A DNA stretch of 64,000 nt from Chitinophagaceae bacterium (GTDB taxonomy: Bacteria; Bacteroidota; Bacteroidia; Chitinophagales; Chitinophagaceae), in contig JANNQR010000045.1 in the NCBI GenBank assembly GCA_031400855.1, forward strand, positions 690 through 64,689, written 5' to 3'. This document shows positions 1-64,000 of the stretch, piece after piece. The notes beneath the pieces were generated by a model. It worked only from the letters and a program-made list of their open reading frames with translations, was not told the DNA's origin and searched no databases. Each line of letters begins with the position of its first letter. Within the stretch, counting starts at the first letter, position 1. The translations under genes and the position numbers were made by a program.

Positions 1-763
1 TATCTCCATTGGCAGTATTGTAACTGCCTGTGGTATTAAAATGAAGTGCAGAAACTCCATTGGCAGTATTATTATTTCCAGTTGTGTTAGATAAAAGTGA
101 CCGGTAACCAGTGGCTGTATTTTGTATTCCCGAAATATTTTGAGAAAGCGCATTATTTCCGGTAGCGGTATTTCTATTTCCGAGAGTGTTTGAGTAAAGT
201 GTACCTACTCCATTGGCGGTATTTTGATATCCGGATGTATTAGAGAAAAGTGCCACTATGCCAATTGCCGTATTTTCAACTCCAGTACTTAAAGGGTTTA
301 GCGCATCCGTACCAAAAGAAGTATTAGAGGATCCTATTCTACCCGCCCTTACATTATTTCTTTTAAAAATAACATCATTATTGTCCGTCGTTCCTATAAA
401 ATTTGTAGCTGCATTTGTACCTGCATTTCCGGTTAATCCCCAGCCGGTATTGGCACTCACGCCTTTCCAGCTTAGTGCAGCATTATCCCAATAATAAAAT
501 CCGGGTAAATTGGTTCCTGCTGTAGTGGTTAAAAAAACCATCATTCCGTTTTGGTTAACAGTGGGGGCTGTTACCGGAAAAACATTTATCCTTGGTATCA
601 AAATCCCATCTTGGTTGGTAGGTGCGGCGGGGTTGGCTGCTGCAATTTGTAATTTTGCAGTTGGGGTTGTTGTGCCTATACCGGTGTTTTGTGCATAGCC
701 TTTATTGGTTAGCATCAGTACAATTAACAAACTGCTAAAAAGGTAAAGTATTAATGATTTCAT
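1..763 (-). CDS. Secreted repeat protein, adhesin/tail-fibre-like (YadA-head-like NTAxG repeats); 3' end runs off the window
   Basis: Missing from the ORF track because there is no stop in the window. Manual translation from ATG 763: MKSLILYLFSSLLIVLMLTNKGYAQNTGIGTTTPTAKLQI...DGILIPRI...GFYYWD...WGLTGNAGT...NTAIG...NTANG...NTATG repeats; signal peptide ends in AQ; open to position 1. Confidence 0.75.
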   Translation of the reverse strand, partial: MKSLILYLFSSLLIVLMLTNKGYAQNTGIGTTTPTAKLQIAAANPAAPTNQDGILIPRINVFPVTAPTVNQNGMMVFLTTTAGTNLPGFYYWDNAALSWKGVSANTGWGLTGNAGTNAATNFIGTTDNNDVIFKRNNVRAGRIGSSNTSFGTDALNPLSTGVENTAIGIVALFSNTSGYQNTANGVGTLYSNTLGNRNTATGNNALSQNISGIQNTATGYRSLLSNTTGNNNTANGVSALHFNTTGSYNTANGD

Positions 764-810
764 ATTGATAATTTTTACTTACCAAAACTATTCAATACAT
801 AAACCTTAAA

Positions 811-826
811 AATCCCCCGTTTATGG
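811..826. promoter_or_regulatory. Putative NarL-family operator upstream of the secreted repeat gene
   Basis: AATCCCCCGTTT at 811-822 is identical to 1522-1533; lies 48 bp upstream of ATG 763; could alternatively be a weak terminator of the regulator gene. Confidence 0.35.
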
Positions 827-856
827 GGTTTTTGTAAAAAGTGAGAAAGGAGAAGG

Positions 857-1489
857 TCAGACTAATTTTTCCCTAAAAGCTTTAGCCACGGCTTCGGCTT
901 TGGAGTGTACATGGAGTTTTTCGTAAATATTCTTTACATGGCTTCTTACGGTTTCGGTAGATAGAAATCGTTCGGCTGCAATGGCCTTGTAGCTTTTGCC
1001 ATCAGTAAGTCCAATTAATACATCCTGTTCCCTTGGAGAAAGGTTAAATGATTCCGCTGTTTGGTTAGTTTGTTTGCGAAACATTTGTAATACCCGGGTT
1101 GCAATGCTGCCTGTCATAGGTGCGCCACCCTGTACAAAATCATCCAGGGCTTCCATTAATTTGTCAGGCGGTGTTTTTTTTAACAGGTAGCCACTTGCAC
1201 CGGCCATTACGCTGCGAAATATTTTTTCATCGTCTTCAAAAACGGTAAACATCACCACATCCACCGAAGGATAATCTTTCTTTACCAGCTTCACGGCTTC
1301 TATACCATTAATGCCGGGCATATCAATATCCATCAGCAGCAGGCGGGGCATAAAGGTTTCTGTTTGCTCCAGTAATGTACGAACATCATGCAGGGAAAAA
1401 ACTACCCGGAAGCGGCCACTGTTTTCTAACAACAATTGCATGCTGTTACGTAATACATCGTTGTCGTCAACAATTCCAATTGTTGTCAT
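857..1489 (-). CDS. NarL/FixJ-family response regulator (REC + LuxR HTH)
   Basis: IVDDN, LLLMDIDMPG phospho-acceptor, GASGYLLK, C-terminal LSPREQDVL...GKSYKAIA...TVRSHVKNIYEKLHV. Confidence 0.93.
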   Translation of the reverse strand: MTTIGIVDDNDVLRNSMQLLLENSGRFRVVFSLHDVRTLLEQTETFMPRLLLMDIDMPGINGIEAVKLVKKDYPSVDVVMFTVFEDDEKIFRSVMAGASGYLLKKTPPDKLMEALDDFVQGGAPMTGSIATRVLQMFRKQTNQTAESFNLSPREQDVLIGLTDGKSYKAIAAERFLSTETVRSHVKNIYEKLHVHSKAEAVAKAFREKLV

Positions 1490-1521
1490 GACATAAAGGT
1501 GGGTTTATATTTCTTCATTAC

Positions 1522-1540
1522 AATCCCCCGTTTGGGTGAA
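1522..1540. promoter_or_regulatory. Putative autoregulatory operator (imperfect dyad TCCCCC-GTTT-GGGTGA)
   Basis: Dyad in the kinase-regulator intergenic gap, 33 bp upstream of the regulator ATG; shares a 12-mer with 811-822. Confidence 0.35.
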
Positions 1541-1542
1541 AA

Positions 1543-4500
1543 TTATTTTAATGGATAACGCAATTCTATGCTGCATCCTTTACCGGGTGAAGTAGTTATT
1601 ACCAATTCAGCTTTCATTTCATCGGCCCGCTGCTGCATGTTTATTAAACCATTGCCAGTTTTATGATTGGCAATATCAAAACCAATACCATCATCTTCTA
1701 TTTTCAGCACTAAATTTTTATCAATAACCTGCATGCATAGGAAGGCATTTTTACAACCCGCATATTTTATCAGGTTGTTCAATGCTTCTTTATACAGCAT
1801 AAATAAATGCCGCCTGTCCTGCATGGGGATATCAAGCCGGGTGAGCTGGTTATCAAAATCAAGCTGATAGGCTATATCATTTGGTTCCAGCATTTCGGCC
1901 GCCAGTTCTTTCATACGGAGTATAATTCTTTCGATGGAATCATTTTGCGGATGAATGCTCCAGATGATATCATTAATACTGTCTCCGGCATTTTGTGCCG
2001 ACAGGCCAATTTGTGTAAGCAGCGGTGTAACCGGATGCTCATCGCCCAATTGTTTTTTTGCTACCATCGATAGCATATTTACACTGCTCACGGAAGATCC
2101 GATTTCATCATGCAGGTCACGGGAAATACTATTTCGCATCTGTTGCATCTTTAACAGTTGATTTATCCGGTAGTGATATAACAAATACAGAATGGCTGCG
2201 ATTGTGAGTACACTTAATACAATAAACCACCAGGTTTTCCAGAAAGGATAGGCTACAATAATCCTAAATTCTTTTACCTCACTTTCCACTCCATCGGAGT
2301 TTACTGCTTTAATGGCCAGTGTATATTTACCGGATGTAAAGCCTGCAAGGGATAAACTGCGTTGTGCAATAGCTGTCCATTCTTTTTGCAATGGCAGGAT
2401 TTTATAATAAAATTTTGTGCGGTTACCCATTACCATTGAAATGGCGCTGAAATCAATACTTAATTCATTGGCAGAAGAAGGTAACAGGATCCGGTCGTCG
2501 TCAACCACCAGTTCTTTACCGCCGGAAATAAAACGGTTAAAATAAACGATGGGCTTTTGATTGTTTAAAGGTAAGGAATGGATGTTCCAGTGAATGAAGC
2601 CCTCCGGAGTTGCTAATATCATCGTTCCTTTACCCGTAGTAAAAAGGGATTCATAAAAAATATCTGTATGCAAGCCATCTTCTTTATTAAACACATTCCA
2701 CTGTTTCGTCTTCATATCATACCGGCACAACCCACTTACAGTTACCACCCAAATATCATCTTTGTTGTCTCTCACTACATCAAAGGCACGTTGTGCAAGA
2801 AATCCTTCTGATTGAGTATAATGGCGGATAAATTTTTTGGTGCCGGGATTATACACCTGCAACCCCTCATCACTAGGAGTAATCCAGCAATTGCCGGCAG
2901 CATCCAATGCGATATCCACCACTGCTGTATTTGCCAATGACTGGATATTGTTTTCTTGCGGATAAAGATGTTGCCATTCTTCCGTTTGCTGATTATAATA
3001 ATGCAGGCCATTGGAGGTTGCCAGCCAGGGGTTGCCGCTGGCATCAAAAACTAACCTAACCGTTTTCCAATTGTCAATAATTTTATTGCTGCCGTAATAT
3101 TTTGTACGAATAACGCTAAACTTATTTTTTACAGGTTCCCATTTCATCAATTGCTGGTTATTGGCGAACCATACATTTCCTTTACTGTCAGTTGCTATTT
3201 TAAGTAAACCGGAATTTATAAAAGCAGTATCCTTAAATTTTGGAGCTGCATTTAAGAACCGGTCTTTTATTTTATCATAATAATACAGGAAAGGGGCATC
3301 CAGGGAACGAAGCCAGAAATTGCCCACTGCATCTTCAACAATATCTCTTAATCGCCGGTCCACCGCATTACCTTCTATAGCAACAGACCGGATGAACCGA
3401 AAACTGCTATCGTAAATATATATACCATAACCTGAATTGCAACTCATCCAGAATTGCTTAGTATCGTTACGGTATAGTACCGAACTTAAGTACGGCTTGT
3501 AAATATTTTTCCCTTTGGGTTGGTAAAAGGATTGGAACTGCCCCATCCGTTTATAAACCGGGTTCTTTTGAAAAATATTTCCTGGCGAACAAATCCAGGT
3601 ACTGCCATCAGAAGTATGCGTAATACCAGTAAACGCATTTGCATTGTATTTTTCATTTTGTGGTTGCGTACCGCTGAGCAGTAAATATTTTTTTTGATGC
3701 AGGTTGAATTCAAACAACCCTTCATATGTACTTACATACAAAGAAGTATCGCTGCAATAAGCAATATTGGTAATAATATTTCTGGCAAAATTTTGCTTTG
3801 CATATTCCTGTGGGCTTGGAGGGTAGTTTGTAAATTGTTTAGTCAGTATATTAAAATGAATTAATCCACCAGCCCAGGTGCCCAGCCAAATATTAACAGC
3901 ATCTTGTACATGGATAGTATGAAAACTATTATTGATCCATTCTGCTTTACTATTCTTTATATTCTTATAGCCAACAAATATTTTGCTTTTAGTATCAAAA
4001 CGATAAAAACTATTTATACCTGCTAGCCATAAAACATCCGGATTGGCGGCATCGGCTGCAATACTTCTTAGTTGATTATCATCAAGGAAGCCTGCTTTTA
4101 TATTTTTAGGGTTATCTGGAATATACTGGCGAAAGTTATCTGTTTTTTCATCATACAGCAGCAAACCCCGTCCATTGGTACCGAGCCATAAACGTCCCTG
4201 GCTATCTTTAAAAAAATCAAAAACCCAGTAGTGCCAATGTTCATCAGGAGTTGGGTGCAGGTATTGTTTCCATTTACCCGTCTTTCTATCAAGCTTGTTT
4301 ACGCCCCTGCCAAAAGTACTCACCCATAAATTACCAAAACGGTCTTCTTCTATATCCCCAATTACATTGGATGAAATAGTTGTGCTGTCATTCCTTATTG
4401 AAAAAAAAGGAGTGAACTGGTGTCCGTCAAACCGGTACAAACCTGATTCGGTAGAGAGCCACAAAAAATGATCAGAAGATTCAAAAATTTTATTGTTCGT

Positions 4501-4617
4501 GGAATTAGGAACACCTTCGGCGCTTCCAAACCGTTTAAATCCTTTTATAAATTGCTGGGCAAATACGGGTTTCAACAAGATAAATGAAAGGGAAAATATG
4601 AATAATCTTTGCAACAT
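1543..4617 (-). CDS. Sensor histidine kinase: periplasmic beta-propeller (Reg_prop) + Y_Y_Y + TM + HisKA_3/HATPase
   Basis: Signal peptide, repeated D..G.LW.GT propeller blades, G.YTL.IKAVNSDG, PFWKTWWF TM, ISRDLHDEIGS H-box, KEALNNLIKYA, DDGIGF, GNGLINMQQRA, GKG. Confidence 0.92.
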   Translation of the reverse strand: MLQRLFIFSLSFILLKPVFAQQFIKGFKRFGSAEGVPNSTNNKIFESSDHFLWLSTESGLYRFDGHQFTPFFSIRNDSTTISSNVIGDIEEDRFGNLWVSTFGRGVNKLDRKTGKWKQYLHPTPDEHWHYWVFDFFKDSQGRLWLGTNGRGLLLYDEKTDNFRQYIPDNPKNIKAGFLDDNQLRSIAADAANPDVLWLAGINSFYRFDTKSKIFVGYKNIKNSKAEWINNSFHTIHVQDAVNIWLGTWAGGLIHFNILTKQFTNYPPSPQEYAKQNFARNIITNIAYCSDTSLYVSTYEGLFEFNLHQKKYLLLSGTQPQNEKYNANAFTGITHTSDGSTWICSPGNIFQKNPVYKRMGQFQSFYQPKGKNIYKPYLSSVLYRNDTKQFWMSCNSGYGIYIYDSSFRFIRSVAIEGNAVDRRLRDIVEDAVGNFWLRSLDAPFLYYYDKIKDRFLNAAPKFKDTAFINSGLLKIATDSKGNVWFANNQQLMKWEPVKNKFSVIRTKYYGSNKIIDNWKTVRLVFDASGNPWLATSNGLHYYNQQTEEWQHLYPQENNIQSLANTAVVDIALDAAGNCWITPSDEGLQVYNPGTKKFIRHYTQSEGFLAQRAFDVVRDNKDDIWVVTVSGLCRYDMKTKQWNVFNKEDGLHTDIFYESLFTTGKGTMILATPEGFIHWNIHSLPLNNQKPIVYFNRFISGGKELVVDDDRILLPSSANELSIDFSAISMVMGNRTKFYYKILPLQKEWTAIAQRSLSLAGFTSGKYTLAIKAVNSDGVESEVKEFRIIVAYPFWKTWWFIVLSVLTIAAILYLLYHYRINQLLKMQQMRNSISRDLHDEIGSSVSSVNMLSMVAKKQLGDEHPVTPLLTQIGLSAQNAGDSINDIIWSIHPQNDSIERIILRMKELAAEMLEPNDIAYQLDFDNQLTRLDIPMQDRRHLFMLYKEALNNLIKYAGCKNAFLCMQVIDKNLVLKIEDDGIGFDIANHKTGNGLINMQQRADEMKAELVITTSPGKGCSIELRYPLK

Positions 4618-4708
4618 GGCTATCGATAAAGTTACTGAAATTAAAAAACCGCTTCGAAAATCGAAACGGTTTTTAGTAATTTAATTTCACATTCAACTAT
4701 CCAATACT

Positions 4709-5026
4709 TTAAATATGAGCTTCAATTTTCTTTACAAAGTTTCCTTTGGGTTGTGCACCTACTAATTTGTCAACCACCTGTCCGTTTTTAATGAACAAGA
4801 TAGCAGGGATAGAAGTGATGCCATAGTTCATAGATACCTGCGGGTTTACATCCACATTCACTTTACCTATGTTTACTTTACCATCATACTCTTTACTTAG
4901 TTCTTCAATAACCGGCCCGATAGCACGGCAAGGGCCGCACCATTCTGCCCAAAAATCAACTACGGTCAGTTTATCAGAAGCCAGAACATCAGTCTGGAAA
5001 TTTGAATCGGTATACTCTTTAGCCAT
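4709..5026 (-). CDS. trxA: Thioredoxin
   Basis: WCGPC active site, 105 aa, GITSIP. Confidence 0.96.
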
Positions 5027-5317
5027 TTTAATAATTTTTGTTTTAATTAGATATAGGGGGGCAAATTTAAGTCCGTTTATGTTAATATGCAGTAGTGACG
5101 TGAATTTGTGTAAAACTTGTCAGCATGGTTTGTCAGATAGCTTGCAATACTGCTAAAACGTCGGATATTTGAGTTGAAGAGAGTATAGTAAGAACATAGC
5201 CCAGAAAAAGGAGGGAAAGAGAAATACAAAAGGATAAGTATAATGATAGATTCAATCCTATTTCTCTCTACAGAGCTTGCCGAAGTATCCCTCTTTTCGA
5301 CTTGTATTCAACTCCTT

Positions 5318-8300
5318 TTACACTGTTTGCACCTGCACTTCCAACTCAGGGCTTTTCTCCAGGAACTGTATCATTTCTTCATTCATTTCAAAGCCGTTGC
5401 CGGTAGTTACGAGGCTGATTCTCATCTTGTTCTTTGGTTCTGTTAAAATGAACTTTAAAGTTGAATTTCCCCGGTGAGAACTCACATTTTTTTCTACAAA
5501 TGCTACCATTGCGGCACTGATATCCTGCGGATGGGCTTCAATCGTTATTGTTTTTGTCATGTTCCGTTTCATGGTTTCGGCGAGTGAAACAGACATTACC
5601 TTAAATTCAAATTCGTCTTTATTGTATCTTGGTTTGAAATATCCGTTGATAAGTACCGTACTTCCTTGTTGTAAAATGGGAAAAAGACGCAGATAATCTT
5701 CACTAAACAAAGGGAACTCTGTTTTTCCGGAGTAATCTTCGATAATGAAATTGCCATATTTGTTTCCGCTTTTTTGTGCTATCCTGTGTTGGGCATCAAC
5801 TACCATTGCCACCAAACGGAATGGTCTGCCGGGATTGGGCTGCATTTTTATTTCATCCTTAAACTCATTGAAATCTGCAATGGTGGTAACGCCATAATGC
5901 CGCATTTCAAACTTGTAATTATCCAACGGGTGGCCGCTTAAAAATATGCCCGTTACTTCTTTTTCATTATCTAATTGTTTGATCAATGGCCATGGTTCAC
6001 AATCAGGAATTCTTGGTGGCGGTATTTCCATACTGATGGGTAAATCGCCAAACAAGGTATTGGTAGCTGTTGCATTTTGTGTGGCATATATCTGCCCATA
6101 CTTAATAATTTTTTCAATACCGTTCATCATTTCGCCTTCGGGTACATTAAAATATTGTGCCCGGTGGTGTTCTGGAAAACAATCGAATCCACCTGAATGA
6201 GCAAGGCTTTCTAATGTTTTTTTATTAACAGTGCGTTGATTGATGCGTTTGATGAAATCAAAAATGTTGACAAAGGAGCCGCCTTTTTTTCTTTCATCAA
6301 TAATACTTTCTATGGCGGCTTCACCCACACCTTTTAATCCGCCAAGACCAAAACGAATTTCACCTTTATCATTTACGGCAAAACCTTTTAATGATTCATT
6401 GATGTCCGGCCCCAGTACTTTTAATCCCATTCGTTTACATTCTTCCATAAAGAAAGTGATCTTGTCAATACTGCCGGCGTTGTTCAACACCGCTGACATA
6501 TATTCAGCAGGGTAGTGGGCTTTTAAGTAAGCTGTCTGATACGCTACATACGCATAACAGGTGGAGTGAGATTTGTTGAATGCATATTGTGCAAATGCTT
6601 CCCAGTCAGTCCAGATTTTTTCTAATCGTTCAACAGGCAATAATTTTTGTGTAGCTCCTTCAATAAACTGTGCTTTCATTTTGTCCAGCACCGACTTTTG
6701 TTTTTTACCCATTGCCTTCCGAAGAACATCCGCATCACCTTTGCTGAAACCGGCTAATTTTTGCGCCAGCAACATTACTTGCTCCTGGTATACGGTAATA
6801 CCATAAGTTTCCTGCAGGTATTCTTCCATCTCAGGCAAGTCGTACTGAATAGATTCACGGCCATGCTTACGGTCAATATAGTTAGGGATATAAGCAATAG
6901 GGCCGGGGCGGTACAAGGCATTCATGGCAATCAGGTCGCCGAATTTATCGGGCTTTAATTCCCGTAAATATTTCTGCATGCCGGCACTTTCAAACTGGAA
7001 TGTACCGATAGTAGCGCCGTGTTGATAGAGTTCAAATGTTTTTTTATCATCCAATGGAATTTCATCTAAATCAATTTCTACTCCGTGAATTAATTTGATA
7101 AGAGCCAACGCATTTTTTAAAACGGTCAGGGTCTTCAATCCCAAAAAGTCCATTTTCAGGATACCTGCATTTTCAATATCATTTCCTTCAATCTGTGTCA
7201 GCCATAGCGTAGATTCTTTGGAAACAGCAATCGGAATCATCTCCATCAAATCTTTTGGTGCGATGATGATACCTGCCGCATGAATGCCGGTACTGCGGAC
7301 AGAACCTTCCAGTCGTTCTGCTTCATGTAATACTTTACTCAAAACAGATTTGGTGTCTTTATAGATTTCCCGGAGCTTTTTTACATTCTCCATGTCATCA
7401 TTGCCCATGCCTTCTTTTTCTTCGAGAGATGTTTCACTCCGTCCGCCTTGGGCATCAGGACGGACATCTTTTATTTTCATTGGCGCATGTAACACTCTCC
7501 GCAGTTCTGTACCCGGGCGGTCCGGAACTAATTTAGTTAAGGCACGACTTTCGGGCAATGGCAAATCCATTACTCTGGCCACATCGGCAATGCTTGATTT
7601 GGCAGCCATCGTACCATAGGTAATGATTTGTGCTACCTGGTTCTTGCCATACTTTTCTACTACGTAGTCAATTACTTTTTGCCTGCCTTCATCATCAAAG
7701 TCGGTATCTATATCCGGCATTGATTTACGGTCGGGATTTAAAAACCTTTCGAATAGTAAATTATATTTTATCGGGTCAATGTTTGTGATGCCGATACAAT
7801 ATGCCACCACCGAACCTGCAGCTGAACCACGTCCCGGACCGATGAATACACCTTTATCTCTTCCGGCCTGTATAAAATCGCCAACAATTAAGAAGTAACC
7901 GGCAAAGCCCATCATGCGGATGGTGAACAATTCAAACTCTAACCGTTCTCTTATTTCGTCCGTTATTTCTTTATATCGTTTGTCAGCACCCTGATACGTT
8001 AGTTCTTTTAAATATTCCCACTGGTTTTGCGACTCCGCAGATACTTTGTATTTACCAATCGTTTCTTCTTTGGTATGAATCTGGAACCGTTTTTCAATCG
8101 GGAAGTTGGGCAGCAAAATATCCCTTGTTAAATTCAACAACTCAACTTTATCTATTACTTCATTGGTATTATCTATGGCTTCGGGCAGGTCGTGAAAAAC
8201 CTTGCTCATTTCTTCCGTTGTTTTAAAATAAAACTGGTCATTAGGAAAAGCAAAGCGTTGTTTTGTTTTTACCTGAACATCGTCATCATTAAATTCCCGC

Positions 8301-9025
8301 AGCGCATCATCTTGTATTTTTGCACCAGTATTAATGCATAATAAAATATCGTGGGCATTAAAATCATCCTGCTCCACATAATGTGAATCGTTGCTTGCAA
8401 TGATTTTTACTTTATACTTTTTGGCAAATTTTATTAATACTTCATTTACTTTATCCTGATCGGCCATGCCATGGCGTTGCAGTTCTACATAAAAATCTTC
8501 CTGGAAAATATTCAACCACCATTTGAATTCGTTCTCTCCTTCCTCTACTCCCTTTTTCAAAATGGCTTGTGGTACCGATGCGCCGAGGCAGCAGGTGGTA
8601 GCAATTAGTCCCTCATGGTATTTTTGAATGAGTTCTTTGTCTATACGTGGATATTTACCATACATGCCTTCTACAAATCCAAGCGAAGTAAGTTTGATCA
8701 GATTTTTATAACCAACTTCATTCTTTGCCAGCAATATCTGGTGATGGCGTTTATCCTTTATTTCTTTGGTAAATGTTTTTATGTGGCGGTTTTCTGTAAT
8801 GTAAAATTCACAGCCTACTATGGGTTTTACTTTTACAGTGCCATCATCATTCTTATGTTTATAGGCTTCGGCTACAAATTCAAAAGCACCGAACATATTG
8901 CCATGGTCGCTGATGGCCAATGCGGGCATGCCATCTTTAATGGCTTTCTTATAAAGATTTTGAATGGATGCTGCTCCGTCTAACAGAGAAAATTGTGTAT
9001 GTACATGGAGATGAGAAAATTTCAT
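5318..9025 (-). CDS. dnaE: DNA polymerase III alpha subunit
   Basis: HLHVHTQFSLLDG PHP start, GPGRGSAAGS, MPDIDTDFD catalytic motif, KMDFLGL, YAFNKSHS, GIFLSGHPLD; no intein. Confidence 0.98.
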   Translation of the reverse strand: MKFSHLHVHTQFSLLDGAASIQNLYKKAIKDGMPALAISDHGNMFGAFEFVAEAYKHKNDDGTVKVKPIVGCEFYITENRHIKTFTKEIKDKRHHQILLAKNEVGYKNLIKLTSLGFVEGMYGKYPRIDKELIQKYHEGLIATTCCLGASVPQAILKKGVEEGENEFKWWLNIFQEDFYVELQRHGMADQDKVNEVLIKFAKKYKVKIIASNDSHYVEQDDFNAHDILLCINTGAKIQDDALREFNDDDVQVKTKQRFAFPNDQFYFKTTEEMSKVFHDLPEAIDNTNEVIDKVELLNLTRDILLPNFPIEKRFQIHTKEETIGKYKVSAESQNQWEYLKELTYQGADKRYKEITDEIRERLEFELFTIRMMGFAGYFLIVGDFIQAGRDKGVFIGPGRGSAAGSVVAYCIGITNIDPIKYNLLFERFLNPDRKSMPDIDTDFDDEGRQKVIDYVVEKYGKNQVAQIITYGTMAAKSSIADVARVMDLPLPESRALTKLVPDRPGTELRRVLHAPMKIKDVRPDAQGGRSETSLEEKEGMGNDDMENVKKLREIYKDTKSVLSKVLHEAERLEGSVRSTGIHAAGIIIAPKDLMEMIPIAVSKESTLWLTQIEGNDIENAGILKMDFLGLKTLTVLKNALALIKLIHGVEIDLDEIPLDDKKTFELYQHGATIGTFQFESAGMQKYLRELKPDKFGDLIAMNALYRPGPIAYIPNYIDRKHGRESIQYDLPEMEEYLQETYGITVYQEQVMLLAQKLAGFSKGDADVLRKAMGKKQKSVLDKMKAQFIEGATQKLLPVERLEKIWTDWEAFAQYAFNKSHSTCYAYVAYQTAYLKAHYPAEYMSAVLNNAGSIDKITFFMEECKRMGLKVLGPDINESLKGFAVNDKGEIRFGLGGLKGVGEAAIESIIDERKKGGSFVNIFDFIKRINQRTVNKKTLESLAHSGGFDCFPEHHRAQYFNVPEGEMMNGIEKIIKYGQIYATQNATATNTLFGDLPISMEIPPPRIPDCEPWPLIKQLDNEKEVTGIFLSGHPLDNYKFEMRHYGVTTIADFNEFKDEIKMQPNPGRPFRLVAMVVDAQHRIAQKSGNKYGNFIIEDYSGKTEFPLFSEDYLRLFPILQQGSTVLINGYFKPRYNKDEFEFKVMSVSLAETMKRNMTKTITIEAHPQDISAAMVAFVEKNVSSHRGNSTLKFILTEPKNKMRISLVTTGNGFEMNEEMIQFLEKSPELEVQVQTV
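7441..7465. repeat. Short palindrome inserted in frame in dnaE (VRPDAQGGR)
   Basis: Coding strand GTCCGTCCTGATGCCCAAGGCGGAC: GTCCG/CGGAC plus CCT/AGG stem; GC-rich island in an AT-rich gene; GGCGGAC end shared with the polX insert. Confidence 0.55.
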
Positions 9026-9037
9026 AGTAAAAAAAAA

Positions 9038-9457
9038 TTAATGTTTCAATTTAAGAAACCCTGATATAGTTATTATGGAAGTGTTGCCAATTTTTTTCAT
9101 ATCTAATAAATCATTGTCCCCGGTAAGTAGAAAATCGGCCTGTCCATCTATTGATAAGGATAAAAGAAAATTATCTTTTGGGTCACGGCAGATAGTAACG
9201 TTGCTTTTTGTTTCAACAAAATCGATATAGGGGTCAAATACAGAAAGCATTTCATTTAAAGCATCTTTTGTAAAAAATTTTTTTAGCTTTGGTTTTGTAA
9301 TTGTTACTTCAATCTCGTTGATAAGTTCTGCACTAAAAAGTAACCTTACTTTTCCTGCAAACAAAAGGTGATCCAACAAATTTATTTTTTTTGAAATAAT
9401 AAAACTTACCCAAAGGTTTGTATCGATAATGAGCCTGAGTGTTTTATTTTTTGGCAT
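9038..9457 (-). CDS. PIN-domain toxin (putative toxin-antitoxin toxin, PIN_3-like)
   Basis: LRLIIDTNLWVS, AELINEI, CRDPKDNFLL, ADFLLTGDNDLL: acidic PIN motifs; start overlaps the upstream small gene. Confidence 0.88.
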   Translation of the reverse strand: MPKNKTLRLIIDTNLWVSFIISKKINLLDHLLFAGKVRLLFSAELINEIEVTITKPKLKKFFTKDALNEMLSVFDPYIDFVETKSNVTICRDPKDNFLLSLSIDGQADFLLTGDNDLLDMKKIGNTSIITISGFLKLKH

Positions 9458-9659
9458 AACGTTTGGCCCTTACATCTTCAACGATTTTGGTAATTTCTTC
9501 GAGGCTTGGGGAATTAGCTGTTTTGCGCCTCATCTTTTTCAGATAGGTTTTTAATTTTGATGCTGGCTCATCACTTACTTTGATAAGTTTAAGGTCTTGC
9601 ATGCCCTTAATAAGTGTTAAAGCTTTTGGGTTTAATATATCAACTGTAATTGTACTCAT
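9444..9659 (-). CDS. Putative antitoxin (71 aa)
   Basis: Small gene overlapping the PIN toxin by 14 nt; N-terminal beta/helix pattern MSTITVDILNPKALTLIKGMQDLKLIKV; role inferred from position. Confidence 0.65.
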   Translation of the reverse strand: MSTITVDILNPKALTLIKGMQDLKLIKVSDEPASKLKTYLKKMRRKTANSPSLEEITKIVEDVRAKRYAKK

Positions 9660-9762
9660 AGGTCAAATTTAAAAAAATAAATGGACTTACTTCAAATTGT
9701 TTTAAAGCTCTGTCAGCCAGCAAGGAGAACTGGGTGTGGACATGGAGATGGGAAAATTTCAT
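9640..9762 (-). pseudogene. Duplicated 5' stub of dnaE (40-aa ORF starting MKFSHLHVHTQFSLL)
   Basis: First 15 codons encode exactly the DnaE N-terminus with 9 synonymous codon differences, followed by ADRA (DnaE has DGA), then unrelated sequence; TGA stop at 9642-9640 overlaps the antitoxin gene. Confidence 0.85.
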
Positions 9763-9861
9763 AGGACAATATTCCTCTTTATATATTTTTTATCTATCAG
9801 GAAAATTTTAAATCACAGTTCACTGGCTCGTGACTCGTAGCTAACAACTCGCAGCCATCTC

Positions 9862-11097
9862 TTAATCCTTATTCTTGTCTTTATCCTTAAACTTTTTCTT
9901 AAACGAATAGATGCTAATCGAACCACTGCTATAACTGCACACCCAAGCTTCCAGTGTTTTATCATTTTCAAATATATCAACACCCACCGGATGGCCGCCA
10001 CAGGGCAAAGATGCCACTTTCTCAAAGTTGTCGGAATTGATTTTGTACACATCCACATAGTCACTGGTGTAGCAGGTTACGAAAATAAACTTATGATTTT
10101 TTGATAATACAATCGTTCTGGGTTGCGAATGGGTTTTAGCAGAATATAATTGTTTGCCTGTCGCCACATCTATACAAGCAATAGTGCCGAGGCTGTTGTA
10201 CGATACAAATAAATGTCCGCTGGTATCCATTACAATATGCCGGGGGCTGCTCCACACATTCAGAATGCTTTCGCTTTTCCAGGTATTGTTATCTACCACA
10301 TTCAAACTGGAACCACCCATAATGGCGATATAGGATTTTTGATTCTTATCATCCACGGCTATACCTCTTGGAATAGCTGATACAGGAATGGTGCTGATCA
10401 CTTTTCCATAGGGTAAAGCTGTTGAATCCATTTGGAGCACACTTGTATTTCTTGAATGCCAGTTGCTTACTAATAAATATTTACTGTCAGCGGTTCTGGA
10501 TATTACTTTTGGTGTTTTACCGGTTTCAATCAATGGTACCCTGAAAGAATCTTTTTTCATTTCACCGGGATAAATAACGGTCACCGGTTTTGTTTTTTGT
10601 TCAGCGGTAGTAACCGCATTATTTTTTGAAAAATTATTTACCCAAATCGGAACAATACCATCAGCATTATGCAAAGACACCCATAATGTTTCATCACCAT
10701 GACTGAAACAGGCTTCTACCGGTTTTTCCTGGTAAGATGCGATGGGACGGCTGCGGTTATAATCCCAGCCCATTCCCCGGGTTGGGGTGAATTTGAATTC
10801 ACGGGTCAGTTTCCTGCTGGCCTGATTAAATTCATAAACACTCATTCCTTCCAGGTTCATGGCATAAAGTTTTGAACCAGTAGCATTAAAAATGACAGAT
10901 TTAGTGCCTTCGGCAGCATTCAAAACCTCCTTTTTTTCATATTCAATATCTGAATAGGGTTTAAGGGGCGGAGTTACAGGAATCGAATCTTTAACGACCT
11001 TTTTCAAAAGTGAATCGTTAGATATCTCCTTGCTTCCAGAGTTGTTGCAACTTGTAGTCAGGATGAAAAAAGTGAAAGCGGATAGTATCGTTTGCAT
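9862..11097 (-). CDS. YncE/YVTN-type beta-propeller lipoprotein
   Basis: Lipobox LTTSC; repeats TGKTPKVI, SAIPRGIAVD, SSPRHIV, SQPRTIVLS, GGHPVGVD. Confidence 0.8.
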   Translation of the reverse strand: MQTILSAFTFFILTTSCNNSGSKEISNDSLLKKVVKDSIPVTPPLKPYSDIEYEKKEVLNAAEGTKSVIFNATGSKLYAMNLEGMSVYEFNQASRKLTREFKFTPTRGMGWDYNRSRPIASYQEKPVEACFSHGDETLWVSLHNADGIVPIWVNNFSKNNAVTTAEQKTKPVTVIYPGEMKKDSFRVPLIETGKTPKVISRTADSKYLLVSNWHSRNTSVLQMDSTALPYGKVISTIPVSAIPRGIAVDDKNQKSYIAIMGGSSLNVVDNNTWKSESILNVWSSPRHIVMDTSGHLFVSYNSLGTIACIDVATGKQLYSAKTHSQPRTIVLSKNHKFIFVTCYTSDYVDVYKINSDNFEKVASLPCGGHPVGVDIFENDKTLEAWVCSYSSGSISIYSFKKKFKDKDKNKD

Positions 11098-11364
11098 TGT
11101 TCGAAGTAATGATAAATTTGTTAAAATCTCCCCTTTAAATTATGTTGATTTGTCTCAATTTCCACATCCTGTTAAGAATTCTAAATCACTTATTCACAAT
11201 GATTTAGGATGCTAACAATTTTATCCAACTAATTTCGTTTAAAAATGTGATTATTTCTGGGTTGTAACCTTTATTTTTGCCCACCTCACAAGGAGGAAAC
11301 TGTTTGCTTGCTGGCAGACAGCTTTTATTAACCAGATTAGAAAATCATCCTAAAGAAGAAAAAC

Positions 11365-12144
11365 ATGGTTAAACAATTTATACCAGCAGTTGCTTTTATA
11401 TTTTTACTCAGCAGTTGTTCTACGTTCAAGCCTTTAAATTTTACCAGTAATAGACAAGTAGCTACTGCTAATGCAATTACATCACAATCAAAATTTATTG
11501 AAGATATTTCCGTAACAGCTCCTGTTGTTGCAGATAAAACGACAGTAGTAAAGGCTGAGCCTCAGGGTAAACAACACGATATTTCAACCTCAATAACTCC
11601 CGGTGAGGCTACAAAAAGTAAAGCACAATCTGAAAAGGCAGAAGCTGATATGTTAGCAATGCTAATGGCGAGCCGTAAAGAAGAACCAGAAATAGAAGAT
11701 GCTTCGTCAGTACAGCTTAAATATTCGGTATTGTTGAAGACGGAAGTTGAATCTTTACCCAGTAAAACTTTATTAGACAATGTAGATAGTTGGTATGGTG
11801 TCCGCTATATCACAGGGGGCAATACCAAAAAAGGGGTTGATTGTTCCGGGTTTACTGTGGCAGTTTATTCAGATGTTTATGGAATTAATTTACCAAGGGT
11901 TTCAAGAGAGCAATACCGGATCAGCAGGAAGATTTCGACAACAGAATTGGAAGAAGGCGATCTTGTTTTCTTTATTACTAAAGGTAATGGAGTATCGCAT
12001 GTTGGCATCTATCTGGGTAATAATAAATTCATTCATGCTACCGTCCACAAGGGCATTATGGTGAATGATCTTTCTGAATCTTATTACGCTAAACGTTATT
12101 TTGGTTCCGGAAGGATCGATGACAAACAAATTGTCAGTAATTAA
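11365..12144 (+). CDS. NlpC/P60 (C40) peptidoglycan endopeptidase lipoprotein
   Basis: Lipobox LLSSC; W.GVRY..GG, DCSGF catalytic Cys, GDLVFF, HVGIYLG, FIHA. Confidence 0.93.
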   Translation: MVKQFIPAVAFIFLLSSCSTFKPLNFTSNRQVATANAITSQSKFIEDISVTAPVVADKTTVVKAEPQGKQHDISTSITPGEATKSKAQSEKAEADMLAMLMASRKEEPEIEDASSVQLKYSVLLKTEVESLPSKTLLDNVDSWYGVRYITGGNTKKGVDCSGFTVAVYSDVYGINLPRVSREQYRISRKISTTELEEGDLVFFITKGNGVSHVGIYLGNNKFIHATVHKGIMVNDLSESYYAKRYFGSGRIDDKQIVSN

Positions 12145-13649
12145 TCCTTCTTAATTCCCATTTTTCTTTTAATGGTAAGTATCACTGGCTGAATATCCGG
12201 TGATAATTTCATGTAAACAGTACTTGTGGCATACAATAAGATGAATACAATACTGCGCAGGAACATTCCTGCCAACCCATGTATGTTCAAAAAGGCGAAA
12301 TGGCAAATACCATAGCAGGCTGCCGCCAATAGAACAGTATAGAGAGATTGAATGGTAAGAGGAAAAAGTTTAAATTTTTTCCACAGAAATGCTATCCGTA
12401 TAATATTATAAATTGTAACAGACACTAATGTTCCAATTGCCGGGCCTATGATGCCATATTCTTTTGTGAGGATATATGTAAGGGGTAGCATTATTATCAA
12501 TAATATTACTCCACTGACCAATTCAAACTTCCAATAGATGGAAGTAGCAATTATTTGTGCATTGACACCGGTGCCCATGTCAATAATTTTTGTTATCCCC
12601 AACACAAAGAAAACCCAACCGGCATTGAGATAAGATGGTTTTATTCCGAATGTATTAATAGCATCCGTAAAATTCATCCATATCAGTAAAAAAATAGCGC
12701 AGGCAAAAATGAGTTGGTTAATGGATGACCGTTGATATACTTTTTGCAATAGTGCCATGTTCTTATCCTTCCATGCTTTGGATAAATGGGAAATTGACGC
12801 AGCGACAATAGCCCGCTGCGGTGCCTGGATAATACTAACCATTATAGTGGCAAGTCCGAACACACCGGCTTTGGCAGGACCATCTTCTAAAGCGGAAGCT
12901 ATAATAATGGTATCAAAAACCTGGGAAAGAGTAAAGATTAATGTGCCACCATAAACAAATGAACAGAGAGCTATAATTTTTTTAAAAAACCGTCTACTGA
13001 CTTTACTTACTTTGAAGGTGAAGCGGATTTTTTTTGTAAAAACCAGATACACAAACAAACTAATTGCAATGCCGGGATAGGTAAAGGCAAAAAGCCGGAT
13101 GAACAGATCAAAATCAGTGATCGTATTGGTAATAAACAACACAATTAATATGGTGGTAAATAATCTCCATTGTACTTCCTTAAAAAAAGTGGTGAGCACT
13201 GATTTATGAAGGCTCCAGGCATAGGCTTCCAGCACAGTATAAATGGTGAGGCCAAGACCCATTGGAAATATCCAGTAGTAATAGCTGACTAACTGCGGAG
13301 AATTGGTGCCGAATTTTTTTAAGACCAAATGTTTTAATGCCCAGCCAGCTATCATCACTAATACAAACCCAATAGTGCTTACTACTAAGGCCCATGTTAT
13401 CATATCATTCTTATCCTGGGGGAGGTTCTCATTATAATAAGGATGAAACTTAAAAATATAAGAAGGCATAGCCATGGCAGCGAACGCCGACATCATTGTA
13501 GCTATTGCAATGAATATGGTGGTTAGCCCGTATTCAGCTTCTGTAAAATTTCCCTGGCGGGTAAAAAAATAAGTGTTCAGTAAGCCGACAGCAAAGCCGA
13601 TATAAATTACAAGGGATGAGATAATACTTTGCCGGCGAATATTGCTCAT
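12141..13649 (-). CDS. Polysaccharide biosynthesis / Wzx-like flippase (MOP superfamily)
   Basis: About 14 hydrophobic TM segments, N-terminal IRRQSIISSLVIYIGFAVG typical of the Bacteroidota family. Confidence 0.8.
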   Translation of the reverse strand: MSNIRRQSIISSLVIYIGFAVGLLNTYFFTRQGNFTEAEYGLTTIFIAIATMMSAFAAMAMPSYIFKFHPYYNENLPQDKNDMITWALVVSTIGFVLVMIAGWALKHLVLKKFGTNSPQLVSYYYWIFPMGLGLTIYTVLEAYAWSLHKSVLTTFFKEVQWRLFTTILIVLFITNTITDFDLFIRLFAFTYPGIAISLFVYLVFTKKIRFTFKVSKVSRRFFKKIIALCSFVYGGTLIFTLSQVFDTIIIASALEDGPAKAGVFGLATIMVSIIQAPQRAIVAASISHLSKAWKDKNMALLQKVYQRSSINQLIFACAIFLLIWMNFTDAINTFGIKPSYLNAGWVFFVLGITKIIDMGTGVNAQIIATSIYWKFELVSGVILLIIMLPLTYILTKEYGIIGPAIGTLVSVTIYNIIRIAFLWKKFKLFPLTIQSLYTVLLAAACYGICHFAFLNIHGLAGMFLRSIVFILLYATSTVYMKLSPDIQPVILTIKRKMGIKKD

Positions 13650-13689
13650 ATCATAAAGTTAAGAGGGGAATGGCGAGTGACAAGTGAGG

Positions 13690-15405
13690 TTATTCTGTTT
13701 TCTTTATACTGATGTAATAATTTTTGTTGATGTCCATACTGTAATTCAGCGGCAAATCAAAATTTTGCCACTCTGTTTTGGGATAAATAATGAATCGTTT
13801 TCCGCCAGTTAATGGAACCGGCATATTAAAACCATCAACACAGTTCGTCCAACGGTATGAAATTTTTCTTTCTTTTATTTTATATTCCAGTACAGGTATT
13901 TTCGCTGTTCTTAAATATTGGTCAAAAATTTTAGATAAATCTTTTCCTGATTGTTTCGAGAAATAAACTTCCACATCTTTTGAATCAACTGTCTGGTGAT
14001 AAAAATCTTTATTTAAACCTCTCATTATCTTTCTGAAAACAGAATCATTATCAATCACCTGTCGTATAGTATGTAAAAGATTAGCTCCTTTGTTATACAT
14101 ATCACCGCTGCCTTCCATGTTTACTCCATATAACCCAATCAGGGGTTTGTAATTTCCGATATTTGATCTGAGCCCCTGTACATATTCATCACCTGCTTTT
14201 TTGCCATACTGATATTCTACAAATAAGGCTTCTGAATACATGGTAAAGCCTTCATGCACCCACATATCCGCAATATCATTAGTAGTAATATTGTTGCCAA
14301 ACCATTCATGGCCGCTTTCATGAATAATAATATAATCCCACTTTAATCCCCAGCCTGTACCTGAAAGATCTCTGCCCAGATAGCCGTCCATATAATGATT
14401 TCCATAGGCGGTTGCACTTTGGTGCTCCATTCCAAGGTGTGACGACTCAACAAGTTTAAAACCGTCTTCATAAAAAGGGTAGGGGCCAAACCAGTATTCA
14501 AAAGCTTTGAGCATGGGTTTTACATCCCGGCCAAATTGCTTCTTAGCTTTCTCTACATTATAATCCAGTACCCAATAATCCAATGAAAGATTTTTTTCTG
14601 TTTCACCAATATAGTTATCGGAAATATGAACATACTTCCCGATATAGGGCACAATATTATAATTGTTAATCGGGTTTTTTACCTGCCAGGTATAAAGCAT
14701 GCTGCCATCTTTCTGGTCATCTTTTGAATATAGTTTTCCATTGGCCACCGCCACTAATGTATCTGGAACTTTTACCTGTATCAATGCTCCCTGATCGGGT
14801 TCATCGCTTTGGTGATCTTTGCAGGGATACCACACACTGGCTCCCAATCCCTGGCAGGCTACTGTCATCCACGGACGGCCTTTGGCATCTTTGCCCCAAA
14901 TCCAACCACCATCCCAGGGCGGGTTAATGGCTTCACGGGGTTTGCCTTTGAAGTAAATTTTAATGCTATGAAGTGTAACAGGGTGGTGCCGTTGCAATGC
15001 TGTTTTAGCGGATACAAAATTGAAGCTGCCAAAGTCAATGATATAAACATTGCCGTTTCGTTTGAAAGTTTTTACTTTTTTATTGTTGAAAATGATACTA
15101 TCAATCGCCATTGGCTGTTGCAGGTCTATCTGCATCTTTTTATTCTTTCCGTCGCTATTTACATCAAAACCTATTTGGTTCCAGCCCTTAATGGTTTTTG
15201 ATTGATAGTCGGGAGCTATATAAATATTATAGGAAACCACATTCCACCAGGCCCTTTCAGGAGTGATGCTGCCACGAAGTGTATCCTGACGGGTGAACTT
15301 ACCTTTTGGGTTTAATGGTTGTGCACAGGTGCTTTTTGAAAAGCAAAGTGTAACTGCAATAAGGGAAGCATACGAAAAATAAATAAACCGGCTAATGTAT
15401 TTCAA
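13690..15405 (-). CDS. M1-family metallo-aminopeptidase
   Basis: GMEHQS exopeptidase motif, HESGHEW zinc motif, WVHEGFTMYSE, MYNKGA; signal peptide; TTG start. Confidence 0.92.
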   Translation of the reverse strand: MKYISRFIYFSYASLIAVTLCFSKSTCAQPLNPKGKFTRQDTLRGSITPERAWWNVVSYNIYIAPDYQSKTIKGWNQIGFDVNSDGKNKKMQIDLQQPMAIDSIIFNNKKVKTFKRNGNVYIIDFGSFNFVSAKTALQRHHPVTLHSIKIYFKGKPREAINPPWDGGWIWGKDAKGRPWMTVACQGLGASVWYPCKDHQSDEPDQGALIQVKVPDTLVAVANGKLYSKDDQKDGSMLYTWQVKNPINNYNIVPYIGKYVHISDNYIGETEKNLSLDYWVLDYNVEKAKKQFGRDVKPMLKAFEYWFGPYPFYEDGFKLVESSHLGMEHQSATAYGNHYMDGYLGRDLSGTGWGLKWDYIIIHESGHEWFGNNITTNDIADMWVHEGFTMYSEALFVEYQYGKKAGDEYVQGLRSNIGNYKPLIGLYGVNMEGSGDMYNKGANLLHTIRQVIDNDSVFRKIMRGLNKDFYHQTVDSKDVEVYFSKQSGKDLSKIFDQYLRTAKIPVLEYKIKERKISYRWTNCVDGFNMPVPLTGGKRFIIYPKTEWQNFDLPLNYSMDINKNYYISIKKTE

Positions 15406-15449
15406 AGTGGTATGTTTTGTTAGCGTAAATTTAAGCTTTGATATTTAAG

Positions 15450-17084
15450 ATGAAAGTTAAAAGTAATTGCATAAAAATACTGTTTCTTGTGGTGTTCACA
15501 GGCCAGTTAGCTGCCTGTTACAACAAAAAAAATAGTGAAGGGAACATTTTCCACTATAACGAGTTTAACGGTATATCCTCTCTTGATCCGGCTTTTGCTA
15601 AAAGCCAGTCGACTATGTGGGCGGCTCATCAGTTATATAATACGTTAGTCGAAATAGATGATAGCCTGCATATCATTCCATCATTAGCTAAAAGTTGGGA
15701 CATTTCATCCGACAGAACTGTTTTTACTTTCCATTTGAGAGACGACGTTTTTTTTCATGATGATGAAGTTTTTCCCGGAGGTGAAGGAAGAAAATTTACG
15801 GCAGGGGATGTGGAATATAGTTTTTCCCGGATCATTAATAAACAAACGGCCAGTCCCGGTGCATGGATTTTTAACCGGAAGGTAGATACCCTCCAGCCCT
15901 TTAAAGCGATTGATGATTCTACTTTTCAGTTAAAACTGCTTCAACCGTATATTCCAATGCTTGGAATTATTTCAATGCAATATTGTTCGATTGTAGCAAA
16001 AGAAGCCGTAGAGAAATACGGGAATGATTTTCGCCGACATCCTGTTGGTACCGGACCTTTTTATTTTGTGGACTGGGAAGAAGGTCAGGCATTGGTATTG
16101 AAAAAAAATAAACAATATTTTGAAAAAGATGAATCAGGTAACAGGCTCCCTTATCTGGATGGTGTGAATGTGTCTTTTTATGAAAGCAAAGCAACAGAGT
16201 TTTTATTATTCCGGCAAAAGCAACTGGAGTTTATCAATGATATTGAATCATCTTTTAAAGATGAAGTACTGACAAAGAAAGGAATGTTGCGAAAAGAGTG
16301 GGAGGGGAAAATTGAATTACAGGTCAATCCATATCTGAACATTGAGTATCTCGGTATTCTTGTTGACTCAGCGAATGATCTGGTGAAAAATTCACCGATG
16401 CGGTTAAAAAAGATCCGACAGGCTATCAATTATGGGTTCGATCGCAGAAAAATGGTACTATATCTCCGGAACTCTCTGGGTACACCAGCCGAATCAGGAT
16501 TTGTACCAATGGGGCTCCCATCTTTTGATTCATCCATCGTAAAAGGGTATCACTACAATCCATTTAAGACAAAACAATTACTGGCAGAAGCTGGTTTTCC
16601 GGATGGGAAAGGATTGCCTGCTATTAAATTACTCACCATTGCTATTTATGCTGATATGGCCAATTTCATCGCCAAGCAATTAGAAGAATCGGGCATACCA
16701 GTTCAGGTGGACGTACTTCAAAAGTCTTTACTGTTAACCATGACATCCGGTTCAAGGGCCGCATTTTTCCGGGGTAGTTGGATTGCTGATTATCCTGATG
16801 CAGAGAACTATTTGTCTGTTTTTTATTCTAAAAATCCGGCACCGCCAAACTATACAAGATATAAAAGTGCAAGTTTTGATGCACTATTCGAAAAAGCTTT
16901 AAAAGAAGATAACGATTCGCTTCGTTATAAACTTTACCGGCAAGCTGACCAGGTTATGATTGAAGATGCTCCGGTGGTACCGCTGTGGTATGATAAAGTG
17001 GTGAGATTAGTACAGCCAAATGTAAAAGGGTTTAAACCCAATGCGCTTAACCTTCTCGAACTACGAAAAGTAAAAATATATTAG
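15450..17084 (+). CDS. ABC transporter substrate-binding protein, family 5 (peptide/nickel-type) lipoprotein
   Basis: Lipobox LAAC, SSLDPAFA, LAKSWDIS, FHLRDDVFFHD, PVGTGPF, W.ADYPDAENYL; ATG at 15450 preferred over TTG 15438. Confidence 0.9.
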   Translation: MKVKSNCIKILFLVVFTGQLAACYNKKNSEGNIFHYNEFNGISSLDPAFAKSQSTMWAAHQLYNTLVEIDDSLHIIPSLAKSWDISSDRTVFTFHLRDDVFFHDDEVFPGGEGRKFTAGDVEYSFSRIINKQTASPGAWIFNRKVDTLQPFKAIDDSTFQLKLLQPYIPMLGIISMQYCSIVAKEAVEKYGNDFRRHPVGTGPFYFVDWEEGQALVLKKNKQYFEKDESGNRLPYLDGVNVSFYESKATEFLLFRQKQLEFINDIESSFKDEVLTKKGMLRKEWEGKIELQVNPYLNIEYLGILVDSANDLVKNSPMRLKKIRQAINYGFDRRKMVLYLRNSLGTPAESGFVPMGLPSFDSSIVKGYHYNPFKTKQLLAEAGFPDGKGLPAIKLLTIAIYADMANFIAKQLEESGIPVQVDVLQKSLLLTMTSGSRAAFFRGSWIADYPDAENYLSVFYSKNPAPPNYTRYKSASFDALFEKALKEDNDSLRYKLYRQADQVMIEDAPVVPLWYDKVVRLVQPNVKGFKPNALNLLELRKVKIY

Positions 17085-17301
17085 CTGTAAATACAGATGT
17101 TCAGTTCTAAATCGTAGAACTACTATAAAATAGTTTTAGAAATTTTACGATAACTATTGCAGAATTGAGAAAGAGAAATTACTTTAGCTATCCGGTTATT
17201 GATCTTATCTATTTTATCTGACTTGATAGCTGGTTACAAAATCCATTTTCTCAGATTGACTAAACTGAGCCGGATCTTATAAAAACTAAAATTTCCGTAC
17301 A

Positions 17302-18555
17302 ATGCAATGTCTCTTTACACATTTTGTTTTGTCTGTTTCCTTTACATGCTTCTTTCAAAATGCCATTAAAGCTCAGGCAGATTATACGTTTAAAAATCCT
17401 GTTCTTATATCTGGTATCAATTTACAAACCGGAGCTGTTTATAAATTCAGTAATGTAAAGGGAGGTTTAGATGCAAAAATTACAATTACGGGATCCACAG
17501 GTGGCGTCACGTTAAGTTCTATAGATGAAAGTAACAAAGGATATACAGACGCTTTTCAACCTGAAATAAATGTGGCGCCTAACTCAAACGGATACATAGA
17601 ATTCAAAATTGATTTTTTTAATGCTGTAAACGGAAGTCTTCAACAACAGGAGTTGATACCTGTTACTTGCTTGGATGTTGATGGTATTACTTATAGCGAT
17701 GGAAAATTATATCATGAGGATCAGGTACAGTACATGCCTGGTTATTTTGATTATAACATAACCGGAGGTAGTTTAAAAGTTACAAACTCCGGGAATTGGA
17801 TTGTAATTAAAAATACAACTGGTTTTAGTTATGCCGGTATAGATACTTTGTATCAGGATGTAATGGCAACAGTGGTGAATAGTAATACTTCGGGCTTCCT
17901 GATTCGGGTAGGTGCTGTTAATACATCTTCAACTCATTCAGCAATTCGCAATAGCAACGTTTACTTTAAGAAATTTACTTATTCTAAGCCACGAACATTG
18001 CCTAACAGGACTATGTTGAGCCTTAGTGGAAAAATGAAAAATGCCGGAGTCGAATTAAAAGGAACTTTATCCTCCAGTCATTCTTACGAAAGATTGGTCA
18101 TTGAAAAAGCTGCTGCATCTGGCTTGTTTGAATATGTGGACGAAATAGATATTTCGTCCACCACATTCAACGGGTATTCTTTTACTTATTTTGATTCCAG
18201 GGTTACAGGGAGTGTAAACTATTACAGGATTCATCTTCTTAGTAATAAATACAATATGGAGGAAATCAGTAATACACTGATGGTTAAAAAAGAAAATAGC
18301 CCGAAAGAATTAGAAGTTATTAATACGTTTATACAATCGGGGAATCCGGTGTTAGCAATTAGTTCGTTAAAAGAAGCAGAAGCGGATTTAAAGATCTTTG
18401 AACTGTCAGGCCGGATTATAAAAAGTATCTCTACCCGGCTGAATGCAGGTTATAATAATATTAACCTCTCAGGTCTTAGTTTTTCGAATGGGTGTTTTGT
18501 CTTATTGATCACAACAAAAAATAGTACAATCAGCAAAAAAATATTTATTCTTTAA
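17302..18555 (+). CDS. Secreted protein with T9SS type-A-like C-terminal sorting domain
   Basis: Signal peptide ending AQ; NYYRIHL Ig-like segment; C-terminal LKIFELSGRIIKS...GYNNINLSGL..GCFVLLI...ISKKIFIL. Confidence 0.75.
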   Translation: MQCLFTHFVLSVSFTCFFQNAIKAQADYTFKNPVLISGINLQTGAVYKFSNVKGGLDAKITITGSTGGVTLSSIDESNKGYTDAFQPEINVAPNSNGYIEFKIDFFNAVNGSLQQQELIPVTCLDVDGITYSDGKLYHEDQVQYMPGYFDYNITGGSLKVTNSGNWIVIKNTTGFSYAGIDTLYQDVMATVVNSNTSGFLIRVGAVNTSSTHSAIRNSNVYFKKFTYSKPRTLPNRTMLSLSGKMKNAGVELKGTLSSSHSYERLVIEKAAASGLFEYVDEIDISSTTFNGYSFTYFDSRVTGSVNYYRIHLLSNKYNMEEISNTLMVKKENSPKELEVINTFIQSGNPVLAISSLKEAEADLKIFELSGRIIKSISTRLNAGYNNINLSGLSFSNGCFVLLITTKNSTISKKIFIL

Positions 18556-18574
18556 ATAAAGACAATTAATCTAT

Positions 18575-18906
18575 AGGGCATCTCTAAAAACTTGCCTTTT
18601 CCTCTCCAGATGGAGTTCCCGATTCCGCCTATGGGGCGGGAGAAGGGAAGGAGCGAAGCTCGATAAAGGGGAGATCAAAAAAGTTATACCGATACGACAT
18701 TAAAAGCATGTCCTTCAGTCATACTTGTTGTCTATCGGTATTAATACCTCTGGCAAGGATATTAATTTATACCGATACGAAATTAGAAGCATGTCCTTCA
18801 GTCATACCTGTTGTCTATCGGTATTAATACCTCTGGCAAGGATATTAATTTAAAGTCTATTTGGTATTAAAGTCTATTTGGTATTATATGTTTTTAGAGA
18901 TGCCCT
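18575..18906. mobile_element. MITE-like element with 17-bp perfect terminal inverted repeats
   Basis: AGGGCATCTCTAAAAAC (18575-18591) / GTTTTTAGAGATGCCCT (18890-18906); no ORF; carries nested palindromes and the 83-bp tandem repeat. Confidence 0.75.
18684..18883 (-). repeat. Two tandem 83-bp units plus two 17-bp units (family also at 31195-31416 and 35941-36140)
   Basis: Units 18684-18766 and 18767-18849, then TTAAAGTCTATTTGGTA twice; reverse complement of the other two loci. Confidence 0.92.
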
Positions 18907-18931
18907 TTAATATATGTCAGTAAAAAAATAG

Positions 18932-19639
18932 TTAATGGGATGCTTTTAGTTTTTCTTTAAAAACCTTTCTGAACTTGTCCAACTTCGGACGTATAACAAT
19001 CTTGCAATACGGGTTAGCATTTTCATTTAATTCAAAATATTGCTGATGATAATCTTCAGCCGGATAAAATACGGTAAAAAGAGTTACCTCAGTAACGATT
19101 GGTTTATCAAATGCACCACTTTTATTTAATTCCGTTTTATACTTTTCCGCTTTTTCTTTTTGCTCCTGGTTATGGTAGAAAATTCCACTCCGGTATTGTG
19201 TACCTACATCTGCACCCTGGCGGTTTAATGTTGTTGGGTCATGTGTTTCCCAAAAAACTGCCAGCAATTCATCAAAAGTGATTTTAGCCGTGTCATATAC
19301 AATTTGTAAAGCTTCAGCATGCCCAGTAGTACCTGAACAAACTTCTTTATAAGTTGGATTCGCACCCGGGCCACCAGTATAACCTGATGTGGCGCTGATA
19401 ACTCCCTCCAATTCTTCAAAAATGGCCTCAGTGCACCAGAAGCATCCATTGGCAAACGTGGCGATTCCGGTTCCGGGTATAGCTTGTTGTTGTATAGATT
19501 CCATAGTGTTTTTTGTAATTATTTTAGTTGTTTCAGGCGATTTTTGGGCGCAGGATAAAAGTGTTGTTAGTCCAACAATTCCTGAGGTTAACCAGGTTTT
19601 CATAATATGTACTTTTAAATTCTTCATCTTAATGATCAT
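18932..19639 (-). CDS. msrA: Peptide-methionine (S)-S-oxide reductase, probably an exported lipoprotein (start may be a downstream Met)
   Basis: GCFWC, SGYTGG, GHAEA, HDPTTLNRQGADVGTQYRSGIF, AEDYHQQY; LLSC lipobox-like. Confidence 0.95.
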   Translation of the reverse strand: MIIKMKNLKVHIMKTWLTSGIVGLTTLLSCAQKSPETTKIITKNTMESIQQQAIPGTGIATFANGCFWCTEAIFEELEGVISATSGYTGGPGANPTYKEVCSGTTGHAEALQIVYDTAKITFDELLAVFWETHDPTTLNRQGADVGTQYRSGIFYHNQEQKEKAEKYKTELNKSGAFDKPIVTEVTLFTVFYPAEDYHQQYFELNENANPYCKIVIRPKLDKFRKVFKEKLKASH

Positions 19640-19804
19640 GCAAGTTACGTAAAGAGTAATCCGATAGTTTGTCAGATAGCTGCCATATGTTGCCTATTTG
19701 GTAAACTGTTAACAGTAGTAAAACAAATGCAAACCGAAAAGGTTTGTTAATACAATTAACTTTGTCCGCCGGATTATACAAATGATCTTTTCGAAAGGAC
19801 AATT

Positions 19805-21904
19805 ATGAAACTATTTCCTGAATCAGCTAATCAGCAACTTGAATTTAACAAGATAAAAGACCTCTTGGCAGATTTATGCCAGACAGACTATGCCTGTTCC
19901 AAAGCCCAGGAACTCAGGATTCACACAAAGAAAGAATTTGTTGAGTTGGAATTGAAACAAAGTCATGAGTACCGGCAATTGGTTGTCAATGCTATTTATT
20001 TCCCCAATGATAATATTCTGAATCTTTCCAAAGAACTAAAACTGCTTTCTATACCGGGAGCTGTTTTGGGTACCGGCGATTTGCAACTGATTCGAAAACT
20101 GGCGGAGAGCATCGAAAAGATTTTTCGCTGGTTTGATAACGAAAGAAAACAAGCTTACCCGGCTCTGACAAGTGTAATCAGTGGTACCTACTATGAAAAA
20201 GCGATTGTGGAAATGATCAATGATGTGGTGGATGAGGTGGGACAGGTAAAAGATAATGCTTCAGATGATTTGAAGGAGATACGGATGAGTTTATATCGCA
20301 AAAGAAATGAACTGAGAAGACTTTTTGATAAGATTGTTTCAAAACTGAATAAACAAGGCTATTTAGCTGAAATAGAAGAAAGTTTTTTAAATGGCCGGCG
20401 TGTACTGGCAGTATTTGCAGAACAGAAAAGAACAATAAAAGGAATTTTACATGGAGAAAGTGATAGCCGGAAAACAGCTTTTGTAGAACCTGAAGAAACC
20501 ATTGAATTGAATAACACCATTTATGAATTGGAAAATGATGAAAAAAAAGAAGTGTATCGCATTTTAAAAGAATTGACCACTAAATTGTCAGTTTATGCTT
20601 CACTTCTTACAGACTGGCATATTGTTACCGGCGAATTTGATTTTATACGGGCTAAAGCAAAACTGGCCGCAGAAATAAAAGGTGAGTATCCGTCTATAAC
20701 AGATAAAGCTCATGTTCATTTGGTAGAAGCCTATCATCCGCTTTTGTATCTCTACAATCAAAGAGCAGGCAAGTCAACCGTTCCTGTTAACATTACGTTA
20801 GATGAGGCAAGTCGCATCCTTGTCATCAGCGGACCAAATGCCGGTGGAAAAACAGTGACGATGAAAACAGTTGGTCTTTTACAAATGATGGTACAGAGTG
20901 GTCTGTTGGTGCCGGTACACCCATCCTCGCAGTTTGGTATTTTTAAACAGTTGATGATTCATATTGGCGATACGCAAAGTATAGAATTTGAATTAAGCAC
21001 TTACAGCAGCCATTTATTGCACATGAAGTATTTCATAGAAGAAGCAAATGGACGTACATTATTTTTTATAGATGAATTGGGAAGTGGTAGTGATCCTAAT
21101 CTTGGCGGTGCATTTGCGGAAGTAATATTGCAGGAATTGGCCAAAAAACATGCAATTGGAATTGTGACTACCCACTATCTTAATCTAAAAATCATGGCGG
21201 GAAAAACTGCAGGCATTCTTAATGGTGCTATGGCTTTTGATGAAAAGAACCTGAAACCGCTATACAAACTCTTAATCGGGAAACCGGGAAGCTCTTATAC
21301 TTTTTCTATTGCCGAAAGAATCGGACTTGATAAAGAGTTGATCAATAGGGCCCGGCTATTGGTGGATAATGATCAATTCCGCTTGGATAAACTATTAAAC
21401 CGGACTGAACAGGATTTGCAGGATATTGAAAAAAAAGAAAAAGATTTAAACCGATTAGTCAAAGAGAATGAAAAACTAAAAAAAGAAATGCAGCAGGTGG
21501 TGGATAAAGAAAAACATCGCCAGCAAGTGGAGTTATTGAAAGAGCAGAATAAGATAGCTGAAGACCGGATGGTCTATTTAAAGGATATGGAAAGAAAATT
21601 GAAGCAACTTCAGGTAGAATGGCGAAAGGAAGAGAATAAGAACAAAGTGATCAGGCAAATGGAAGCCTTACTTTTTAAAAAAGATGAGAAAAAAGTTGTG
21701 AGCAAGATGCAGAAAAAGATTGATTTAAAGTTTAATGAAGTTGGAGGTGAAATAAATATTGGCAACAAAGTAAAAATGAAAAAGAATCATCAGGTTGGTG
21801 AAGTGATAGAAATGAGAGGCAAAAGGGCCGTGGTAAAAATTGGCTTATTGCCAATGCAGGTAGATGTAAAAGATTTAGTGGTGGTAAAGGAGAAAGACGG
21901 ATAA
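19805..21904 (+). CDS. mutS2: MutS2-family endonuclease/ATPase (Smr domain not evident)
   Basis: ISGPNAGGKTVTMK Walker A, IGDTQSIEFELSTYSSHL, FFIDELGSGSDP, TTHY, coiled coil and C-terminal KOW-like segment. Confidence 0.9.
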   Translation: MKLFPESANQQLEFNKIKDLLADLCQTDYACSKAQELRIHTKKEFVELELKQSHEYRQLVVNAIYFPNDNILNLSKELKLLSIPGAVLGTGDLQLIRKLAESIEKIFRWFDNERKQAYPALTSVISGTYYEKAIVEMINDVVDEVGQVKDNASDDLKEIRMSLYRKRNELRRLFDKIVSKLNKQGYLAEIEESFLNGRRVLAVFAEQKRTIKGILHGESDSRKTAFVEPEETIELNNTIYELENDEKKEVYRILKELTTKLSVYASLLTDWHIVTGEFDFIRAKAKLAAEIKGEYPSITDKAHVHLVEAYHPLLYLYNQRAGKSTVPVNITLDEASRILVISGPNAGGKTVTMKTVGLLQMMVQSGLLVPVHPSSQFGIFKQLMIHIGDTQSIEFELSTYSSHLLHMKYFIEEANGRTLFFIDELGSGSDPNLGGAFAEVILQELAKKHAIGIVTTHYLNLKIMAGKTAGILNGAMAFDEKNLKPLYKLLIGKPGSSYTFSIAERIGLDKELINRARLLVDNDQFRLDKLLNRTEQDLQDIEKKEKDLNRLVKENEKLKKEMQQVVDKEKHRQQVELLKEQNKIAEDRMVYLKDMERKLKQLQVEWRKEENKNKVIRQMEALLFKKDEKKVVSKMQKKIDLKFNEVGGEINIGNKVKMKKNHQVGEVIEMRGKRAVVKIGLLPMQVDVKDLVVVKEKDG

Positions 21905-22077
21905 CGGAACTCCGTTCCGTTTGTTTGGCCGATACAGACCCGATAGTTATCGGGTTCCGGCCTCCGGGATAACGGAACTCTGTTCCGTTCATTTAGGCAA
22001 AACAGTTTTCCGGCCTTCAGGACATCGAAACTCCGTTTGTATGGCCGGAACAGACCCGATAGTTATCGGGTTCCGGC
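21899..22077. repeat. Mosaic REP/BIME-like cluster of alternating palindromes
   Basis: GGATAACGGAACTC(C/T)GTTCCGTT twice (about 21899 and 21967) alternating with ACAGACCCGATAGTTATCGGGTTCCGGC twice (about 21934 and 22050); first unit overlaps the mutS2 stop. Confidence 0.8.
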
Positions 22078-22084
22078 TAACAAT

Positions 22085-22113
22085 AAAAAAACGAAGCCTT
22101 ACGGGGCTTCGTT
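22085..22113 (-). terminator. Intrinsic terminator between convergent mutS2 and CBS genes
   Basis: AACGAAGCC-TTACG-GGGCTTCGTT hairpin with A-run on the + side (U-tract on the - strand). Confidence 0.75.
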
Positions 22114-22135
22114 GCGTATTTAATGAGTGGATAAG

Positions 22136-22564
22136 TTAGCTGCTGATATAGTTTTGCAATTGATTGATTGTTTCTTTTTGCATCAGGATCGTTTCCTTCA
22201 CCACATCACTCATTGAAATAATACCGGTAAGTTGATTGTTTTCAAATACGGGCATATAGCGGATATTTTTTTCCGTCATCAATTGCATACAATATTCAAT
22301 ACTATCTGCCGGACGAACAGCCGGTAAGTCTGTTGACATAATCTCGGATACTTTGGTGGAAGTGGAATTTTTTTCCTTTAATAATACTTTTCTGGAATAA
22401 TCTCTTTCGGTCATTATGCCCAGGTATTTATCATTTTCCATAACTACGACCGAGCCGATATTTTTTTCAGCCATAATAGTTAATGCTTCCAATACGGTTG
22501 TATCGGGCAATACCGTAACTGGCAAACGATCTTTTCGATTAATCACTGAAGACACGGTATTCAT
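22136..22564 (-). CDS. Tandem CBS-domain protein
   Basis: NIGSVVVME...GIMTERDYSRKV; IRYMPV...GIISMSDVVK; start moved to ATG 22564 (MNTVSSVI). Confidence 0.9.
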   Translation of the reverse strand: MNTVSSVINRKDRLPVTVLPDTTVLEALTIMAEKNIGSVVVMENDKYLGIMTERDYSRKVLLKEKNSTSTKVSEIMSTDLPAVRPADSIEYCMQLMTEKNIRYMPVFENNQLTGIISMSDVVKETILMQKETINQLQNYISS

Positions 22565-22622
22565 AAATAGCATTTTTTTCTGCATGAAAATTACGAAAAA
22601 GATATTACCTGTTAAAAACAAT

Positions 22623-23120
22623 TTATTCAAGCCGGCTATTTTCGATTATTTTTTTTGCTACAAATGAACTGGCCATCAGCAAAAGAACGGATATGGCAAA
22701 CAGCGTTGTACCACTTTCCAGTTTGGAAATGATGATGGTTGAGTCAAATTTCATATTCAATATCAATACGGCAACTACAAACACATCCAGCATAGACCAC
22801 TTATTGATAATTTCAAGTCCTGTAGCAACCGCAACATGCCGGGGCATCCTTTTGCCAAGTAAAGTCAGGAAAAGAAAGATATATTTTATTACCGGGAAAA
22901 TGATGGTAAAGAAAAGGAGTAAAAGACCAATAAAAACCTCTCCTTTGTCAAAAAAATACCTGAAAGAACTGATGATGTAAACATAATCCCTTTTGATAGT
23001 GAATGGACCAATTCCAAAACCCGTTTGCAGCAGAGGGTACATCAGCCCCAAAACAAAAAAAATCAGCGAAGCAATCAGAAAAATTATTGAAATCAATCTT
23101 TTGTTAGAACCCAGTTTCAT
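22623..23120 (-). CDS. Paraquat-inducible protein A (PqiA)-like membrane protein, single domain
   Basis: F.IIFPVIK and INKWSMLDVFVVAVL motifs; four TM segments. Confidence 0.82.
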   Translation of the reverse strand: MKLGSNKRLISIIFLIASLIFFVLGLMYPLLQTGFGIGPFTIKRDYVYIISSFRYFFDKGEVFIGLLLLFFTIIFPVIKYIFLFLTLLGKRMPRHVAVATGLEIINKWSMLDVFVVAVLILNMKFDSTIIISKLESGTTLFAISVLLLMASSFVAKKIIENSRLE

Positions 23121-23187
23121 TCAGTTAAGGTATGAAACCAATTGGATTTATTAATTAGTCCAACTGTTTCCGGTGTAATGCTTGTCC

Positions 23188-23234
23188 GTCCCGAAAGTCG
23201 GGAATGTAGCAGCCGTTTCCCGATTATATCGGGA
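23188..23234. repeat. Pair of TCCCGA...TCGGGA palindromes
   Basis: GTCCCGAAAGTCGGGA (23188-23203) and TCCCGATTATATCGGGA (23218-23234); same stem as the insert in ggt. Confidence 0.65.
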
Positions 23235-23321
23235 TTACTGATGCACTCGGTATAAAACATAGTGAGAAAAATCATTCCATTTTTATACCTTGTATAAGAT
23301 TCCCGGGGTAATAAAAAAAAG

Positions 23322-24344
23322 ATGGAGCAAAAACCTGCCACTTTAAAAGAGATCGCCAGAAAACTTAACGTCTCTGTATCTACAGTTTCAAGGGCATTGC
23401 ATAATCATCCCAGTATCGGTCTGCGCACTAAAATGCAGGTTCAGGACCTGGCAAAGGAATTAAATTATGAACCTAACCAGGCAGCCATTTCATTTAAACA
23501 GGGTAAAACAATGATTTTGGGTGTTATTCTCCCCAATTTAGGTGAAGAATATTTTTCAATCGCTATTAATGGGATAGAGGATGTAGCTACCCGAAATAAA
23601 TACACCGTTCTGATAGGTCAATCGCATGATGATGTGGAAAGAGAACGGCAAATTTCAGAAGCCATGCGACGACAAAGAGTGGATGGCTTGATTGTATCAT
23701 TAGCGAAAACAACAAAAACGTTTGAACACTTTGAATTATTAAAGAAATATAAAATCCCGGTAGTTTTTTTTGACCGGGTTCCGGATATTGCTGATGCATA
23801 TGCTGTTTCCTGCAATCTGGAGAATAGTTCAGTGGAACTGGTGGACTTACTGGTGAGCAAAGGACACAAACATATTGGATTTATTAAAGGCCCTGATTCC
23901 CTGATTCATTCTAAGCAACGCCTGAATGGTTATTATGAAGGTTTAAAAAAACATAAGATCAAAGTGGATAATGCTTTCGTGGTTACAACCGATTTGAGCA
24001 AGAAGAAAACTCAGGATGCCATGCATAAGTTACTGGCATTAAAAAACAGACCAACTGCAGTTATTGCTTTCAATGATTATGTAACACTCGAAGCTACCAG
24101 GTATACCCGCAATGAAGGATTGAAGATCAACAAGGATATTTCATTTGTCAGTTATGCCAACCTCCCCATAACAAGTTATCTGGATGATCCACCGCTGGCA
24201 TCAGTAGAACAGTTTCCCTATCAACAGGCTGAAAAAGCAACTGAAATTTTATTACAACTTATCCAATCAAAGGGTGATGATGATCATATCCCCAGAAAAG
24301 TAGTGTTGGAGAGCAAAGTAGTAATTACAAATGTCAATAGATAA
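23322..24344 (+). CDS. LacI-family transcriptional regulator
   Basis: TLKEIARKLNVSVSTVSRAL HTH, YEPNQAA, IPVVFFDRV, PTAVIAFND. Confidence 0.95.
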   Translation: MEQKPATLKEIARKLNVSVSTVSRALHNHPSIGLRTKMQVQDLAKELNYEPNQAAISFKQGKTMILGVILPNLGEEYFSIAINGIEDVATRNKYTVLIGQSHDDVERERQISEAMRRQRVDGLIVSLAKTTKTFEHFELLKKYKIPVVFFDRVPDIADAYAVSCNLENSSVELVDLLVSKGHKHIGFIKGPDSLIHSKQRLNGYYEGLKKHKIKVDNAFVVTTDLSKKKTQDAMHKLLALKNRPTAVIAFNDYVTLEATRYTRNEGLKINKDISFVSYANLPITSYLDDPPLASVEQFPYQQAEKATEILLQLIQSKGDDDHIPRKVVLESKVVITNVNR

Positions 24345-24441
24345 AAGCCGTCAAACCAAAACGAAGTTTAACTGAACCTGGATCTTTCAGGACTATTTTT
24401 TCAAGATAGATACTAAAAATTTCAAAAGATAAGTGATAGAA

Positions 24442-24639
24442 GCACACGGATGACACAGACCAGCCTACCGGCAGGCTGGTTGGATGAACACGGATTTTTT
24501 CTGCTTCGCAGAAATTTTGATTTTGTTATTTCGTTTTCTTTCATTTTCCATCTGTAAGTTGATAGCTTTTCTTGAACTATTTTTCACGAAGTGAAAAATA
24601 AATCCGTGTTCATCCGTCTTACCCGTGTCATCCGTGTGC
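24442..24639. mobile_element. Non-coding dyad element with long inverted arms (CACGGATGA/ACACGGAT type)
   Basis: Left GCACACGGATGACACAGA[20-bp insert]TTGGATGAACACGGATTT; right AAATCCGTGTTCATCCGTCTTACCCGTGTCATCCGTGTGC; inner hairpins TTTCTGC-TTC-GCAGAAA and TATTTTTCAC-GAA-GTGAAAAATA. Confidence 0.75.
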
Positions 24640-24888
24640 CCGTATTTTGTCGCCCATCCTATGTATTAAGTTAGTATGTAGAATGAAAAATTGTAAACAA
24701 AGATCATTTTGTTTTCTAATTATTTTTTAAAGAGAAATATTCATTTTTTAAAAACTACTCCAGGAAAAGAAAGATAGGTTTACTTAGAAAAGTAATCCAT
24801 CAGTAAGCAACAACTAACCATCAGAATCACCATAATATTGTTTCATTAACATTTGTGATACTAAAAGTATTCATCTGCTAAATTCAAT

Positions 24889-24919
24889 TTTGCCGATAAG
24901 CCCTGCAGGGCTATTTTTG
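24889..24919 (+). promoter_or_regulatory. Bacteroidota housekeeping promoter of tRNA-Ser
   Basis: TTTG (24889-24892)-N19-TATTTTTG (24912-24919). Confidence 0.8.
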
Positions 24920-24923
24920 CACC

Positions 24924-25008
24924 GGAGAGTTGGCAGAGCGGTCGATTGCGGCAGTCTTGAAAACTGTTGACTGTAACAGGTCCTGGGGTTCGAATCCCTA
25001 ACTCTCCG
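24924..25008 (+). tRNA. tRNA-Ser(TGA), CCA not encoded
   Basis: GGAGAGT/ACTCTCC acceptor stem with G discriminator, D-arm TGGCAGAGCGG, anticodon loop CTTGAAA, long variable arm, GGTTCGAATCC T-arm. Confidence 0.97.
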
Positions 25009-25016
25009 CTTAAACG

Positions 25017-25039
25017 AGTCCCCCAATCGGGGGATTTTT
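25017..25039 (+). terminator. Intrinsic terminator after tRNA-Ser
   Basis: AGTCCCCC-AATC-GGGGGATT followed by TTT. Confidence 0.65.
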
Positions 25040-25056
25040 AGTTTGTCAGCTATTTT

Positions 25057-26895
25057 ATGAAACATCTGAAGGCTATTAATAAATATTTCTGGAAGTACCG
25101 GATACGGCTTGGTATCGGAGTGGTGTTTGTTTTTTTTTCCAATTATTTCAACGTTTTGTCGCCCCAGGTAACCGGGTTTGTAATAGATTTTGTTCAGCAG
25201 TTATTCCCGGGCTATCAGGCACCTGCTAATCCTCCTAGGTATGATGCGCTGGTCAATGAAATAACCGGCTGGATAAATGGAGAAGGATATGGCTGGGTAA
25301 AAGTGGTGGCACTTTGCGGTATTACCATTTTGGTTCTGGCCTTACTCAGAGGGTTCTTTTTATTCCTGATGCGTCAAACGATTATTGTCATGAGCCGCCA
25401 CATTGAATTTGACCAGAAAAACGAAATTTTTAATCATTATCAAAAACTCGATACAGCCTTTTATAAAACCAACAGTACCGGCGATCTCATGAATCGCATT
25501 TCAGAAGACGTTAGCCGGGTTAGAATGTTTACCGGACCAGCCATCATGTATCTGGCCAACCTGATTGCGATTATCTCTCTCAGTGTATTTTTCATGGTAA
25601 AGCGGGATGCAGAACTCACCTTGTATGTATTAGCTCCATTACCAATACTGGCCATTACTATTTATTTTGTCAATAACACCATTCATAGAAAAAGCGAAAA
25701 GATACAGGCATCTTTATCTGACCTGACCACCAATGCGCAGGAATCTTTTTCAGGAATAAGGGTAATCAAATCTTTTGTGCAGGAAAAAGCAATGTTAGGT
25801 TTCTTTACCAAAAACAGCGAAGAGTATAAGAAAAATGCAATCGGACTCGCCAAAGTAGAAGCTATTTATTTCCCTTCCATTACATTTTTAATAGGGTTAA
25901 GCACCTTATTGACCATTATGATAGGAGGGTTACATCATATCAGCAATCCGGAAAAAACCAATCTTGCTACAATCGTTGAATTTGTAATGTATGTTAATAT
26001 GCTCACTTTCCCGGTAAGTGCAATTGGGCTTACAGCCAGTATGATTCAACGGGCTGCTGCGTCGCAAAAAAGAATAAATGAATTTCTTGATATCAAAACT
26101 TCGGTTACTGCGAATGAAAACCCGGATAAGTTTGTATTAAAAGGGAACATCAGTTTTGAAGATGTTGATTTCGTTTACCCGCATACTGGCATTCATGCCC
26201 TGAAAAAATTTAATCTGCAAATCAAAAGCGGTGAGAAGGTAGCCATTGTTGGCAGAACAGGTAGCGGCAAATCAACTATCGCACAATTACTGTTGCGAAT
26301 GTATGATGTCAGCAGTGGCAAAATAACATTGGATGGAAATGATCTGTTGCAGTTGGATGTCAAATCACTACGGAATCAGATCAGTTACGTACCGCAGGAT
26401 GTTTTTTTATTCAGCGATACTGTTGAAAATAATATTGGCTTTGGGTTAGATAATTCAAATTTGAATGCTGTACAGAAAGCAGCTAAACAAGCAAGTGTAC
26501 ATAAAGAAATTGAAGGATTTGACCGGCAATATGAAACGATGATCGGCGAACGGGGCGTAACATTAAGCGGCGGACAAAAACAACGGATTTCAATTGCACG
26601 GGCATTAATAAAAAACCCAAACCTTGTCATCTTTGATGATTGCCTGAGTGCAGTAGACACCAGGACAGAAAAGGAGATCATTGGTAACCTGAACGAATAC
26701 CTGAAGGACAAAACAGCGATCATTATTACCCATCGTATTTTCTCACTCATCAATTTTGATAAAATTGTTGTAATGGATGATGGGGTAATTGTGGAAGAGG
26801 GTACTCACCAACAATTACTTACAAGGAATGGCTACTATGCAGGCCTCTATACCCGTCAACAACAACTTGATAATAGCCCTGACCTTACAGTTTAG
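25057..26895 (+). CDS. ABC transporter, fused permease/ATPase (MdlA/MsbA-like exporter)
   Basis: TM domain, GRTGSGKST Walker A, LSGGQKQR signature, VIFDDCLSAVD, IITHR. Confidence 0.95.
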   Translation: MKHLKAINKYFWKYRIRLGIGVVFVFFSNYFNVLSPQVTGFVIDFVQQLFPGYQAPANPPRYDALVNEITGWINGEGYGWVKVVALCGITILVLALLRGFFLFLMRQTIIVMSRHIEFDQKNEIFNHYQKLDTAFYKTNSTGDLMNRISEDVSRVRMFTGPAIMYLANLIAIISLSVFFMVKRDAELTLYVLAPLPILAITIYFVNNTIHRKSEKIQASLSDLTTNAQESFSGIRVIKSFVQEKAMLGFFTKNSEEYKKNAIGLAKVEAIYFPSITFLIGLSTLLTIMIGGLHHISNPEKTNLATIVEFVMYVNMLTFPVSAIGLTASMIQRAAASQKRINEFLDIKTSVTANENPDKFVLKGNISFEDVDFVYPHTGIHALKKFNLQIKSGEKVAIVGRTGSGKSTIAQLLLRMYDVSSGKITLDGNDLLQLDVKSLRNQISYVPQDVFLFSDTVENNIGFGLDNSNLNAVQKAAKQASVHKEIEGFDRQYETMIGERGVTLSGGQKQRISIARALIKNPNLVIFDDCLSAVDTRTEKEIIGNLNEYLKDKTAIIITHRIFSLINFDKIVVMDDGVIVEEGTHQQLLTRNGYYAGLYTRQQQLDNSPDLTV

Positions 26896-26920
26896 AACGG
26901 TAAAGAGACCACAGGCTCAG

Positions 26921-26951
26921 TTTGGCCGTTTCAAAAACATCTTTATATTTG
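26921..26951 (+). promoter_or_regulatory. Housekeeping promoter of the DUF3276 gene
   Basis: TTTG (26921-26924)-N19-TATATTTG (26944-26951). Confidence 0.7.
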
Positions 26952-26999
26952 TGACTTCCAAAACCAAAGCAATTCCTTAACTGCTAAAAAATTACAACT

Positions 27000-27494
27000 G
27001 TGGCTTACGAGAATACCGACAAGAAATACGAGAATGGAGACAAAAAAATAGAGAGCATTTACAGTCAACGCATTCGTGCAGGAAAAAGAAGAACCTACTT
27101 CTTTGATGTAAGAGCTACCCGTGGTAATGATTATTATCTGACAATTACAGAAAGCCGCAAACGCTTTGATGATAATGGATATGACCGGCACAAAGTATTT
27201 TTATATAAAGAAGATTTCAACAAGTTCATAAAAGCTTTGGGTGAGGCTGTTGACTATGTGAAAACAGACCTGATGCCTGACTTTGATTTCGATGCATTTA
27301 ATCATGATGAAAATCCTGACGAGATGGGGCATACCGGAGTTGCGGAAAATAATACTGTAGAACAACCCGTAGCTGATGAAGTTGTAGTAGCAAATGAAGT
27401 TGTGTCTGCAGAAAAAAGTGAAGAGGCTGCTGCACCTGTTGCTGAAGAAAGTACAGCTACTGATAAGAGTACGGAAGAGGTTGATAAATGGTAA
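27000..27494 (+). CDS. DUF3276 / PUR-like nucleic-acid-binding protein with acidic tail
   Basis: RAGKRRTYFFDVRATRGNDYYLTITESRK...HKVFLYKEDFNKF; GTG start. Confidence 0.85.
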   Translation: MAYENTDKKYENGDKKIESIYSQRIRAGKRRTYFFDVRATRGNDYYLTITESRKRFDDNGYDRHKVFLYKEDFNKFIKALGEAVDYVKTDLMPDFDFDAFNHDENPDEMGHTGVAENNTVEQPVADEVVVANEVVSAEKSEEAAAPVAEESTATDKSTEEVDKW

Positions 27495-27756
27495 ATAGAT
27501 CGTTAGCTTCCATTAGATAAATTATTCCTTCTATCCCGGACTTAGCTTTATAGGCAAACCGGGTTTTCATAGAAATTTTAAGCATTGTTTTGCCCCCTGT
27601 TTGGCATGCAGAAGTCATCTATTCATTACTTATTAAGATATGGGGATTTTATAATTCGCCTTTTTTTTATGCATATGTAAAAAAAAGTTACCTTTCGCCC
27701 GATTTTCGGAATATAGTTGCCAACCTGGTAGTTATTAATCACTTAAAATATCAATT

Positions 27757-30700
27757 ATGCAATCAAAATTTACTCAAAAAAAATCAGGGTATTTATGCAC
27801 AAGAATCATCGCTTTAGCCTTGATTTTTTCTGCATCTATCCAACTTTCTTTTGCACAAGAGAACCTGACAAAAGCTAATAAGCTGAGCCCGGTTGAAAAG
27901 TCACAACAAAGAATTAAAAATCTGGCAGGCATAAAAGCTAATCCAAAGTCAGATAACGATGCGGGATTACCTAACAGGGCAATTACACAATTAAGCAACA
28001 ATCCTGAGGCAATTTGTACCAGCTGGACAGTTTCCATTACTGGTGCTGATCCAACTACAACGATGAGGGGTTTCCGGGATGGTGTTCCTAAAACCTGTGC
28101 AGCACCCGGAACATGTACAGCCGGGATTGGGGGTTCATTCAACTACCAGATTTTTCAATGGACGAACCCAGTGGCTCAGTGCGTTACTGTTACTTATACC
28201 GCCACAAATGCCAATTTTGGATTTGTAACAGTTCACAATGCTCCTCCCACTTTAGGTAACACTTGTGCAAACTGGGTAGCAGATCCGGGATCAAGCGGTA
28301 CTTCTGGTGTTCCCATCGTTTTTTCTTTTAATGGCACCGCTGGCACCACTTATTATTTCTTTGTTACAAATGTTGGTGCACCGCCATCAAATTGTACAAT
28401 CCAGATTGATGCACCTATTTGCAGTGCTACACCTTGCGCCGGTACACCTAATCCGGGCGCCACAACCGGCCCCAATGCCGTTTGCCCTACAGTCCCTTTT
28501 ACAGTTGGAATTACTAATGCACAAAATTTTGCAGGCATTACTTACCAATGGCAATCATCTCTAACAGGACTTCCAGGTTCTTATGCCAATATAGGAGGAG
28601 CAACTTCTTCAACTTATACAACTAGCATTACAGTACCAACCTGGTATCAGTGTATTGTAACATGTACTAACAGTGCTCAAACCGTTACCTCGAGTCCGGC
28701 GAAAGCTGTAGCCATCAATCCGCCTTCGGCCTGTTATTGTGCCGGTGGCGCTACGGATGTAGTTGATGAAAAAATATCAAGAGTTCGTTATAATACAATT
28801 GACAATGCTTCCACTTCAACGGCCGGCTATGAAAATTTCACGGCTATATCCACTACGGTAATACAGGGAAGCACACAGCCAATTACTGTTGATATTTCCA
28901 ATTTCTTTACTGGTGATCTGGTGAAGGTTTGGATTGACTTTAACCAGAATGGTAGCTTTACCGATCCGGGTGAGATGGTTGTTTCTACTACCAATACAAC
29001 AGCTAACCCGGCTATCGCCAATATTGCCATTCCGCTTTCAAGTTCAATCGGACCTACAAGAATGAGGGTACGTATGTACTGGTCGCCTGCTGATGCTAAC
29101 CCCGGTCCTTGTGGCAATACAGCTTATGGTCAGGTAGAAGATTATACGGTGGATATTCAACCTTGTATTCAGGGAGTGTTTAGTACACAACCTGCTAATC
29201 AAACCATTCAATGTGGAGGTACTGCCAGCTTTAGCGTAACTACTGCCGGCTCTCTGCTTACTTATGGTTGGGAATACAAAACCAGTGCTGCATCTGTTAC
29301 CTGGTTCAATGTAGCTAATGGTGGAATTTATTCAGGAGCAACTACTTCTACATTAACTCTCACCAATGTTCCTCAAACTTTTAATGGATATGTGTATCGG
29401 GCAACAATTTTGGGTCCTTGTACGGCAATAGATTTCTCAAGTTCAGCAACACTTTCAGTGGGGCCCTATATTGTAAACGTGGTTCCGCCTTCGGCAACTA
29501 TTTGCACTGGAACTTTACAGCCATTAACTATAACTAATACATTGTCTTCTGCTGTAACAACCGTTTTCTCTTCAGGAGCTATTAGTATTCCGATACCGGA
29601 TGCAGTGGTGGCCGGTATTAATCATACTATTCCTGTATCAGGTATATCCGGGCTTATTACTGATATAAGTGTCAGGTTCAGCATTCCAATACATACATGG
29701 CCTGGTGATCTTTGTGTTGTTGTAAGAGGCCCTGGTGGACAAATTCTGAATCTTGATTATTTCATTACCGCTACCGGCGCTGGCCCGGGTGCAGGTATGG
29801 TTAATACAGTTTTGAGCTCCAATGGAGTACCTAAATTGAATACCAGTTCTGCGCCTTATACGGGAACTTTTGCAGCAGATGCCCAGATGACACCTGCTGC
29901 CGGATTGGGTAACCCCCCTGTTGGACCAACCGGATTCCAGACTCCACTTGTTAATAGTTTTACTGGCTTGGCAAATTTTGCAAACGGTACTACTGCAAAT
30001 GGTAACTGGACAATTGCTATCTATGATGGCTTTGGAGGTGATATTGGTAATTTAACCAACTGGCAGGTATCCATTACTTATACAGCGCCGATATTTGCTG
30101 CTGGTGTTTGGACATCTGCACCAGCTGCACCACCCAATACGATGTGGGCTACTGCTGCTGGATCTGGCGGTCCTGCATATGTTGCAGGAACACCAGCTAC
30201 TACAATATGGGTGAACCCAACAGTTAACACCAATTATTCCGTGGTTGTGACTACTGCTACGCCATGTGTTTCAGCACCAACGGTAGTTCCGGTTAGTGTA
30301 ACTAATCCTGTTAGCGGACTTGTAGCACCGGCAAACAGAACTGTATGCGTTGGTACAAACACCAGCTTCAGCGTATCTCCGGGCGGTGGTCCTTTAACTT
30401 ATCAGTGGGAGGTAAGTGTGAACAATGGTCTTACCTGGTCAACTATTGCCGGAGCAACAGCAGCAACATTGAATCTGACAGCTGTTACCCAGTTAATGAA
30501 TAATAACCTGTATCGTGTTACTGTTAATGCTTCACCTTGCGGCGCTGTAACAACAGCTGCTGCCCGTTTGAATGTAAACCGGTTACCGGTGGTTACTATT
30601 TCATCTTCAACACTTCAGTTAGTGCCGGGACGAATCGCAATTATATCAGGAACCAGTGATACAGCAGCTTTTTCAGCTACGAGTTGGTCATGGACACTGA

Positions 30701-31131
30701 ACGGATCTCCGGTTCCGATCAGCGCATCATTGAATCCAGCAGTTAATACTAACACCCTGAGAGCTAATATTGACAATTTGGGTACATACCAGGCAACTTT
30801 AACAGATAAAAATGGTTGTGTCAATTCATCCAACATCCTTACCATTGGTTCAGAAGCATCAGACAATCTCTGGATTTATCCAAATCCAAACGGTGGTCAG
30901 TTCCAGGTGCGGTTGTATTACAGCGGTACACAGGCTGAAAGAAGAAAAGTTATTATCTACAATACGACTGGTCAATTGATGGCACAGAAAGAGTTTGACT
31001 TAGATTCAAACACGCCTCGTTACCTGAGTATGACTTTTGATCTTCCTTTACTCTCAAAAGGTACATATGTAGTGAAAGTTGTTGATAAGAATGGAGGAAC
31101 AGTAACTTCAGGTCTTGTGGCGATTCAATAA
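27757..31131 (+). CDS. Large T9SS-secreted surface protein: Cys-rich N-module, GEVED domain, Ig-like repeats, proprotein-convertase P-domain, CTD
   Basis: Signal peptide; GQVEDYTV (GEVED); HTWPGDL...GNWTIAIYD (P-domain); WIYPNPNGGQFQV...KGTYVVKV CTD. Confidence 0.85.
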   Translation: MQSKFTQKKSGYLCTRIIALALIFSASIQLSFAQENLTKANKLSPVEKSQQRIKNLAGIKANPKSDNDAGLPNRAITQLSNNPEAICTSWTVSITGADPTTTMRGFRDGVPKTCAAPGTCTAGIGGSFNYQIFQWTNPVAQCVTVTYTATNANFGFVTVHNAPPTLGNTCANWVADPGSSGTSGVPIVFSFNGTAGTTYYFFVTNVGAPPSNCTIQIDAPICSATPCAGTPNPGATTGPNAVCPTVPFTVGITNAQNFAGITYQWQSSLTGLPGSYANIGGATSSTYTTSITVPTWYQCIVTCTNSAQTVTSSPAKAVAINPPSACYCAGGATDVVDEKISRVRYNTIDNASTSTAGYENFTAISTTVIQGSTQPITVDISNFFTGDLVKVWIDFNQNGSFTDPGEMVVSTTNTTANPAIANIAIPLSSSIGPTRMRVRMYWSPADANPGPCGNTAYGQVEDYTVDIQPCIQGVFSTQPANQTIQCGGTASFSVTTAGSLLTYGWEYKTSAASVTWFNVANGGIYSGATTSTLTLTNVPQTFNGYVYRATILGPCTAIDFSSSATLSVGPYIVNVVPPSATICTGTLQPLTITNTLSSAVTTVFSSGAISIPIPDAVVAGINHTIPVSGISGLITDISVRFSIPIHTWPGDLCVVVRGPGGQILNLDYFITATGAGPGAGMVNTVLSSNGVPKLNTSSAPYTGTFAADAQMTPAAGLGNPPVGPTGFQTPLVNSFTGLANFANGTTANGNWTIAIYDGFGGDIGNLTNWQVSITYTAPIFAAGVWTSAPAAPPNTMWATAAGSGGPAYVAGTPATTIWVNPTVNTNYSVVVTTATPCVSAPTVVPVSVTNPVSGLVAPANRTVCVGTNTSFSVSPGGGPLTYQWEVSVNNGLTWSTIAGATAATLNLTAVTQLMNNNLYRVTVNASPCGAVTTAAARLNVNRLPVVTISSSTLQLVPGRIAIISGTSDTAAFSATSWSWTLNGSPVPISASLNPAVNTNTLRANIDNLGTYQATLTDKNGCVNSSNILTIGSEASDNLWIYPNPNGGQFQVRLYYSGTQAERRKVIIYNTTGQLMAQKEFDLDSNTPRYLSMTFDLPLLSKGTYVVKVVDKNGGTVTSGLVAIQ

Positions 31132-31153
31132 ATCATTCATGCTGTAAATTTTC

Positions 31154-31184
31154 AAAGCCCCCCGATCAATCGGGGGGCTTTTTT
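31154..31184 (+). terminator. Intrinsic terminator
   Basis: AAAGCCCCCCGA-TCAA-TCGGGGGGCTTT followed by TTT. Confidence 0.9.
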
Positions 31185-31194
31185 CATGATTTGA

Positions 31195-31416
31195 TTTTAT
31201 ACCAAATGGACTTTTATACCAAATAGACTTTAATACCAAATAGACTTTAAATTAATATCCTTGCCAGAGGTATTAATACCGATAGACAACAGGTATGACT
31301 GAAGGACATGCTTCTAATGTCGTATCGGTATAAATTAATATCCTTACCAGAGGTATTAATACCGATAGACAACAGGTATGATTGAAGGACATGCTTTTAA
31401 TGTCGTATCGGTATAA
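31195..31416 (+). repeat. Three 17-bp units plus two tandem 83-bp units
   Basis: TTT(T/A)ATACCAAAT(G/A)GAC three times (31195-31245); 83-mers at 31251-31333 and 31334-31416. Confidence 0.92.
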
Positions 31417-31693
31417 GTTGTGGCGTAACGGACATCCATACAAACGATTTTGGGAGATTCAAGGATATTTTTGCGAAATTTAGCAGTACTTCATTGGCAA
31501 ATTCACAATGTCAGCCCCTCATTCAATGGTTTTGCCAGGTAGCTGAAATAGTACTCCAAACCATAAATTTTGGTTGGAAATACTATCTTATTCAGGATAT
31601 TTTTTTTTATATCACAAAAAAATTTAACTTAGATTTTCGATTAAGGACTTTACCGGAGAAACTGGTAATAATCAATCATTTAAATTAACTCTT

Positions 31694-34600
31694 ATGCAAC
31701 CAAATTTTACTAAGCGAAGTTTTGGGTACTTTTGTTCAAGAATCATTGCGGTAGCATTGATTTTTACAGCAACTACTCAATTTTCTTTTTCTCAACAAAA
31801 ACGGTCCAATTCCCCGCAAGAAAAACCGGGGTATGAAAACACACTCAATTTTTTTCAGAAACAACAACTGCAGCAAGCGAAGGCAGGCATTAAAGATAAC
31901 GATGCCGGATTACCTAACAGCAGAGTGGTTGCTCCACCGAGAAACAGCCCTGAGGCTATTTGTACCACCTGGACAGTTTCAATTACTGGTGCTGATCCAA
32001 CTACAACGCAGAGGGGTTTCCGTGATGGTGTTCCTAAAACCTGTGCAGCTCCGGGAACTTGTACAGCCGGACTTAATGGCTCATTCAATTACCAGATTTT
32101 TCAATGGTTATGCCCGGTGGCTCAGTGCGTAACTGTTACTTATACTGCCACAAATGCCAGTTTTGGGTTTGTAACTGTGCATAATGCTCCTCCCACATTA
32201 GGAAACACTTGTGCAAACTGGGTAGCAGATCCGGGATCAAGTGGTACTTCTGGCGTTCCTATAGTTTTCTCATTTAATGGCACCGCTGGAACCACTTATT
32301 ATTTTATGGTTACAAACATAGGGGCACCACCTTCAAATTGCACCATTCAAATTGATGCCGGTGTTTGTTTTGCGGCTCCTTGTGCAGGAACACCTGCACC
32401 GGGCAATACAATTGCAACTCCAAATCCTGTTGGTGCGGGAGCTCCTTTTACGTTATCAGTACAAAATAACCCTCCGGCTTCAGGATTTACTTATGACTGG
32501 CAATCAGCTACAGCAGTAGGTGGCCCCTATACAACAATTAGTGGTGGCCCGGTTCCGGCAAGTACTTTTGTAACTTCTCAGGTAGTTGCAAGATATTATC
32601 AGTGTGTGGTGAGATGTACTGCAAGTGGTTTATCAGCTACATCAACTCCAGTACAGGTAAACCTGCTCGCATGCGGCTGGTCCGCTTCTACGGTTTCCCC
32701 GGTTTCTATATTGGATCAGGGAATTGTAGCTATTGGCTCTACTCTTTACAGTTTTGCAGGCGTAGGCGGTGGTGCGGTTATTGCCACTTCCAATAAGTTT
32801 GATGAAGCAACCTCTACCTGGTCACCCATAGCGCCAACGCCTCAGCCCCTGGAATATCCCGGAGTATGTACGGATGGTGTCAATTGTTATATTGCCGGGG
32901 GTGCATCATCTACGGGTGTTTCACTTACAACTTTTTACCGGTATAATGTGGCGTCAAATACCTATACAACTTTAGCTCCTTTCACTACCGGGGTTTGGAA
33001 TCCTTCATTAGTATTCCTGAACGGTAAGATCTATAAATTCTGCGGTACAGCCGCTGCTTCTACTGCCGTGATGGAAGTTTATGATGTTGCCACTAACACC
33101 TGGTCTCCGGGCACACCTTATCCGGTGGCTTTGAGTTTTGTCAGTGCTATTGCAAGCGGAGGAAAAATTTATGCGTGTGGTGGGGTAAATACTGCAGGCC
33201 TGGCCGCATCAAGCGCCACCTATGAATTTGACCCTGGAACAAATGCCTGGACTCTTAAGGCTCCTATGGCAGCCCAACACTGGGGCCATGCAGGCTCTTT
33301 TTATAATAATGGTTTTGCAGTGGCCGGTGGATATATCAATGGTGCAACCACTATTGGTACGAATGCTGAGCTATATAATATAGGATCCAATACATGGGGA
33401 CCTTTGCCTAATTTACCAATTGCTACTGCCCGTGTTGGCGGCGCTTCTACAGGTTTAGGTGGAAGTTTTTATGTAGTTGGTGGCCGTACTTTAGCATCGG
33501 CTGGTTTTAACGGCTCCACTCAAAACCAGAAATTATTCTGTATACCTCCAACGCCTTGTTCAGGTGCACCTGCACCGGGCAATACCATTGCTTCTACTAA
33601 CCCGGTATGTTCAGGATTTGCCTTTACATTGTCACTGGCTAACAATCCTTTCCAAAGCGGATTTACATACCAATGGCAATCAGGTCCTTCAGCAACTGGT
33701 CCATGGACAAATCTTCCTGGTACCAGTACCAATATTACTTATTCAGGAAGTCAAACCGGTGCTACCTGGTACAGGTGTTTAGTAACCTGTACTCCAAGTG
33801 CTCAAACAACGCCTTCTAATCCTGTACTGGTTGCAGATGGACAGGGTATATTTGTTACCCAACCTGTTAGTACAACAACTCAATGTAGTGGCTCGGCATC
33901 TTTCAGTTATACAGCAACTGGTAATTCACTCACATATGCCTGGGAATACAGAACCAGCCCAACCGGTTTTTGGTTTAATTTAGGCGCTACATTAAATGGG
34001 GCTACCGTAACAGGTATTACTACAAGCTCAATTACATTATCTAATGTACCTCAAAGCCTTAATGGATATCAGTTCAGAGGAACAATTATTGGCCCTTGTA
34101 CTGCAATTGATTTCTCCAATATTGTTACGCTTACAGTTACTCCGCTTATAGCAACACTCAATGTGGCATCTCCTGTAACAATATGTACCGGAACTGTAGT
34201 ACCATTAACGTTAACGAATGCGTCGTCTCCTGCTACTACTACTTTCGCTTCAGGACCAATATCAATTCAGATACCTGATTTAATCGGACCACCAGCTTCA
34301 TCTCCTGCGGTAACTGATGCAGGGATTAATCATACCATTCCTGTTGTATTACCTCTTGGTTCTGCAATTACAAGGATAGATGTAAGGGTCAACATCACGC
34401 ATACCTATGCGTCTGATCTGAAATTAGTTTTAAAGAACACAACAACCAACCAGGTATTGAACCTGTTTTATCATAAATCAGGAGCACAAACTGCTGGTGC
34501 AAACTTTACTAATACTGTTATAAGTTCAGCTGGCACTACACGTTTCAGTGCTGTTGCACCACCATTTACTGGTACATTCAGAGCAGACTGGGAAATTGGT

Positions 34601-35824
34601 GCAGGATCTTATGGGGATGCCAGCGGATCAGGCCCTACAGCTTTTCCACCAACAACCCAATCATGGAATACATTATGGGGTGGTGTTGATCAGGGAACTG
34701 GAAGCTGGATTTTAGCAATCAATGATTGCCAGGAGTGGGCAGGTGATATAGGTACATTGACTTCATGGTCGATGGATATTACCTACGGTGCACCTGCTGC
34801 AGGTACTTGGACACAGACTTCACCTGCAACACCAAATTCAATGTTTACCGACCCGGCTGGAACAATACCTTATGCCGGTGGTCTTGCAAATACAATTTAT
34901 GTGAAGCCTTTGGCAACAGCACCTTTTACTGGCAACAGTGCCACTTATTGTGTTGTTTACAGCACAGCAACACCGGCTTGTACCAGTAATCCTACATGTG
35001 TTACTGTAAATGTAACGAGTCCGATTACCGGCCTTACAGCACCTGCAAACAGAACTGTGTGTGTTGGTACAAATGCCAGCTTCAGTGTAACTCCTGGTGG
35101 TGGTCCGTTGACCTACCAGTGGGAAGTAAGTGTGAACAGTGGCCTTACTTGGTCACCAATCGCCGGAGCAACAGCAGCAACATTGAACCTCACAGCTGTT
35201 ACGCAGTTGATGAATAATAACCTGTATCGTGTTACTGTTAATGCTGCACCTTGCGGCGCTGTAACAACAGCTGCGGCTCGTCTTAATGTAAACCAATTAC
35301 CTGTTGTTACTATTTCATCCTCTACACTTCAGTTAGTACCGGGAAGGATAGCAACACTTACAGGAACCAGTTCACCAGCGCCATTCTCAGCTACCAGCTG
35401 GTCATGGACACGGAATGGTACTACAATTGCGGGAGTTACCGGTAATAGTACTACAGCAAATATTGATCAGCAGGGAGATTACCGTGCAACTGTTACAGAT
35501 ATTAATGGTTGTGTGAATTCATCCAACATTGTTACAATTGGTTCAGAAGCATCTGACAATCTGTGGATTTATCCAAATCCAAACGGTGGCCAGTTCCAGG
35601 TTCGGTTGTATTACAGTGGTGTGCAGGCTGAAAGAAGAAAAGTTATTATCTACAATGCGGCTGGTCAATTCGTGGCACAGAAAGAGTTTGATCTCGATTC
35701 AAACACGCCTCGTTACCTGAGTATGGCTTTTGATCTTCCTTTGCTTGCAGCTGGTAATTATGCAGTTCAGGTTGTTGATAAATACGGTGCTAGAAAAACT
35801 AGCGGTATTATGGTGATACAATAA
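31694..35824 (+). CDS. Large T9SS-secreted paralogue: same N-module, Kelch beta-propeller, Ig-like repeats, P-domain, CTD
   Basis: Kelch repeats (YSFAGVGG, YIAGG, YKFCG, YACGG, AVAGG, YVVGG with W/Y at blade ends); HTYASDL...GSWILAIND; WIYPNPNGGQFQV CTD. Confidence 0.85.
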   Translation: MQPNFTKRSFGYFCSRIIAVALIFTATTQFSFSQQKRSNSPQEKPGYENTLNFFQKQQLQQAKAGIKDNDAGLPNSRVVAPPRNSPEAICTTWTVSITGADPTTTQRGFRDGVPKTCAAPGTCTAGLNGSFNYQIFQWLCPVAQCVTVTYTATNASFGFVTVHNAPPTLGNTCANWVADPGSSGTSGVPIVFSFNGTAGTTYYFMVTNIGAPPSNCTIQIDAGVCFAAPCAGTPAPGNTIATPNPVGAGAPFTLSVQNNPPASGFTYDWQSATAVGGPYTTISGGPVPASTFVTSQVVARYYQCVVRCTASGLSATSTPVQVNLLACGWSASTVSPVSILDQGIVAIGSTLYSFAGVGGGAVIATSNKFDEATSTWSPIAPTPQPLEYPGVCTDGVNCYIAGGASSTGVSLTTFYRYNVASNTYTTLAPFTTGVWNPSLVFLNGKIYKFCGTAAASTAVMEVYDVATNTWSPGTPYPVALSFVSAIASGGKIYACGGVNTAGLAASSATYEFDPGTNAWTLKAPMAAQHWGHAGSFYNNGFAVAGGYINGATTIGTNAELYNIGSNTWGPLPNLPIATARVGGASTGLGGSFYVVGGRTLASAGFNGSTQNQKLFCIPPTPCSGAPAPGNTIASTNPVCSGFAFTLSLANNPFQSGFTYQWQSGPSATGPWTNLPGTSTNITYSGSQTGATWYRCLVTCTPSAQTTPSNPVLVADGQGIFVTQPVSTTTQCSGSASFSYTATGNSLTYAWEYRTSPTGFWFNLGATLNGATVTGITTSSITLSNVPQSLNGYQFRGTIIGPCTAIDFSNIVTLTVTPLIATLNVASPVTICTGTVVPLTLTNASSPATTTFASGPISIQIPDLIGPPASSPAVTDAGINHTIPVVLPLGSAITRIDVRVNITHTYASDLKLVLKNTTTNQVLNLFYHKSGAQTAGANFTNTVISSAGTTRFSAVAPPFTGTFRADWEIGAGSYGDASGSGPTAFPPTTQSWNTLWGGVDQGTGSWILAINDCQEWAGDIGTLTSWSMDITYGAPAAGTWTQTSPATPNSMFTDPAGTIPYAGGLANTIYVKPLATAPFTGNSATYCVVYSTATPACTSNPTCVTVNVTSPITGLTAPANRTVCVGTNASFSVTPGGGPLTYQWEVSVNSGLTWSPIAGATAATLNLTAVTQLMNNNLYRVTVNAAPCGAVTTAAARLNVNQLPVVTISSSTLQLVPGRIATLTGTSSPAPFSATSWSWTRNGTTIAGVTGNSTTANIDQQGDYRATVTDINGCVNSSNIVTIGSEASDNLWIYPNPNGGQFQVRLYYSGVQAERRKVIIYNAAGQFVAQKEFDLDSNTPRYLSMAFDLPLLAAGNYAVQVVDKYGARKTSGIMVIQ

Positions 35825-35846
35825 ATCAAACAATTATAGCATGTTC

Positions 35847-35876
35847 AAAACCCCGACCAACGTGTCGGGGTTTTTT
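35847..35876 (+). terminator. Intrinsic terminator
   Basis: AAAACCCCGAC-CAACGT-GTCGGGGTTTT followed by TT. Confidence 0.88.
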
Positions 35877-35894
35877 ATTTTGTCTTGTGAAGAT

Positions 35895-36140
35895 TTTATA
35901 GAATTGCGATTGAATTTTTAAAAATCATGGCAATTGGTATAATACCAAATAGACTTTAAATTAATATCCTTGCCTGAGGTATTAATACCGATAGACAACA
36001 GGTATGACTGAAGGACATGCTTTTAATGTCGTATCGGTATAATACCAAATAGACTTTAAATTAATATCCTTGCCAGAGGTATTAATACCGATAGACAACA
36101 GGTATGACTGAAGGACATGCTTTTAATGTCGTATCGGTAT
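35895..36140 (+). repeat. Chain of ATACC...GGTAT mini-elements including two exact 100-bp tandem units
   Basis: 35941-36040 and 36041-36140 differ by 1 nt; preceded by TATAGAATTGC...GCAATTGGTAT; units join at GGTAT^AATACC. Confidence 0.9.
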
Positions 36141-36144
36141 AAAC

Positions 36145-36347
36145 AGATTGCCCGCCCGGACGAATGGTCGGACAGGCTTCGGGCTTTTCAATATACTGTG
36201 TGGTTTCATTCGTTTGTTGCCCGGCTTCTCAAGGACGAGACTACGAAGTCGGAACGACCGGCCACGACACCGGAGTCTCGTCCTTGCGAGGGTTGCCATA
36301 GCGAATTTCTATACCTGATAAATTTCTGAAGCAACCCGAAGCAAACT
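36145..36347. mobile_element. REPIN-like dyad element with a nested palindrome
   Basis: AGATTG[CCCGCCCGGACGAATGGTCGGACAGG]CTTCGGG ... CCCGAAGCAAACT outer arms; inner arms CTCAAGGACGAG / CTCGTCCTTGCGAG. Confidence 0.65.
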
Positions 36348-36475
36348 ATTTAAAATGCATAATACCAATTCTCTTAGGGTGTATTTTTAAAGTCTAATTG
36401 GATAAAGGGAAATAGATAACCTGAAAATTGTTAGTTAACCATCAGGTACTATTAGTAAGAAATTGGCTGTAAAGA

Positions 36476-36868
36476 TTAATTAGCAATGATCATCCGGTAA
36501 GGTTTCACTGCATTTGGAATTATTCCCGGAGTATTATTTTTGAAAGCGAGTGTCTCAAAATACTTGTCAGGAAGTGAAATATTCGGCATATTATTTCGAT
36601 TAATGCCCGGAACTACACAAGGCATATTATCCTGTGGCAAAAGATAAACCTTGTCTCCATTTGGTAGAATATGGGATAAGTTTACACCTGACGTATGAGA
36701 GCCTTTTAAAAAATACGTATTAATTTCTACAGGGCCTGCTGATTTTCCTGCAGCTTTATTTTTATTTAATAATCCCTGAATGTGTCTGTTAACATCAAAC
36801 ACATCTTTTTGCTGTGCTGAAGCCGAAGAAAAAGTGGCAACTCCGAAAAGAAGAAAAATCTTTTTCAT
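36476..36868 (-). CDS. Hypothetical exported protein
   Basis: Signal peptide MKKIFLLFGVATFSSASAQ; PQDNMPCVVP...NMP motif; function unknown. Confidence 0.75.
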   Translation of the reverse strand: MKKIFLLFGVATFSSASAQQKDVFDVNRHIQGLLNKNKAAGKSAGPVEINTYFLKGSHTSGVNLSHILPNGDKVYLLPQDNMPCVVPGINRNNMPNISLPDKYFETLAFKNNTPGIIPNAVKPYRMIIAN

Positions 36869-36900
36869 AAACTTTGGGTTTAGACAACTTGAAAGTACAA

Positions 36901-38553
36901 TTATTTTTTCATCTGTTTCCAGGCATTGATTAATCCATTGGTAGAAGAATCATGATTAATCACCAGTTCATTTGTAATTAACTCAGGTAAAATTTTATTG
37001 GCTAATTGTTTGCCCAATTCTACTCCCCACTGATCAAAGCTGTAAATATTCCAGATAACGCCCTGTACAAATATCTTATGTTCATAAAGTGCAATTAATT
37101 CTCCCAGTGTGTAAGGCGTAATTTTTTTTATCAGAAAAGAGTTGGTGGGTTTGTTACCGGAAAAAATCTTATAAGGAAGTAGCTTTGCTATGTCTTCAGT
37201 TGAAAGCCCTTGCTTCTCCAATTCTTTTTCAGCATCGTCTTCTGTTTTGCCATTCATGAGGGCTTCTGTTTGTGCAAAAAAATTACTCAACAATTTTGTA
37301 TGATGGTCACCGACGGGATTGTGACTTTGTGCAGGAGCAATAAAGTCACAGGGGATTAACGGCGTTCCCTGGTGTATCAACTGATAAAAAGCATGTTGCC
37401 CGTTGGTACCGGGTTCGCCCCAGATAACCGGCCCCGTTGCATATTCAACTGGTTCACCATTTCTGTCAATGCTTTTGCCATTACTTTCCATATTACCTTG
37501 TTGAAAGTAGGCTGCAAAACGGTGCATGTACTGGTCGTAAGGAAGTATTGCTTCTGACTGTGCACCGAAAAAGTTGGTGTACCATATTCCCAGAAGAGCC
37601 ATCAGTACAGGAATGTTTTTTTCAAAAGCTTCAGTAGCAAAATGATTATCTGAGTTGTGGGCTCCTTTCAATAATTGTTCAAAATTTTTATAACCAATTG
37701 TCAATGCGATAGATAGTCCAATGGCACTCCATAAAGAGTAACGGCCACCCACCCAGTCCCAGAATTCAAACATGTTCTTTTTGTCAATACCAAATTTCAC
37801 TACCTCTTTTTCGTTGGTGGATAAGGCAATGAAATGTTTGGCAATATGTTTTTCGTTTTTTGCTTTTTTCAGGAACCATTCCCTTGCCGTATGTGCATTG
37901 GTCATGGTTTCCTGGGTAGTGAATGTTTTGGACGCAATGAGGAATAAAGTTCGTTCTGGCTTTACTTTCTTTAAGGTTTCAGCGATATGTGTGCCATCAA
38001 TATTAGAAACAAAGTAAGTTTCTATATCATCAACCCAATATGGTTTCAAGGCTTCGGTAACCATTTGCGGACCCAGGTCGCTGCCACCGATGCCGATATT
38101 GACAATGTATTTTATTTTCTTATCGGTATACCCCCTCAATTTTCCGCTATGCACCGCATTTGAAAAAGTTTTCATTTTGCGAAGTACCTTCTTTACTCCA
38201 GGCATCACATCATTTCCTTCGGCAAATATGGGACGATCAGAAAAATTTCGCAAAGCAATATGAAGTACGGAACGTTTCTCTGTCTCATTAATCAGGTCGC
38301 CATTCAGCATAGCATTAATACCTTCTTTTAACTTACATTCTTTGGCGAGTTGTAACAACAATTGAATGGTTGTGTCAGTAATAATATTCTTGGAATAATC
38401 AAACAACAGTTCATTCTGGCAAAGCGAATATTTTTTAAAGCGATTATCATCATCATGAAATAATTCCCGCAGGTGAATATTTTTCATCAATGAAAAATGT
38501 GTTTGTAATGCAGCCCAGGCTTTGGTTGATGTTGGATTAACTTTTGGTAACAT
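36901..38553 (-). CDS. pgi: Glucose-6-phosphate isomerase
   Basis: [58 protein letters not shown]. Confidence 0.98.
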
Positions 38554-38566
38554 AACTTCTTCGGTA

Positions 38567-39583
38567 TTATAGTTGGTTGAATGCTTCGATGGTTTTTGTC
38601 ACCATTTCTTTACTGATATCAAGATGGACAACTAATCGTACTCTGCTGGGAGAAATAGCATATCCTAAAATAGAATGTTCTTTTAGCTTAGCTACCAGGT
38701 CAGGTGCTGTTATGTTCTCCTTTAATTCAAATATGATGATATTCGTTTCAACCGGCAGCACCAGTTTTACAAATTCTTTTGTTGCAATAGCCTCAGCTAT
38801 CTGCCTGGTATGCAGATGGTCTTCTGCAAGCCGTTCAATATTATTTTGCAACGCATAGATACCGGCAGCAGCGATAAAACCAGCTTGTCGCATGCCTCCT
38901 CCAAATACTTTTCTTATCCTTCTTCCTTTTTTTATAATATCTTTTTTGCCGAGCAGTAAACTTCCTACCGGGCAGCCTAAACTTTTACTAAGACAAATGG
39001 AAATGCTGTCAAATGCTTCTCCGTATTGTTTGGGTGTTTCCTTCTTTGCCACCAAAGCATTCCATAACCTTGCACCATCTAAGTGGAAGGCAAGGCTTTT
39101 TTCTTTGCAAACGGCCTGTATCTTTTTTATTTCATCGAAATCATAACAACTCCCGCCGCCCCGATTGGAAGTATTCTCCAATGAAACCAAGCTGGTATGT
39201 GCCCGGTGTGCATCATCCGGCTGAATTACTGCGGTTACCTGTTCTGCAGTTATTCTTCCAAAATTTCCCAGCAATAATTTTACTGAGGCACCTGAGTTAA
39301 AAGCAATACCGCCACCTTCATATTGGTACACATGGGAGCTTTCGTCACAGATCACCTCATCGCCGGGTTGTGTATGGCATTTGATGGCAATCTGGTTGGT
39401 CATTGTACCCGACGGGCAGAAAAGTGCTGCTTTCATGCCAAACATATCAGCGGCCATATTTTCCAGTTCGTTAATGGAGGGATCTTCACCAAACACATCA
39501 TCGCCTACTTTGGCCTTCATCATGGCTTCCAGCATAGCGGGGGTGGGCTTGGTAACAGTATCAGACCGGAAATCAATAATCAT
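38567..39583 (-). CDS. ltaE: Low-specificity L-threonine aldolase
   Basis: [54 protein letters not shown]; start set at ATG 39583 (MIIDFRSD). Confidence 0.95.
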
Positions 39584-39684
39584 TGCTAAAAATTTATTTG
39601 CAATATACTCCGTTCGCCCCTGAAAAAGCACAGTTTGCGAACCTGTAAATATAGATTAAGCCCCATTTACTAACTTGGCATTTT

Positions 39685-40854
39685 ATGAAAGAACCCTCAG
39701 TACTGGAGTATGTATTATTAATTACCGGATGCCTGGCTTTTGGTGGCGCAGGACTTTATCTGCTTGCACGGTTTGGTGCAATTTTAAAGCGAAACATTAA
39801 AAATGAGATCCTTAGAAAGAATATAGTCGTATGGCTGATCGTTTTTTGCATTTCAAATGCTTTACTGCCGATGAACGGTGCCTTTTTTTACCTGCTTAAT
39901 AAATTTGGTTGGGGCTGGATGATTTATGGGCAATTAATTTCTGCAACTGCATCAACACTGATTATTTACAATCTTGTAAGGGTTGTGTCTCAAAATAAGG
40001 CGTTTAAAAAATTGTCTTTTACGCTGCAAACTTTAATTGTATTAGTTTCCCTGATCATAAGTACCATTGCCGTTAACCTGCCATTGAGTTATTTTTTGTT
40101 TGGCACTGAGGCAAAATCGCTGATAAAATATATCACCACAAACGCCTTTTATATAGCTACAATTACCGGCCTTATATATGGAGTTATTAGTTATCTTGAT
40201 ATTGAACGTACCCGTAAGTTTAACGAAAAAGAGCTTGAACTGAGCCGCCTCCGTGAATTGAAAACAAAAGCGGAGTTGGAAGCTCTTCATTCGAAAATTA
40301 ACCCTCATTTCCTGTACAATGCTTTGAATTCAATTGGTGATCTTTCTGTTACCGATGGAAAAAAGGCAAGAAAAATGACGATAGCCTTATCAGATCTGTT
40401 TCGTTATAGTATCAATTACAGCAATAATAATTTTTCGACTGTAAGGGATGAAGTAGAAATGGCGAATGTTTATTTGCAAATAGAAAAAATCAGATTTGAA
40501 GATAATTTGAATTACTCACTAAAGGTGGAAGATGAACTGAATTACTATTTGGTCCCGAGGTTTGTGCTGCAACCCCTAGTAGAGAATGCGGTAAAGCATG
40601 GATTAAAAGCAACCGGGCAGATGACAGAGATAAATCTTGAAGTGAAAAGAAGTGGCAACGGGTTGGTAATTAATATTGCTGACACAGGCCCTGCTTTTCC
40701 GGATGAAATAAATCCCGGTTATGGTGTAAAAAGTGTGTATGATAAACTGGATCTTCTATTTCCCGGAAACTATGAAATGCACTTTAGCAATAATCCGGTA
40801 AAGCAGGTATCACTTTATATTCATAAATTGACAAAAGATGAATCAGCTATTTAA
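39685..40854 (+). CDS. LytS/YehU-family sensor histidine kinase
   Basis: Several TM segments; LHSKINPHFLYNALNSI, LFRYS, IEKIRF, LQPLVENAVKHG. Confidence 0.93.
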   Translation: MKEPSVLEYVLLITGCLAFGGAGLYLLARFGAILKRNIKNEILRKNIVVWLIVFCISNALLPMNGAFFYLLNKFGWGWMIYGQLISATASTLIIYNLVRVVSQNKAFKKLSFTLQTLIVLVSLIISTIAVNLPLSYFLFGTEAKSLIKYITTNAFYIATITGLIYGVISYLDIERTRKFNEKELELSRLRELKTKAELEALHSKINPHFLYNALNSIGDLSVTDGKKARKMTIALSDLFRYSINYSNNNFSTVRDEVEMANVYLQIEKIRFEDNLNYSLKVEDELNYYLVPRFVLQPLVENAVKHGLKATGQMTEINLEVKRSGNGLVINIADTGPAFPDEINPGYGVKSVYDKLDLLFPGNYEMHFSNNPVKQVSLYIHKLTKDESAI

Positions 40855-41602
40855 GGCAATAGTAATAGATGATGAACCTGCGGCAAGACGGCTGATGAAA
40901 AGTCTTTTGCAGGAGCATAAAGATGTAGTGGAAGTAATCGGCGAAGCTGGTAATGGGAGAGAGGCTATTGCGAAGATAGAAGAGTTAAAACCGGATGTCA
41001 TTTTTCTGGATATTCAAATGCCCGACCTCACCGGTTTTGAAGTAATTGAACGGCTGGCGGTAAAGCCGAATATCATTTTTACGACAGCTTATGAGCAGTA
41101 TGCTATAAAGGCCTTTGAAACTTTCTCCATTGATTATTTATTAAAACCTATTAAGGAAGAAAGATTAGAACAAAGCATCGCTAAACTAAAACAGTTTGGA
41201 AGACTTGCTCAGCCATTTGATTTTTCAGGTTTGCAGGAGATCATTAAACAGTTTCAGACACCGCAAAAAGCTGCAGCTCTGCCAATAAAAACTGGAGACA
41301 GGATCAATCTTATCAAATTTGAGAATATCAGCTATATGGAAGCCAGTGATAAATATGTATTTATATATACTATTGATGGTCAAAAGCACCTGACAGACCA
41401 GTCACTAACTACCCTTGAGGAGAAATTACCAACCCAATTCTATCGTATCCAGAAGTCTTATATCATTAATAAGGATAGAATAAAAGAGATGCACCGGCAT
41501 TTCAACAGCCGCTATCTTTTCATCATGGATGATAAGGCTGGCAACCGATTAACCTCCGGTCGCACTTATCATGATGCCATCAAGGGTGAATTCGGGTTGT
41601 AA
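40838..41602 (+). CDS. LytTR-family response regulator
   Basis: IVIDDEP, IFLDIQMP, IFTTAYEQYAIKAF, DYLLKP, FYRIQKSYIIN LytTR domain; overlaps the kinase by 17 nt. Confidence 0.95.
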   Translation: MNQLFKAIVIDDEPAARRLMKSLLQEHKDVVEVIGEAGNGREAIAKIEELKPDVIFLDIQMPDLTGFEVIERLAVKPNIIFTTAYEQYAIKAFETFSIDYLLKPIKEERLEQSIAKLKQFGRLAQPFDFSGLQEIIKQFQTPQKAAALPIKTGDRINLIKFENISYMEASDKYVFIYTIDGQKHLTDQSLTTLEEKLPTQFYRIQKSYIINKDRIKEMHRHFNSRYLFIMDDKAGNRLTSGRTYHDAIKGEFGL

Positions 41603-41842
41603 AAATGCCACGATCATTTTTAGTCATTTTAGCTGACTAAAGCTGTTCTTCACCTTTTTCATTTGTACAATTTCTCCATTTTTTCATTTCCTGCCGCTTA
41701 TTGTTAGAATTCCGCTTATAGCCTTTTTCTGCCTTTTATCAGAAAATTGCGGGTTTTTGTAACCAGACTTCAAGCTCTGCGTCACACGGAGGTCACCAAA
41801 ACGGCCGGTTATCCCTAAAATTGGCCGTTTAATTTAAAACAA

Positions 41843-41869
41843 TGTACTTAGTAATACAAAGTACTTAGT
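41843..41869. promoter_or_regulatory. Putative operator upstream of the outer-membrane protein
   Basis: GTACTTAGT direct repeat (41844-41852, 41861-41869) overlapping a TGTA-N8-TACA dyad. Confidence 0.3.
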
Positions 41870-41917
41870 TTTGATCTGTAATTATCAAAAACCAGTACTA
41901 AAATATAAAAAATAAAA

Positions 41918-44410
41918 ATGAGAAAGATTTTAACCATGCTGACAATCGCCTTAACCAGTTTATCCCTTACCAGCAATGCGCAGGTAAAAAACGGTAAGAT
42001 AAGCGGAACCGTTATAGACGGGAACATCAAAACCATTGAATCTGCTACCATTACACTCATGAGGTTTAAGGACTCAACAGTGGTAAAAATGAGTGTGGCT
42101 AATAAATCTGGAAAGTTTGAATTTGATGCAGTTCCTGAGGGCAGGTATTTCGTATCGATTTCAGCTGTAGGTCATATCAAAGGCTTTTCAGAAATTATTG
42201 ATATCAATCCAACATCCTCTGATATTGTATTAAAAACAATTGAACTGATTCCTCAGGCCAAATCGCTGAGCGAAGTCACCGTAACTGCTAAAAAGCCATT
42301 AGTGGAACAAAAACTGGACAGGATGGTGGTCAATGTTGAGGCTTCTATAGCTAATGTTGGTGCTTCGGCAATGGAAGTATTGGAAAAATCGCCGGGTGTT
42401 TCTGTTGATAAAGATGGTAATATCAGCCTTAAAGGGAAACAGGGAGTACAGATATATATTGACGGGCGGCCTTCTTATTTGTCGGGTACAGATCTGGCTA
42501 ATCTGCTTCGCAATATGAATGCCAGCCAGCTCGATCAAATTGAAATAATGACCAACCCGCCAGCTAAATATGATGCAGCAGGCAATAGTGGTATCATTAA
42601 TATAAAAACAAAAAAAACTAAACAGTTCGGATATAATGGAAGTTTTGCTTCTAACTGGAGCCAGGGCCGTTATGCTAAAATAAGTGAATCCTTCAATTTT
42701 AATTACCGTAAAAATAAGGTTAACCTTTTTACTAATCTGGGCTATAGCAACCGTAAAAATTTTCAGGACCTGAATATTCAAAGAAAATTCATTGAGTCAG
42801 CTACAAAAGAAGTTAAATCACTTTTCGACCAAGAGTCAAATATCAGGGAACAAGGAGAATCATTCAATGGTAAGATCGGGATAGATTATTTCGCTACAAA
42901 GAAAACAACACTTGGCGCTGTTGTTAGCGGCTTTTATAATCCGGGAACTTTCAGCAACAGGAGTAATGTTTATATATCTAATCCATTAGGAGAATTACAA
43001 AGCCAGACACTTGCCCGGACAAATAATGAGAAAAAATGGAAAAATTTCAGTAGTAATGTAAATCTCCGCCATGTTTTTGATTCAACAGGAAGAGAACTAA
43101 CGGTGGATGCTGATTACCTGGTGTATAACAGCACCGATCAGCAAGACCTTGTAAATGCCTATTATAACACTGTTGGCGTACCCACATTTACACCGGATAC
43201 TTTATTAGGTAGTTTGCCTCAGCAGATCAAAATATACTCAGCAAAAACTGATTATACACATCCATTAAAAAAGGGCGCAAAGATTGAAGCAGGTTTTAAA
43301 ACCAGTATCGTGAAAACCGATAATGATGGGGTGTATAATAATCTTATCAATGACCAGTCCATTCTTGACAGCGGACGTAGCAATCATTTTATTTATAAAG
43401 AAAATGTAAATGCTGCCTACCTGAATTACAGCAGGCCATTTGGTAAAAAATTGACCGGACAGTTTGGTCTTCGGATAGAAAATACCCATTCTGACGGACA
43501 TTCAGCAGGATATGAATTTAATGCTGCTACAAATAAATTTGAGTATGTAAATAAATATTTTAAAAAAGATTACACACAGCTTTTCCCAACTGCCTATTTG
43601 CAATACATTTTAAATGAAAAGAATTCATTCGTATTGAATTATGGCCGCAGGATTAACCGTCCCGATTATGAAGATCTGAACCCCTTTATACATTTTCTTG
43701 ACAGGTATACTTTTGAACAGGGTAATCCTAATTTGCAACCACAATTCAGCCATAATATCGAATTAAGCCATACTTATAAAGGGTTTTTGACAACAACATT
43801 AAATTATAGTAAAACAACAGATATTATTACAGAAGTGCTGGAACAAAACACGGTGAAGAATGAAACATTTGTAAAGAAATCAAATGTAGCTTCTCAACGT
43901 CAATATGGTATCTCTGTTTCAGCAGGTGGTCAGATAAAAAAATGGTGGTCCGGAAATATCTATATTAATGTCTACAATAATCTTTATAAGGGCATTGTTA
44001 ACAACGATTATATCTCTCTTGGAGCTACTACCGGCCAACTTAATATTTCCAACCAGTTTAAGTTTGCTAAAACCTGGGGCGCAGAAATAGGCGGATTTTA
44101 TCAAACACCTGCTTTTGAAGGAGTTTTTAGAATTAAGAGTATCGGTGTAATGAACCTGGGTGTAAGCAAACAGATACTAAAAGGCAAAGGCACCGTTCGT
44201 ATGTCTTTAAAAGATGTTTTATACTCACAAAAGGCTTCAGGCACCATTGTTTATAGTAATATAGATGCCGCCTTTCAACAGCGACGTGATTCAAGACAAC
44301 TGGCACTTGGATTTACTTACAGATTTAATAAAGGAAAATTAAAGGCAAATAGTGGCAAAAGAGAAGGTGGCGCATCAGAAGAGCAGGAAAGAGTGAAAAC
44401 AGGAAATTAA
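41918..44410 (+). CDS. Outer-membrane beta-barrel / TonB-dependent-receptor-like protein with N-terminal carboxypeptidase-regulatory-like domain
   Basis: Signal peptide; LSEVTVTAKK; EVLEKSPGV plug; PPAKYDAAGNSGIINIK; RRINRPDYEDLNPF; GNPNLQPQF; DSRQLALGFTYRF. Confidence 0.88.
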   Translation: MRKILTMLTIALTSLSLTSNAQVKNGKISGTVIDGNIKTIESATITLMRFKDSTVVKMSVANKSGKFEFDAVPEGRYFVSISAVGHIKGFSEIIDINPTSSDIVLKTIELIPQAKSLSEVTVTAKKPLVEQKLDRMVVNVEASIANVGASAMEVLEKSPGVSVDKDGNISLKGKQGVQIYIDGRPSYLSGTDLANLLRNMNASQLDQIEIMTNPPAKYDAAGNSGIINIKTKKTKQFGYNGSFASNWSQGRYAKISESFNFNYRKNKVNLFTNLGYSNRKNFQDLNIQRKFIESATKEVKSLFDQESNIREQGESFNGKIGIDYFATKKTTLGAVVSGFYNPGTFSNRSNVYISNPLGELQSQTLARTNNEKKWKNFSSNVNLRHVFDSTGRELTVDADYLVYNSTDQQDLVNAYYNTVGVPTFTPDTLLGSLPQQIKIYSAKTDYTHPLKKGAKIEAGFKTSIVKTDNDGVYNNLINDQSILDSGRSNHFIYKENVNAAYLNYSRPFGKKLTGQFGLRIENTHSDGHSAGYEFNAATNKFEYVNKYFKKDYTQLFPTAYLQYILNEKNSFVLNYGRRINRPDYEDLNPFIHFLDRYTFEQGNPNLQPQFSHNIELSHTYKGFLTTTLNYSKTTDIITEVLEQNTVKNETFVKKSNVASQRQYGISVSAGGQIKKWWSGNIYINVYNNLYKGIVNNDYISLGATTGQLNISNQFKFAKTWGAEIGGFYQTPAFEGVFRIKSIGVMNLGVSKQILKGKGTVRMSLKDVLYSQKASGTIVYSNIDAAFQQRRDSRQLALGFTYRFNKGKLKANSGKREGGASEEQERVKTGN

Positions 44411-44436
44411 TAATAGTATAGTCTTGAATATTTACT

Positions 44437-44467
44437 TCCTCCCGTCTAAGATGGGAGGATTTTTTTT
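44437..44467 (+). terminator. Intrinsic terminator
   Basis: TCCTCCCGTC-TAA-GATGGGAGGA followed by T7. Confidence 0.9.
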
Positions 44468-44554
44468 GGTGTCAATCAATTATGCAATTTAATTACCGGA
44501 AAGAATTTACATTTGATCAACTAAAAACCAAATCAATAAACTAAAACTACTACT

Positions 44555-45046
44555 ATGCCATCTTTTGATATTGTAAGTAAAGTTGATGCACAGGCATTGG
44601 AGAATGCTGTGAATGTTGTAACCAAAGAAATTACTAACCGGTTTGATTTTAAAGGTTCACATGTGGTGATTAATCTTGATAAAAAGGAATTTCAGATCAA
44701 ACTTGAAACCGATGATGACATGAAGATGCGGCAATTGATCGATGTACTCATCAGCCGGGCTCATAAACAAGGTATTGGCCCCGAAGCATTTGATGCATCG
44801 AAAGCAGGTGCTCAAAGCGGCAAAGTTTGGAAGAAAGAAGTGAAAGTAAAGAATGGACTGGTACAGGAAGATGCGAAAAAAATTGTCAAGCTTATCAAAG
44901 ATGCTGGTCTGAAGGTTCAAGCATCCATCAATGACGACCTGGTAAGGGTAACTGGTAAAAAAATTGACGACCTGCAGGATGTTATTCAACTTTGCAAAAA
45001 TGGAAATCTGGGAATTCCTTTACAATATGTGAATATGAGGGATTAA
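44555..45046 (+). CDS. yajQ: YajQ-family nucleotide (c-di-GMP)-binding protein
   Basis: MPSFDIVSK, RFDFKG, KVQASI, VRVTGKKIDDLQ, LQYVNMRD. Confidence 0.95.
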   Translation: MPSFDIVSKVDAQALENAVNVVTKEITNRFDFKGSHVVINLDKKEFQIKLETDDDMKMRQLIDVLISRAHKQGIGPEAFDASKAGAQSGKVWKKEVKVKNGLVQEDAKKIVKLIKDAGLKVQASINDDLVRVTGKKIDDLQDVIQLCKNGNLGIPLQYVNMRD

Positions 45047-45126
45047 TGGCTGGAAATACCTGCGTATAGTAAGACTTTCTGTGCATAATCCGGTGCAAAA
45101 CGGGTGCATATCAAAGGGGGCAAAAA

Positions 45127-45159
45127 TTTGGAAACCGGTGGTTTGGTAAACTATATTTG
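45127..45159 (+). promoter_or_regulatory. Housekeeping promoter with no downstream ORF (drives the candidate ncRNA)
   Basis: TTTG (45127-45130)-N21-TATATTTG (45152-45159). Confidence 0.7.
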
Positions 45160-45164
45160 ATATA

Positions 45165-45347
45165 CAACTGCACGAAGTTTTAGCAATAAAATGAAGTGCT
45201 GGAGAAACGGAAGCCCGTCAAAAGGTGGAAGTAACTCCGCGGAGAAACAGAAACCCGTTAAAAGGTGGAAGTGACTTCAGAAAGCATCAGGTAAGTAAAC
45301 AGAAGGCGCAAGCTGGACAGTGAGCTGACTTGGTGCTTTCATCTTTT
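45165..45347 (+). ncRNA. Candidate structured ncRNA (about 180 nt): 5' GNRA hairpin plus three tandem double-T-loop-like modules, terminator-like 3' helix
   Basis: Modules 45201-45238, 45241-45278 and 45280-45340 share AAACRGAA and UGGA(C)AGURA strands between covarying stems; 16-of-17-bp closing helix followed by AUCUUUU; upstream promoter; no credible ORF. Confidence 0.65.
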
Positions 45348-45356
45348 AGGGAGTTA

Positions 45357-45546
45357 GCCACTGATGGACACAGATTAACAGAAATTGAACCCGCATCTGT
45401 AGAATTCTCCAAATTGACTTAGTAGGTAAGACTAAGAAAAGGCAATTATTTACAGAGATTGTATTAATCTGTGCAAATCTCCCGCCAAGTAGGCGGGACA
45501 AGTTGTGTTCATCCCCGCCTGAATGACGCAGTCGGGCAGGTGTGGC
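45357..45546. mobile_element. Non-coding dyad element (GCCAC.GATG.ACACAGAT type) with two nested palindromes in the right arm
   Basis: Left GCCACTGATGGACACAGATTAACAGA; right ATCTGTGCAAATCT[CCCGCCAAGTAGGCGGGACAAGTT]GTGTTCATC[CCCGCCTGAATGACGCAGTCGGGCAGG]TGTGGC; removing the brackets restores the inverted arm. Confidence 0.75.
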
Positions 45547-45567
45547 CAAAATGTATTTTCCTACAAA

Positions 45568-45599
45568 TTTGGCTGTAAACCTTATCCCGCCTATCTTTG
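45568..45599 (+). promoter_or_regulatory. Housekeeping promoter of rpmE2
   Basis: TTTG (45568-45571)-N20-TATCTTTG (45592-45599). Confidence 0.8.
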
Positions 45600-45664
45600 C
45601 CGCCCGAAAAATAATCTTTTAATCTGTACGGCAAAATCCGTGCAGCCTTCAAAATCATCAAGTT

Positions 45665-45916
45665 ATGAAAAAAGGACTCCATCCCGATAGCTACCGGTTA
45701 GTAGTTTTTAAAGACATGAGCAATGGACATTCATTCCTAAGCCGCTCGACTGCTGCTTCAAAAGAAAAAGTACAATGGGAAGACGGTACTGAATATCCAC
45801 TGGTAAAACTGGAGATTTCAAATACTTCTCACCCTTTCTTTACCGGTAAGAATATGCTGGTTGATACTGCAGGCCGTATTGATAAATTCAATAAGAGATA
45901 CGCAAAGAAGGCATAA
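45665..45916 (+). CDS. rpmE2: 50S ribosomal protein L31 type B (zinc-free)
   Basis: [48 protein letters not shown]; no Cys. Confidence 0.97.
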
Positions 45917-45987
45917 TAATATTAAATTGTGACATCACTTGATTCGCCGAAAGGCGGAAAAAGTTTTGTTTTTCATGGCTATACTTT

Positions 45988-46020
45988 AGACCTCCTGATT
46001 CTTCAGGGGGTCTTTTTTTT
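45988..46020 (+). terminator. Intrinsic terminator after rpmE2
   Basis: AGACCTCCTGA-TTCT-TCAGGGGGTCT followed by T7. Confidence 0.88.
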
Positions 46021-46198
46021 AATAGCTTCTCAATCTTTTTTCAAAATAAAGCTCCAAGTAAAAATTCCGTTTTCATTCTTTCGCTTCCTGATGATTTTCT
46101 CATATTCAACACCGCCATACTGATGTCTAGCTACTTGGATTGTGGGTGGGATGGACCCGGTATCATTCAACTCATGACTTGACTTGTTATTGGAAAAT

Positions 46199-47092
46199 CT
46201 ATTGTCCATATGTATAGTTATATTCTATCTTCCCAGTAACTTGTTTATCCTTATTAAAAAGTGCTTCTTTGGTTTTCAGCCCTTTTTCATCAAAGATGTA
46301 TCGCCAGATAAGATAACCAAGTTTGATGTTGGCGGTAGTAGTTATTTTTTGAATTACTCTGTCATTGTCATCGTATTCAAACATAAAATCGGGTAATAAA
46401 CGTCTTGCTTTCAAATTGTATCTTACGATATCTGAAAGCCGGTTCTTATCATCGTAATAGTAATAGATTGCTCCGGTTTGAACAAACTTAAGTTGCTTCT
46501 CCTCATCATAATAGTAATAATACTGGCTGGTCTCTATTCCTTTTTTAAAGACCCTTTCATCACCCGGGTTACCATCTTCGTCAGGGTTAATTCGAATTTC
46601 TAAACTATCAGTATTATTAATGATACGCCACATTTTTTCTGGTTTTCCAGCTACGTTGTAAAACCATAGATGAACTTCTGCCTGGTTAAAATCATTAGCA
46701 GAATCCTTTGTCAAATTCTCTACCCGGATTATTCTGCTATTAGCATCGTATTCATAAGTGCTTACACTTTCAATAGCAGTTGATGAATCAGTCATTCTTA
46801 TCAATCTTCCCAGGTTATCAAACTTTGAATAAATAACTGTTTTATTCATGTTATTGAAAGTAGAGGTTTTTAAAATCGTTCCATTTTCCTTTACTTCCTG
46901 GTATTCTGCGAAGCCGGAATTTTTTGCACCCCGTTGGTCAAAGCCGGTCGCAGAAACAGTTTTTACCTTATTGGCGAGGTAGGTTTTCATTTGCCTGTTC
47001 GTTTCCAGGGTGCCAATAATATCCTTATAATAATACTGTGCTTGAAGAGTGGATGAACTCATAAAAAAGAAGGCTGCTAAAATGGTTTTCAT
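46199..47092 (-). CDS. Hypothetical exported protein with YD-like (Y.YD..GR) repeats
   Basis: Signal peptide from ATG 47092 (MKTILAAFFFMSSSTLQAQ); YEYDANSRI, YYYDDKNRL, FEYDDNDRV. Confidence 0.75.
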   Translation of the reverse strand: MKTILAAFFFMSSSTLQAQYYYKDIIGTLETNRQMKTYLANKVKTVSATGFDQRGAKNSGFAEYQEVKENGTILKTSTFNNMNKTVIYSKFDNLGRLIRMTDSSTAIESVSTYEYDANSRIIRVENLTKDSANDFNQAEVHLWFYNVAGKPEKMWRIINNTDSLEIRINPDEDGNPGDERVFKKGIETSQYYYYYDEEKQLKFVQTGAIYYYYDDKNRLSDIVRYNLKARRLLPDFMFEYDDNDRVIQKITTTANIKLGYLIWRYIFDEKGLKTKEALFNKDKQVTGKIEYNYTYGQ

Positions 47093-47195
47093 GCGGCTGA
47101 TATTGCTTTTACTGATCAAAGTTACTTGAATTGTTCAGTAACGAAAAAGAAAGGGATTGTGTATTTTTTGTACTTATTTTTAAGAAAAAATTAAG

Positions 47196-48287
47196 GTGTC
47201 TCATATACCTCAGCGAAAAGAGAAAGACTGTTTAAACTGCGGAACGGTTGTACAGGGCCGGTATTGTCATAATTGCGGGCAGGAGAATGTAATTCCAAAA
47301 GAAACATTCTGGCATATGGTTACCCATTTTTTCAATGATATTACCCATTTTGACGGAAGTTTTTTTCATACCCTACATCATTTGGTATTAAAACCCGGGT
47401 TTTTATCTAAGGAGTATATGAGTGGAAGAAGGGCCAGCTACCTTCACCCGGTAAGAATGTATGTTTTTACATCTGCAATTTTCTTTTTACTTTTTTTTAG
47501 TTTGGTTAATCGAAAAGATGCGGTTGAAATTGCAAATAATGAAAAGCCCTTTGATACGAATCAACGGGCGGAGTATTTTAGTTCGTTGCAAAGCAGATTA
47601 AAAAACGACACCGGAGATATTCTGTTAAAGAAAAGGATGGAACTATTAAAAGATACAAGCAGACCTTTTACTGTAAAAGATACTTTTGAAATTGAATCTA
47701 AACCGGAGCTTAACATCAGCTTTGACGGGAAAGGATACAAAAGCTATGAAGAGTATGATTCATTGCAGCATACTCTGTCTTCATCAGAAAGAGATGGTTG
47801 GTTTTTGCGAAGACTTATCAGAAAAGGCATTGATATCAATAATAAATATCGTAATAAACCAGGGGATGCGATAAAAAAATTAGGGGATAGCATATTACAC
47901 AGGTTGCCTTATTTGTTATTTTTATCATTACCGCTGTTTTCTTTAATTCTAAAACTTGTTTATATAAGGCGGAAATGGCGAAGTCAGTTTTACTTTGCCG
48001 ATCATGGAGTTTTTACAATACATCTGTATATCTTTTCTTTTTTAATGCTCATGTTAGTATTTGGTCTCGACAAACTGCAAAACATTACGGGTTGGAATTT
48101 TATTAGTTTTTTATATTTTATTCTTTTTGGAGGATTGCTTTTCTATCTCTATAAATCTATGCGGGTTTTTTATGGGCAGGGGAGGGGTAAAACTTTTATA
48201 AAGTTTCTTTTTGTATCATTTTGGTCATTGATCATGATGGTGATACTGTTGCTTTTCTTTATTTTCTTTTCAGCCTTTACGTTATAA
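47196..48287 (+). CDS. DUF3667-domain membrane protein
   Basis: N-terminal CLNCG...GRYCHNCGQEN zinc ribbon, HFDGSFF, KPGFLSKEY..GRR..YLHPVRMY; C-terminal TM segments; GTG start. Confidence 0.85.
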   Translation: MSHIPQRKEKDCLNCGTVVQGRYCHNCGQENVIPKETFWHMVTHFFNDITHFDGSFFHTLHHLVLKPGFLSKEYMSGRRASYLHPVRMYVFTSAIFFLLFFSLVNRKDAVEIANNEKPFDTNQRAEYFSSLQSRLKNDTGDILLKKRMELLKDTSRPFTVKDTFEIESKPELNISFDGKGYKSYEEYDSLQHTLSSSERDGWFLRRLIRKGIDINNKYRNKPGDAIKKLGDSILHRLPYLLFLSLPLFSLILKLVYIRRKWRSQFYFADHGVFTIHLYIFSFLMLMLVFGLDKLQNITGWNFISFLYFILFGGLLFYLYKSMRVFYGQGRGKTFIKFLFVSFWSLIMMVILLLFFIFFSAFTL

Positions 48288-48298
48288 TTCAATAAGAT

Positions 48299-49144
48299 AT
48301 GAACCTAAAAATTTCTGATTCTTTTTTAAGATTGACCGATATCATGAATGACCTTCGGGAAAAGTGCCCATGGGATAAAAAGCAAACTATTCAATCGTTG
48401 CGTCAAATGACAATTGAAGAAACCTATGAACTGGCAGATGCTATTACAGAGAATGATTGGAAAGGGATTAAAGAAGAATTGGGAGATTTATTATTACACA
48501 TCGTTTTTTATGCAAAAATCGGGAGCGAACAAAAGCAGTTTGAATTGGAGGAGGTGATCAATGGGATTTGTGATAAATTAATAGCCCGGCATCCTCATAT
48601 TTATGGTGATCCCGCCAGTGCGGGACAAGTCGTAAAAGTGAATGATGCAGATGATATAAAAAGAAATTGGGAAAAGTTAAAGTTAAAGGAAGGTAAGAAG
48701 TCTGTTATTGAAGGGGTTCCGAAATCGCTTCCGGCAACTGTAAAGGCCATGCGTTTACAGGAAAAAGCCAAACAAGTTGGATTTGAATGGGATAATAAAG
48801 AACAGGTTTGGGAAAAAGTAGAAGAGGAGATGGCGGAGTTGAAAGAGGCTATAAAGAGTCTTGAGTCGGTCTCGCCTGAGGCGAGATTGAGTCAAAACAA
48901 AGAGAAACTCCAGGAAGAAGTCGAGGAAGAGTTTGGCGATGTGGTGTTCTCACTAATCAATTATGCACGGTTTTTGCAGGTAGATGCCGAAAATGCACTG
49001 GAAAAGACGAATAAAAAGTTCATTTACCGCTTCACATTGATGGAACAACATGCTTTACAACATGGCAAAAGCCTTACTGATATGACTCTTCAGGAAATGG
49101 ATGACATCTGGAACATCATCAAAAAACAGCGATCAAATTTGTGA
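48299..49144 (+). CDS. mazG: Nucleoside triphosphate pyrophosphohydrolase MazG
   Basis: LREKCPWDKKQT, EETYEL, EELGDLLL, RHPHIYGD, LQEKA..VGFEW, EEEFGDVVFSLINYARF. Confidence 0.96.
   Translation: MNLKISDSFLRLTDIMNDLREKCPWDKKQTIQSLRQMTIEETYELADAITENDWKGIKEELGDLLLHIVFYAKIGSEQKQFELEEVINGICDKLIARHPHIYGDPASAGQVVKVNDADDIKRNWEKLKLKEGKKSVIEGVPKSLPATVKAMRLQEKAKQVGFEWDNKEQVWEKVEEEMAELKEAIKSLESVSPEARLSQNKEKLQEEVEEEFGDVVFSLINYARFLQVDAENALEKTNKKFIYRFTLMEQHALQHGKSLTDMTLQEMDDIWNIIKKQRSNL
48611..48631. repeat. 21-bp palindrome inserted in frame in mazG (PASAGQV)
   Basis: CCCGCCAGTGCGGGACAAGTC; near-copy CCCGCCAAGTAGGCGGGACAAGTT is intergenic at 45481-45504; excision gives HPHIYGDVKV. Confidence 0.75.
48861..48893. 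repeat. 33-bp in-frame palindromic insert in mazG (LESVSPEARLS)
   Basis: TCTCGCC-TGA-GGCGAGA hairpin flanked by TTGAGTC direct repeats (48861-48867, 48887-48893); GAGTC also immediately precedes it. Confidence 0.7.
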
Positions 49145-52100
49145 AGCTTGTCTCAAACAATATATTCTTGAATAAGTATGGCTTATTGATGCTGGCAGGG
49201 TTGCTATTTATTTTTTCTTTTATTTTTAATAAAACATACCAGAACAGAGCTACAGTAGAAAAAGATGTTTCTTTGGTTGAAAAATACATTCGTCATCATC
49301 AAAACGATTTCAACTCCTTTTGTACGGATACTTCTTTAATTTATCGTTTGCTGGGTCAGGGGGAATCGCTGGATGAATTTACTCAGTTAACAAAAAAAAA
49401 ATATGACATTTTTATCTACTCACTGGACGAATTTGGGAACTCAGTCATGCGTTTTTGGAATAACCAGCTGGTACTTCCACCACCTGAATTAATTACAAAA
49501 GCTGACGGCGAATATTTCTCAAAAGAATCCAATGGGCAGTATTACATAATTAAAAAAACACTGATTGATAGAACAAAGGCAGGTAAGTATATTTTATTTG
49601 CAGTAATACCAATTCGGTCTGAATTTTTTATTACGACTGATTATCTTCCCTTAAGATTTTATTATAGCAGTACTGCTGAAAAAAGAATCAAAATCACGCA
49701 GATTGTTACTGACTTTCCTGTAAAAACCGACAAGGGCAAAATTCTTTTTTACCTGGGTAAGAAAGTACCGGAAGCGATTTCTTATGATAATGGGTTGACA
49801 ATCCTGTTAAACTTTAGTGGCTTATTGTTGCTGGCTCTTTTTTTACATTTTTTTGCGGACTCAATATCAGAAAAAAGGAGCAAATGGAAAGCAATAGGAG
49901 TACTTGCAATCATTTTGGTATCTATAAGGTTCATCACCTATTATTTCCCTTCCTTGCTAAACCTGCGGCAATTTGAATTATTTAGCCCACTTATTTATGG
50001 ATCAAATGTCATTCAGCGATCGTTGGGTGATTTGTTAATTAACGCTGTTTTATTTTGTTGGGTTGTTTTGTTTGCCTGGTCAAAATTGCGTTATATAGAA
50101 GCCCCGACAGCAAATTATTCTAAGCGGATAAGGAATATAGCAGGCATTCTGGCATTATTTATTTTAATTATTTCAACTTTTGTTCTGGCAACGGTTATCA
50201 GAAGTTTAGTAGCTGATTCTAAAATATCATTTGATGTGACTAATTTTTTCAGCCTGGGCCGCTATACAGTTATAGGTTTTTTTGTGCTTGCTTGCCTTTC
50301 GCTTTCATATTACTATTTTTCCAGATTATTGTTCAGGTTAATATTTCCAATATTCAATGGCAGGGATTACCTGATCTTTTTTGCTATTGGTTTTGTCGGG
50401 CTTATTTATCTGACTTTCCGTTATGGTAATCCCCAGGTCTTATTTTATCTGCCGGTATTGGGCTGGTTAATAGGTTATACCTGGATGGTAAATAAAAAGG
50501 GATTCATGTTTAACAAGATCATGGTCAATATCGCAGGAGTGGTTTTCTGGATTTCTGTTTTTTCAATTTCTATTACGGCAATCATGTTTTCACAAAACAG
50601 GAAAGTGGAATGGGAAAAACGGAAATTAATTGCCGATAAACTGGCATTGCAAACCGATCCATCAAGTGAAAGGTTGATGAGTATTGCCATCAAATATCTG
50701 GATAATGATTTTCTATTGGAAAATTTTCCCCGCTTTACTGACGAAGAGAAAAGTACCGGGATTCGGGATAGTATCATTAAGGATAGCTATAGCGGTTACC
50801 TGAATAAGTATGACACAAGGTTATATATCTATGATTCGGCTGATAAGCCATTATACAACGAAGACCTTTTGACATATGAATCATTGAATACAATTTTAAC
50901 TGTTCAGGCAAAACGTACAAAAACTGATGGATTGTATTATTATGAAACTTCATTTGATAAGTTTAATTATATCACCCGAAGGGATATTACCGATTCGGCC
51001 AATCATAAAGTGGGTTCTTTTTTTATCGTTTCCAATTTTAAGAACTATAGCCGGGATGCTTTGTTCCCGGAATTGTTTCGTCAATTCAAAGAAACAGAAC
51101 CTGAGAACTTACCTATTTATTCCAATGCAGTGTATGACAGTCTCAAGTTGAATACACCTCCGGGTACTTATCCATTTTCAATATGGTTAACTGCAAAAGA
51201 AGTTCCCAAAGCAGAATTTGAGAACAGGAGCAATGGCGATTACGATGAGCTTTGGTATAGGGCAAGTAGTGATAAAGTTGTCGTTATTGCCAGGAAAAAG
51301 CAAACAGCAATTGAAACAATTACTTTGTTCTCCTATATTTTTTGCTCTTTTCTTTTCCTGGTAACTTTTGTTCAGTTAATTTCTTTCATACTGAAAACCG
51401 GAATTAGCCGCAAAAGTCTGCGAACGTTATTCCAGTTGAATATTCGTTCACAAGTACACAGCACCATCATCTTCATCAGTATATTTTCTTTCCTGGTTAT
51501 TGGCGCTGCTACGATTTCATTTTTTATCAGCAGAAACAAACAAAATAACAGTGAAAAGCTAAGCAGGACGATGAAGATTATGGTAAATGAAATGCAAAAA
51601 AGGCTTGCTGATAATAATACGTTTGATGATGTGATCAAGATTTATGATTCCGTTTCAAATACTGCTTTACAAAAACTGGTCATTGATGTTTCTGAAATTC
51701 ATGGTGTGAATGTAAATGTGTATGACTTGCAAGGAAACCTGCAGATTTCATCTGAGGCAAATGTTTACATAAAAGGTGTATTGAGTAAGAAAATTGACCC
51801 GACCGCTTTTTATCATCTTGATAGATTGCGCCAGGTTCAACATGCACAGGAGGAACGAATTGGCAACTTCACTTATCTGAGCATTTACTCGCCGGTACGA
51901 GATGAATATGGGAAAGTGTATGCATATATTAATATCCCTTATTTTACTTCTAAACCTGAATTAAGGCAGGAGATTTCTAATTTCCTCGTTACTATTATCA
52001 ACCTGAACGCATTTATATTTTTAATTGCAGGATTAATTGCCTTGTTAATTGCTAATCGAATTACCAACTCATTTTCTATTATCAGTGATAAGATGCGGGA

Positions 52101-52899
52101 AGTAAATCTTGGAAAAAAGAACGAACAAATAGTCTGGAACCGCAACGATGAGATAGGCGAGTTAGTCCTGGAATATAATAAAATGGTGGAAAAGCTTGGA
52201 GAAAGTGCTACAGCACTTGCTAAAAGCGAACGGGAAAGTGCCTGGCGGGAAATGGCCAGACAAGTGGCCCATGAAATAAAGAATCCACTGACCCCGATGA
52301 AGCTCAGTATTCAATATTTGCAGAAGGCTATCAATAACAATCAACCGAATGTAAAAGAATTATCCGGCAACGTTGCCAATACGCTGGTAGAACAAATTGA
52401 CCATCTTTCAAAAATTGCGGCAGACTTTTCTCAATTTGCTAATATCGGTACAACCAATATCACTTCATTTGACCTGCATGATGTTATCAGTTCATTAAAA
52501 GAATTGTATTCTGCAGACGAAAATATTCAGTTTGACTGGCAACCGCTTTCTGAAACTTTGATGGTGATGGCAGATAAAACACAGATGAATAGGTTATTTA
52601 CTAATCTTCTTGCGAATGCAATTGATGCTTGCGTAGGGAATGACATCTGTATAATCGGGATAAAAGAGGGTATGTTTAATGATAAAGTAAGGATTAGTAT
52701 AAAAGATAATGGCGAAGGAATAGTACCTGAAATGGCAGAACGGATTTTTATTCCAAATTTTACTACAAAATCATCAGGTACCGGGTTAGGCCTGGCAATG
52801 TGCAAAGGAATTGTTGAGCAAGCCAAAGGAAGAATTTGGTTTGAAACTGAACAGGGGGAAGGCACTACTTTCCATGTTGAATTACCAATAACCAAATAA
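49141..52899 (+). CDS. Large multi-TM sensor histidine kinase (NtrY-like, HAMP-HisKA-HATPase)
   Basis: DEIGELVLEYNKM HAMP, AWREMARQVAHEIKNPLTPMKL H-box, NLLANAIDA, DNGEGI, FTTKSSGTGLGL; GTG start overlaps the mazG stop. Confidence 0.92.
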   Translation: MKLVSNNIFLNKYGLLMLAGLLFIFSFIFNKTYQNRATVEKDVSLVEKYIRHHQNDFNSFCTDTSLIYRLLGQGESLDEFTQLTKKKYDIFIYSLDEFGNSVMRFWNNQLVLPPPELITKADGEYFSKESNGQYYIIKKTLIDRTKAGKYILFAVIPIRSEFFITTDYLPLRFYYSSTAEKRIKITQIVTDFPVKTDKGKILFYLGKKVPEAISYDNGLTILLNFSGLLLLALFLHFFADSISEKRSKWKAIGVLAIILVSIRFITYYFPSLLNLRQFELFSPLIYGSNVIQRSLGDLLINAVLFCWVVLFAWSKLRYIEAPTANYSKRIRNIAGILALFILIISTFVLATVIRSLVADSKISFDVTNFFSLGRYTVIGFFVLACLSLSYYYFSRLLFRLIFPIFNGRDYLIFFAIGFVGLIYLTFRYGNPQVLFYLPVLGWLIGYTWMVNKKGFMFNKIMVNIAGVVFWISVFSISITAIMFSQNRKVEWEKRKLIADKLALQTDPSSERLMSIAIKYLDNDFLLENFPRFTDEEKSTGIRDSIIKDSYSGYLNKYDTRLYIYDSADKPLYNEDLLTYESLNTILTVQAKRTKTDGLYYYETSFDKFNYITRRDITDSANHKVGSFFIVSNFKNYSRDALFPELFRQFKETEPENLPIYSNAVYDSLKLNTPPGTYPFSIWLTAKEVPKAEFENRSNGDYDELWYRASSDKVVVIARKKQTAIETITLFSYIFCSFLFLVTFVQLISFILKTGISRKSLRTLFQLNIRSQVHSTIIFISIFSFLVIGAATISFFISRNKQNNSEKLSRTMKIMVNEMQKRLADNNTFDDVIKIYDSVSNTALQKLVIDVSEIHGVNVNVYDLQGNLQISSEANVYIKGVLSKKIDPTAFYHLDRLRQVQHAQEERIGNFTYLSIYSPVRDEYGKVYAYINIPYFTSKPELRQEISNFLVTIINLNAFIFLIAGLIALLIANRITNSFSIISDKMREVNLGKKNEQIVWNRNDEIGELVLEYNKMVEKLGESATALAKSERESAWREMARQVAHEIKNPLTPMKLSIQYLQKAINNNQPNVKELSGNVANTLVEQIDHLSKIAADFSQFANIGTTNITSFDLHDVISSLKELYSADENIQFDWQPLSETLMVMADKTQMNRLFTNLLANAIDACVGNDICIIGIKEGMFNDKVRISIKDNGEGIVPEMAERIFIPNFTTKSSGTGLGLAMCKGIVEQAKGRIWFETEQGEGTTFHVELPITK

Positions 52900-52948
52900 T
52901 CTTATTCCTTTCTTACTGCTTCCTATCTTTAAGTATAAATTTTCTACA

Positions 52949-54877
52949 ATGAAAAGAATAACTTTCTTTCTACTGGGTGTATTATCTACAATTACCAGTA
53001 TAGCGCAAAGAACTGAGAAGCCACCACTTCATGGCAAAAACTGGATGGCTATAACCGGTAAACCATTAGCGGCAACTGCTGGATCTATCATTTTTCAGAA
53101 AGGTGGTAATGCTGTTGATGCAGCATGTGCTATGCTGGCTGCTACCTGTACCATGTGGGATGTATTAAGTTGGGGAGGGGAAACACAAGCTTTGATTTAT
53201 AATCCAAAAACAAAAAAAGTAATTGCCATTAATGCACTTGGGGTAGCACCAACAGGAGCTACCGTTGATTTTTTTAAAAAGAAAGGATATTCATTTCCGC
53301 CAGAGTATGGTCCTTTGGCTGCCACCACACCCGGTACAGTCGGTGGTCTATGTTATATGCTGGCGCAATATGGAACGATGAGTCTGGAGCAGGTGTTGGG
53401 ACCTGCAATGCAACTAGCAGCAGGCTACCCGATAGATGCACAAACTGCTAACTCAATGGAAAGAGGTAAAGAAAGAATAAAAGAATGGCCTTATAGCGCA
53501 AAAGTTTTTTTACCTCACACAGGGGAAAAAAGAGAAGCACCCGAAGCTGGAGAAATTTTTATACAAAAGGATTTGCTGGCAACATTGACAAAAATGGTAG
53601 AAGCAGAGAGAGTCATGCTTAAACAAAAGAAAAGCCGCAAAGAAGCTATCATGGCCGGCAATGATCGTTTTTATAAAGGGGATATTGCCAAAGAATTTGT
53701 CAGAGGATGTAAGGAACAAGGTGGATTGATAACATTGGAAGACCTTGCCAGGTGGAAACCAATTGAAGAAGTACCGATGTCAGTGAATTATAAAGGTATT
53801 GAAGTATACAAGCTGCAGCAATGGACACAAGGGCCGGCATTGCTGCAATCACTGAATATACTGGAGAATTTCGATTTGAAAAAAATGGGATATAACAGCT
53901 CTCAATACATTCATACGTTATACCAAACTATGAATTTAGCATTTGCCGATCGTGACTTTTATTATGGCGATCCCTACTTTCCACCTGCTGAACCCATGAA
54001 AGGATTGCTGAGTAAAGATTATTCAAAGCAAAGAGCTGCATTGATCAAACCGGAAATGAATGATCGGAGCATTAGTCCCGGCGACCCTTATCCTTTTGAA
54101 GGGGAAACAAATCCTTATACTGAATTGCTGAAGAAATGGAATACATCTGGTGATGGGAATAGAAATTTTGTTCCTGCTCATGATTCTGCTTCCGCTTATA
54201 TCCAATCCCGGGAGAGCCTGTCCCGATTTTTCGGGAGGCTTGAGGTAGATAGCGATGAATTATATATGGAAAGATTATGGATGGGAACAACATCCGTGGA
54301 AGCAGCCGATAAAGATGGCTGGGTTGTTTCCATCACACCAAGCGGAGGATGGCTGCCTGCCTGCATTGCGGGTAATACAGGTGTAGGTATGAGCCAACGA
54401 TTACAAAGTTTTGTGCTGGATTCAACATTGAACCCTTTTAATGTGATAGAGCCAGGGAAAAGACCAAGGGTAACACTAACACCAACGATGGCATTGAAAG
54501 ATGGAAAACCATTTTTATCTTTTGCTGTACAGGGTGGTGATACACAGGATCAAAATTTATTACAGTTCTTTTTAAATATGGTTGAATTTAATATGACCGT
54601 GCAACAAGCTTGTGAAGCTGCTAATATTAACTCTAACCAGCTATGGCTTTCTCTCGGCGGGACTAAAATCGAAGACCGTAAACCAAGGGCAGGAGAAATT
54701 TTAGTAAGCAATACCACAAAAGAAGAGGTAAAGAACGACCTGACTAAAATGGGATATAAGGTAACCACAGGAAGTCGTACCAGCGGCCCTATCAATGCTA
54801 TTTATTTTGACTGGAAGCATGGTAGCTTCTGGGGTGGTAGCAGTAATAATGGTGAGGATTATGGAATAGGGTGGTAG
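52949..54877 (+). CDS. ggt: Gamma-glutamyltransferase family protein (Ntn hydrolase)
   Basis: Signal peptide; GGNAVDAA, LSWGGE, PGTVGG, FADRDFYYGDP, GTTS nucleophile, PGKRPRVTL, QGGDTQDQ. Confidence 0.92.
   Translation: MKRITFFLLGVLSTITSIAQRTEKPPLHGKNWMAITGKPLAATAGSIIFQKGGNAVDAACAMLAATCTMWDVLSWGGETQALIYNPKTKKVIAINALGVAPTGATVDFFKKKGYSFPPEYGPLAATTPGTVGGLCYMLAQYGTMSLEQVLGPAMQLAAGYPIDAQTANSMERGKERIKEWPYSAKVFLPHTGEKREAPEAGEIFIQKDLLATLTKMVEAERVMLKQKKSRKEAIMAGNDRFYKGDIAKEFVRGCKEQGGLITLEDLARWKPIEEVPMSVNYKGIEVYKLQQWTQGPALLQSLNILENFDLKKMGYNSSQYIHTLYQTMNLAFADRDFYYGDPYFPPAEPMKGLLSKDYSKQRAALIKPEMNDRSISPGDPYPFEGETNPYTELLKKWNTSGDGNRNFVPAHDSASAYIQSRESLSRFFGRLEVDSDELYMERLWMGTTSVEAADKDGWVVSITPSGGWLPACIAGNTGVGMSQRLQSFVLDSTLNPFNVIEPGKRPRVTLTPTMALKDGKPFLSFAVQGGDTQDQNLLQFFLNMVEFNMTVQQACEAANINSNQLWLSLGGTKIEDRKPRAGEILVSNTTKEEVKNDLTKMGYKVTTGSRTSGPINAIYFDWKHGSFWGGSSNNGEDYGIGW
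54217..54236. repeat. Palindrome within ggt coding sequence (LSRFFG)
   Basis: CCTGTCCCGATTTTTCGGGA; same TCCCGA/TCGGGA stem as intergenic copies at 23188-23234. Confidence 0.6.
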
Positions 54878-55246
54878 TTACTGAAGTTGTTGAAATGCTG
54901 CTTCAAGATTTTTCGCAGCTTGTTTAGGAAAAGTAACGTCGTTGGCAAATACAAAAACATCATCGGGCTTGTGTTCTTTTTCTGCAGCCAGCTTTTCCCA
55001 TTTTTGAGACCACTCAGTGTAATGGGTGATTAGGGATTGAATGTCATCCTGTAAATTTTCTGGCATTAAGTACTTGTTGTCAGTGAGTAATTTTAATGCG
55101 TTGCTATTGTACAATTTTAATTGCTGGGCATATTGAAATGTTTTTCCGGCGGCTAAATAGCTTTTGTAGGAATGAGTAGACTGATTGAGAATTGTAATTA
55201 GTGCCTTGAAAAATTCTGATGGGTGATGGTTACTATAATTTTGCAT
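54878..55246 (-). CDS. Hypothetical protein
   Basis: 122-aa ORF overlapping the polX stop, with natural amino-acid composition; no recognised motif. Confidence 0.65.
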   Translation of the reverse strand: MQNYSNHHPSEFFKALITILNQSTHSYKSYLAAGKTFQYAQQLKLYNSNALKLLTDNKYLMPENLQDDIQSLITHYTEWSQKWEKLAAEKEHKPDDVFVFANDVTFPKQAAKNLEAAFQQLQ

Positions 55247-56951
55247 TTTTATTTCTTCTTTGATGCATTAAAAAATCCGTAAACTCCTTCAATCCAAAAC
55301 TGCTTAAATTATTCTCCTTCTCCATCCCACCTTTTTGCCCCGCAAGCACTCCATATTTCACATCATCAAAACCACTAAGAGCATGAGCATCCGGGTTAAT
55401 AGAAAGTAAAACGCCTTTTTCAATAGCATAATCAATCCATTTCCAGTCAATGTCCAGTCGCCGGGGGTGGGCATTTAACTCTATCACGACATTATTAGCA
55501 GCGCAGGCTTCAATTATTTTTTTATGATCAACCGGGTAGCCGTTGCGGCTTAGCAACAAACGGCCCGTCATGTGGCCAAGAATAGTAGTGTAAGGGTTTT
55601 CAATGGCTGTTATTAATCGCTTCATGGCCTTATCTTCCGGCATTTTCAGGTTGCTATGCACGGAAGCTATTACAAGGTCAAATGTTTTAAGAACGGCTTC
55701 AGGGTAATCCAGGCTGCCATCGTTAAGTATATCACTTTCAATGCTTTTGAAGATTTTAAAGGCCTGTCCGCCGGGGCCCTTAGGAGATGGCTGTAGGGCC
55801 AGTTGTTTGTTTAACTCATCAATTTGCTTATGCTGCGCCAATATCCTGTCTTCCTTAAGCCCATTAGCATAAAAAGCGGTTTGAGAGTGGTCGGAGATAA
55901 CAAGGTATTCAAACCCCCGTTTGATGCACTCTTCTGCCATTTCTTCAATTGTATTGGTTCCATCACTCCAGTTGCTATGGCTATGAATGATTGAACAGAT
56001 CTCTTCTGTTTGAATTATTCGGGGAAGCTTATTCTTTATGGCTAATTCAATGATCGTTGCTTTTTCCCGCAGGCAGGGAAGTATAAATGGAATGTTGGCA
56101 GCTTCAAATACTGATTCATCGTTTTCACTTGCGGTATATTTCAACTTTGGAAATGCATTTTGAAATGCATCTGTAAATTCTTTACTACCCGTTGTCAGGA
56201 ATTGCCGTTCAATAATATTTTGTTTGCCGGTATATAAACGAAGCTTTAATCCATTCATCAGTTTGTACAATAACTCATCTTCTTTTTCTTCCAGCAACTC
56301 AGGTGGTTGTGCTGTTAAAAATTTTGGTTTGATTATTTCTTTTGTTTCGTCAACAACAAATTCTAATTCTTCAATCGTTAATGTATGTCTTCTGTATGCG
56401 CCGGTTACTCTTACTTTTTCTGATGTAAATAATTTTTTGAGATAGTTTTCAACCTGCGGAAACACTTCATTTAGCTGTGCAAATAAAAAGTGCCCCTGGT
56501 TAGAAAAATAAAAATTTATGGCCTCCAGGACGTTTTTTTGTGTTTTTTCTCCAAATCCCTTAAAAAGCGTCAAACGGTTTTCGTTGCAGGCATAAAGCAA
56601 TTCGCCTAACGATTCTATCTCCATCTGCTTCCATATCGTATTAATTTTTTTGGGACCGATACCTTTTATGTTCAGCATTTCAATAACACCTTGCGGAGTT
56701 TTATTGATGTATTCATTCAACGTTTCCAGCTTGCCGGTGTCTAATAACTCAATAACTTTTTTGGCTACACTTTCGCCAATTCCTTTCATAGTGAAAAGTG
56801 TTGAGCGGGGTGTATTTTTTAATTGCATTGGTAGCTTCTCTATGTTGAAAGCCGCTACAGCAAAGGTTTTCGTCTTAAAGGAGTTTTCGCCGTTGATATC
56901 CATTAATTTGGAAAGGAGATCAAAATTATCGGCAATTGCACCATTATCCAT
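55233..56951 (-). CDS. polX: DNA polymerase X / 3'-5' exonuclease PHP-domain protein
   Basis: Lyase-like N-terminus, HhH GIGPKK and GFGEKT, GAYRR; PHP motifs HSHSNWSDG, ISDH, IESDI, SVH, GHMTGR, INPDAH. Confidence 0.92.
   Translation of the reverse strand: MDNGAIADNFDLLSKLMDINGENSFKTKTFAVAAFNIEKLPMQLKNTPRSTLFTMKGIGESVAKKVIELLDTGKLETLNEYINKTPQGVIEMLNIKGIGPKKINTIWKQMEIESLGELLYACNENRLTLFKGFGEKTQKNVLEAINFYFSNQGHFLFAQLNEVFPQVENYLKKLFTSEKVRVTGAYRRHTLTIEELEFVVDETKEIIKPKFLTAQPPELLEEKEDELLYKLMNGLKLRLYTGKQNIIERQFLTTGSKEFTDAFQNAFPKLKYTASENDESVFEAANIPFILPCLREKATIIELAIKNKLPRIIQTEEICSIIHSHSNWSDGTNTIEEMAEECIKRGFEYLVISDHSQTAFYANGLKEDRILAQHKQIDELNKQLALQPSPKGPGGQAFKIFKSIESDILNDGSLDYPEAVLKTFDLVIASVHSNLKMPEDKAMKRLITAIENPYTTILGHMTGRLLLSRNGYPVDHKKIIEACAANNVVIELNAHPRRLDIDWKWIDYAIEKGVLLSINPDAHALSGFDDVKYGVLAGQKGGMEKENNLSSFGLKEFTDFLMHQRRNKNAKL
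55761..55800. repeat. Composite palindromic in-frame insert in polX (LQPSPKGPGGQA)
   Basis: Coding strand GGCCCT-ACAGCCATCTCCTA-AGGGCC then CCGGCGGACAGGCC; sits in the PHP domain between LNKQLA and FKIFKS. Confidence 0.6.
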
Positions 56952-56983
56952 ACAGCTAATTTAGTATTAAAAAGTAAGTGCAT

Positions 56984-57012
56984 AAAAAAAGTCCCAATCA
57001 CTTGGGACTTTT
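56984..57012 (-). terminator. Intrinsic terminator after the histone-like microprotein
   Basis: Minus strand AAAAGTCCCAA-GTGA-TTGGGACTTTTTTT. Confidence 0.88.
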
Positions 57013-57036
57013 AAATCGTTTAAGTTTTTCTTAAAC

Positions 57037-57123
57037 TTATTTCTTCTTTTTAGCAGCTTTTTTCTTAGCAGCTTTCTTTTTAGGAGCAGCTTTTTTCTTA
57101 GCAGCTTTTTTCTTTGTAGCCAT
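57037..57123 (-). CDS. 28-aa Lys/Ala-rich histone-H1-like microprotein
   Basis: MATKKKAAKKKAAPKKKAAKKKAAKKKK*; below the ORF-track cut-off; A-rich initiation context (CTAACAAAATG), own terminator, mixed AAA/AAG codons. Confidence 0.8.
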   Translation of the reverse strand: MATKKKAAKKKAAPKKKAAKKKAAKKKK

Positions 57124-57233
57124 TTTGTTAGAATTTAATGTTAGTAAAAATGGGTTAACGATAGTAAAAATAGCAAATATTTTATATTACCCAAATTTTT
57201 TTTCCACAAAATTCAAATGAGGCTGTTAATTGC

Positions 57234-57503
57234 TTACGCTTCAGTTGCAGTAACTGAGGCTACAGAAACATACATTCTGTTGTCTTTTCTTTTACGAAAT
57301 TCAACAACACCGTCAGTTAATGCAAACAATGTGAAGTCTCTTCCAACTCCAACATTTTTTCCAGGATGATATTCTGTACCACGTTGACGGATGATAATGT
57401 TTCCTGAAATAGCAGGTTGGCCACCAAATATTTTTACACCAAGGCGTTTGCTTTGTGAGTCCCGGTTGTTTTTTACGCTGCCTTCACCTTTCTTATGTGC
57501 CAT
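57234..57503 (-). CDS. rpmA: 50S ribosomal protein L27
   Basis: [42 protein letters not shown]. Confidence 0.98.
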
Positions 57504-57552
57504 TGTATTAAGTTTATGAGTTAATAAGTTTTAAAACTAATCAGCAAACTGA

Positions 57553-57852
57553 TTAAGCAATACTTGTTACTTTAATTTTTGTGTATGCGGTTCTATGACC
57601 TTTCTTTTTATGAAAACCTTTTCTTCTTTTTTGTTTGTAAGCAATTACTGTATCACCTTTTACCTGGTCAACAATTTCTGCTTTTACTGTAGCATTTACA
57701 GATGCACCTACAGAAAGATTACCACCAGGATCTGCCAGTAATACTTCCAGGGCTACATGATCACCAGCATTACCTTCCAGGCGGGGAACATACAAAGTCT
57801 GGTCTTTTTCTACTCTATATTGTTGTCCGGCTACTCTTATTACAGCTATCAT
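57553..57852 (-). CDS. rplU: 50S ribosomal protein L21
   Basis: Start at ATG 57852 (MIAVIRVAGQQYRV); KRRKGFHKKKGHR..YTKIKV. Confidence 0.96.
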   Translation of the reverse strand: MIAVIRVAGQQYRVEKDQTLYVPRLEGNAGDHVALEVLLADPGGNLSVGASVNATVKAEIVDQVKGDTVIAYKQKRRKGFHKKKGHRTAYTKIKVTSIA

Positions 57853-57871
57853 ACTATTAAAATTTGGACGG

Positions 57872-57902
57872 CAAAGGTAAGGGGAAAAATCGTACCGGCA
57901 AA
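57872..57902 (-). promoter_or_regulatory. Housekeeping promoter of rplU-rpmA
   Basis: Minus strand TTTG (57902-57899)-N19-TACCTTTG (57879-57872). Confidence 0.8.
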
Positions 57903-58011
57903 ACAGAGAATCAAAGATTTGCAAACTTAAAATACCCCTTATTTTGGTAGGGTATACATTATATTTGTAGCCCCCGTTTGGCGGGTTGTAGGGTCTTTTA
58001 GCGTAAAAAGT

Positions 58012-59520
58012 ATGAAAATCAAGTCTTTCTTAGCCAGGCCGTTCGCTTCCTATATATATAAAGGTATCAAAAAGGGTATGGCAACTGCGGTTGCAGATCA
58101 GGAAAATATTCTGAAAAGTCAGCTTAAAACCGGTCGAATGACTGATATCGGCAAAGAAGCAAAGCTGGAAAATGTAAATAGTTATGAGGAGTTCCGGCAA
58201 GCCATCCCCATCCTGGATTATGAGCAAATGAAACCATGGGTGGATAAGATTAAAGAAGGCAGGCATAATGTATTATGGAAAGGGAAACCCATCTATTTTG
58301 CCAAAACTTCAGGTACTACCAGCGGAACAAAATACATTCCCATTACCAAAGATTCTATTCCTAATCATATCAATACTGCCCGTAATTCATTGCTTTGTTA
58401 TATGGCAGAAACCGGTAACACCCGATTCGCTGATGGAAAAATGATTTTTCTTTCCGGCTCACCTGAATTAGAAAGAATTGGTGGGATACCTACCGGCAGG
58501 TTGAGTGGGATAGTAAATCATCATGTTCCAAAATATCTCCGCACAAACCAGCTTCCATCCTATGAAACCAACTGTATCGATGATTGGGAAACCAAATTAA
58601 ATAAGATAGTCGATGAGACCATTAACCAGAACATGACGCTGATCAGCGGAATTCCACCATGGATGCAAATGTATTTTGATGAACTATTAAAACGTAGCGG
58701 CAAGAAAGTGGGAGAATTGTTCCCTAATTTTAGTGTTATGGTACAAGGAGGAGTAAATTTTGAGCCGTATAAAGCGAAGCTGTTAGAAAGTGTAAGTAGA
58801 AAAATTGATACCATAGAATTATTTCCTGCAAGTGAGGGTTTTTTTGCTTTCCAGGATTCACAGGTGGAAGAAGGATTATTATTAAATACAAATAGTGGAA
58901 TCTTTTTTGAATTTGTTCCGGCCGGTGAAATTTTTAATGAGAACCCTGCAAGACTTTCATTAAAAGATGTGAAAGTGGGAGAAAATTATGCACTGATCAT
59001 CAGTAGCAATGCGGGTCTTTGGGGATATAATCTTGGTGATACCATAAAGTTTCTCAGTGTAGATCCGTATCGTATTGTCGTGACAGGAAGAACAAAACAT
59101 TTTATTTCCGCCTTTGGTGAACATGTGATCGGAGAAGAAGTAGAAGCCTGTATGCTAAAAACAGCTGAAGAGGAAAATGTACATGTTACAGAATTCACAG
59201 TTGCACCATTTGTAAGCAGCGATGAAGGCAAATCTTACCACGAATGGTTTGTTGAGTTTGAAAATTCGCCACATGATCTTTCTTCTTTTGTAGCAAGACT
59301 TGACAAACACTTACGGGAAAAAAATGTTTATTATGATGATCTGGTTGGAGGAAGTATTCTTGCACCTTTAAAAATTACACCAATCCGGAAAAACGGATTT
59401 ATAGAATATATGCGTTCAATCGGTAAATTGGGCGGACAAAATAAAGTCCCCAGACTAAGTAACGACAGAAAAATTGCAGATGAACTTGCAAAATGGACTA
59501 AAAATTTACAATCAGTATAA
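58012..59520 (+). CDS. GH3 auxin-responsive-promoter family (acyl-acid amido synthetase-like) protein
   Basis: FAKTSGTTSG.KYIP, ELFPASEGFF, LWGYNLGDTIKF, GRTKHFISAFGE, GGQNKVPRL. Confidence 0.9.
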   Translation: MKIKSFLARPFASYIYKGIKKGMATAVADQENILKSQLKTGRMTDIGKEAKLENVNSYEEFRQAIPILDYEQMKPWVDKIKEGRHNVLWKGKPIYFAKTSGTTSGTKYIPITKDSIPNHINTARNSLLCYMAETGNTRFADGKMIFLSGSPELERIGGIPTGRLSGIVNHHVPKYLRTNQLPSYETNCIDDWETKLNKIVDETINQNMTLISGIPPWMQMYFDELLKRSGKKVGELFPNFSVMVQGGVNFEPYKAKLLESVSRKIDTIELFPASEGFFAFQDSQVEEGLLLNTNSGIFFEFVPAGEIFNENPARLSLKDVKVGENYALIISSNAGLWGYNLGDTIKFLSVDPYRIVVTGRTKHFISAFGEHVIGEEVEACMLKTAEEENVHVTEFTVAPFVSSDEGKSYHEWFVEFENSPHDLSSFVARLDKHLREKNVYYDDLVGGSILAPLKITPIRKNGFIEYMRSIGKLGGQNKVPRLSNDRKIADELAKWTKNLQSV

Positions 59521-59523
59521 CAA

Positions 59524-60693
59524 ATGGCTTCAGATCATCCCATAAAACGAATTGCTCTTTTTGGCTCTACCGGTTCTATCGGTACTCAGGCTCTTGAAGT
59601 AATCGCAGCTAACCCCGATAAGTTTTCAGTTGAAGTACTGACTGCACAAACCAATGATGAACTGTTGGTGGAACAGGCTTTGAAATTTAATCCCAACGTA
59701 GTAGTTATTGGTGATGAAAAAAAGTATGAAAAAGTAAAGGGGGCCTTATCGTCTGCTGATATTAAGGTTTTTACCGGTATAACTGCTTTGGAAGAAGTTG
59801 CTGCAATGGATTGCTATGATTTTATGCTGGCAGCTATTGTTGGTTATGCAGGATTAAGACCTACATTAAAAGCAATTGAAAATGGTAAAATAATCGGACT
59901 AGCCAATAAAGAAACATTGGTAGTGGCAGGTGATATCATTATGCGAAAAGCTGTGGAGAATAGAGTTCCTATTATACCGGTGGATTCGGAACATTCAGCA
60001 ATTTTTCAATGTCTTGTAGGTGAAACAAGAAACAGGATTGAAAAGATAATTCTGACGGCTTCCGGAGGTCCATTTATTGGCCGCAAACCAAACTATCTGG
60101 TGAATGTAAAAAAAGAACATGCATTGCAACATCCCAACTGGACGATGGGGGCGAAGATCACCATTGACTCTGCAACCTTGATGAATAAAGGGCTGGAGAT
60201 GATAGAAGCAAAATGGCTGTTCAATTTAAAGCCTGATCAAATACAAGTAGTGATTCATCCGCAAAGTATCATTCATAGTATGGTACAGTTTGAAGATGGC
60301 AGCATCAAAGCTCAGATGGGTTTGCCCGATATGAAGTTGCCGATTCAGTATGCATTAGGTTTTCCCAAAAGAATCAGGAATGATTTTCCCCGCTTTGATT
60401 TTAAAAAAGTAAGCAACCTTACTTTTGAAGAACCAGATGTTAAAACATTCAAAAATCTGGCTTTGGCCATGGATGCATTGAATAAAGGTGGAAACCTTCC
60501 TTGTATATTAAATGCAGCGAATGAAATAGCCGTGTATGCCTTTCTGCGCAACCGTATCAACTTTCTTGATATGACAGATGTAATTGAAAAGACGATGCAA
60601 AATGTCCCCTTTATTGAGAAACCCACTTTGGAGGAATATTTTGAAAGCGATGGCGAGGCCCGTAACTTCGCCGCTGATATTATTAAATTATAA
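59524..60693 (+). CDS. dxr: 1-deoxy-D-xylulose-5-phosphate reductoisomerase
   Basis: GSTGSIGTQ, LANKETLV, PVDSEHSAIFQ, HPNWTMGAKITIDSATLMNKGLE, NAANE. Confidence 0.98.
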   Translation: MASDHPIKRIALFGSTGSIGTQALEVIAANPDKFSVEVLTAQTNDELLVEQALKFNPNVVVIGDEKKYEKVKGALSSADIKVFTGITALEEVAAMDCYDFMLAAIVGYAGLRPTLKAIENGKIIGLANKETLVVAGDIIMRKAVENRVPIIPVDSEHSAIFQCLVGETRNRIEKIILTASGGPFIGRKPNYLVNVKKEHALQHPNWTMGAKITIDSATLMNKGLEMIEAKWLFNLKPDQIQVVIHPQSIIHSMVQFEDGSIKAQMGLPDMKLPIQYALGFPKRIRNDFPRFDFKKVSNLTFEEPDVKTFKNLALAMDALNKGGNLPCILNAANEIAVYAFLRNRINFLDMTDVIEKTMQNVPFIEKPTLEEYFESDGEARNFAADIIKL

Positions 60694-60694
60694 A

Positions 60695-60846
60695 ACCCCT
60701 GACCCCTAAAGGGGAACTTAGGTGAAATAGTGTTTCAGGCATTTTAATAAATAAAAGAATAAATTGTTTCAATACACATAGCCCCAAAGAGAAGTCTTTG
60801 CTTTTCTTTGGGGTTGTGGTTAAAAAGCCCCTTTAGGGGTTGGGGT
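60695..60846. mobile_element. Short dyad element with CCCCTAAAGGGG arms between dxr and rseP
   Basis: ACCCCTGACCCCTAAAGGGGAACTT (60695-60719) inverted with AAGCCCCTTTAGGGGTTGGGGT (60825-60846). Confidence 0.7.
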
Positions 60847-60855
60847 ATAAAAACT

Positions 60856-62226
60856 ATGTATTTATTAGCAATCAATTGGGCTGAAGTGGGTATAAAAGCC
60901 GGGCAATTATTATTGTCCTTATCAATACTAGTAGTGCTGCATGAGTTTGGGCACTTTATTACAGCAAAATGGTTTAAATGCCGGGTAGAAAAATTCTATC
61001 TTTTCTTCGATCCGTGGTTTTCCATTATCAAAAAGAAAATAGGTGATACTGTTTATGGTATCGGCTGGCTGCCGCTGGGTGGGTATGTTAAAATATCCGG
61101 GATGATTGATGAGAGCATGGATAAAGAGCAGATGAAACAACCACCACAACCATGGGAATTCAGAAGTAAGCCAGCCTGGCAGCGATTGATAGTCATGTTG
61201 GGTGGTGTAATAATGAACATCCTGGTAGCTTTCGTCATCTATGCATTTATATTAATGATCTGGGGCGATAAAAAAATACCATCCAGTTCTATGAAGTATG
61301 GTGTTCATATTGGCGACACTACCTTGATGCAAAATGGTTTCAAAAATGGGGACAGAATAATTGGTGTGGATGGAAGAGAAGTGTACGACTTAACCCGATT
61401 TAAAAAGAAATTAATTACTGGCTCTAAAGTACAAATTGAAAGAGATGGCAATGCCATCGAGTTAACATTATCACCAAGATTTATCGGGCAATTAATTGAA
61501 AATAAAAATAAAAAGAGAACCGGATTTATCGAGCCACGTATTCCCGCAATGGTATTGCGGGTAAATGATACTTCATCGGCTTATAAAGCGGGGTTACGAA
61601 AAAATGATTTGTTGATTGGAATTGATTCTGTTCGCTTTAGTTACTTTGATGAACTATCAGATATTCTTGAAACAAAAAAGAATGCAACGGTATTATTAAC
61701 CGTAAAAAGAGACGGGAGAGATACAAGTTTTATTACAAAAATTAATGATCAAGGGCAGATTGGATTTAACCCCTATGGCACTATGAAACAATTGGACAGC
61801 CTTGGCTGGTTGAAATATGAAGTGACTAAGTACAATTTCTTACCTGCTTTTCCTGCCGGAGTAAAAATGACGTTTACAGAGTTAAAAGATTATATGGCGC
61901 AGTTCAAAGCAATTTTAAATCCAACTACAGAAGGTTATAAAGCGGTAGGTGGGTTTAAAACGATGGGTTCCATATTTTCTCCCGTATGGGACTGGGAATC
62001 ATTCTGGCGGCTTACAGCCATGCTTTCAGTTATTCTTGCCTTTATGAATATGTTGCCAATCCCGGGTTTAGATGGCGGTCATGTAATGTTTACTTTATGG
62101 GAAATGATTACCGGCAGAAAACCAAGTGATAAGTTTATGGAGTATGCCCAAATAGCAGGATTTATTATCCTCATTGCTTTAATGCTGTATGCTAATGGCA
62201 ATGATTGGTTTGGTTGGGGCAAGTAA
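60856..62226 (+). CDS. rseP: RIP metalloprotease RseP (site-2 protease with PDZ domains)
   Basis: HEFGH, WLPLGGYVKISGM, NMLPIPGLDGGH; start set at ATG 60856 because the upstream extension is repeat-derived. Confidence 0.96.
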   Translation: MYLLAINWAEVGIKAGQLLLSLSILVVLHEFGHFITAKWFKCRVEKFYLFFDPWFSIIKKKIGDTVYGIGWLPLGGYVKISGMIDESMDKEQMKQPPQPWEFRSKPAWQRLIVMLGGVIMNILVAFVIYAFILMIWGDKKIPSSSMKYGVHIGDTTLMQNGFKNGDRIIGVDGREVYDLTRFKKKLITGSKVQIERDGNAIELTLSPRFIGQLIENKNKKRTGFIEPRIPAMVLRVNDTSSAYKAGLRKNDLLIGIDSVRFSYFDELSDILETKKNATVLLTVKRDGRDTSFITKINDQGQIGFNPYGTMKQLDSLGWLKYEVTKYNFLPAFPAGVKMTFTELKDYMAQFKAILNPTTEGYKAVGGFKTMGSIFSPVWDWESFWRLTAMLSVILAFMNMLPIPGLDGGHVMFTLWEMITGRKPSDKFMEYAQIAGFIILIALMLYANGNDWFGWGK

Positions 62227-62327
62227 AGTTTGAAGTTCGGGGTTCGAAGTTTTTATAGTTGAGAGATTCACTACTATATTTGAGTTTTCTAATAGCACGA
62301 CTAATTTCAAACTCTAAACTCTGAACT
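62227..62327. repeat. Heptad-repeat inverted arms between convergent genes
   Basis: AGTTTGA-AGTTCGG-GGTTCGA versus TTTCAAACTCTAAACTCTGAACT; inner hairpin TAGTTGA-GAGAT-TCAACTA. Confidence 0.5.
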
Positions 62328-62331
62328 GGTT

Positions 62332-64000
62332 TCACAACTCTATTCCAATTTTCTTCATTAATATAGAGGCATTCATGCTTTGGCAGATACCTCTTTTTAG
62401 TTTGTAATCAAAGTATAGTTCATCATTGGCTACCTGCACATCGAAATGATAGTTTTCAATATTACCGGGATATTTTTCAGATAATTTTGCCAATTCAAGA
62501 TCATGGGTAGCAAGTACACCAGCAGCTTTGTGATGAATTAATTGTTTAATAAGGGCACTGGAACCACTATGTCTGTCAGCAGAATTAGTTCCTCTTAAAA
62601 TTTCATCCAATAAAAGAAAAACTTTTTCATTCCTGTTAACTGCTTCAATAATTTCTTTTAATTTTTTTAGCTCTGCATAAAAAGTGGAAGTACTTTCTTC
62701 CAGGTTATCACTGATCCGCATGCTGCTCATTACTTTCATGGGGGAAAGTGTAAGTCGGATAGCACAAACCGGCGCACCCATCATTGCCAGAACCATATTG
62801 ACACCAATACTTCTGAGAAATGTACTTTTCCCGGCCATATTGGAACCGGTAATAAGATTCAATTGATTAACACCTTTTGTAGAAAACGAATTATTAACCC
62901 TTTTCTCAGCAGGAATAAGCGGATGGCCGAGGTTCTCACTTTCAAACACGGCTTCTTCATTACTAATAGCCGGAAATACCCAGGAAGGATGATTGAAATG
63001 CAGCGTAGCAATACTGGATACTGCTTCCATATCAGCCAGACCATTGAACCAATGATCAATATCCTGTTTATTATTTTCTTTCCATTTTTCTAGAGCAAAT
63101 ACTTGCTGCAGGTCCCAAAAAAGAAATGTATTGAGGGGAATAAACACCACAAAGTTAAGACGCAGGTCAAGTCTTTCGAGTATCCTGGTAAGTCCTTTTA
63201 TTTTATGAGATGCTTTATCCGGATGGTGGTCAAATACATTTTTAATTTGCCGGAGGTATAAACTTATAAATGTAGTTTTCTCTATCCAGGCAATGCTATT
63301 GGAGAGTATTTCCAGTTGTGGAGAAATTTTACTGAGTTTTAAATGTGCAGGAATAACTTTTTTGGAAATACTGAATGCAAGGATCATTAATAAAATCGCC
63401 CCTGGAAAAAATCTATTTGACCCGATAATACCTGTAATATAAAGCCCCAGCACGGTAAGACTTATGGCCGGTAAAGCGATCCTGAGTATTTTCCAAAGGG
63501 GTTTATGGATAAATTTATTTTCTTCTGATAGCCAGTGGCTGATTTTTTCTTCAGTAGCATTAGTAATAGCGTCTGCATTACCATAAGCCTGCAACTGCTG
63601 TCGCCAGTTGGTTTGAGCAGTTAATTCTTTAGCAGCCTCTTGTCGCTGCTGCAGCAATGGTACAGAGGCGGGCTGGGTAAGCCAACCGGCCATCACGGTA
63701 TTTCCTTGTTCGGATGTTGTGCGGTTTATGTATTGATACAGGGATGCTCTGCCAAAAATGTCAAGGTCGTTGGTATAAGAATGAGCAGCAAGCTGATACT
63801 TGCTTCCATCGGGTTGGTTAAAGAATCGGTGACTTAGAATCAATAACTCAGTTTCATTAATGGCAATCAACCGGTTGGTATTTTCAATAGCAGCATTATT
63901 ATTAATGTCTTGCTTAAGAAAATAAATGAATAAACAAATCAGTATGAAAAATGCAATTATTCCAACTGCTTCTCCATAAGGCCAAAGTACCCAAGCCGCA
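62332..64000 (-). CDS. MutS-related membrane ATPase (MutS domain V with N-terminal TM segments); 5' end beyond the window
   Basis: ITGSNMAGKSTFLRSIG, STFYAEL, LLDEILRGTNS, ATHDLEL; frame stays open to 64000. Confidence 0.9.
   Translation of the reverse strand, partial: AAWVLWPYGEAVGIIAFFILICLFIYFLKQDINNNAAIENTNRLIAINETELLILSHRFFNQPDGSKYQLAAHSYTNDLDIFGRASLYQYINRTTSEQGNTVMAGWLTQPASVPLLQQRQEAAKELTAQTNWRQQLQAYGNADAITNATEEKISHWLSEENKFIHKPLWKILRIALPAISLTVLGLYITGIIGSNRFFPGAILLMILAFSISKKVIPAHLKLSKISPQLEILSNSIAWIEKTTFISLYLRQIKNVFDHHPDKASHKIKGLTRILERLDLRLNFVVFIPLNTFLFWDLQQVFALEKWKENNKQDIDHWFNGLADMEAVSSIATLHFNHPSWVFPAISNEEAVFESENLGHPLIPAEKRVNNSFSTKGVNQLNLITGSNMAGKSTFLRSIGVNMVLAMMGAPVCAIRLTLSPMKVMSSMRISDNLEESTSTFYAELKKLKEIIEAVNRNEKVFLLLDEILRGTNSADRHSGSSALIKQLIHHKAAGVLATHDLELAKLSEKYPGNIENYHFDVQVANDELYFDYKLKRGICQSMNASILMKKIGIEL

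What the first reader, a model, noticed from the sequence alone, without database searches (positions are those of the whole stretch)
7441..55800. A family of 20-40 bp palindromes invades both intergenic repeats and essential protein-coding genes in frame
At least five GC-rich hairpin inserts lie inside conserved CDSs without breaking frame: dnaE 7441-7465, mazG 48611-48631 and 48861-48893, ggt 54217-54236, polX 55761-55800. Relatives are nested in intergenic dyads at 18617-18643, 23188-23234, 24460-24479, 36151-36176, 45481-45504, 45514-45540 and 45943-45958. At the intergenic sites the host element's symmetry shows the exact insertion point. Shared ends (CCCGCC..., ...GG(A/G)CAGG, ...GGCGGAC, TCCCGA/TCGGGA) suggest a few subfamilies spread by a trans-acting factor not encoded in this window. 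This resembles Rickettsia palindromic elements, which create new peptide segments in proteins, but the units here are far shorter. Inference: an active micro-element system remodelling surface loops of housekeeping enzymes.
Basis: partly seen in the sequence, partly recalled or inferred. Interest (0 to 1): 0.8.

Follow-up and report, generated by a model that had tools for sequence, protein, structure and literature searches.

The report
Tiny GC-rich repeats inserted in genes
This Chitinophagaceae genome carries very short (about 21-50 base) GC-rich repeat elements that have landed between genes and, in frame, inside intact housekeeping genes; they are a previously undescribed relative of the known bacterial REP-type palindromic repeats.

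Summary
All five coding-region sites are 3n insertions that the closest orthologues lack: dnaE 27 nt, mazG 21 nt and about 12 nt, ggt 48 nt, polX 33 nt. They are 53-71% GC in a 38.6% GC window.

Two intergenic sites (45514-45540 and 36151-36176) belong to a sharply defined 27-nt family that I call E, consensus CCCGCCTGAATGACnnAGTCGGGCAGG.
- One pattern scan found E in at least 120 metagenome contigs, all with different flanks.
- Copies occur nested in other palindromes, in tandem arrays, and in frame inside panC, paaZ, tilS and tsaD.
- Related strains carry the locus upstream of rpmE with zero, one or two elements, with exact boundaries and no target duplication.
- The dnaE insert is orthologous to an E-like insert in relatives.
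- The first mazG insert, 45480-45504 and the ggt core share a second hairpin type, TCCCG..CGGGACA(A/G)G.

Caveats:
- The polX and 36151 sequences are not significant hairpins.
- Four intergenic sites are unverified.
- TCCCG/CGGGA stems are also common in terminators and tRNAs.
- No transposase is linked. The one RAYT family I met has a different cognate repeat.

Intragenic REPs are already documented, so this is a new variant of a known kind. The mechanism, trans mobilisation through single-stranded DNA, is inferred.

The parts
7438..7464 (-). 27-nt in-frame insert in dnaE. It encodes VRPDAQGGR and is a decayed copy of the E-type repeat.
   Evidence: It is the only indel against the 87% identical L084. 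P0001, P0002, P0004, P0005 and P0007 lack it, while more distant orthologues carry it at the same codon. The orthologous insert in L209 scores 19.1 bits (E = 0.008) with the E model. DNA hairpin z = -3.05. It lies in a stretch that does not align to Taq Pol III alpha between residues 531 and 548.
48611..48631 (+). 21-nt in-frame insert in mazG (PASAGQV). G-type hairpin TCCCGCCAGTGCGGGA followed by the tail CAAGTC.
   Evidence: Clean indel against L002, L003, L005, L007, L015 and about 60 others. L001 and L004 carry an identical 21-mer although their genes are 77% identical (P = 0.004). L015, 91% identical to L004, lacks it. z = -3.9. It falls in a gap against E. coli MazG 3CRA.
48870..48886 (+). 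17-nt hairpin TCTCGCCTGAGGCGAGA inside a variable mazG loop. It makes the loop about 12 nt longer than in the nearest relatives.
   Evidence: A roughly 94% identical strain in run X5 lacks 12 nt here. z = -5.6. No other copies were found, so family membership is not shown.
54199..54251 (+). 48-nt in-frame insert in ggt (16 aa). The boundaries are ambiguous within this stretch. The core 54206-54242 contains a G-type hairpin in reverse orientation, CCTGTCCCGATTTTTCGGGAGG.
   Evidence: Absent from L002, L005 and L012. The core occurs in 3-8 other contigs with unrelated flanks in runs X1, X2, X5 and X7. It lies about 15 aa upstream of the conserved TTS residues where the solved small-subunit chains start to align; that this is the self-cleavage site rests on my own knowledge of the enzyme family.
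55763..55795 (-). 33-nt in-frame insert in polX (11 aa). GC-rich, with the end CGGCGGACAGG, but not a significant hairpin.
   Evidence: Absent from 14 orthologues. A minor contig in X1 joins 55760 to 55796 with the letters CG between. It is single-copy in four metagenomes. z = -0.1. It falls in a gap against PolX 2W9M.
45514..45540 (+). Canonical 27-nt E element, CCCGCCTGAATGACGCAGTCGGGCAGG.
   Evidence: 47.1 bits, E = 4e-10. Summed contig depth is about 12 times the flanks in X1 and 50-90 times in X10, and assemblies break here. Related strains have the empty site ...CATC|TGTGGCC.
45480..45504 (+). G-type hairpin TCCCGCCAAGTAGGCGGGA followed by CAAGTT. Close relative of the first mazG insert.
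   Evidence: Sequence match to 48610-48631. z = -5.8. X5 holds one contig with this element but no E, and another with neither.
36151..36176 (+). E-family variant CCCGCCCGGACGAATGGTCGGACAGG, abutting the end of a roughly 100-nt dyad repeat.
   Evidence: 31.0 bits, E = 6e-6. Context. It does not fold better than shuffles.
24459..24480 (+). Hairpin ACCAGCCTACCGGCAGGCTGGT. Possible further micro-repeat type; unverified.
   Evidence: z = -3.05. A similar CCAGCCGGCAGGCTGG lies next to an E copy in L128. No empty-site or copy-number evidence.
23188..23234 (+). Two TCCCGA..TCGGGA hairpins between the pqiA-like and lacI-like genes. Unverified.
   Evidence: z = -4.1. This stem class is also common in terminators and tRNAs of relatives.
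18617..18643 (+). GC-rich segment with the small hairpin CCGCC..GGCGG inside a CCTCTCC-type dyad. Unverified.
   Evidence: z = -1.4. It sits in a 1.87-kb segment specific to the window relative to L084.
45943..45958 (+). Small hairpin 26 nt after the rpmE stop codon. Most likely an ordinary terminator, not a family member.
   Evidence: Position. z = -1.7. No hit with the E model.

Best explanation
WHAT IT IS. The window belongs to a Chitinophagaceae bacterium from freshwater sediment. Its genome is colonised by several related families of very small (about 21-50 nt), GC-rich, non-autonomous repeat elements of the REP type (repetitive extragenic palindromes).
- The best defined is the 27-nt E family, CCCGCCTGAATGACnnAGTCGGGCAGG. 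It is an imperfect 9-bp dyad with fixed C.A and T.G mismatches and a conserved loop.
- A second type (G) is a 6-7-bp hairpin, TCCCG(C/A)..(G/T)CGGGA, with the tail CA(A/G)G.

HOW IT MOST LIKELY WORKS.
- Shown: copies are added or removed as exact units, without target-site duplication.
- Shown: they lie preferentially after A-(T/C)-(C/G), typically ..ATC.
- Seen in many of the 130 copies but not counted: they often sit in the loops of other hairpins or inside one another.
- Inferred: they move through single-stranded DNA, using an enzyme supplied in trans. The best guess is an HUH/Y1 tyrosine transposase of the RAYT kind (REP-associated tyrosine transposase). An enzyme of another class is not excluded.

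WHY SOME COPIES ARE INSIDE GENES.
- Insertions inside genes are mostly purged.
- Those that survive are 3n long, free of stop codons, and sit in linkers or variable loops. They are then translated as 4-16 extra residues, as in dnaE, mazG, ggt and polX here.
- Once fixed they decay as ordinary coding sequence and can be lost again. This gives the patchy distribution seen among orthologues.
For: SHOWN: lineage-specific 3n inserts.
- All five coding inserts are absent from the closest orthologues.
- The asymmetry is 4-5 inserts in the window against 0 in L005 over 13 kb.

SHOWN: a real repeat family.
121 have distinct flanks.
- Positions left free in the search pattern are still 78-94% conserved.
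- Covariance-model hits in the window score 47 and 31 bits.
- Summed depth at E is about 12 to 90 times that of the flanks, and contigs break there.
- The ggt core recurs in other contexts.

SHOWN: movement.
- The locus upstream of rpmE exists with neither element, with the G-type element only, or with both, in related strains. The boundaries are exact.
- L004 carries the 21-nt mazG insert and L015, 91% identical, does not. The 21-mer is identical in L001 and L004 although their genes are 77% identical.
- A relative in X5 lacks the 12 nt at mazG site 2.

SHOWN: insertion behaviour.
- No target duplication, and a 5' flank bias with 65% A at position -3.
- Nesting and tandem arrays are visible.

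SHOWN: selection in genes.
- 16% of E copies lie in long ORFs, against 59% of random positions in the same contigs.
- 17 of 19 copies in ORFs are exactly 27 nt, against 75 of 111 elsewhere (p = 0.04).
- E sits in frame in a panC gene where solved homologues have a 10-residue gap.

SHOWN: link between coding inserts and E.
- dnaE orthologues carry CCCGCCCGGATGACCCGTTCGGACGGG at the same codon (19 bits, E = 0.008).

CONTEXT FROM THE LITERATURE.
- Intragenic REPs, including in DNA replication and repair genes, are described in PMC3733652.
- REP families with no dedicated transposase are described in the same paper.
- Bacteroidetes RAYT subclasses with atypical REPs are described in PMC6006769.
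Against: - No transposase is present in the window (Pfam on the 10 ORFs I tested). No protein recurs near E in 721 kb of E-bearing loci.
- The only RAYT family I met is flanked by a different repeat, GCGCAGGTCTCCTGACCTGTGC. That repeat is absent from the window. In L198 the E copies interrupt that RAYT gene rather than flank it.
- E lacks the GT(A/G)G foot of canonical REPs and mostly occurs as single copies, not inverted dimers.
- Hairpin stability is weak for E itself and absent for polX and 36151.
- The first mazG, second mazG, ggt and polX inserts do not score with the E model. Their link to E rests on shared end motifs only.
- The patchy distribution at dnaE and the first mazG site fits repeated precise loss of one old insert as well as repeated gain.
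- Copy number in the source genome itself could not be counted.
Confidence: 0.72

Rival explanations
1. The coding inserts are old, vertically inherited loop segments of Chitinophagaceae proteins. They happen to be GC-rich and are repeatedly lost by slippage. The intergenic repeats are an unrelated phenomenon.
For: At dnaE and the first mazG site, distant orthologues carry homologous inserts at the same codon. The states with 9, 5 or 0 extra residues are interspersed on the DnaE tree, so many independent events are needed whichever direction is assumed. The inserts sit in regions of variable length.
Against: - The ggt and polX inserts are found in no orthologue.
- The dnaE inserts in relatives are recognisably E sequence.
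- The first mazG insert matches an intergenic element that is polymorphic between strains.
- The ggt core recurs in unrelated contexts.
- The inserts are 53-71% GC in a 38.6% GC genome.
Confidence: 0.12
2. The hairpins arise anew at each site by replication template switching or snap-back repair, giving quasi-palindromes. No mobile family is involved.
For: The second mazG and polX inserts are unique sequences with no other copies detected. The second mazG insert is a near-perfect local palindrome flanked by a 7-nt direct repeat, TTGAGTC.
Against: This cannot explain a 27-nt consensus, loop included, conserved across at least 120 unrelated contigs. It also cannot explain identical 21-mers in genes that are 77% identical, or the recurrence of the ggt core.
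Confidence: 0.08
3. The elements are functional host motifs kept by selection, such as binding sites for a DNA- or RNA-binding protein, terminators or mRNA stabilisers. They would be neither selfish nor mobile.
For: The loop and the mismatches of E are strikingly conserved across genomes of 34-50% GC, which suggests recognition by a conserved protein. Many TCCCG/CGGGA hairpins in relatives are terminators.
Against: - E occurs in both orientations, inside ORFs, nested within other repeats and in tandem arrays.
- It is present or absent between close strains at the same locus.
- Its hairpin is weak and has no T-tract.
- It interrupts a transposase gene with in-frame stops.
Confidence: 0.08

Closest known systems
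REP / REPIN elements mobilised by RAYT (REP-associated tyrosine transposases), including the Bacteroidetes-rich RAYT subclasses 2.4 and 2.6 with 'atypical' REPs (PMC6006769, PMC3116915)
   Same: - Imperfect GC-rich dyads of 20-40 nt.
- Many dispersed copies with no coding capacity, acted on in trans.
- No target duplication.
- Several subfamilies per genome.
- Occasional in-frame copies inside genes, including inside RAYT genes.
   Different: - No GT(A/G)G foot.
- Mostly single copies or direct tandem arrays, not inverted dimers.
- No flanking RAYT found. The RAYT family seen in related MAGs has a different cognate REP.
- The same 27-nt consensus is shared by contigs of widely differing GC content. 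By my own knowledge, classical REPs are largely species-specific; I did not check this in the papers.
CGTC/TGTC-tagged REP superfamily, including Rickettsia RPE-4 and RPE-6 and Neisseria dRS3 (Di Nocera et al. 2013, PMC3733652)
   Same: - Short palindromes with no dedicated transposase.
- Reported in Bacteroidetes among other phyla.
- Documented inside ORFs, including DNA synthesis and repair genes, where they add short peptide segments.
- The G type read on its other strand begins C(C/T)TGTC, similar to the TGTC tag variant described in that paper.
   Different: - The described CGTC families have 8-9-bp stems starting with A-T pairs, 4-5-nt loops and a CCA tail.
- E has a 9-nt conserved loop and GC-only ends.
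- The consensus sequences are in figures I could not read, so membership was not tested.
Rickettsia palindromic elements, RPE-1 type (Ogata et al. 2000; cited from my own knowledge and through PMC3733652)
   Same: Palindromic repeats inserted in frame in housekeeping genes, creating new peptide segments. Present or absent between close relatives.
   Different: RPE-1 is about 100-150 nt and confined to an obligate intracellular alphaproteobacterium. The units here are 21-50 nt and occur in free-living Bacteroidota.
Cyanobacterial small dispersed repeats (Elhai et al. 2008, 'Very small mobile repeated elements in cyanobacterial genomes'; from my own knowledge, paper not held in the library)
   Same: - Units of 21-27 nt.
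- Nested insertion into one another and into other repeats.
- Insertion into genes.
- No associated enzyme identified.
   Different: Different phylum and unrelated sequences. I could not compare the sequences directly.

Membership tests
REP/REPIN-RAYT system (REPtron) | Short (20-40 nt) imperfect palindrome present in many dispersed copies | tested here: met
   The 27-nt E consensus occurs in at least 120 contigs with distinct flanks. Depth is 12-90 times that of the flanks. The dyad is imperfect and its stability weak.
REP/REPIN-RAYT system (REPtron) | Conserved 5' GT(A/G)G tetranucleotide at the foot of the hairpin | tested here: not met
   The consensus from 85 copies of 27 nt starts CCCGCC and ends GGGCAGG. 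The flank consensus is A-Y-S, not GTAG.
REP/REPIN-RAYT system (REPtron) | A single-copy RAYT gene flanked by the cognate repeat | tested here: inconclusive
   - No RAYT in the window (Pfam on 10 selected ORFs; motif scan of all frames).
- In 721 kb of E-bearing loci there are two RAYT genes. Each is flanked by a different repeat of its own.
- One of them is interrupted by two E copies.
- The source genome outside the window could not be searched.
REP/REPIN-RAYT system (REPtron) | Organisation as inverted dimers (REPINs/BIMEs) | tested here: not met
   Of 130 copies, nearly all are single copies or direct tandem arrays (L177, L191, L132). Only one close inverted pair was seen (L153).
Classical MITE (miniature inverted-repeat transposable element) | Terminal inverted repeats with a target-site duplication | tested here: not met
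   Matches between flanks of 2-5 nt are at or near chance: 4 observed against 7.6 expected for 2 nt, 3 against 1.9 for 3 nt. Filled and empty alleles differ by exactly the element.
Rickettsia palindromic elements (RPE-1) | Palindromic unit of about 100-150 nt, inserted in frame in genes | tested here: not met
   In-frame insertion is met, but the units are 21-50 nt. No sequence comparison with RPE was possible.
CGTC/TGTC-tagged REPs (PMC3733652) | CGTC/TGTC/CCTC tag, 8-9-bp stem starting with A-T pairs, 4-5-nt loop, 3-nt tail | tested here: inconclusive
   G-type copies read C(C/T)TGTC-CCG..CGG-GA with 4-5-nt loops, but their stems are 6-7 bp and GC-only. E has a 9-nt loop.
Known RNA families (Rfam 15) | Match to a curated covariance model | tested here: not met
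   The only hit in the window above a gathering threshold is tRNA-Ser.

The most novel reading that the evidence does not exclude
The 27-nt E element would be among the smallest mobile DNAs known. Its sequence, loop and mismatches included, is almost unchanged across many Bacteroidota genomes (possibly beyond), and it has no linked transposase and no REP-type foot. That would imply mobilisation by a conserved, still unidentified host or mobile-element enzyme that is not a cognate RAYT, together with horizontal spread. Because the unit is exactly nine codons with four of six frames open, it would act as a general generator of peptide-loop insertions in essential enzymes.
Probability: 0.2. Interest if true: 0.8.

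Novelty: new variant of a known kind. Interest (0 to 1): 0.55.

Why it matters
- It adds a clearly defined, apparently undescribed micro-repeat family to Bacteroidota, a phylum where REP-like elements are poorly characterised.
- The family is abundant enough to break metagenome assemblies. In one run its summed depth is 50-90 times that of the flanking sequence.
- It gives natural examples of how 4-16-residue segments enter intact essential enzymes (DnaE, PolX, MazG, GGT here; PanC, PaaZ, TilS and TsaD in other contigs). This bears on protein indel evolution and on annotation.
- It poses a tractable question: which enzyme recognises a 27-nt imperfect hairpin with a conserved loop?
- Practically, these elements can mislead orthologue alignments and strain typing.

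Tried and rejected
- Shuffle-based enrichment of TCCCG..CGGGA looked overwhelming. The same stem is frequent in relatives as terminators and as tRNA-Tyr anticodon arms, so I did not use it as evidence for a family.
- GC-island listing gave 107 islands and was too unspecific to find further coding inserts.
- K-mer enrichment mainly recovered the separate roughly 100-nt dyad repeat and a CCGG-context bias.
- Short-stretch read laying could not test the 21-nt mazG insert, which is below the matching length. It showed the polX insert is unique.
- The dnaE read laying showed all allele types in the community but could not resolve strains.
- No RNA runs were available, so retention of the inserts in mRNA is untested.
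- Search for a linked enzyme:
  - ORF clustering across 120 loci gave only housekeeping families.
  - A motif scan found two RAYT genes.
  - Their homologues in Chitinophagaceae MAGs are flanked by another repeat. I therefore rejected 'E is the cognate REP of this RAYT'.
- Viral contigs hold only 2 E copies, so a phage vector is not indicated.
- The literature and supplement searches found neither the E sequence nor a described Chitinophagaceae family.
- The E covariance model does not detect the window's coding inserts directly.

Full report
CONTEXT. The window is 38.6% GC. Its genes are most similar to Chitinophagaceae metagenome-assembled genomes: MazG is up to 82% identical and DnaE up to 94-95%. 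Identical DNA occurs in freshwater-sediment metagenomes. Rfam finds only a tRNA-Ser. Pfam on the 10 ORFs I tested, and a motif scan of all frames, found no transposase in the window.

CHECK OF THE CODING-REGION CLAIMS. I fetched 80 loci around mazG orthologues and contigs for close DnaE orthologues. I then aligned proteins and DNA.
- dnaE. The window differs from the 87% identical L084 by a single indel in 3.7 kb. This is 27 nt at 7438-7464, encoding VRPDAQGGR.
- mazG site 1. The insert is clean and 21 nt long: GAT|CCCGCCAGTGCGGGACAAGTC|GTA. About 65 of 80 orthologues read GAT|GTA.
- mazG site 2. This lies in a hypervariable loop. Relative to L001, L005 and a roughly 94% identical strain in run X5, the window is about 12 nt longer. 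The extra bases form the hairpin TCTCGCCTGAGGCGAGA.
- ggt.
- polX. The window has 33 extra nt (11 aa), absent from 14 orthologues.
- All inserts are multiples of three and 53-71% GC.
- Over 13 kb of synteny with L005, the window has four GC-rich coding inserts and L005 has none.
- The inserts fall where solved homologues have gaps or fail to align:
  - the region after the first MazG domain and a loop of the second (3CRA);
  - a PolX PHP-domain loop (2W9M);
  - the stretch just upstream of the conserved TTS residues of GGT, where the solved small-subunit chains start to align;
  - a DnaE stretch that does not align to Taq Pol III alpha between residues 531 and 548.

IS IT MORE THAN CHANCE? GC-rich hairpins number 29 against 12.3 +/- 3.9 in dinucleotide shuffles. 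The TCCCG..CGGGA class is 5 against 0.03. That class is confounded, because in relatives the same stem is common in A-tract/T-tract terminators and tRNA anticodon arms, at 53 per 1.28 Mb. Folding with DNA parameters gives:

| Site | z-score |
|---|---|
| dnaE | -3.1 |
| mazG site 1 | -3.9 |
| mazG site 2 | -5.6 |
| ggt | -2.3 |
| 23188 | -4.1 |
| 24459 | -3.1 |
| 45480 | -5.8 |
| 45514 | -1.7 |
| 18617 | -1.4 |
| 45943 | -1.7 |
| polX | -0.1 |
| 36151 | +1.0 |

So 'palindrome' is not a universal property of these sequences.

A REAL REPEAT FAMILY (E).
- Laying metagenome contigs on 45460-45560 showed that 45511-45544 is a repeat. Summed depth is about 600 against about 50 for the flanks in X1. 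Contigs break there, and many contigs carry the element with unrelated flanks.
- In X10 the ratio is about 1800-1900 against 20-40.
These hold 130 copies, 121 with distinct flanks. Median contig GC is 0.40, and the 5-95% range is 0.34-0.50.
- Positions left free in the pattern are still 78-94% conserved. The consensus is CCCGCCTGAATGAC-nn-AGTCGGGCAGG. Lengths are 27 nt in 92 copies, 28 in 22, 26 in 13 and 29 in 3.
- A covariance model built from 74 copies scores the window sites at 47.1 and 31.0 bits. Nothing else in the window scores significantly.
- E is rare in the 1.3 Mb of species-representative relatives. The single copy there is in the isolate Pinibacter aurantiacus, L056.
- It is nearly absent from viral contigs, with 2 hits.

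BEHAVIOUR OF E.
- Copies lie inside the loops or stems of other palindromes (for example L094, L106, L138) and inside E-like elements (L097, L114, L184). They also occur in direct tandem arrays (L177, L191, L132).
- There is no target-site duplication.
- The 5' flank is biased: A at position -3 in 65% of copies, T or C at -2, C or G at -1.
- Only 16% of copies lie in long open frames, against 59% of random positions in the same contigs.
- 17 of 19 copies in ORFs are exactly 27 nt, against 75 of 111 elsewhere (one-sided Fisher p = 0.04).
- I read the host ORFs from their sequences as panC, paaZ, tilS and tsaD. Only panC was checked against a database: there E encodes ARLNDAVGQ exactly where solved PanC structures have a 10-residue gap.

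EVIDENCE FOR MOVEMENT.
- Upstream of rpmE the window reads ..AAATC[G-type hairpin 45480-45504]GTGTTCATC[E 45514-45540]TGTGGCC.. .
- Run X5 holds one contig with the G-type element but with ..CATC|TGTGGCCAA, so without E. It holds a second contig, 98% identical over the next 140 nt, that has neither element. X10 and X11 hold further forms without E.
- L004 and L015 are 91% identical in mazG and differ by exactly the 21-nt insert.
- L001 and L004 are 77% identical, yet share an identical 21-mer (P = 0.004).
- A minor contig in X1 lacks the polX insert.

HOW THE CODING INSERTS RELATE TO THE FAMILIES.
- dnaE. Orthologues carry, at the same codon, CCCGCCCGGATGACCCGTTCGGACGGG (L209) and ACCCGCCCTGATGACGCGGGAGG (L207). 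The L209 copy is the top hit of the E model in 60 kb (19.1 bits, E = 0.008). The window's dnaE insert is therefore best read as a decayed E copy. It is read in the only open frame of the forward orientation, giving A/V-R-P-D...
- On a DnaE tree, the states with 9, 5 and 0 extra residues are interspersed. The window's nearest neighbours all lack the insert. Either repeated precise loss or repeated gain at a hot spot is required, and I cannot decide between them.
- The same holds for mazG site 1. Puia and another clade carry different GC-rich inserts at that codon.
- G type. The first mazG insert, 45480-45504 and the ggt core share TCCCG(C/A)-loop-(G/T)CGGGA-CA(A/G)G. There are three in this window, against about one independent copy per 1.3 Mb in relatives.
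- The ggt core 54206-54242 recurs in 3-8 other contigs with different flanks.
- The polX and second mazG inserts have no detected relatives. They share only GC-richness and, for polX, the end CGGCGGACAGG.

SEARCH FOR THE ENZYME.
- ORF clustering across the E-bearing loci found only housekeeping families.
- A motif scan found two REP-associated tyrosine transposase genes, scoring 100 and 91 bits on NF047646 against a cut-off of 80.
- One of them (L198) is interrupted by two identical E copies that introduce in-frame stops. Both copies sit after ..ATC in E orientation.
- That gene and its intact homologues in Ferruginibacter and Chitinophagaceae MAGs are flanked by a different repeat, GCGCAGGTCTCCTGACCTGTGC. 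This repeat is absent from the window. The other RAYT (L125) has GTAG-type flanks.
- No cognate enzyme for E was therefore identified. Mobilisation through single-stranded DNA by a trans-acting HUH-type enzyme remains an inference. It rests on exact unit-wise gain and loss, the lack of target duplication, and the imperfect hairpin with fixed mismatches. The insertion into hairpin loops seen in many copies (not counted) points the same way.

COMPARISON WITH WHAT IS KNOWN.
- REPs inside ORFs, including DNA synthesis and repair genes, are documented by Di Nocera et al. (PMC3733652). So are REP superfamilies without a dedicated transposase, such as the CGTC/TGTC-tagged families. Those include Rickettsia RPE-4 and RPE-6 and occur in Bacteroidetes.
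- Quentin et al. (PMC6006769) describe Bacteroidetes-rich RAYT subclasses with atypical REPs, and REPs inserted in frame in RAYT genes.
- Their table of manually curated REPs holds nothing like E.
- The E sequence is absent from the searchable literature and from Rfam.
- E fails the canonical REP tests: no GTAG foot, no inverted dimers, no flanking RAYT. It also fails the MITE test, because there is no target duplication.
- I therefore file it as a new variant of the REP-like micro-repeat kind, not as a member of a named family.

VERDICT.
- Its interpretation (a small family of trans-mobilised micro-elements that create in-frame peptide inserts) is the best explanation.
- Four corrections apply:
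  - Not all units are palindromes.
  - Two of the coding inserts are old or recurrent rather than private to this genome.
  - Four intergenic sites are unverified.
  - The general phenomenon of intragenic REPs is already known.

Noticed in passing
L198:1913-2524: A REP-associated tyrosine transposase gene is interrupted by two identical 27-nt E copies (1981-2007 and 2248-2274) that create in-frame TGA stops. The gene is flanked by its own, different repeat, GCGCAGGTCTCCTGACCTGTGC. The same repeat flanks intact homologues in Chitinophagaceae MAGs (L211-L214).
   Followed up: yes
L072:7629-7700 and L012:14628: A degraded 5' copy of the neighbouring tRNA-Gly(GCC) gene carries the 18-nt perfect palindrome TCCCGATAGCTATCGGGA in its D-loop, and ATCCGCCGTTTGCGGGAC in place of the anticodon arm. 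The same 18-mer is intergenic in another genome (L012).
   Followed up: partly
window 18681-18846, 31231-31417, 35940-36143: A separate dyad repeat of about 83-104 nt (TATACCGATACGACA...TGTCTATCGGTATTA) occurs as tandem pairs at three intergenic sites. It accounts for the top enriched 9-mers in the window.
   Followed up: no
window 17075-18944: A 1.87-kb segment is absent from the syntenic relative L084. It holds an ORF with a type IX secretion sorting tail (17302-18555, weak Pfam hit below the curated cut-off) and the repeat-rich spacer 18556-18931.
   Followed up: partly
window 27757-31131 and 31694-35824: Two adjacent very large genes share segments that are 73-89% identical. They are recent paralogues and are more GC-rich (0.41-0.46) than the rest of the window.
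   Followed up: no
window 9038-9457; L084:13097-13655: A PIN-domain gene next to dnaE is present only in the window. The relative L084 instead has a small gene pair, one with a weak ParE-toxin match, on the other side of dnaE.
   Followed up: no
window 57044-57131: A tandem repeat of 15-18 nt period lies just downstream of polX. It would encode Lys/Ala-rich sequence on the minus strand, and the window has one more 15-nt unit than L005. No ORF was assigned to it.
   Followed up: no
window 54868-56443: In run X1 the genome sits at about 50x, yet almost no contig covers polX. Only a minor variant without the 33-nt insert is seen, which suggests strain-level replacement or an assembly drop-out at this gene.
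   Followed up: partly
L093 and L160 (groundwater, 0.1-um filter fraction): E copies also occur in contigs from a very small cell-size fraction. One sits in a tsaD-like gene that has a large extra segment. The family may therefore extend beyond Bacteroidota; taxonomy was not checked.
   Followed up: no

Follow-up and report, generated by a model that had tools for sequence, protein, structure and literature searches.

The window analysed here, a stretch of 64,000 nucleotides from a Chitinophagaceae bacterium (contig JANNQR010000045.1), carries an intact dnaE gene whose 5′ end is present twice. Between the two dnaE heads, one functional (8981-9025) and the other an upstream stub (9718-9762), lies a 737-bp unit that comprises a predicted promoter, the gene of a 71-residue partner protein and the gene of a putative PIN_3 toxin, and nothing else (Table 1). 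Over residues 1-450, DnaE shares 67-92% identity with its counterparts in 80 genomes of Chitinophagaceae and other Bacteroidota. The order of the propeller gene and dnaE is retained in at least 13 relatives, and the flanking genes are housekeeping genes that follow one another in the same order in L161 and L162, two relatives in which the site is empty. The GC content of the cassette is ~30%, compared with ~40% in its flanks. Neither the flanking genes nor a repeat search revealed an integrase, a transposase, a terminal inverted repeat or an attC-like palindrome near the cassette.

Table 1. Features of the dnaE locus (positions in the window)
Feature	Positions	Strand	Basis or remark
dnaE (DNA polymerase III alpha subunit, 1235 aa), intact	5318-9025	-	ORF
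Functional dnaE head, right copy of the direct repeat	8972-9032	-	7 nt 5′ of the ATG plus codons 1-15
Gap between PIN stop and dnaE ATG, 12 nt, TTTTTTTTTACT	9026-9037	-	No terminator; too short for a promoter
PIN_3 / TIGR00305 putative toxin, 139 aa	9038-9457	-	Pfam and NCBIfam profile matches
71-aa partner, putative antitoxin	9444-9659	-	14-nt overlap with the start of the PIN gene
Cassette promoter (predicted)	9664-9696	-	TTTG at 9693-9696, 21-nt spacer, TAAATTTG at 9664-9671
Stub of the dnaE head, left copy of the direct repeat	9706-9769	-	Codons 1-15 pristine, 16-19 degenerate
Stub ORF, 40 aa, running into the antitoxin start; not conserved	9640-9762	-	ORF
Native spacer between propeller gene and dnaE, attached to the stub	9763-9861	-	5′ half homologous to the L162 spacer
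YncE-like beta-propeller lipoprotein gene, conserved upstream neighbour of dnaE	9862-11097	-	ORF and profile matches

The PIN protein scores 67.9 bits against PF13470 (cut-off 27) and 98.1 against TIGR00305 (cut-off 29.15), and it possesses all of the acidic residues that are invariant in 120 homologues (D12, E44, E48, D92, D95, D114 and D116). It occurs together with the 71-residue partner, in the same arrangement, at ~55 independent loci in unrelated contexts, and comparison with the sister species L004 places both genes under purifying selection, with dN/dS values of 0.17 (PIN) and 0.12 (partner). For the partner, 568 homologues were found, and nearly all of the 120 that were listed are likewise 71 residues long; a profile search detected no Pfam domain in the protein or in these listed homologues, and its best antitoxin match, VapB15 (E = 0.0099), reaches 16 bits, far below the cut-off of 80. 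Its AlphaFold model consists of three helices, predicted at low confidence (pLDDT 66.7, pTM 0.30), in which no DNA-binding fold was recognised, and a PDB sequence search returned no solved structure for the PIN_3/71-residue family. By profile matches, active-site residues and gene coupling, the pair is a putative type II toxin-antitoxin (TA) operon of the PIN_3 / TIGR00305 family. In common with VapBC-like PIN modules, it is composed of two small overlapping genes with the partner 5′ of the toxin, a PIN domain with acidic catalytic residues and a promoter directly upstream, and it is distributed patchily among close relatives; it differs from them in that the partner reaches the cut-off of no antitoxin family.

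As a sigma-70 promoter scan is uninformative for Bacteroidota, the TAnnTTTG motif was used instead. In most family members, whatever the locus, such a box stands 4-6 nt 5′ of the antitoxin ATG, and in the window 4 nt separate the end of the box from this ATG. Together with the TTTG element, it forms an arrangement that we take to be the -33/-7 consensus of Bacteroidota. On the dnaE side of the cassette there is no terminator, and the 12-nt gap (14 nt in L004) contains no conserved promoter box. The shortness of this gap and the lack of both signals make it plausible that antitoxin and toxin are co-transcribed with dnaE.

Codons 1-15 of the stub encode MKFSHLHVHTQFSLL, exactly residues 1-15 of DnaE, although nine codons (10 nt) differ between the two heads, and all ten of these nucleotide differences are synonymous. 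Past codon 15 the stub reads A-D-R-A (codons 16-19, GCT GAC AGA GCT) where DnaE reads D-G-A, owing to a 3-nt insertion and a GGA>AGA change; on the functional side the homology is weaker beyond codon 15 and reaches codon 18. The stub ORF ends 20 nt within the antitoxin gene, and a 4-nt microhomology, GCTG, may be present at the joint between stub and cassette. A direct-repeat search recovered the heads as a 45-nt pair of 82% identity, 737 nt apart (8988-9032 and 9725-9769) and extendable to ~57 nt, and their similarity lies well above chance in comparison with shuffled sequences (z-score 12-23). An earlier, sequence-only reading of this DNA had described a TA cassette between dnaE and a duplicated dnaE head, 15 identical residues with nine synonymous codon changes, the ADRA/DGA divergence, a 40-residue ORF overlapping the antitoxin start and the lack of an integrase or terminal repeat nearby. 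Each of these points was borne out, including the count of nine codons without replacement when it was repeated, but its term 'synonymously recoded' is misleading, since the differences represent ordinary divergence between orthologous genes.

The contigs of three separate samples cover positions 8892-10246 and cross both junctions at an even word depth (13-58), with at most one differing letter, which lies at a contig end. Two further JGI metagenomes yielded contigs (L004 and L005) with the same architecture, including the same junction, from a species at a synonymous distance (dS) of ~0.7 from the window. The structure is not an artefact of a single assembly, and the worry that assembly had joined the dnaE heads of two strains into a chimera can be laid aside as extremely improbable, even though related species co-occur in the samples and another contig, L001, may itself be chimeric. 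L001 matches the empty-site MAG contig L160 at 100% identity over its left 1400 nt and the window at 100% identity over the 2141 nt that follow, with the switch of lineage falling inside a 33-nt run common to both. Examined from the side of the window, one sample's contig stops at this switch point. L001 is the only candidate for a recent interspecies transfer; it was rejected as proof of one, as a 33-nt run fits a chimera of a k=31 graph and renders the contig ambiguous.

Comparison with relatives, which the sequence-only reading had proposed, revealed that the site is empty in the closest of them, namely L161 (propeller protein 93% identical) and L162 (87%), as well as in L160, L008-L011, L014, L015 and others, whilst the same spacer carries other cargo in L009. 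A single dnaE head without a cassette was observed in L161, L162, L160 and ~10 further relatives, and amongst ~85 dnaE loci of relatives an upstream copy of the head is confined to the window lineage and L004. When arranged by dnaE distance, occupied and empty lineages interleave. The nearest homologues of the partner include no additional dnaE-linked copies of the cassette and lie in other contexts only. In L004, the stub has acquired a GTG start, two replacements (F3L and H5N) and a 1-nt deletion, such that its frame ends after 19 codons and stops 50 nt before the antitoxin. The degenerate 3′ part of the stub and the junction, CTGGCTGACAGAGCTTTAAAACAATTTGAAG, are nevertheless identical in the window and L004, though codons 1-15 have decayed in the latter. 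The two lineages are separated by a dS of ~0.7, yet the 45 nt of the window stub hold no replacement, which indicates that this stub is younger than the split between them or has been renewed.

The state of the L004 stub also bears on the proposal, made as the second of two options in the sequence-only reading, that the stub is functional as a translated upstream ORF or leader, coupling expression of the TA pair or of dnaE to the dnaE initiation signals. In the window, the stub does retain its ATG and 15 intact codons, with the native spacer still upstream, and the window and L004 resemble each other more closely in stub and leader than in the spacer 5′ of these. However, the ORF is broken in L004, and the two stubs differ at 7 of 45 nt, as much as any pair of dnaE heads does. 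In the window, the promoter box typical of the family falls within the stub ORF, past the stub codons but ahead of the antitoxin ATG, and would thereby exclude the stub from the main TA transcript; moreover, the stubs found at other loci (see below) are gene tails, which have no start codon. A leader function is therefore very improbable, and, on the sequences compared here, the stub is probably a recombination scar and not a conserved translated leader.

Whether the identity of the two heads might reveal their origin was also considered. The stub differs from the heads of L161, L162 and L004 at 6, 11 and 5 nt, respectively, and the functional head at 9, 5 and 10 nt, so that in the comparison suggested by the sequence-only reading the stub falls nearer to L161 and L004 and the functional head nearer to L162. 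A native head could not be assigned from these counts, because the synonymous sites are too few and saturated; the N-terminal peptide of DnaE is invariant across the family. GC3 was discarded as a marker of origin, as the values of the head (2/14) and the stub (10/14) do not exceed the variation seen among 15-codon blocks of dnaE; GC3 is 0.28 for the TA genes and 0.39 for dnaE.

A further explanation is that ~50 bp of the resident dnaE head were copied as the cassette inserted, with staggered breaks or template switching during replication as possible causes, and that the copies then diverged in place. Insertion with a long (~100 bp, variable) target duplication is known for restriction-modification gene complexes (Nobusato et al. 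2000, Gene 259:99; Furuta, Abe and Kobayashi 2010, PMC2853133; review PMC3874152), for which the criteria are a complete module of <20 kb, no mobility genes, a repeat of >30 bp and, in a relative without the insert, a single site with which each copy can be aligned (PMC2853133). The dnaE locus presents all of these features: a complete, small, addiction-type module without mobility genes is bracketed by direct repeats longer than 30 bp, both of which align to a single-copy empty site, repeat length and target vary between loci, and, as in restriction-modification insertions, the insert is poorer in GC than the flanking DNA. In L004, moreover, the stub resembles a degraded duplicate of the head in the same genome, keeping a run of 21 identical nt alongside replacements and a frameshift, and the stub in L009 is a similar mixture of replacements and a frameshift. 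An unstated but implied property of such duplications, that the copies are identical at insertion, does not extend to the window or to another locus, L128, in which 10/10 and 8/8 differences, respectively, are synonymous, whereas a neutral stub should gain mostly replacements. By our arithmetic, based on site counts, decay in place would yield ~0.34 synonymous changes per difference and hence a probability of ~2e-5 for all ten, and a stub as old as the split at dS ~0.7 should hold many changes. The exclusively synonymous differences match those between working dnaE heads of different Chitinophagaceae species; they imply instead that the heads diverged as working genes in different genomes, and so favour additive recombination anchored in homology over duplication in place. 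For these reasons duplication at insertion, as an account of the present structure, is unlikely; it may describe the founding event, but then requires that the stub was renewed afterwards. The cargo here, a PIN-type TA pair, and the repeat, the coding end of an essential or housekeeping gene, also differ from those of the restriction-modification insertions, and in the window and L128 the synonymous-only divergence points to orthologous copies joined by recombination. [quoted passage not shown]

Similar scars accompany the cassette at other housekeeping genes. In L128, the cassette lies between two copies of the last 27 codons and stop (87 bp) of a convergent mfd gene, and the 8 codons that differ do so synonymously. 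A copy of the tail of an ABC-ATPase gene (62 bp, 90% identity) is present in L114, whilst L124 and L133 each contain a 45-bp copy of a gene tail, with three synonymous differences and one replacement in the former and one of each in the latter. The stub invariably occupies the outer side of the cassette in these four loci, and the distance between the end of the intact gene and the PIN stop is 11-13 nt in L128 and L124, 71 nt in L133 and 193 nt in L114. The sequence-only reading had advised a survey for other housekeeping genes with head duplications at TA insertions; the segments duplicated at these four loci are tails (those of mfd and an ABC-ATPase gene among them). Flank repeats scoring at least 30 were recorded at ~21/51 TA loci; this count leaves out four rows with indexing errors, and it includes some loci entered twice and several array repeats that are not gene-end copies. 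At random control positions, repeats scoring at least 25 were found in 0/213. The flank repeats of L094, L097, L098/L099, L104/L106 and L113 were rejected as scars, being multi-copy palindromic units of cassette arrays, and were left out of the scar count. The different cargo in the propeller-dnaE spacer of L009 is a DUF4160/DUF2442 pair, bracketed by a 253-bp repeat (92% identical) of the propeller tail and spacer. The repeat pairs of L004 and L009 resemble copies that have decayed in place. The recurrence of the same scar at other housekeeping genes suggests that these cassettes spread between species by means of a borrowed piece of a conserved gene.

In view of the direct repeats that bracket it, the unit might also be the remnant of an integrative element or integron cassette, with attL and attR in the dnaE head and a recombinase that was lost or acted in trans. 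A replacement gene end is frequent in integrative elements, and this TA family also occurs in arrays of palindromic units that resemble cassette arrays (L094, L097 and L104). As in islands that integrate into gene ends or tRNA genes, the copy carried by the insert restores the gene and a displaced partial copy remains at the other border. Unlike those islands, however, the insert measures just 737 bp and comes with no integrase, none being encoded among the genes of conserved order. An attC-like palindrome is likewise absent, with only 12 nt between the PIN stop and dnaE, and the repeats vary both in length (45-253 bp) and in target (dnaE head, mfd tail, ABC-ATPase tail and a terminator region) without a common att core. 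Such an origin is improbable.

The account towards which we lean, and which we consider probable though far from assured, is that the 5′ end of dnaE gained a TA operon by recombination anchored in dnaE-head homology, without a transposase or integrase. We infer this mechanism from the sequences of the window and its relatives. The addition 5′ of dnaE would have consisted of a minimal type II TA operon, with its own -33/-7 promoter, the 71-residue partner and the PIN_3 toxin, and the incoming DNA would have carried, besides this cassette, the dnaE head of another lineage. Joining would leave two heads: a stub that keeps the native spacer and probably encodes nothing useful, and a functional head that starts 12 nt past the PIN stop and runs into the resident dnaE. 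The synonymous-only differences, the position of the stub beside the native spacer, the empty sites and the lower GC content of the cassette all agree with this, which was the first of the options in the sequence-only reading. Against L161, the nearest empty-site relative, codons 3-15 of the functional head contain the 9 differences (in 45 nt), whilst codons 16-20 are identical, and no donor tract is visible in dnaE past ~nt 66; the crossover would have had to occur inside, or immediately past, a stretch of homology that is short and ~20% diverged, and recombination over such a stretch is inefficient. We know of no natural competence or other route of DNA entry for the window lineage.

Homology-facilitated illegitimate recombination, as defined in PMC3240628, joins one end by homology and the other at a microhomology of 3-10 bp. 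The proposed event resembles it, as well as additive integration of the Campbell type, in that foreign DNA would be added through a conserved gene (dnaE, mfd or ABC ATPase) that serves as the single homologous anchor, with the other end at a short microhomology, here possibly GCTG; it differs in that the mechanism is deduced from sequence and that the homology may amount to only 45-57 bp, ~20% diverged. In laboratory homology-facilitated events, recipient DNA is usually deleted rather than duplicated. The finding extends both the restriction-modification insertions and homology-facilitated recombination, and is not a new kind of element.

Once formed, a repeat-cassette-repeat arrangement could propagate itself, with the stub and dnaE serving as two homology arms, so that a RecA-dependent double crossover would bring the cassette to a relative whose site is empty. 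With every transfer, the recipient's own, formerly functional, head would become a fresh stub. A role of the stub as an arm would explain the pristine codons 1-15 of the window stub, the old last 12 nt and junction shared with L004 and the decayed stub of L004. Following insertion, dnaE would be left without its native upstream region and would most likely depend on read-through transcription that starts at the cassette promoter or at a point upstream of it. As a broader and more tentative possibility, PIN_3/71-residue cassettes may be mobile units that rely on host recombination and carry their own homology arm in the form of a housekeeping-gene fragment, each transfer generating a new, coding-perfect stub.

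If this is so, RecA, together with one arm (dnaE head, mfd tail or ABC-ATPase tail) and the intact gene, would suffice to carry a cassette to the same locus in related species, and a site 12 nt 5′ of an essential gene would tie the cassette promoter to dnaE expression and make deletions costly. The movement of chromosomal TA pairs outside mobile elements is still poorly explained, and this locus and its relatives offer a testable route in which short fragments of conserved genes act as recombination handles. The scar signature, a copy of a gene end with synonymous differences only, is searchable in any genome collection. For the organism, the arrangement sets an addiction module in the transcription path of the replicative polymerase, which could link TA autoregulation to the expression of an essential gene.

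The second copy of the first 15 codons of dnaE, the stub, is separated from the functional head of the intact gene by a toxin-antitoxin (TA) cassette comprising a putative antitoxin gene (the partner), a PIN_3 toxin gene and a promoter. As claimed from the sequence alone, the stub duplicates the dnaE start with synonymous changes only: nine of the 15 codons (10 nt) differ, without a single replacement. From codon 16 on, GCT GAC AGA GCT in the stub stands opposite GAC GGA GCA in dnaE. In a repeat search the two copies came out as direct repeats of 45 nt with 82% identity, at a spacing of 737 nt. The GC content of the cassette is ~30% and that of its flanks ~40%.

Features of the dnaE locus in the window, with empty sites in close relatives and gene-end copies beside related cassettes
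Feature	Position	Strand	Details
YncE-like beta-propeller gene	11097-9862	minus	first in order, upstream of dnaE
TAnnTTTG box	inside propeller gene	minus	conserved in L161 and L162
Spacer	between propeller gene and stub ORF	minus	99 nt
Stub ORF	9762-9718 (codons 1-15)	minus	40 codons; codons 1-15 encode MKFSHLHVHTQFSLL
Cassette promoter box	9671-9664	minus	TTTG 21 nt before box
Partner ORF	9659-9444	minus	71 aa
PIN protein	9457-9038	minus	139 aa
Exact TAAATTTG box	9377-9384	minus	inside PIN gene, ~350 nt upstream of dnaE; absent in L004
Gap	PIN stop to dnaE	minus	12 nt
dnaE	9025-5318	minus	
L161, empty site			propeller protein 93% identity; spacer 38 nt
L162, empty site			propeller protein 87% identity; spacer 162 nt
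L128, mfd/TRCF tail	intact gene end 11-13 nt past PIN stop		87-bp copy
L114, ABC-ATPase tail	intact gene end 193 nt past PIN stop		62-bp copy
L124, tail + terminator region	intact gene end 11-13 nt past PIN stop		45-bp copy
L133, PIG-L family protein tail	intact gene end 71 nt past PIN stop		45-bp copy

When each dnaE head was locally aligned against its own upstream 3 kb as a test of chance, z-scores of 12-23 were obtained in the window lineage and in L004, a sister species of the same architecture, and no upstream copy scored in the other relatives (~80). It is very unlikely that the structure is an assembly artefact, since both junctions are spanned by contigs of three separate freshwater-sediment samples (word depth 13-58; at most one letter different from the window, located at the contig end) and the order propeller-stub-partner-PIN-dnaE recurs in L004 and L005, two contigs from other JGI metagenomes whose species has a synonymous divergence of ~0.7 from the window.

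Across the family, the DnaE N-terminus, MKFSHLHVHTQFSLLDGAASI, does not vary save for an occasional K2Q or F12Y, its synonymous positions are saturated, and the dnaE heads of any two species differ at 1-13 of 45 nt. To judge from these comparisons, the window pair is just what two orthologous heads would look like. Had the copy been made in place and then drifted, mostly replacements would be expected; with a synonymous chance of ~0.34 per difference, estimated from the site counts of the dN/dS comparison, ten out of ten would arise with a probability of ~2e-5. Similarly, a 45-nt stub that had evolved neutrally since the split from L004 (dS ~0.7) should have accumulated many changes; codons 1-15 in the window are instead coding-perfect. 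The window and L004 do not differ in the next 12 nt or in the junction CTGGCTGACAGAGCTTTAAAACAATTTGAAG, which are degenerate when set against dnaE; the stub thus seems to be hybrid, its 5' part young and its 3' part old. The bases just 5' of the two start codons are alike within a genome and different between genomes (CT at window 9763-9769 and 9026-9032; ATC at L004:520-525 and 1258-1263), a possible sign of gene conversion from one copy to the other, or else of separate events.

The window comes from an uncultured lineage of Chitinophagaceae. The propeller-dnaE order is kept in at least 13 relatives, none of them carrying the cassette. By propeller protein, the nearest relatives, L161, L162 and L160, are empty sites, and the 5' half of the L162 spacer is homologous to the window spacer upstream of the stub. 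By dnaE distance, the window, L004, L161 and L162 fall into one cluster without internal resolution (0.097-0.137 between pairs), and occupied and empty states are thus interleaved. The propeller-dnaE spacer is also a hotspot for other small cargo. A DUF4160/DUF2442 gene pair occupies it in two relatives (L008:3487-3937 and L009:2843-3979), lying in L009 between 253-bp direct repeats of 92% identity that consist of propeller tail and spacer, with a frameshift in the inner copy. In a third, L014:3538-3846 encodes a 102-aa predicted membrane ORF without a match in Pfam.

The left and right flanks of 72 TA family loci from metagenomes were compared, leaving out of the scar set the multi-copy palindromic cassette-array repeats of L094, L097, L098/L099, L104/L106 and L113. 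Many cassettes are bracketed by locus-specific direct repeats; at random control positions, 0 of 213 flank pairs scored >=25. Four loci have the end of a neighbouring gene as their repeat, all involving gene tails and all with the stub flanking the cassette on its outer side (see table). Between the mfd tail copies of L128 eight codons differ, the stop codon among them, and all eight changes are synonymous; the pattern seen in the window thus recurs independently here. A related cassette with a similar leader lies beside the same mfd tail in L119; no stub is detectable in its flanks, and it may show what the L128 locus looks like at an older stage or when resolved differently. The family also occurs in arrays (L094:1633-5526, L104:1071-3677, L097:494-3626) whose units, ~1-2 kb long, alternate with a repeated unit of ~90-210 nt; in L094 the latter is a palindrome (CTCTTAGTGAAAC...GTTTCACTAAGAG). 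The arrays resemble integron-type cassette arrays in other bacteria.

The PIN protein exceeds the cut-offs of PF13470 and TIGR00305 by a wide margin and retains all acidic residues invariant in 120 homologues. Profile and structure-database sequence searches assigned the partner to no family. Its homologues number 568, and almost all of those listed are 71 aa long; it is found with a PIN gene in the identical overlap at ~55 unrelated loci. Both genes are under purifying selection between the window and L004 (dN/dS 0.12 for the partner, 0.17 for PIN). One contig of sample X3 (depth 75, shorter side only 30 nt) lacks 80 nt of the PIN gene (window 9305-9386), a stretch bordered by A/T runs; this could be either a variant in which a deletion inactivates the toxin or an assembly artefact of low-complexity sequence.

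In most family members, whatever the upstream context, a TAnnTTTG box, commonest as TAAATTTG, ends 4-6 nt before the partner ATG. Together with the preceding TTTG, we take this to be the Bacteroidota -33/-7 promoter form, from which the window transcript would be nearly leaderless. As this promoter lies inside the stub ORF, the stub should not be needed for TA expression. In L004 the stub has a GTG start, F3L, H5N and one lost base, its frame ending after 19 codons; decay of this kind had been named beforehand by the sequence-only reading as a refuting result. Its proposal of a translated leader is therefore not borne out, and on this evidence the stub is very probably a scar.

We infer that the locus would be explained by additive recombination with a conserved gene as its anchor. 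The cassette would enter together with the end of the neighbouring gene as the donor has it, the join producing two copies; the GCTG 4-nt repeat at the joint may be the microhomology at which a founding illegitimate join took place. A linear repeat-cassette-repeat donor would then offer two arms (the stub, and the head with gene body), both matching the recipient's single gene end. An ordinary double crossover would leave a new stub that is recipient sequence as far as the crossover and donor stub beyond, and a functional end that comes from the donor as far as the second crossover. This model accounts for the pristine stub codons 1-15 beside an old junction common to L004, for a functional head unusually diverged from L161 (9/45 nt) before identical codons 16-20, for the decayed stub of L004, where the cassette would have resided longer, and for the interleaving of empty and occupied lineages. 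The earlier suggestion that the cassette arrived with a foreign dnaE head, which could be either of the two, is supported by the all-synonymous heads and the empty relatives. In L001, a Logan contig (1-3810), 1400 nt are 100% identical to L160, an empty-site MAG of another species, and the next 2141 nt are 100% identical to window 7893-10033. It may record a recent 2.1-kb import into a naturally empty species or, as the switch falls inside a 33-nt run common to both lineages, a k=31 assembly chimera.

Among described phenomena, the nearest is insertion with long target duplication, known from restriction-modification systems (Nobusato 2000; Furuta 2010, PMC2853133; PMC3874152). The window locus fits its operational definition, but the cargo is a TA pair, the duplication covers an essential gene's coding end, and the copies differ all-synonymously, which argues for two orthologous copies. 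A true long target duplication is nevertheless possible as the founding event, the repeat pairs of L004 and L009 resembling decay in place. The closest mechanistic models are Campbell-type integration and homology-facilitated illegitimate recombination, as defined in PMC3240628. No report of TA cassettes with this pattern was found in the searchable literature, although an earlier one may exist.

The functional dnaE is without its native upstream region and starts 12 nt past the PIN stop (14 nt in L004). No terminator-like hairpin was found on the dnaE strand between stub and dnaE, and only three TAnnTTTG boxes lie on that strand, in the propeller gene, the cassette promoter and the PIN gene. 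Any internal dnaE promoter role of the last is not conserved, given its absence in L004. With no terminator and these boxes only, read-through from the cassette promoter, or from a point still further upstream, is the most likely source of dnaE transcripts.

Follow-up and report, generated by a model that had tools for sequence, protein, structure and literature searches.

Gene layout of the yajQ–rpmE2 interval

We analysed a window of 64,000 nucleotides of Chitinophagaceae DNA originating from a freshwater-sediment metagenome, within which a gene for a small RNA lies between yajQ and rpmE2. The elements of this locus, with positions counted from the first nucleotide of the window, are as follows.

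44555–45046: yajQ, the gene flanking the RNA upstream
45081–45111, + strand: three phased direct-repeat boxes 5′ of the promoter, GTGCATAA at 45081, GTGCAAAA at 45093 and GTGCATAT at 45104, with 11–12 bp spacing
45127–45159, + strand: Bacteroidota-type promoter of the RNA, TTTG (−33) at 45127–45130, a 21-nt spacer and TATATTTG (−7) at 45152–45159
45164–45347, + strand: small RNA gene of about 180 nt, covered by RNA contigs and without an Rfam match
45341–45347, + strand: U-tract of the intrinsic terminator, AUCUUUU, with the 3′ helix of the RNA as terminator stem
45568–45599: rpmE2 promoter, TTTG at 45568–45571, a 20-nt spacer and TATCTTTG at 45592–45599
45665–45916: rpmE2 (type-B L31), the gene flanking the RNA downstream

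An earlier note on this DNA had claimed a Bacteroidota promoter at 45127–45159, an adjoining interval that lacks a credible open reading frame, and a separate promoter for rpmE2, and all three can be read at the locus. The promoter is present in the sequence and RNA contigs start just downstream of it; the frames in the interval encode only 27–32 amino acids, with start codons that are not conserved in homologues; and TTTG-N20-TATCTTTG precedes rpmE2 at 45568–45599. A small open reading frame at 45191–45274 (27 amino acids) was considered and dropped because its start codon varies among homologues.

The promoter of the RNA (TTTG / TATATTTG) is unchanged among homologues. The boxes upstream of it share the consensus GTGCAWAW and their cluster occurs once within the 64-kb window, at 45081–45111. 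All subtypes of the RNA retain the three boxes together with the promoter, including those without an adjoining yajQ, and the boxes are probably an activator or UP-like site. Phased direct repeats of this kind resemble the sites of OmpR/PhoB-type response regulators.

Two further observations concern the flanks. Between the yajQ stop codon and the RNA (45047–45163) a search for a terminator-like site found none, and the distance from the yajQ stop to the start of the RNA is fixed at about 117 nt in most loci, so that yajQ transcripts may end at the terminator of the RNA. On the other side, the spacer that separates the terminator of the RNA from the rpmE2 promoter (45348–45545) is swapped or missing in close relatives; it holds the GC-rich palindromes UCCCGCC-AAGUA-GGCGGGA and CCCGCCUGAAUGACGCAGUCGGGCAGG, which recur at three further loci (L081, L091 and L124), and DNA depth reaches 188 at 45502–45540 compared with about 15–25 nearby. 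This spacer looks like a multi-copy REP/MITE-like insertion.

Transcription of an abundant independent RNA

Contigs assembled from seven metatranscriptome runs, from sediment, soil, groundwater and biofilm, cover only 45164–45345 across the locus. Depth in the RNA runs is 400–23,000 on the small RNA compared with 0 on yajQ and 4–50 on rpmE2, values that are assembler word counts on contigs from mixed related species and therefore only semi-quantitative measures of abundance. RNA depth drops to 0 past 45345 in all runs and is 0 between 45346 and 45618, and four RNA contigs of one run start at 45164/45165, 5–6 nt past the −7 box. A DNA run examined as a control is roughly even over the three genes, with a depth of about 15–80. 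The strand of the transcript was inferred from the promoter and terminator. Thus the predicted promoter has a transcript that begins at 45164/45165 and ends by 45345, and the proposal that this is a stand-alone non-coding RNA is borne out by a promoter and terminator of its own and by a transcript confined to 45164–45345. The minimum free energy of the RNA has a z-score of −3.4, and none of 200 shuffled sequences folds as stably. Together, these data show that a small RNA, very abundant and stably folded, has an independent gene at 45164–45347, and the depths suggest that its abundance lies 10 to 1000 times above that of neighbouring mRNAs.

The earlier note had also proposed that the RNA is new. 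We compared 45164–45347 with the covariance models of Rfam 15, whose families include 6S, 6S-Flavo, SRP, tmRNA, RNase P, Y RNA and T-box, and obtained no match at the gathering thresholds or at E ≤ 10; the same comparison for 12 loci that carry divergent subtypes gave nothing at E ≤ 5. A limited literature search, which is weak evidence, found no description of a Chitinophagaceae or Bacteroidota sRNA of this kind. As far as we found, the family is absent from Rfam 15 and apparently undescribed, in agreement with that proposal.

Predicted fold of the RNA

The structural elements of the RNA are listed below, with strands of stems and loops separated by slashes.

45170–45199, + strand: 5′ hairpin, GCAC / GAAG / UUUUA-GCAA-UAAAA / UGAA / GUGC, with a 4×4 purine-rich loop and a GNRA cap
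45201–45238, + strand: module M1, GGAG / AAAC GGAA / GCC-CGUCAAAA-GGU / GGAA GUAA / CUCC
45241–45278, + strand: module M2, GGAG / AAAC AGAA / ACC-CGUUAAAA-GGU / GGAA GUGA / CUUC
45280–45340, + strand: 3′ long helix, GAAAGCAUCAGGUAAGU / GCUGACUUGGUGCUUUC, 16 of 17 bp, enclosing M3 and serving as terminator stem
45294–45326, + strand: M3, a variant of the module at the apex of the 3′ helix, AGU / AAACAGAA / GGC-GCAA-GCU / GGACAGUGA / GCU, with a GNRA cap

Analysis of 24 full-length RNAs with RNAalifold independently returns four hairpins, and this modelling shows a predicted fold in which each of the four carries a 4×4 or 4×5 purine-rich internal loop. The 5′ hairpin, M1, M2 and the 3′ helix with its U-tract are all present in the sequence as the earlier note described them. 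RNAalifold recovers the 5′ hairpin with one compensatory change, from C-G to U-A in homologue L028, and six relatives have a GGAA/GGAA internal loop in this hairpin, as in the modules. M1 and M2 form a direct repeat, 89% identical and 40 nt apart, and share a conserved apical loop of 8 nt, C-N-U-C/U-A-A-A-A. A model of the module, R1, scores M1 at 62.6 bits (E 2e-13) and M2 at 56 bits (E 1e-11); within 471 kb of assorted DNA the module model matches only its own family, and the module pattern gives no chance match in 100 shuffles. M3 has a 4×5 version of the module loop, and its inner stem covaries among GGC/GCC, GGU/ACC, GAC/GUC and AGC/GCU.

For the 3′ helix, RNAalifold reports 13 pairs that are invariant or vary by wobble. 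The base sequence of this helix shows the strongest conservation in the family and is common to all subtypes, an invariance that was partly imposed because the metagenome search pattern demanded this sequence.

Homologues, subtypes and genomic context

When genomes were scanned with a strict tandem-module pattern, most matches were GAA-rich coding repeats (from Bacillus, Marinobacter and others); there were 7 true species matches, all of them Chitinophagaceae metagenome-assembled genomes, so that the breadth of the family in genomes is under-sampled. Look-ups of YajQ supplied further complete or near-complete genomes; the best 120 matches of the YajQ homologue search are all at least 90% identical and served poorly as a yardstick. 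About 50 contigs were added by scanning metagenomes for the 3′-helix sequence. Among the carriers is the cultured Chitinophagaceae bacterium IBVUCB2 (GCA_002127295.1, locus L078). Overall we collected about 45 distinct homologous RNAs, of which those with a named host are from Chitinophagaceae and the remainder lie on metagenome contigs. They fall into the following subtypes.

Window subtype: about 184 nt; 5′ hairpin, two modules and the 3′ helix with M3
One-module subtype: about 146 nt
Short subtype: about 123 nt; without the 5′ hairpin, with one module and with an unrelated GNRA-capped hairpin replacing M3
Variant subtype: modules that read AAGCGAAA/GAUUGCGG

The three tandem modules of the earlier note are therefore a property of the window subtype; relatives bear either one module or two, and the smallest form consists of a single module with the 3′ helix. 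Most loci have the order yajQ–RNA–rpmE2. At two loci (L082 and L106) the RNA follows yajQ and a Pirin-like gene on the opposite strand replaces rpmE2, and the short and L087-type subtypes have unrelated neighbour genes; the protein clusters that adjoin the short subtypes bear names of no taxonomic use. Because some homologues sit away from both yajQ and rpmE2, the RNA is neither an L31 leader nor tied to that locus. Locus L132 holds a second, diverged copy at 950–1160 (− strand), about 640 nt upstream of the first and complete with boxes, promoter, one module with the loop CUUCACUG, 3′ helix and U-tract; some genomes thus carry tandem paralogues. From these comparisons, hairpin number appears to differ by lineage, with paralogous copies in some genomes. 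The RNA family is genuine, ecologically widespread and strongly expressed.

Covariation and architecture of the module

To examine the module across the family we assembled an alignment, A3, of 71 distinct M1/M2-type modules and scored the stems described in the earlier note together with two inner pairs. In A3, 93.7% of cells are paired compared with 32–44% in slid controls, compensatory changes occur at 9 of 9 pairs, and none of 500 shuffles reaches the observed values on four of five measures, with 7 of 500 reaching the fifth, the count of further pair types; these statistics overstate independence, since the sequences are mutually related and modules within one RNA are paralogues. The inner 3-bp stem is paired in 100% of the 71 modules. 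The stems thus covary in homologues, and the pairing that had been seen to persist between the modules of the window holds for the outer and inner stems across these 71.

We aligned the loop strands by anchoring on the inner stem and counted the base combinations that face each other, numbered outward from that stem, in the 71 modules.

Position −6/+6 (columns 8–34): A-U 54, G-C 5, G-U 5
Position −5/+5 (columns 9–33): C-G 49, U-A 11
Position −4/+4: G.A 35, A.A 23, A-U 8, U-A 3
Position −3/+3: G.A 65, A-U 3
Position −2/+2: A.G 57, A.A 12
Position −1/+1: A.G 63, A.A 7

Positions −4/+4 and −3/+3 become A-U where the 3′ base is U. The loop strands therefore face each other and the module is a continuous hairpin, which on this alignment is predicted to begin with the outer stem, continue through two Watson-Crick pairs and then four stacked purine pairs to the 3-bp stem, and end in the conserved loop. 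The substitutions within the purine loop are compatible with stacked pairs of the sheared G.A/A.A type, 5′-RGAA-3′ opposite 5′-GGAA-3′, and exchanges of A.G for A.A are what isostericity predicts for trans Hoogsteen/sugar-edge pairs. Two named motifs were dropped on inspection: the k-turn, as the four stacked purine pairs have no 3-nt bulge, and the sarcin-ricin motif, whose AGUA/GAA is not kept in variants. In the apical loop position 2 is free (G/C/U) and the other positions are fixed, a pattern that fits recognition of shape or by protein better than an antisense seed. Sequence conservation across the modules appears to lie in the loops and not in the stems.

The double T-loop reading

The earlier note had interpreted each of three modules as two interdigitated T-loops stacking on the tRNA elbow, making the RNA a possible triple tRNA clamp. 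M2 of the window lends itself to this reading as AGAAA ... UGGAA, matching AG..A / UG..A, and E. coli RNase P has a similar ACAGAGA ... GGUGAAA around P12. The double T-loop has a core of six residues that hardly vary, AG..A and UG..A (PMC3664808), and position 1 of each T-loop closes on position 5 by a non-Watson-Crick pair (PMC3664808; PMC4810234); the U1-A5 pair of T-loop 2 is reverse-Hoogsteen, the strands interdigitate, and the motif stacks on the tRNA elbow at G19:C56 (PMC3664808). A review anticipates that more instances of the motif exist (PMC4810234), a point in favour of the reading. The alignment of modules argues against it. AGNNA in its best register (A3 columns 10–14) occurs in 19 of 71 modules, with positions 1 and 5 varying between G and A independently. 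The letters UGNNA fit 57 of 71, and the only register that yields UG..A uses a U of the inner stem. A clamp would need this R-U pair to be open, but every one of the 71 modules has the putative T-loop U in a standard pair (A-U 42, G-U 27, G-C 2), which covaries to G-C; M3 mostly has a C, paired with G, in its place. Both core patterns coincide in only 12 of 71 modules, M2 of the window among them and M1 (GGAAG) not, and the AAGCGAAA/GAUUGCGG modules are without the core, their loop becoming a near-Watson-Crick helix. Between the two loop strands the covariation is that of an antiparallel helix and not of interdigitated strands, from C-G to U-A in 11 modules and from A-U to G-C in 5. On these comparisons a tRNA-elbow clamp is not supported and we regard it as extremely improbable; purine-rich strands resembling CR-II/CR-III of RNase P are insufficient to call a T-loop clamp.

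The rpmE2 leader

The 5′ untranslated region of rpmE2 (45592–45664) is almost invariant across about 40 loci. It contains a hairpin at 45624–45645, CUGUACGG-CAAAAU-CCGUGCAG, whose arms show the compensatory changes CUAUACGG/CCGUGUAG; CCUUCAAAAUCAUC lies between it and the AUG. Judged from sequence features, this hairpin is a good candidate for an L31 autoregulatory leader, and a likelier one than the small RNA; the L31 leaders reported in PMC7247131 include none from Bacteroidota. The 5′ end of the small RNA at 45168–45180 (CUGCACGAAGUUU) shows 85% complementarity to the rpmE2 leader at 45633–45645, in the 3′ arm and the loop of its hairpin, and the 5′ hairpin of the RNA and the leader hairpin both begin CUGYACG. 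This match may reflect chance, common descent or a pairing site.

Proposed function and alternatives

Variable hairpin number, paralogues, loop conservation, a free loop position and abundance at a housekeeping level are fitted best by a titrator or scaffold, and our leading reading, which we hold tentatively, is that the RNA may bind protein in this way with its hairpins as repeated binding sites. Every hairpin would offer a copy of one docking site, by which an RNA-binding protein is titrated or scaffolded, as with CsrB/RsmZ or 6S RNA; the conserved 3′ helix would supply stability and termination. A more specific version, in which a lineage-wide decoy or scaffold would use GGAA/GGAA hairpins to titrate a global RNA-binding protein, or else a ribosome-associated protein such as bL31 or YajQ, the RRM-like product of the adjacent gene, is conceivable and on the unlikely side. 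We know of no titrator RNA on the CsrB or 6S principle with such an architecture in Bacteroidota.

A trans-acting base-pairing sRNA, whose apical loops (C-N-U-C-A-A-A-A) or 5′ end ACAACUGCACG would be redundant mRNA seeds, has multi-seed parallels in LhrC and RNAIII and would suit loops that are conserved and predicted unpaired, a promoter of its own with probable regulator boxes, a Rho-independent terminator, paralogous copies and the match of CUGCACGAAGUUU to the rpmE2 leader. We nevertheless consider this function unlikely: the free variation of loop position 2 is at odds with a seed, a pure seed model leaves the conserved internal loops and GNRA caps without a role, and RNAs as highly abundant as this one are more typically of the housekeeping or titrating kind. 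The 5′-end match is moreover buried in stable hairpins of both partners, and changes in the RNA of L028 and in the leader of L025 do not track each other. Those GNRA caps, two of which are conserved together with several tandem G.A helices, could instead belong to a single globular RNA in which the 5′ hairpin and M3 dock through their loops into the hairpins with purine loops for ligand or ion sensing or for catalysis, and the short subtype does keep one module and one GNRA-capped hairpin. Module count and the presence of the 5′ hairpin vary by lineage, however, which would be unusual if every part were needed; pseudoknot or junction covariation is absent, as is a conserved downstream gene to regulate, and a globular RNA is in our judgement quite improbable.

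A relation to L31 would take the form of a cis-acting leader or attenuator of rpmE2, or of a decoy that binds bL31 in trans by sharing a CAAAA-loop hairpin with the rpmE2 leader. It is suggested by the position of rpmE2 downstream of the RNA in most loci, by the loop CAAAAU and following CCUUCAAAAUC of the leader hairpin, which resemble the module loop CUUCAAAA, and by the single-hairpin form of L31 leaders in other phyla (PMC7247131). The cis form is excluded by the strong terminator, the separate and conserved rpmE2 promoter, the RNA depth of 0 at 45346–45618 and the varied neighbours, including loci without rpmE2. Against the decoy, the resemblance is a short A-rich one and variants of the module loop and of the rpmE2 leader are uncorrelated, and we view an L31-related role as very improbable.

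Significance

Soils, sediments, biofilms and wastewater commonly contain Chitinophagaceae, a family in which very little is known of RNA-based regulation. Bacteroidota do not rely on Shine-Dalgarno pairing. In this group, across four kinds of habitat, the depth of the small RNA in metatranscriptomes far exceeds that of its neighbouring genes. Its simple repeated architecture suits pull-down and structural work, and once the partner is identified, a new regulatory system would become accessible in a group of ecological importance. RNA databases can take up the family, which would allow such reads to be assigned.

Comparison with known RNA systems

Several known systems resemble parts of this RNA. 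Type III antitoxin RNAs (ToxI-like) likewise have direct repeats of about 40 nt in tandem, with a terminator after them, whereas the RNA here has only one or two repeats, which are stable hairpins within a larger conserved RNA; no ToxN/AbiE-like toxin gene lies downstream, the neighbours being rpmE2, a Pirin-like gene or assorted others. L31 leaders (Rfam L31-Firmicutes, L31-Gammaproteobacteria and others) share a position upstream of the L31 gene in most genomes and the presence of hairpins, but the RNA here is a separate transcription unit whose terminator precedes the rpmE2 promoter, and L082, L106 and the short subtype have it with no rpmE2 downstream. At the level of the module, the likeness to the double T-loop motif is that purine-rich strands flank a short hairpin and that some copies hold AGAAA and UGGAA; the differences are an unconserved core, a paired U and strands that covary antiparallel. 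Consecutive sheared G.A loops, such as rRNA tandem-GA loops and the non-canonical stems of k-turns, have the same 5′-GA-3′/3′-AG-5′ flanked by R.A pairs, and differ from the predicted stack of four purine pairs here, which has no 3-nt bulge.

Among titrating RNAs, 6S RNA, the looser parallel, differs by its central bubble, which the RNA here does not have, and no 6S model in Rfam matches it. CsrB/RsmZ differ in their A(N)GGA loop motifs, which bind CsrA/RsmA and are absent here: CNUCAAAA or GNRA forms each apical loop, GGA is confined to paired or purine-loop strands, and the conserved features are the 4×4 purine internal loop and the CNUCAAAA loop. To our knowledge, Bacteroidota generally lack CsrA and Hfq. 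What the family shares with CsrB/RsmZ, and more loosely with 6S, is its overall design as a stand-alone abundant RNA with a probably regulated promoter, a terminator, a variable number of similar hairpins, conserved loop sequence and paralogous copies.
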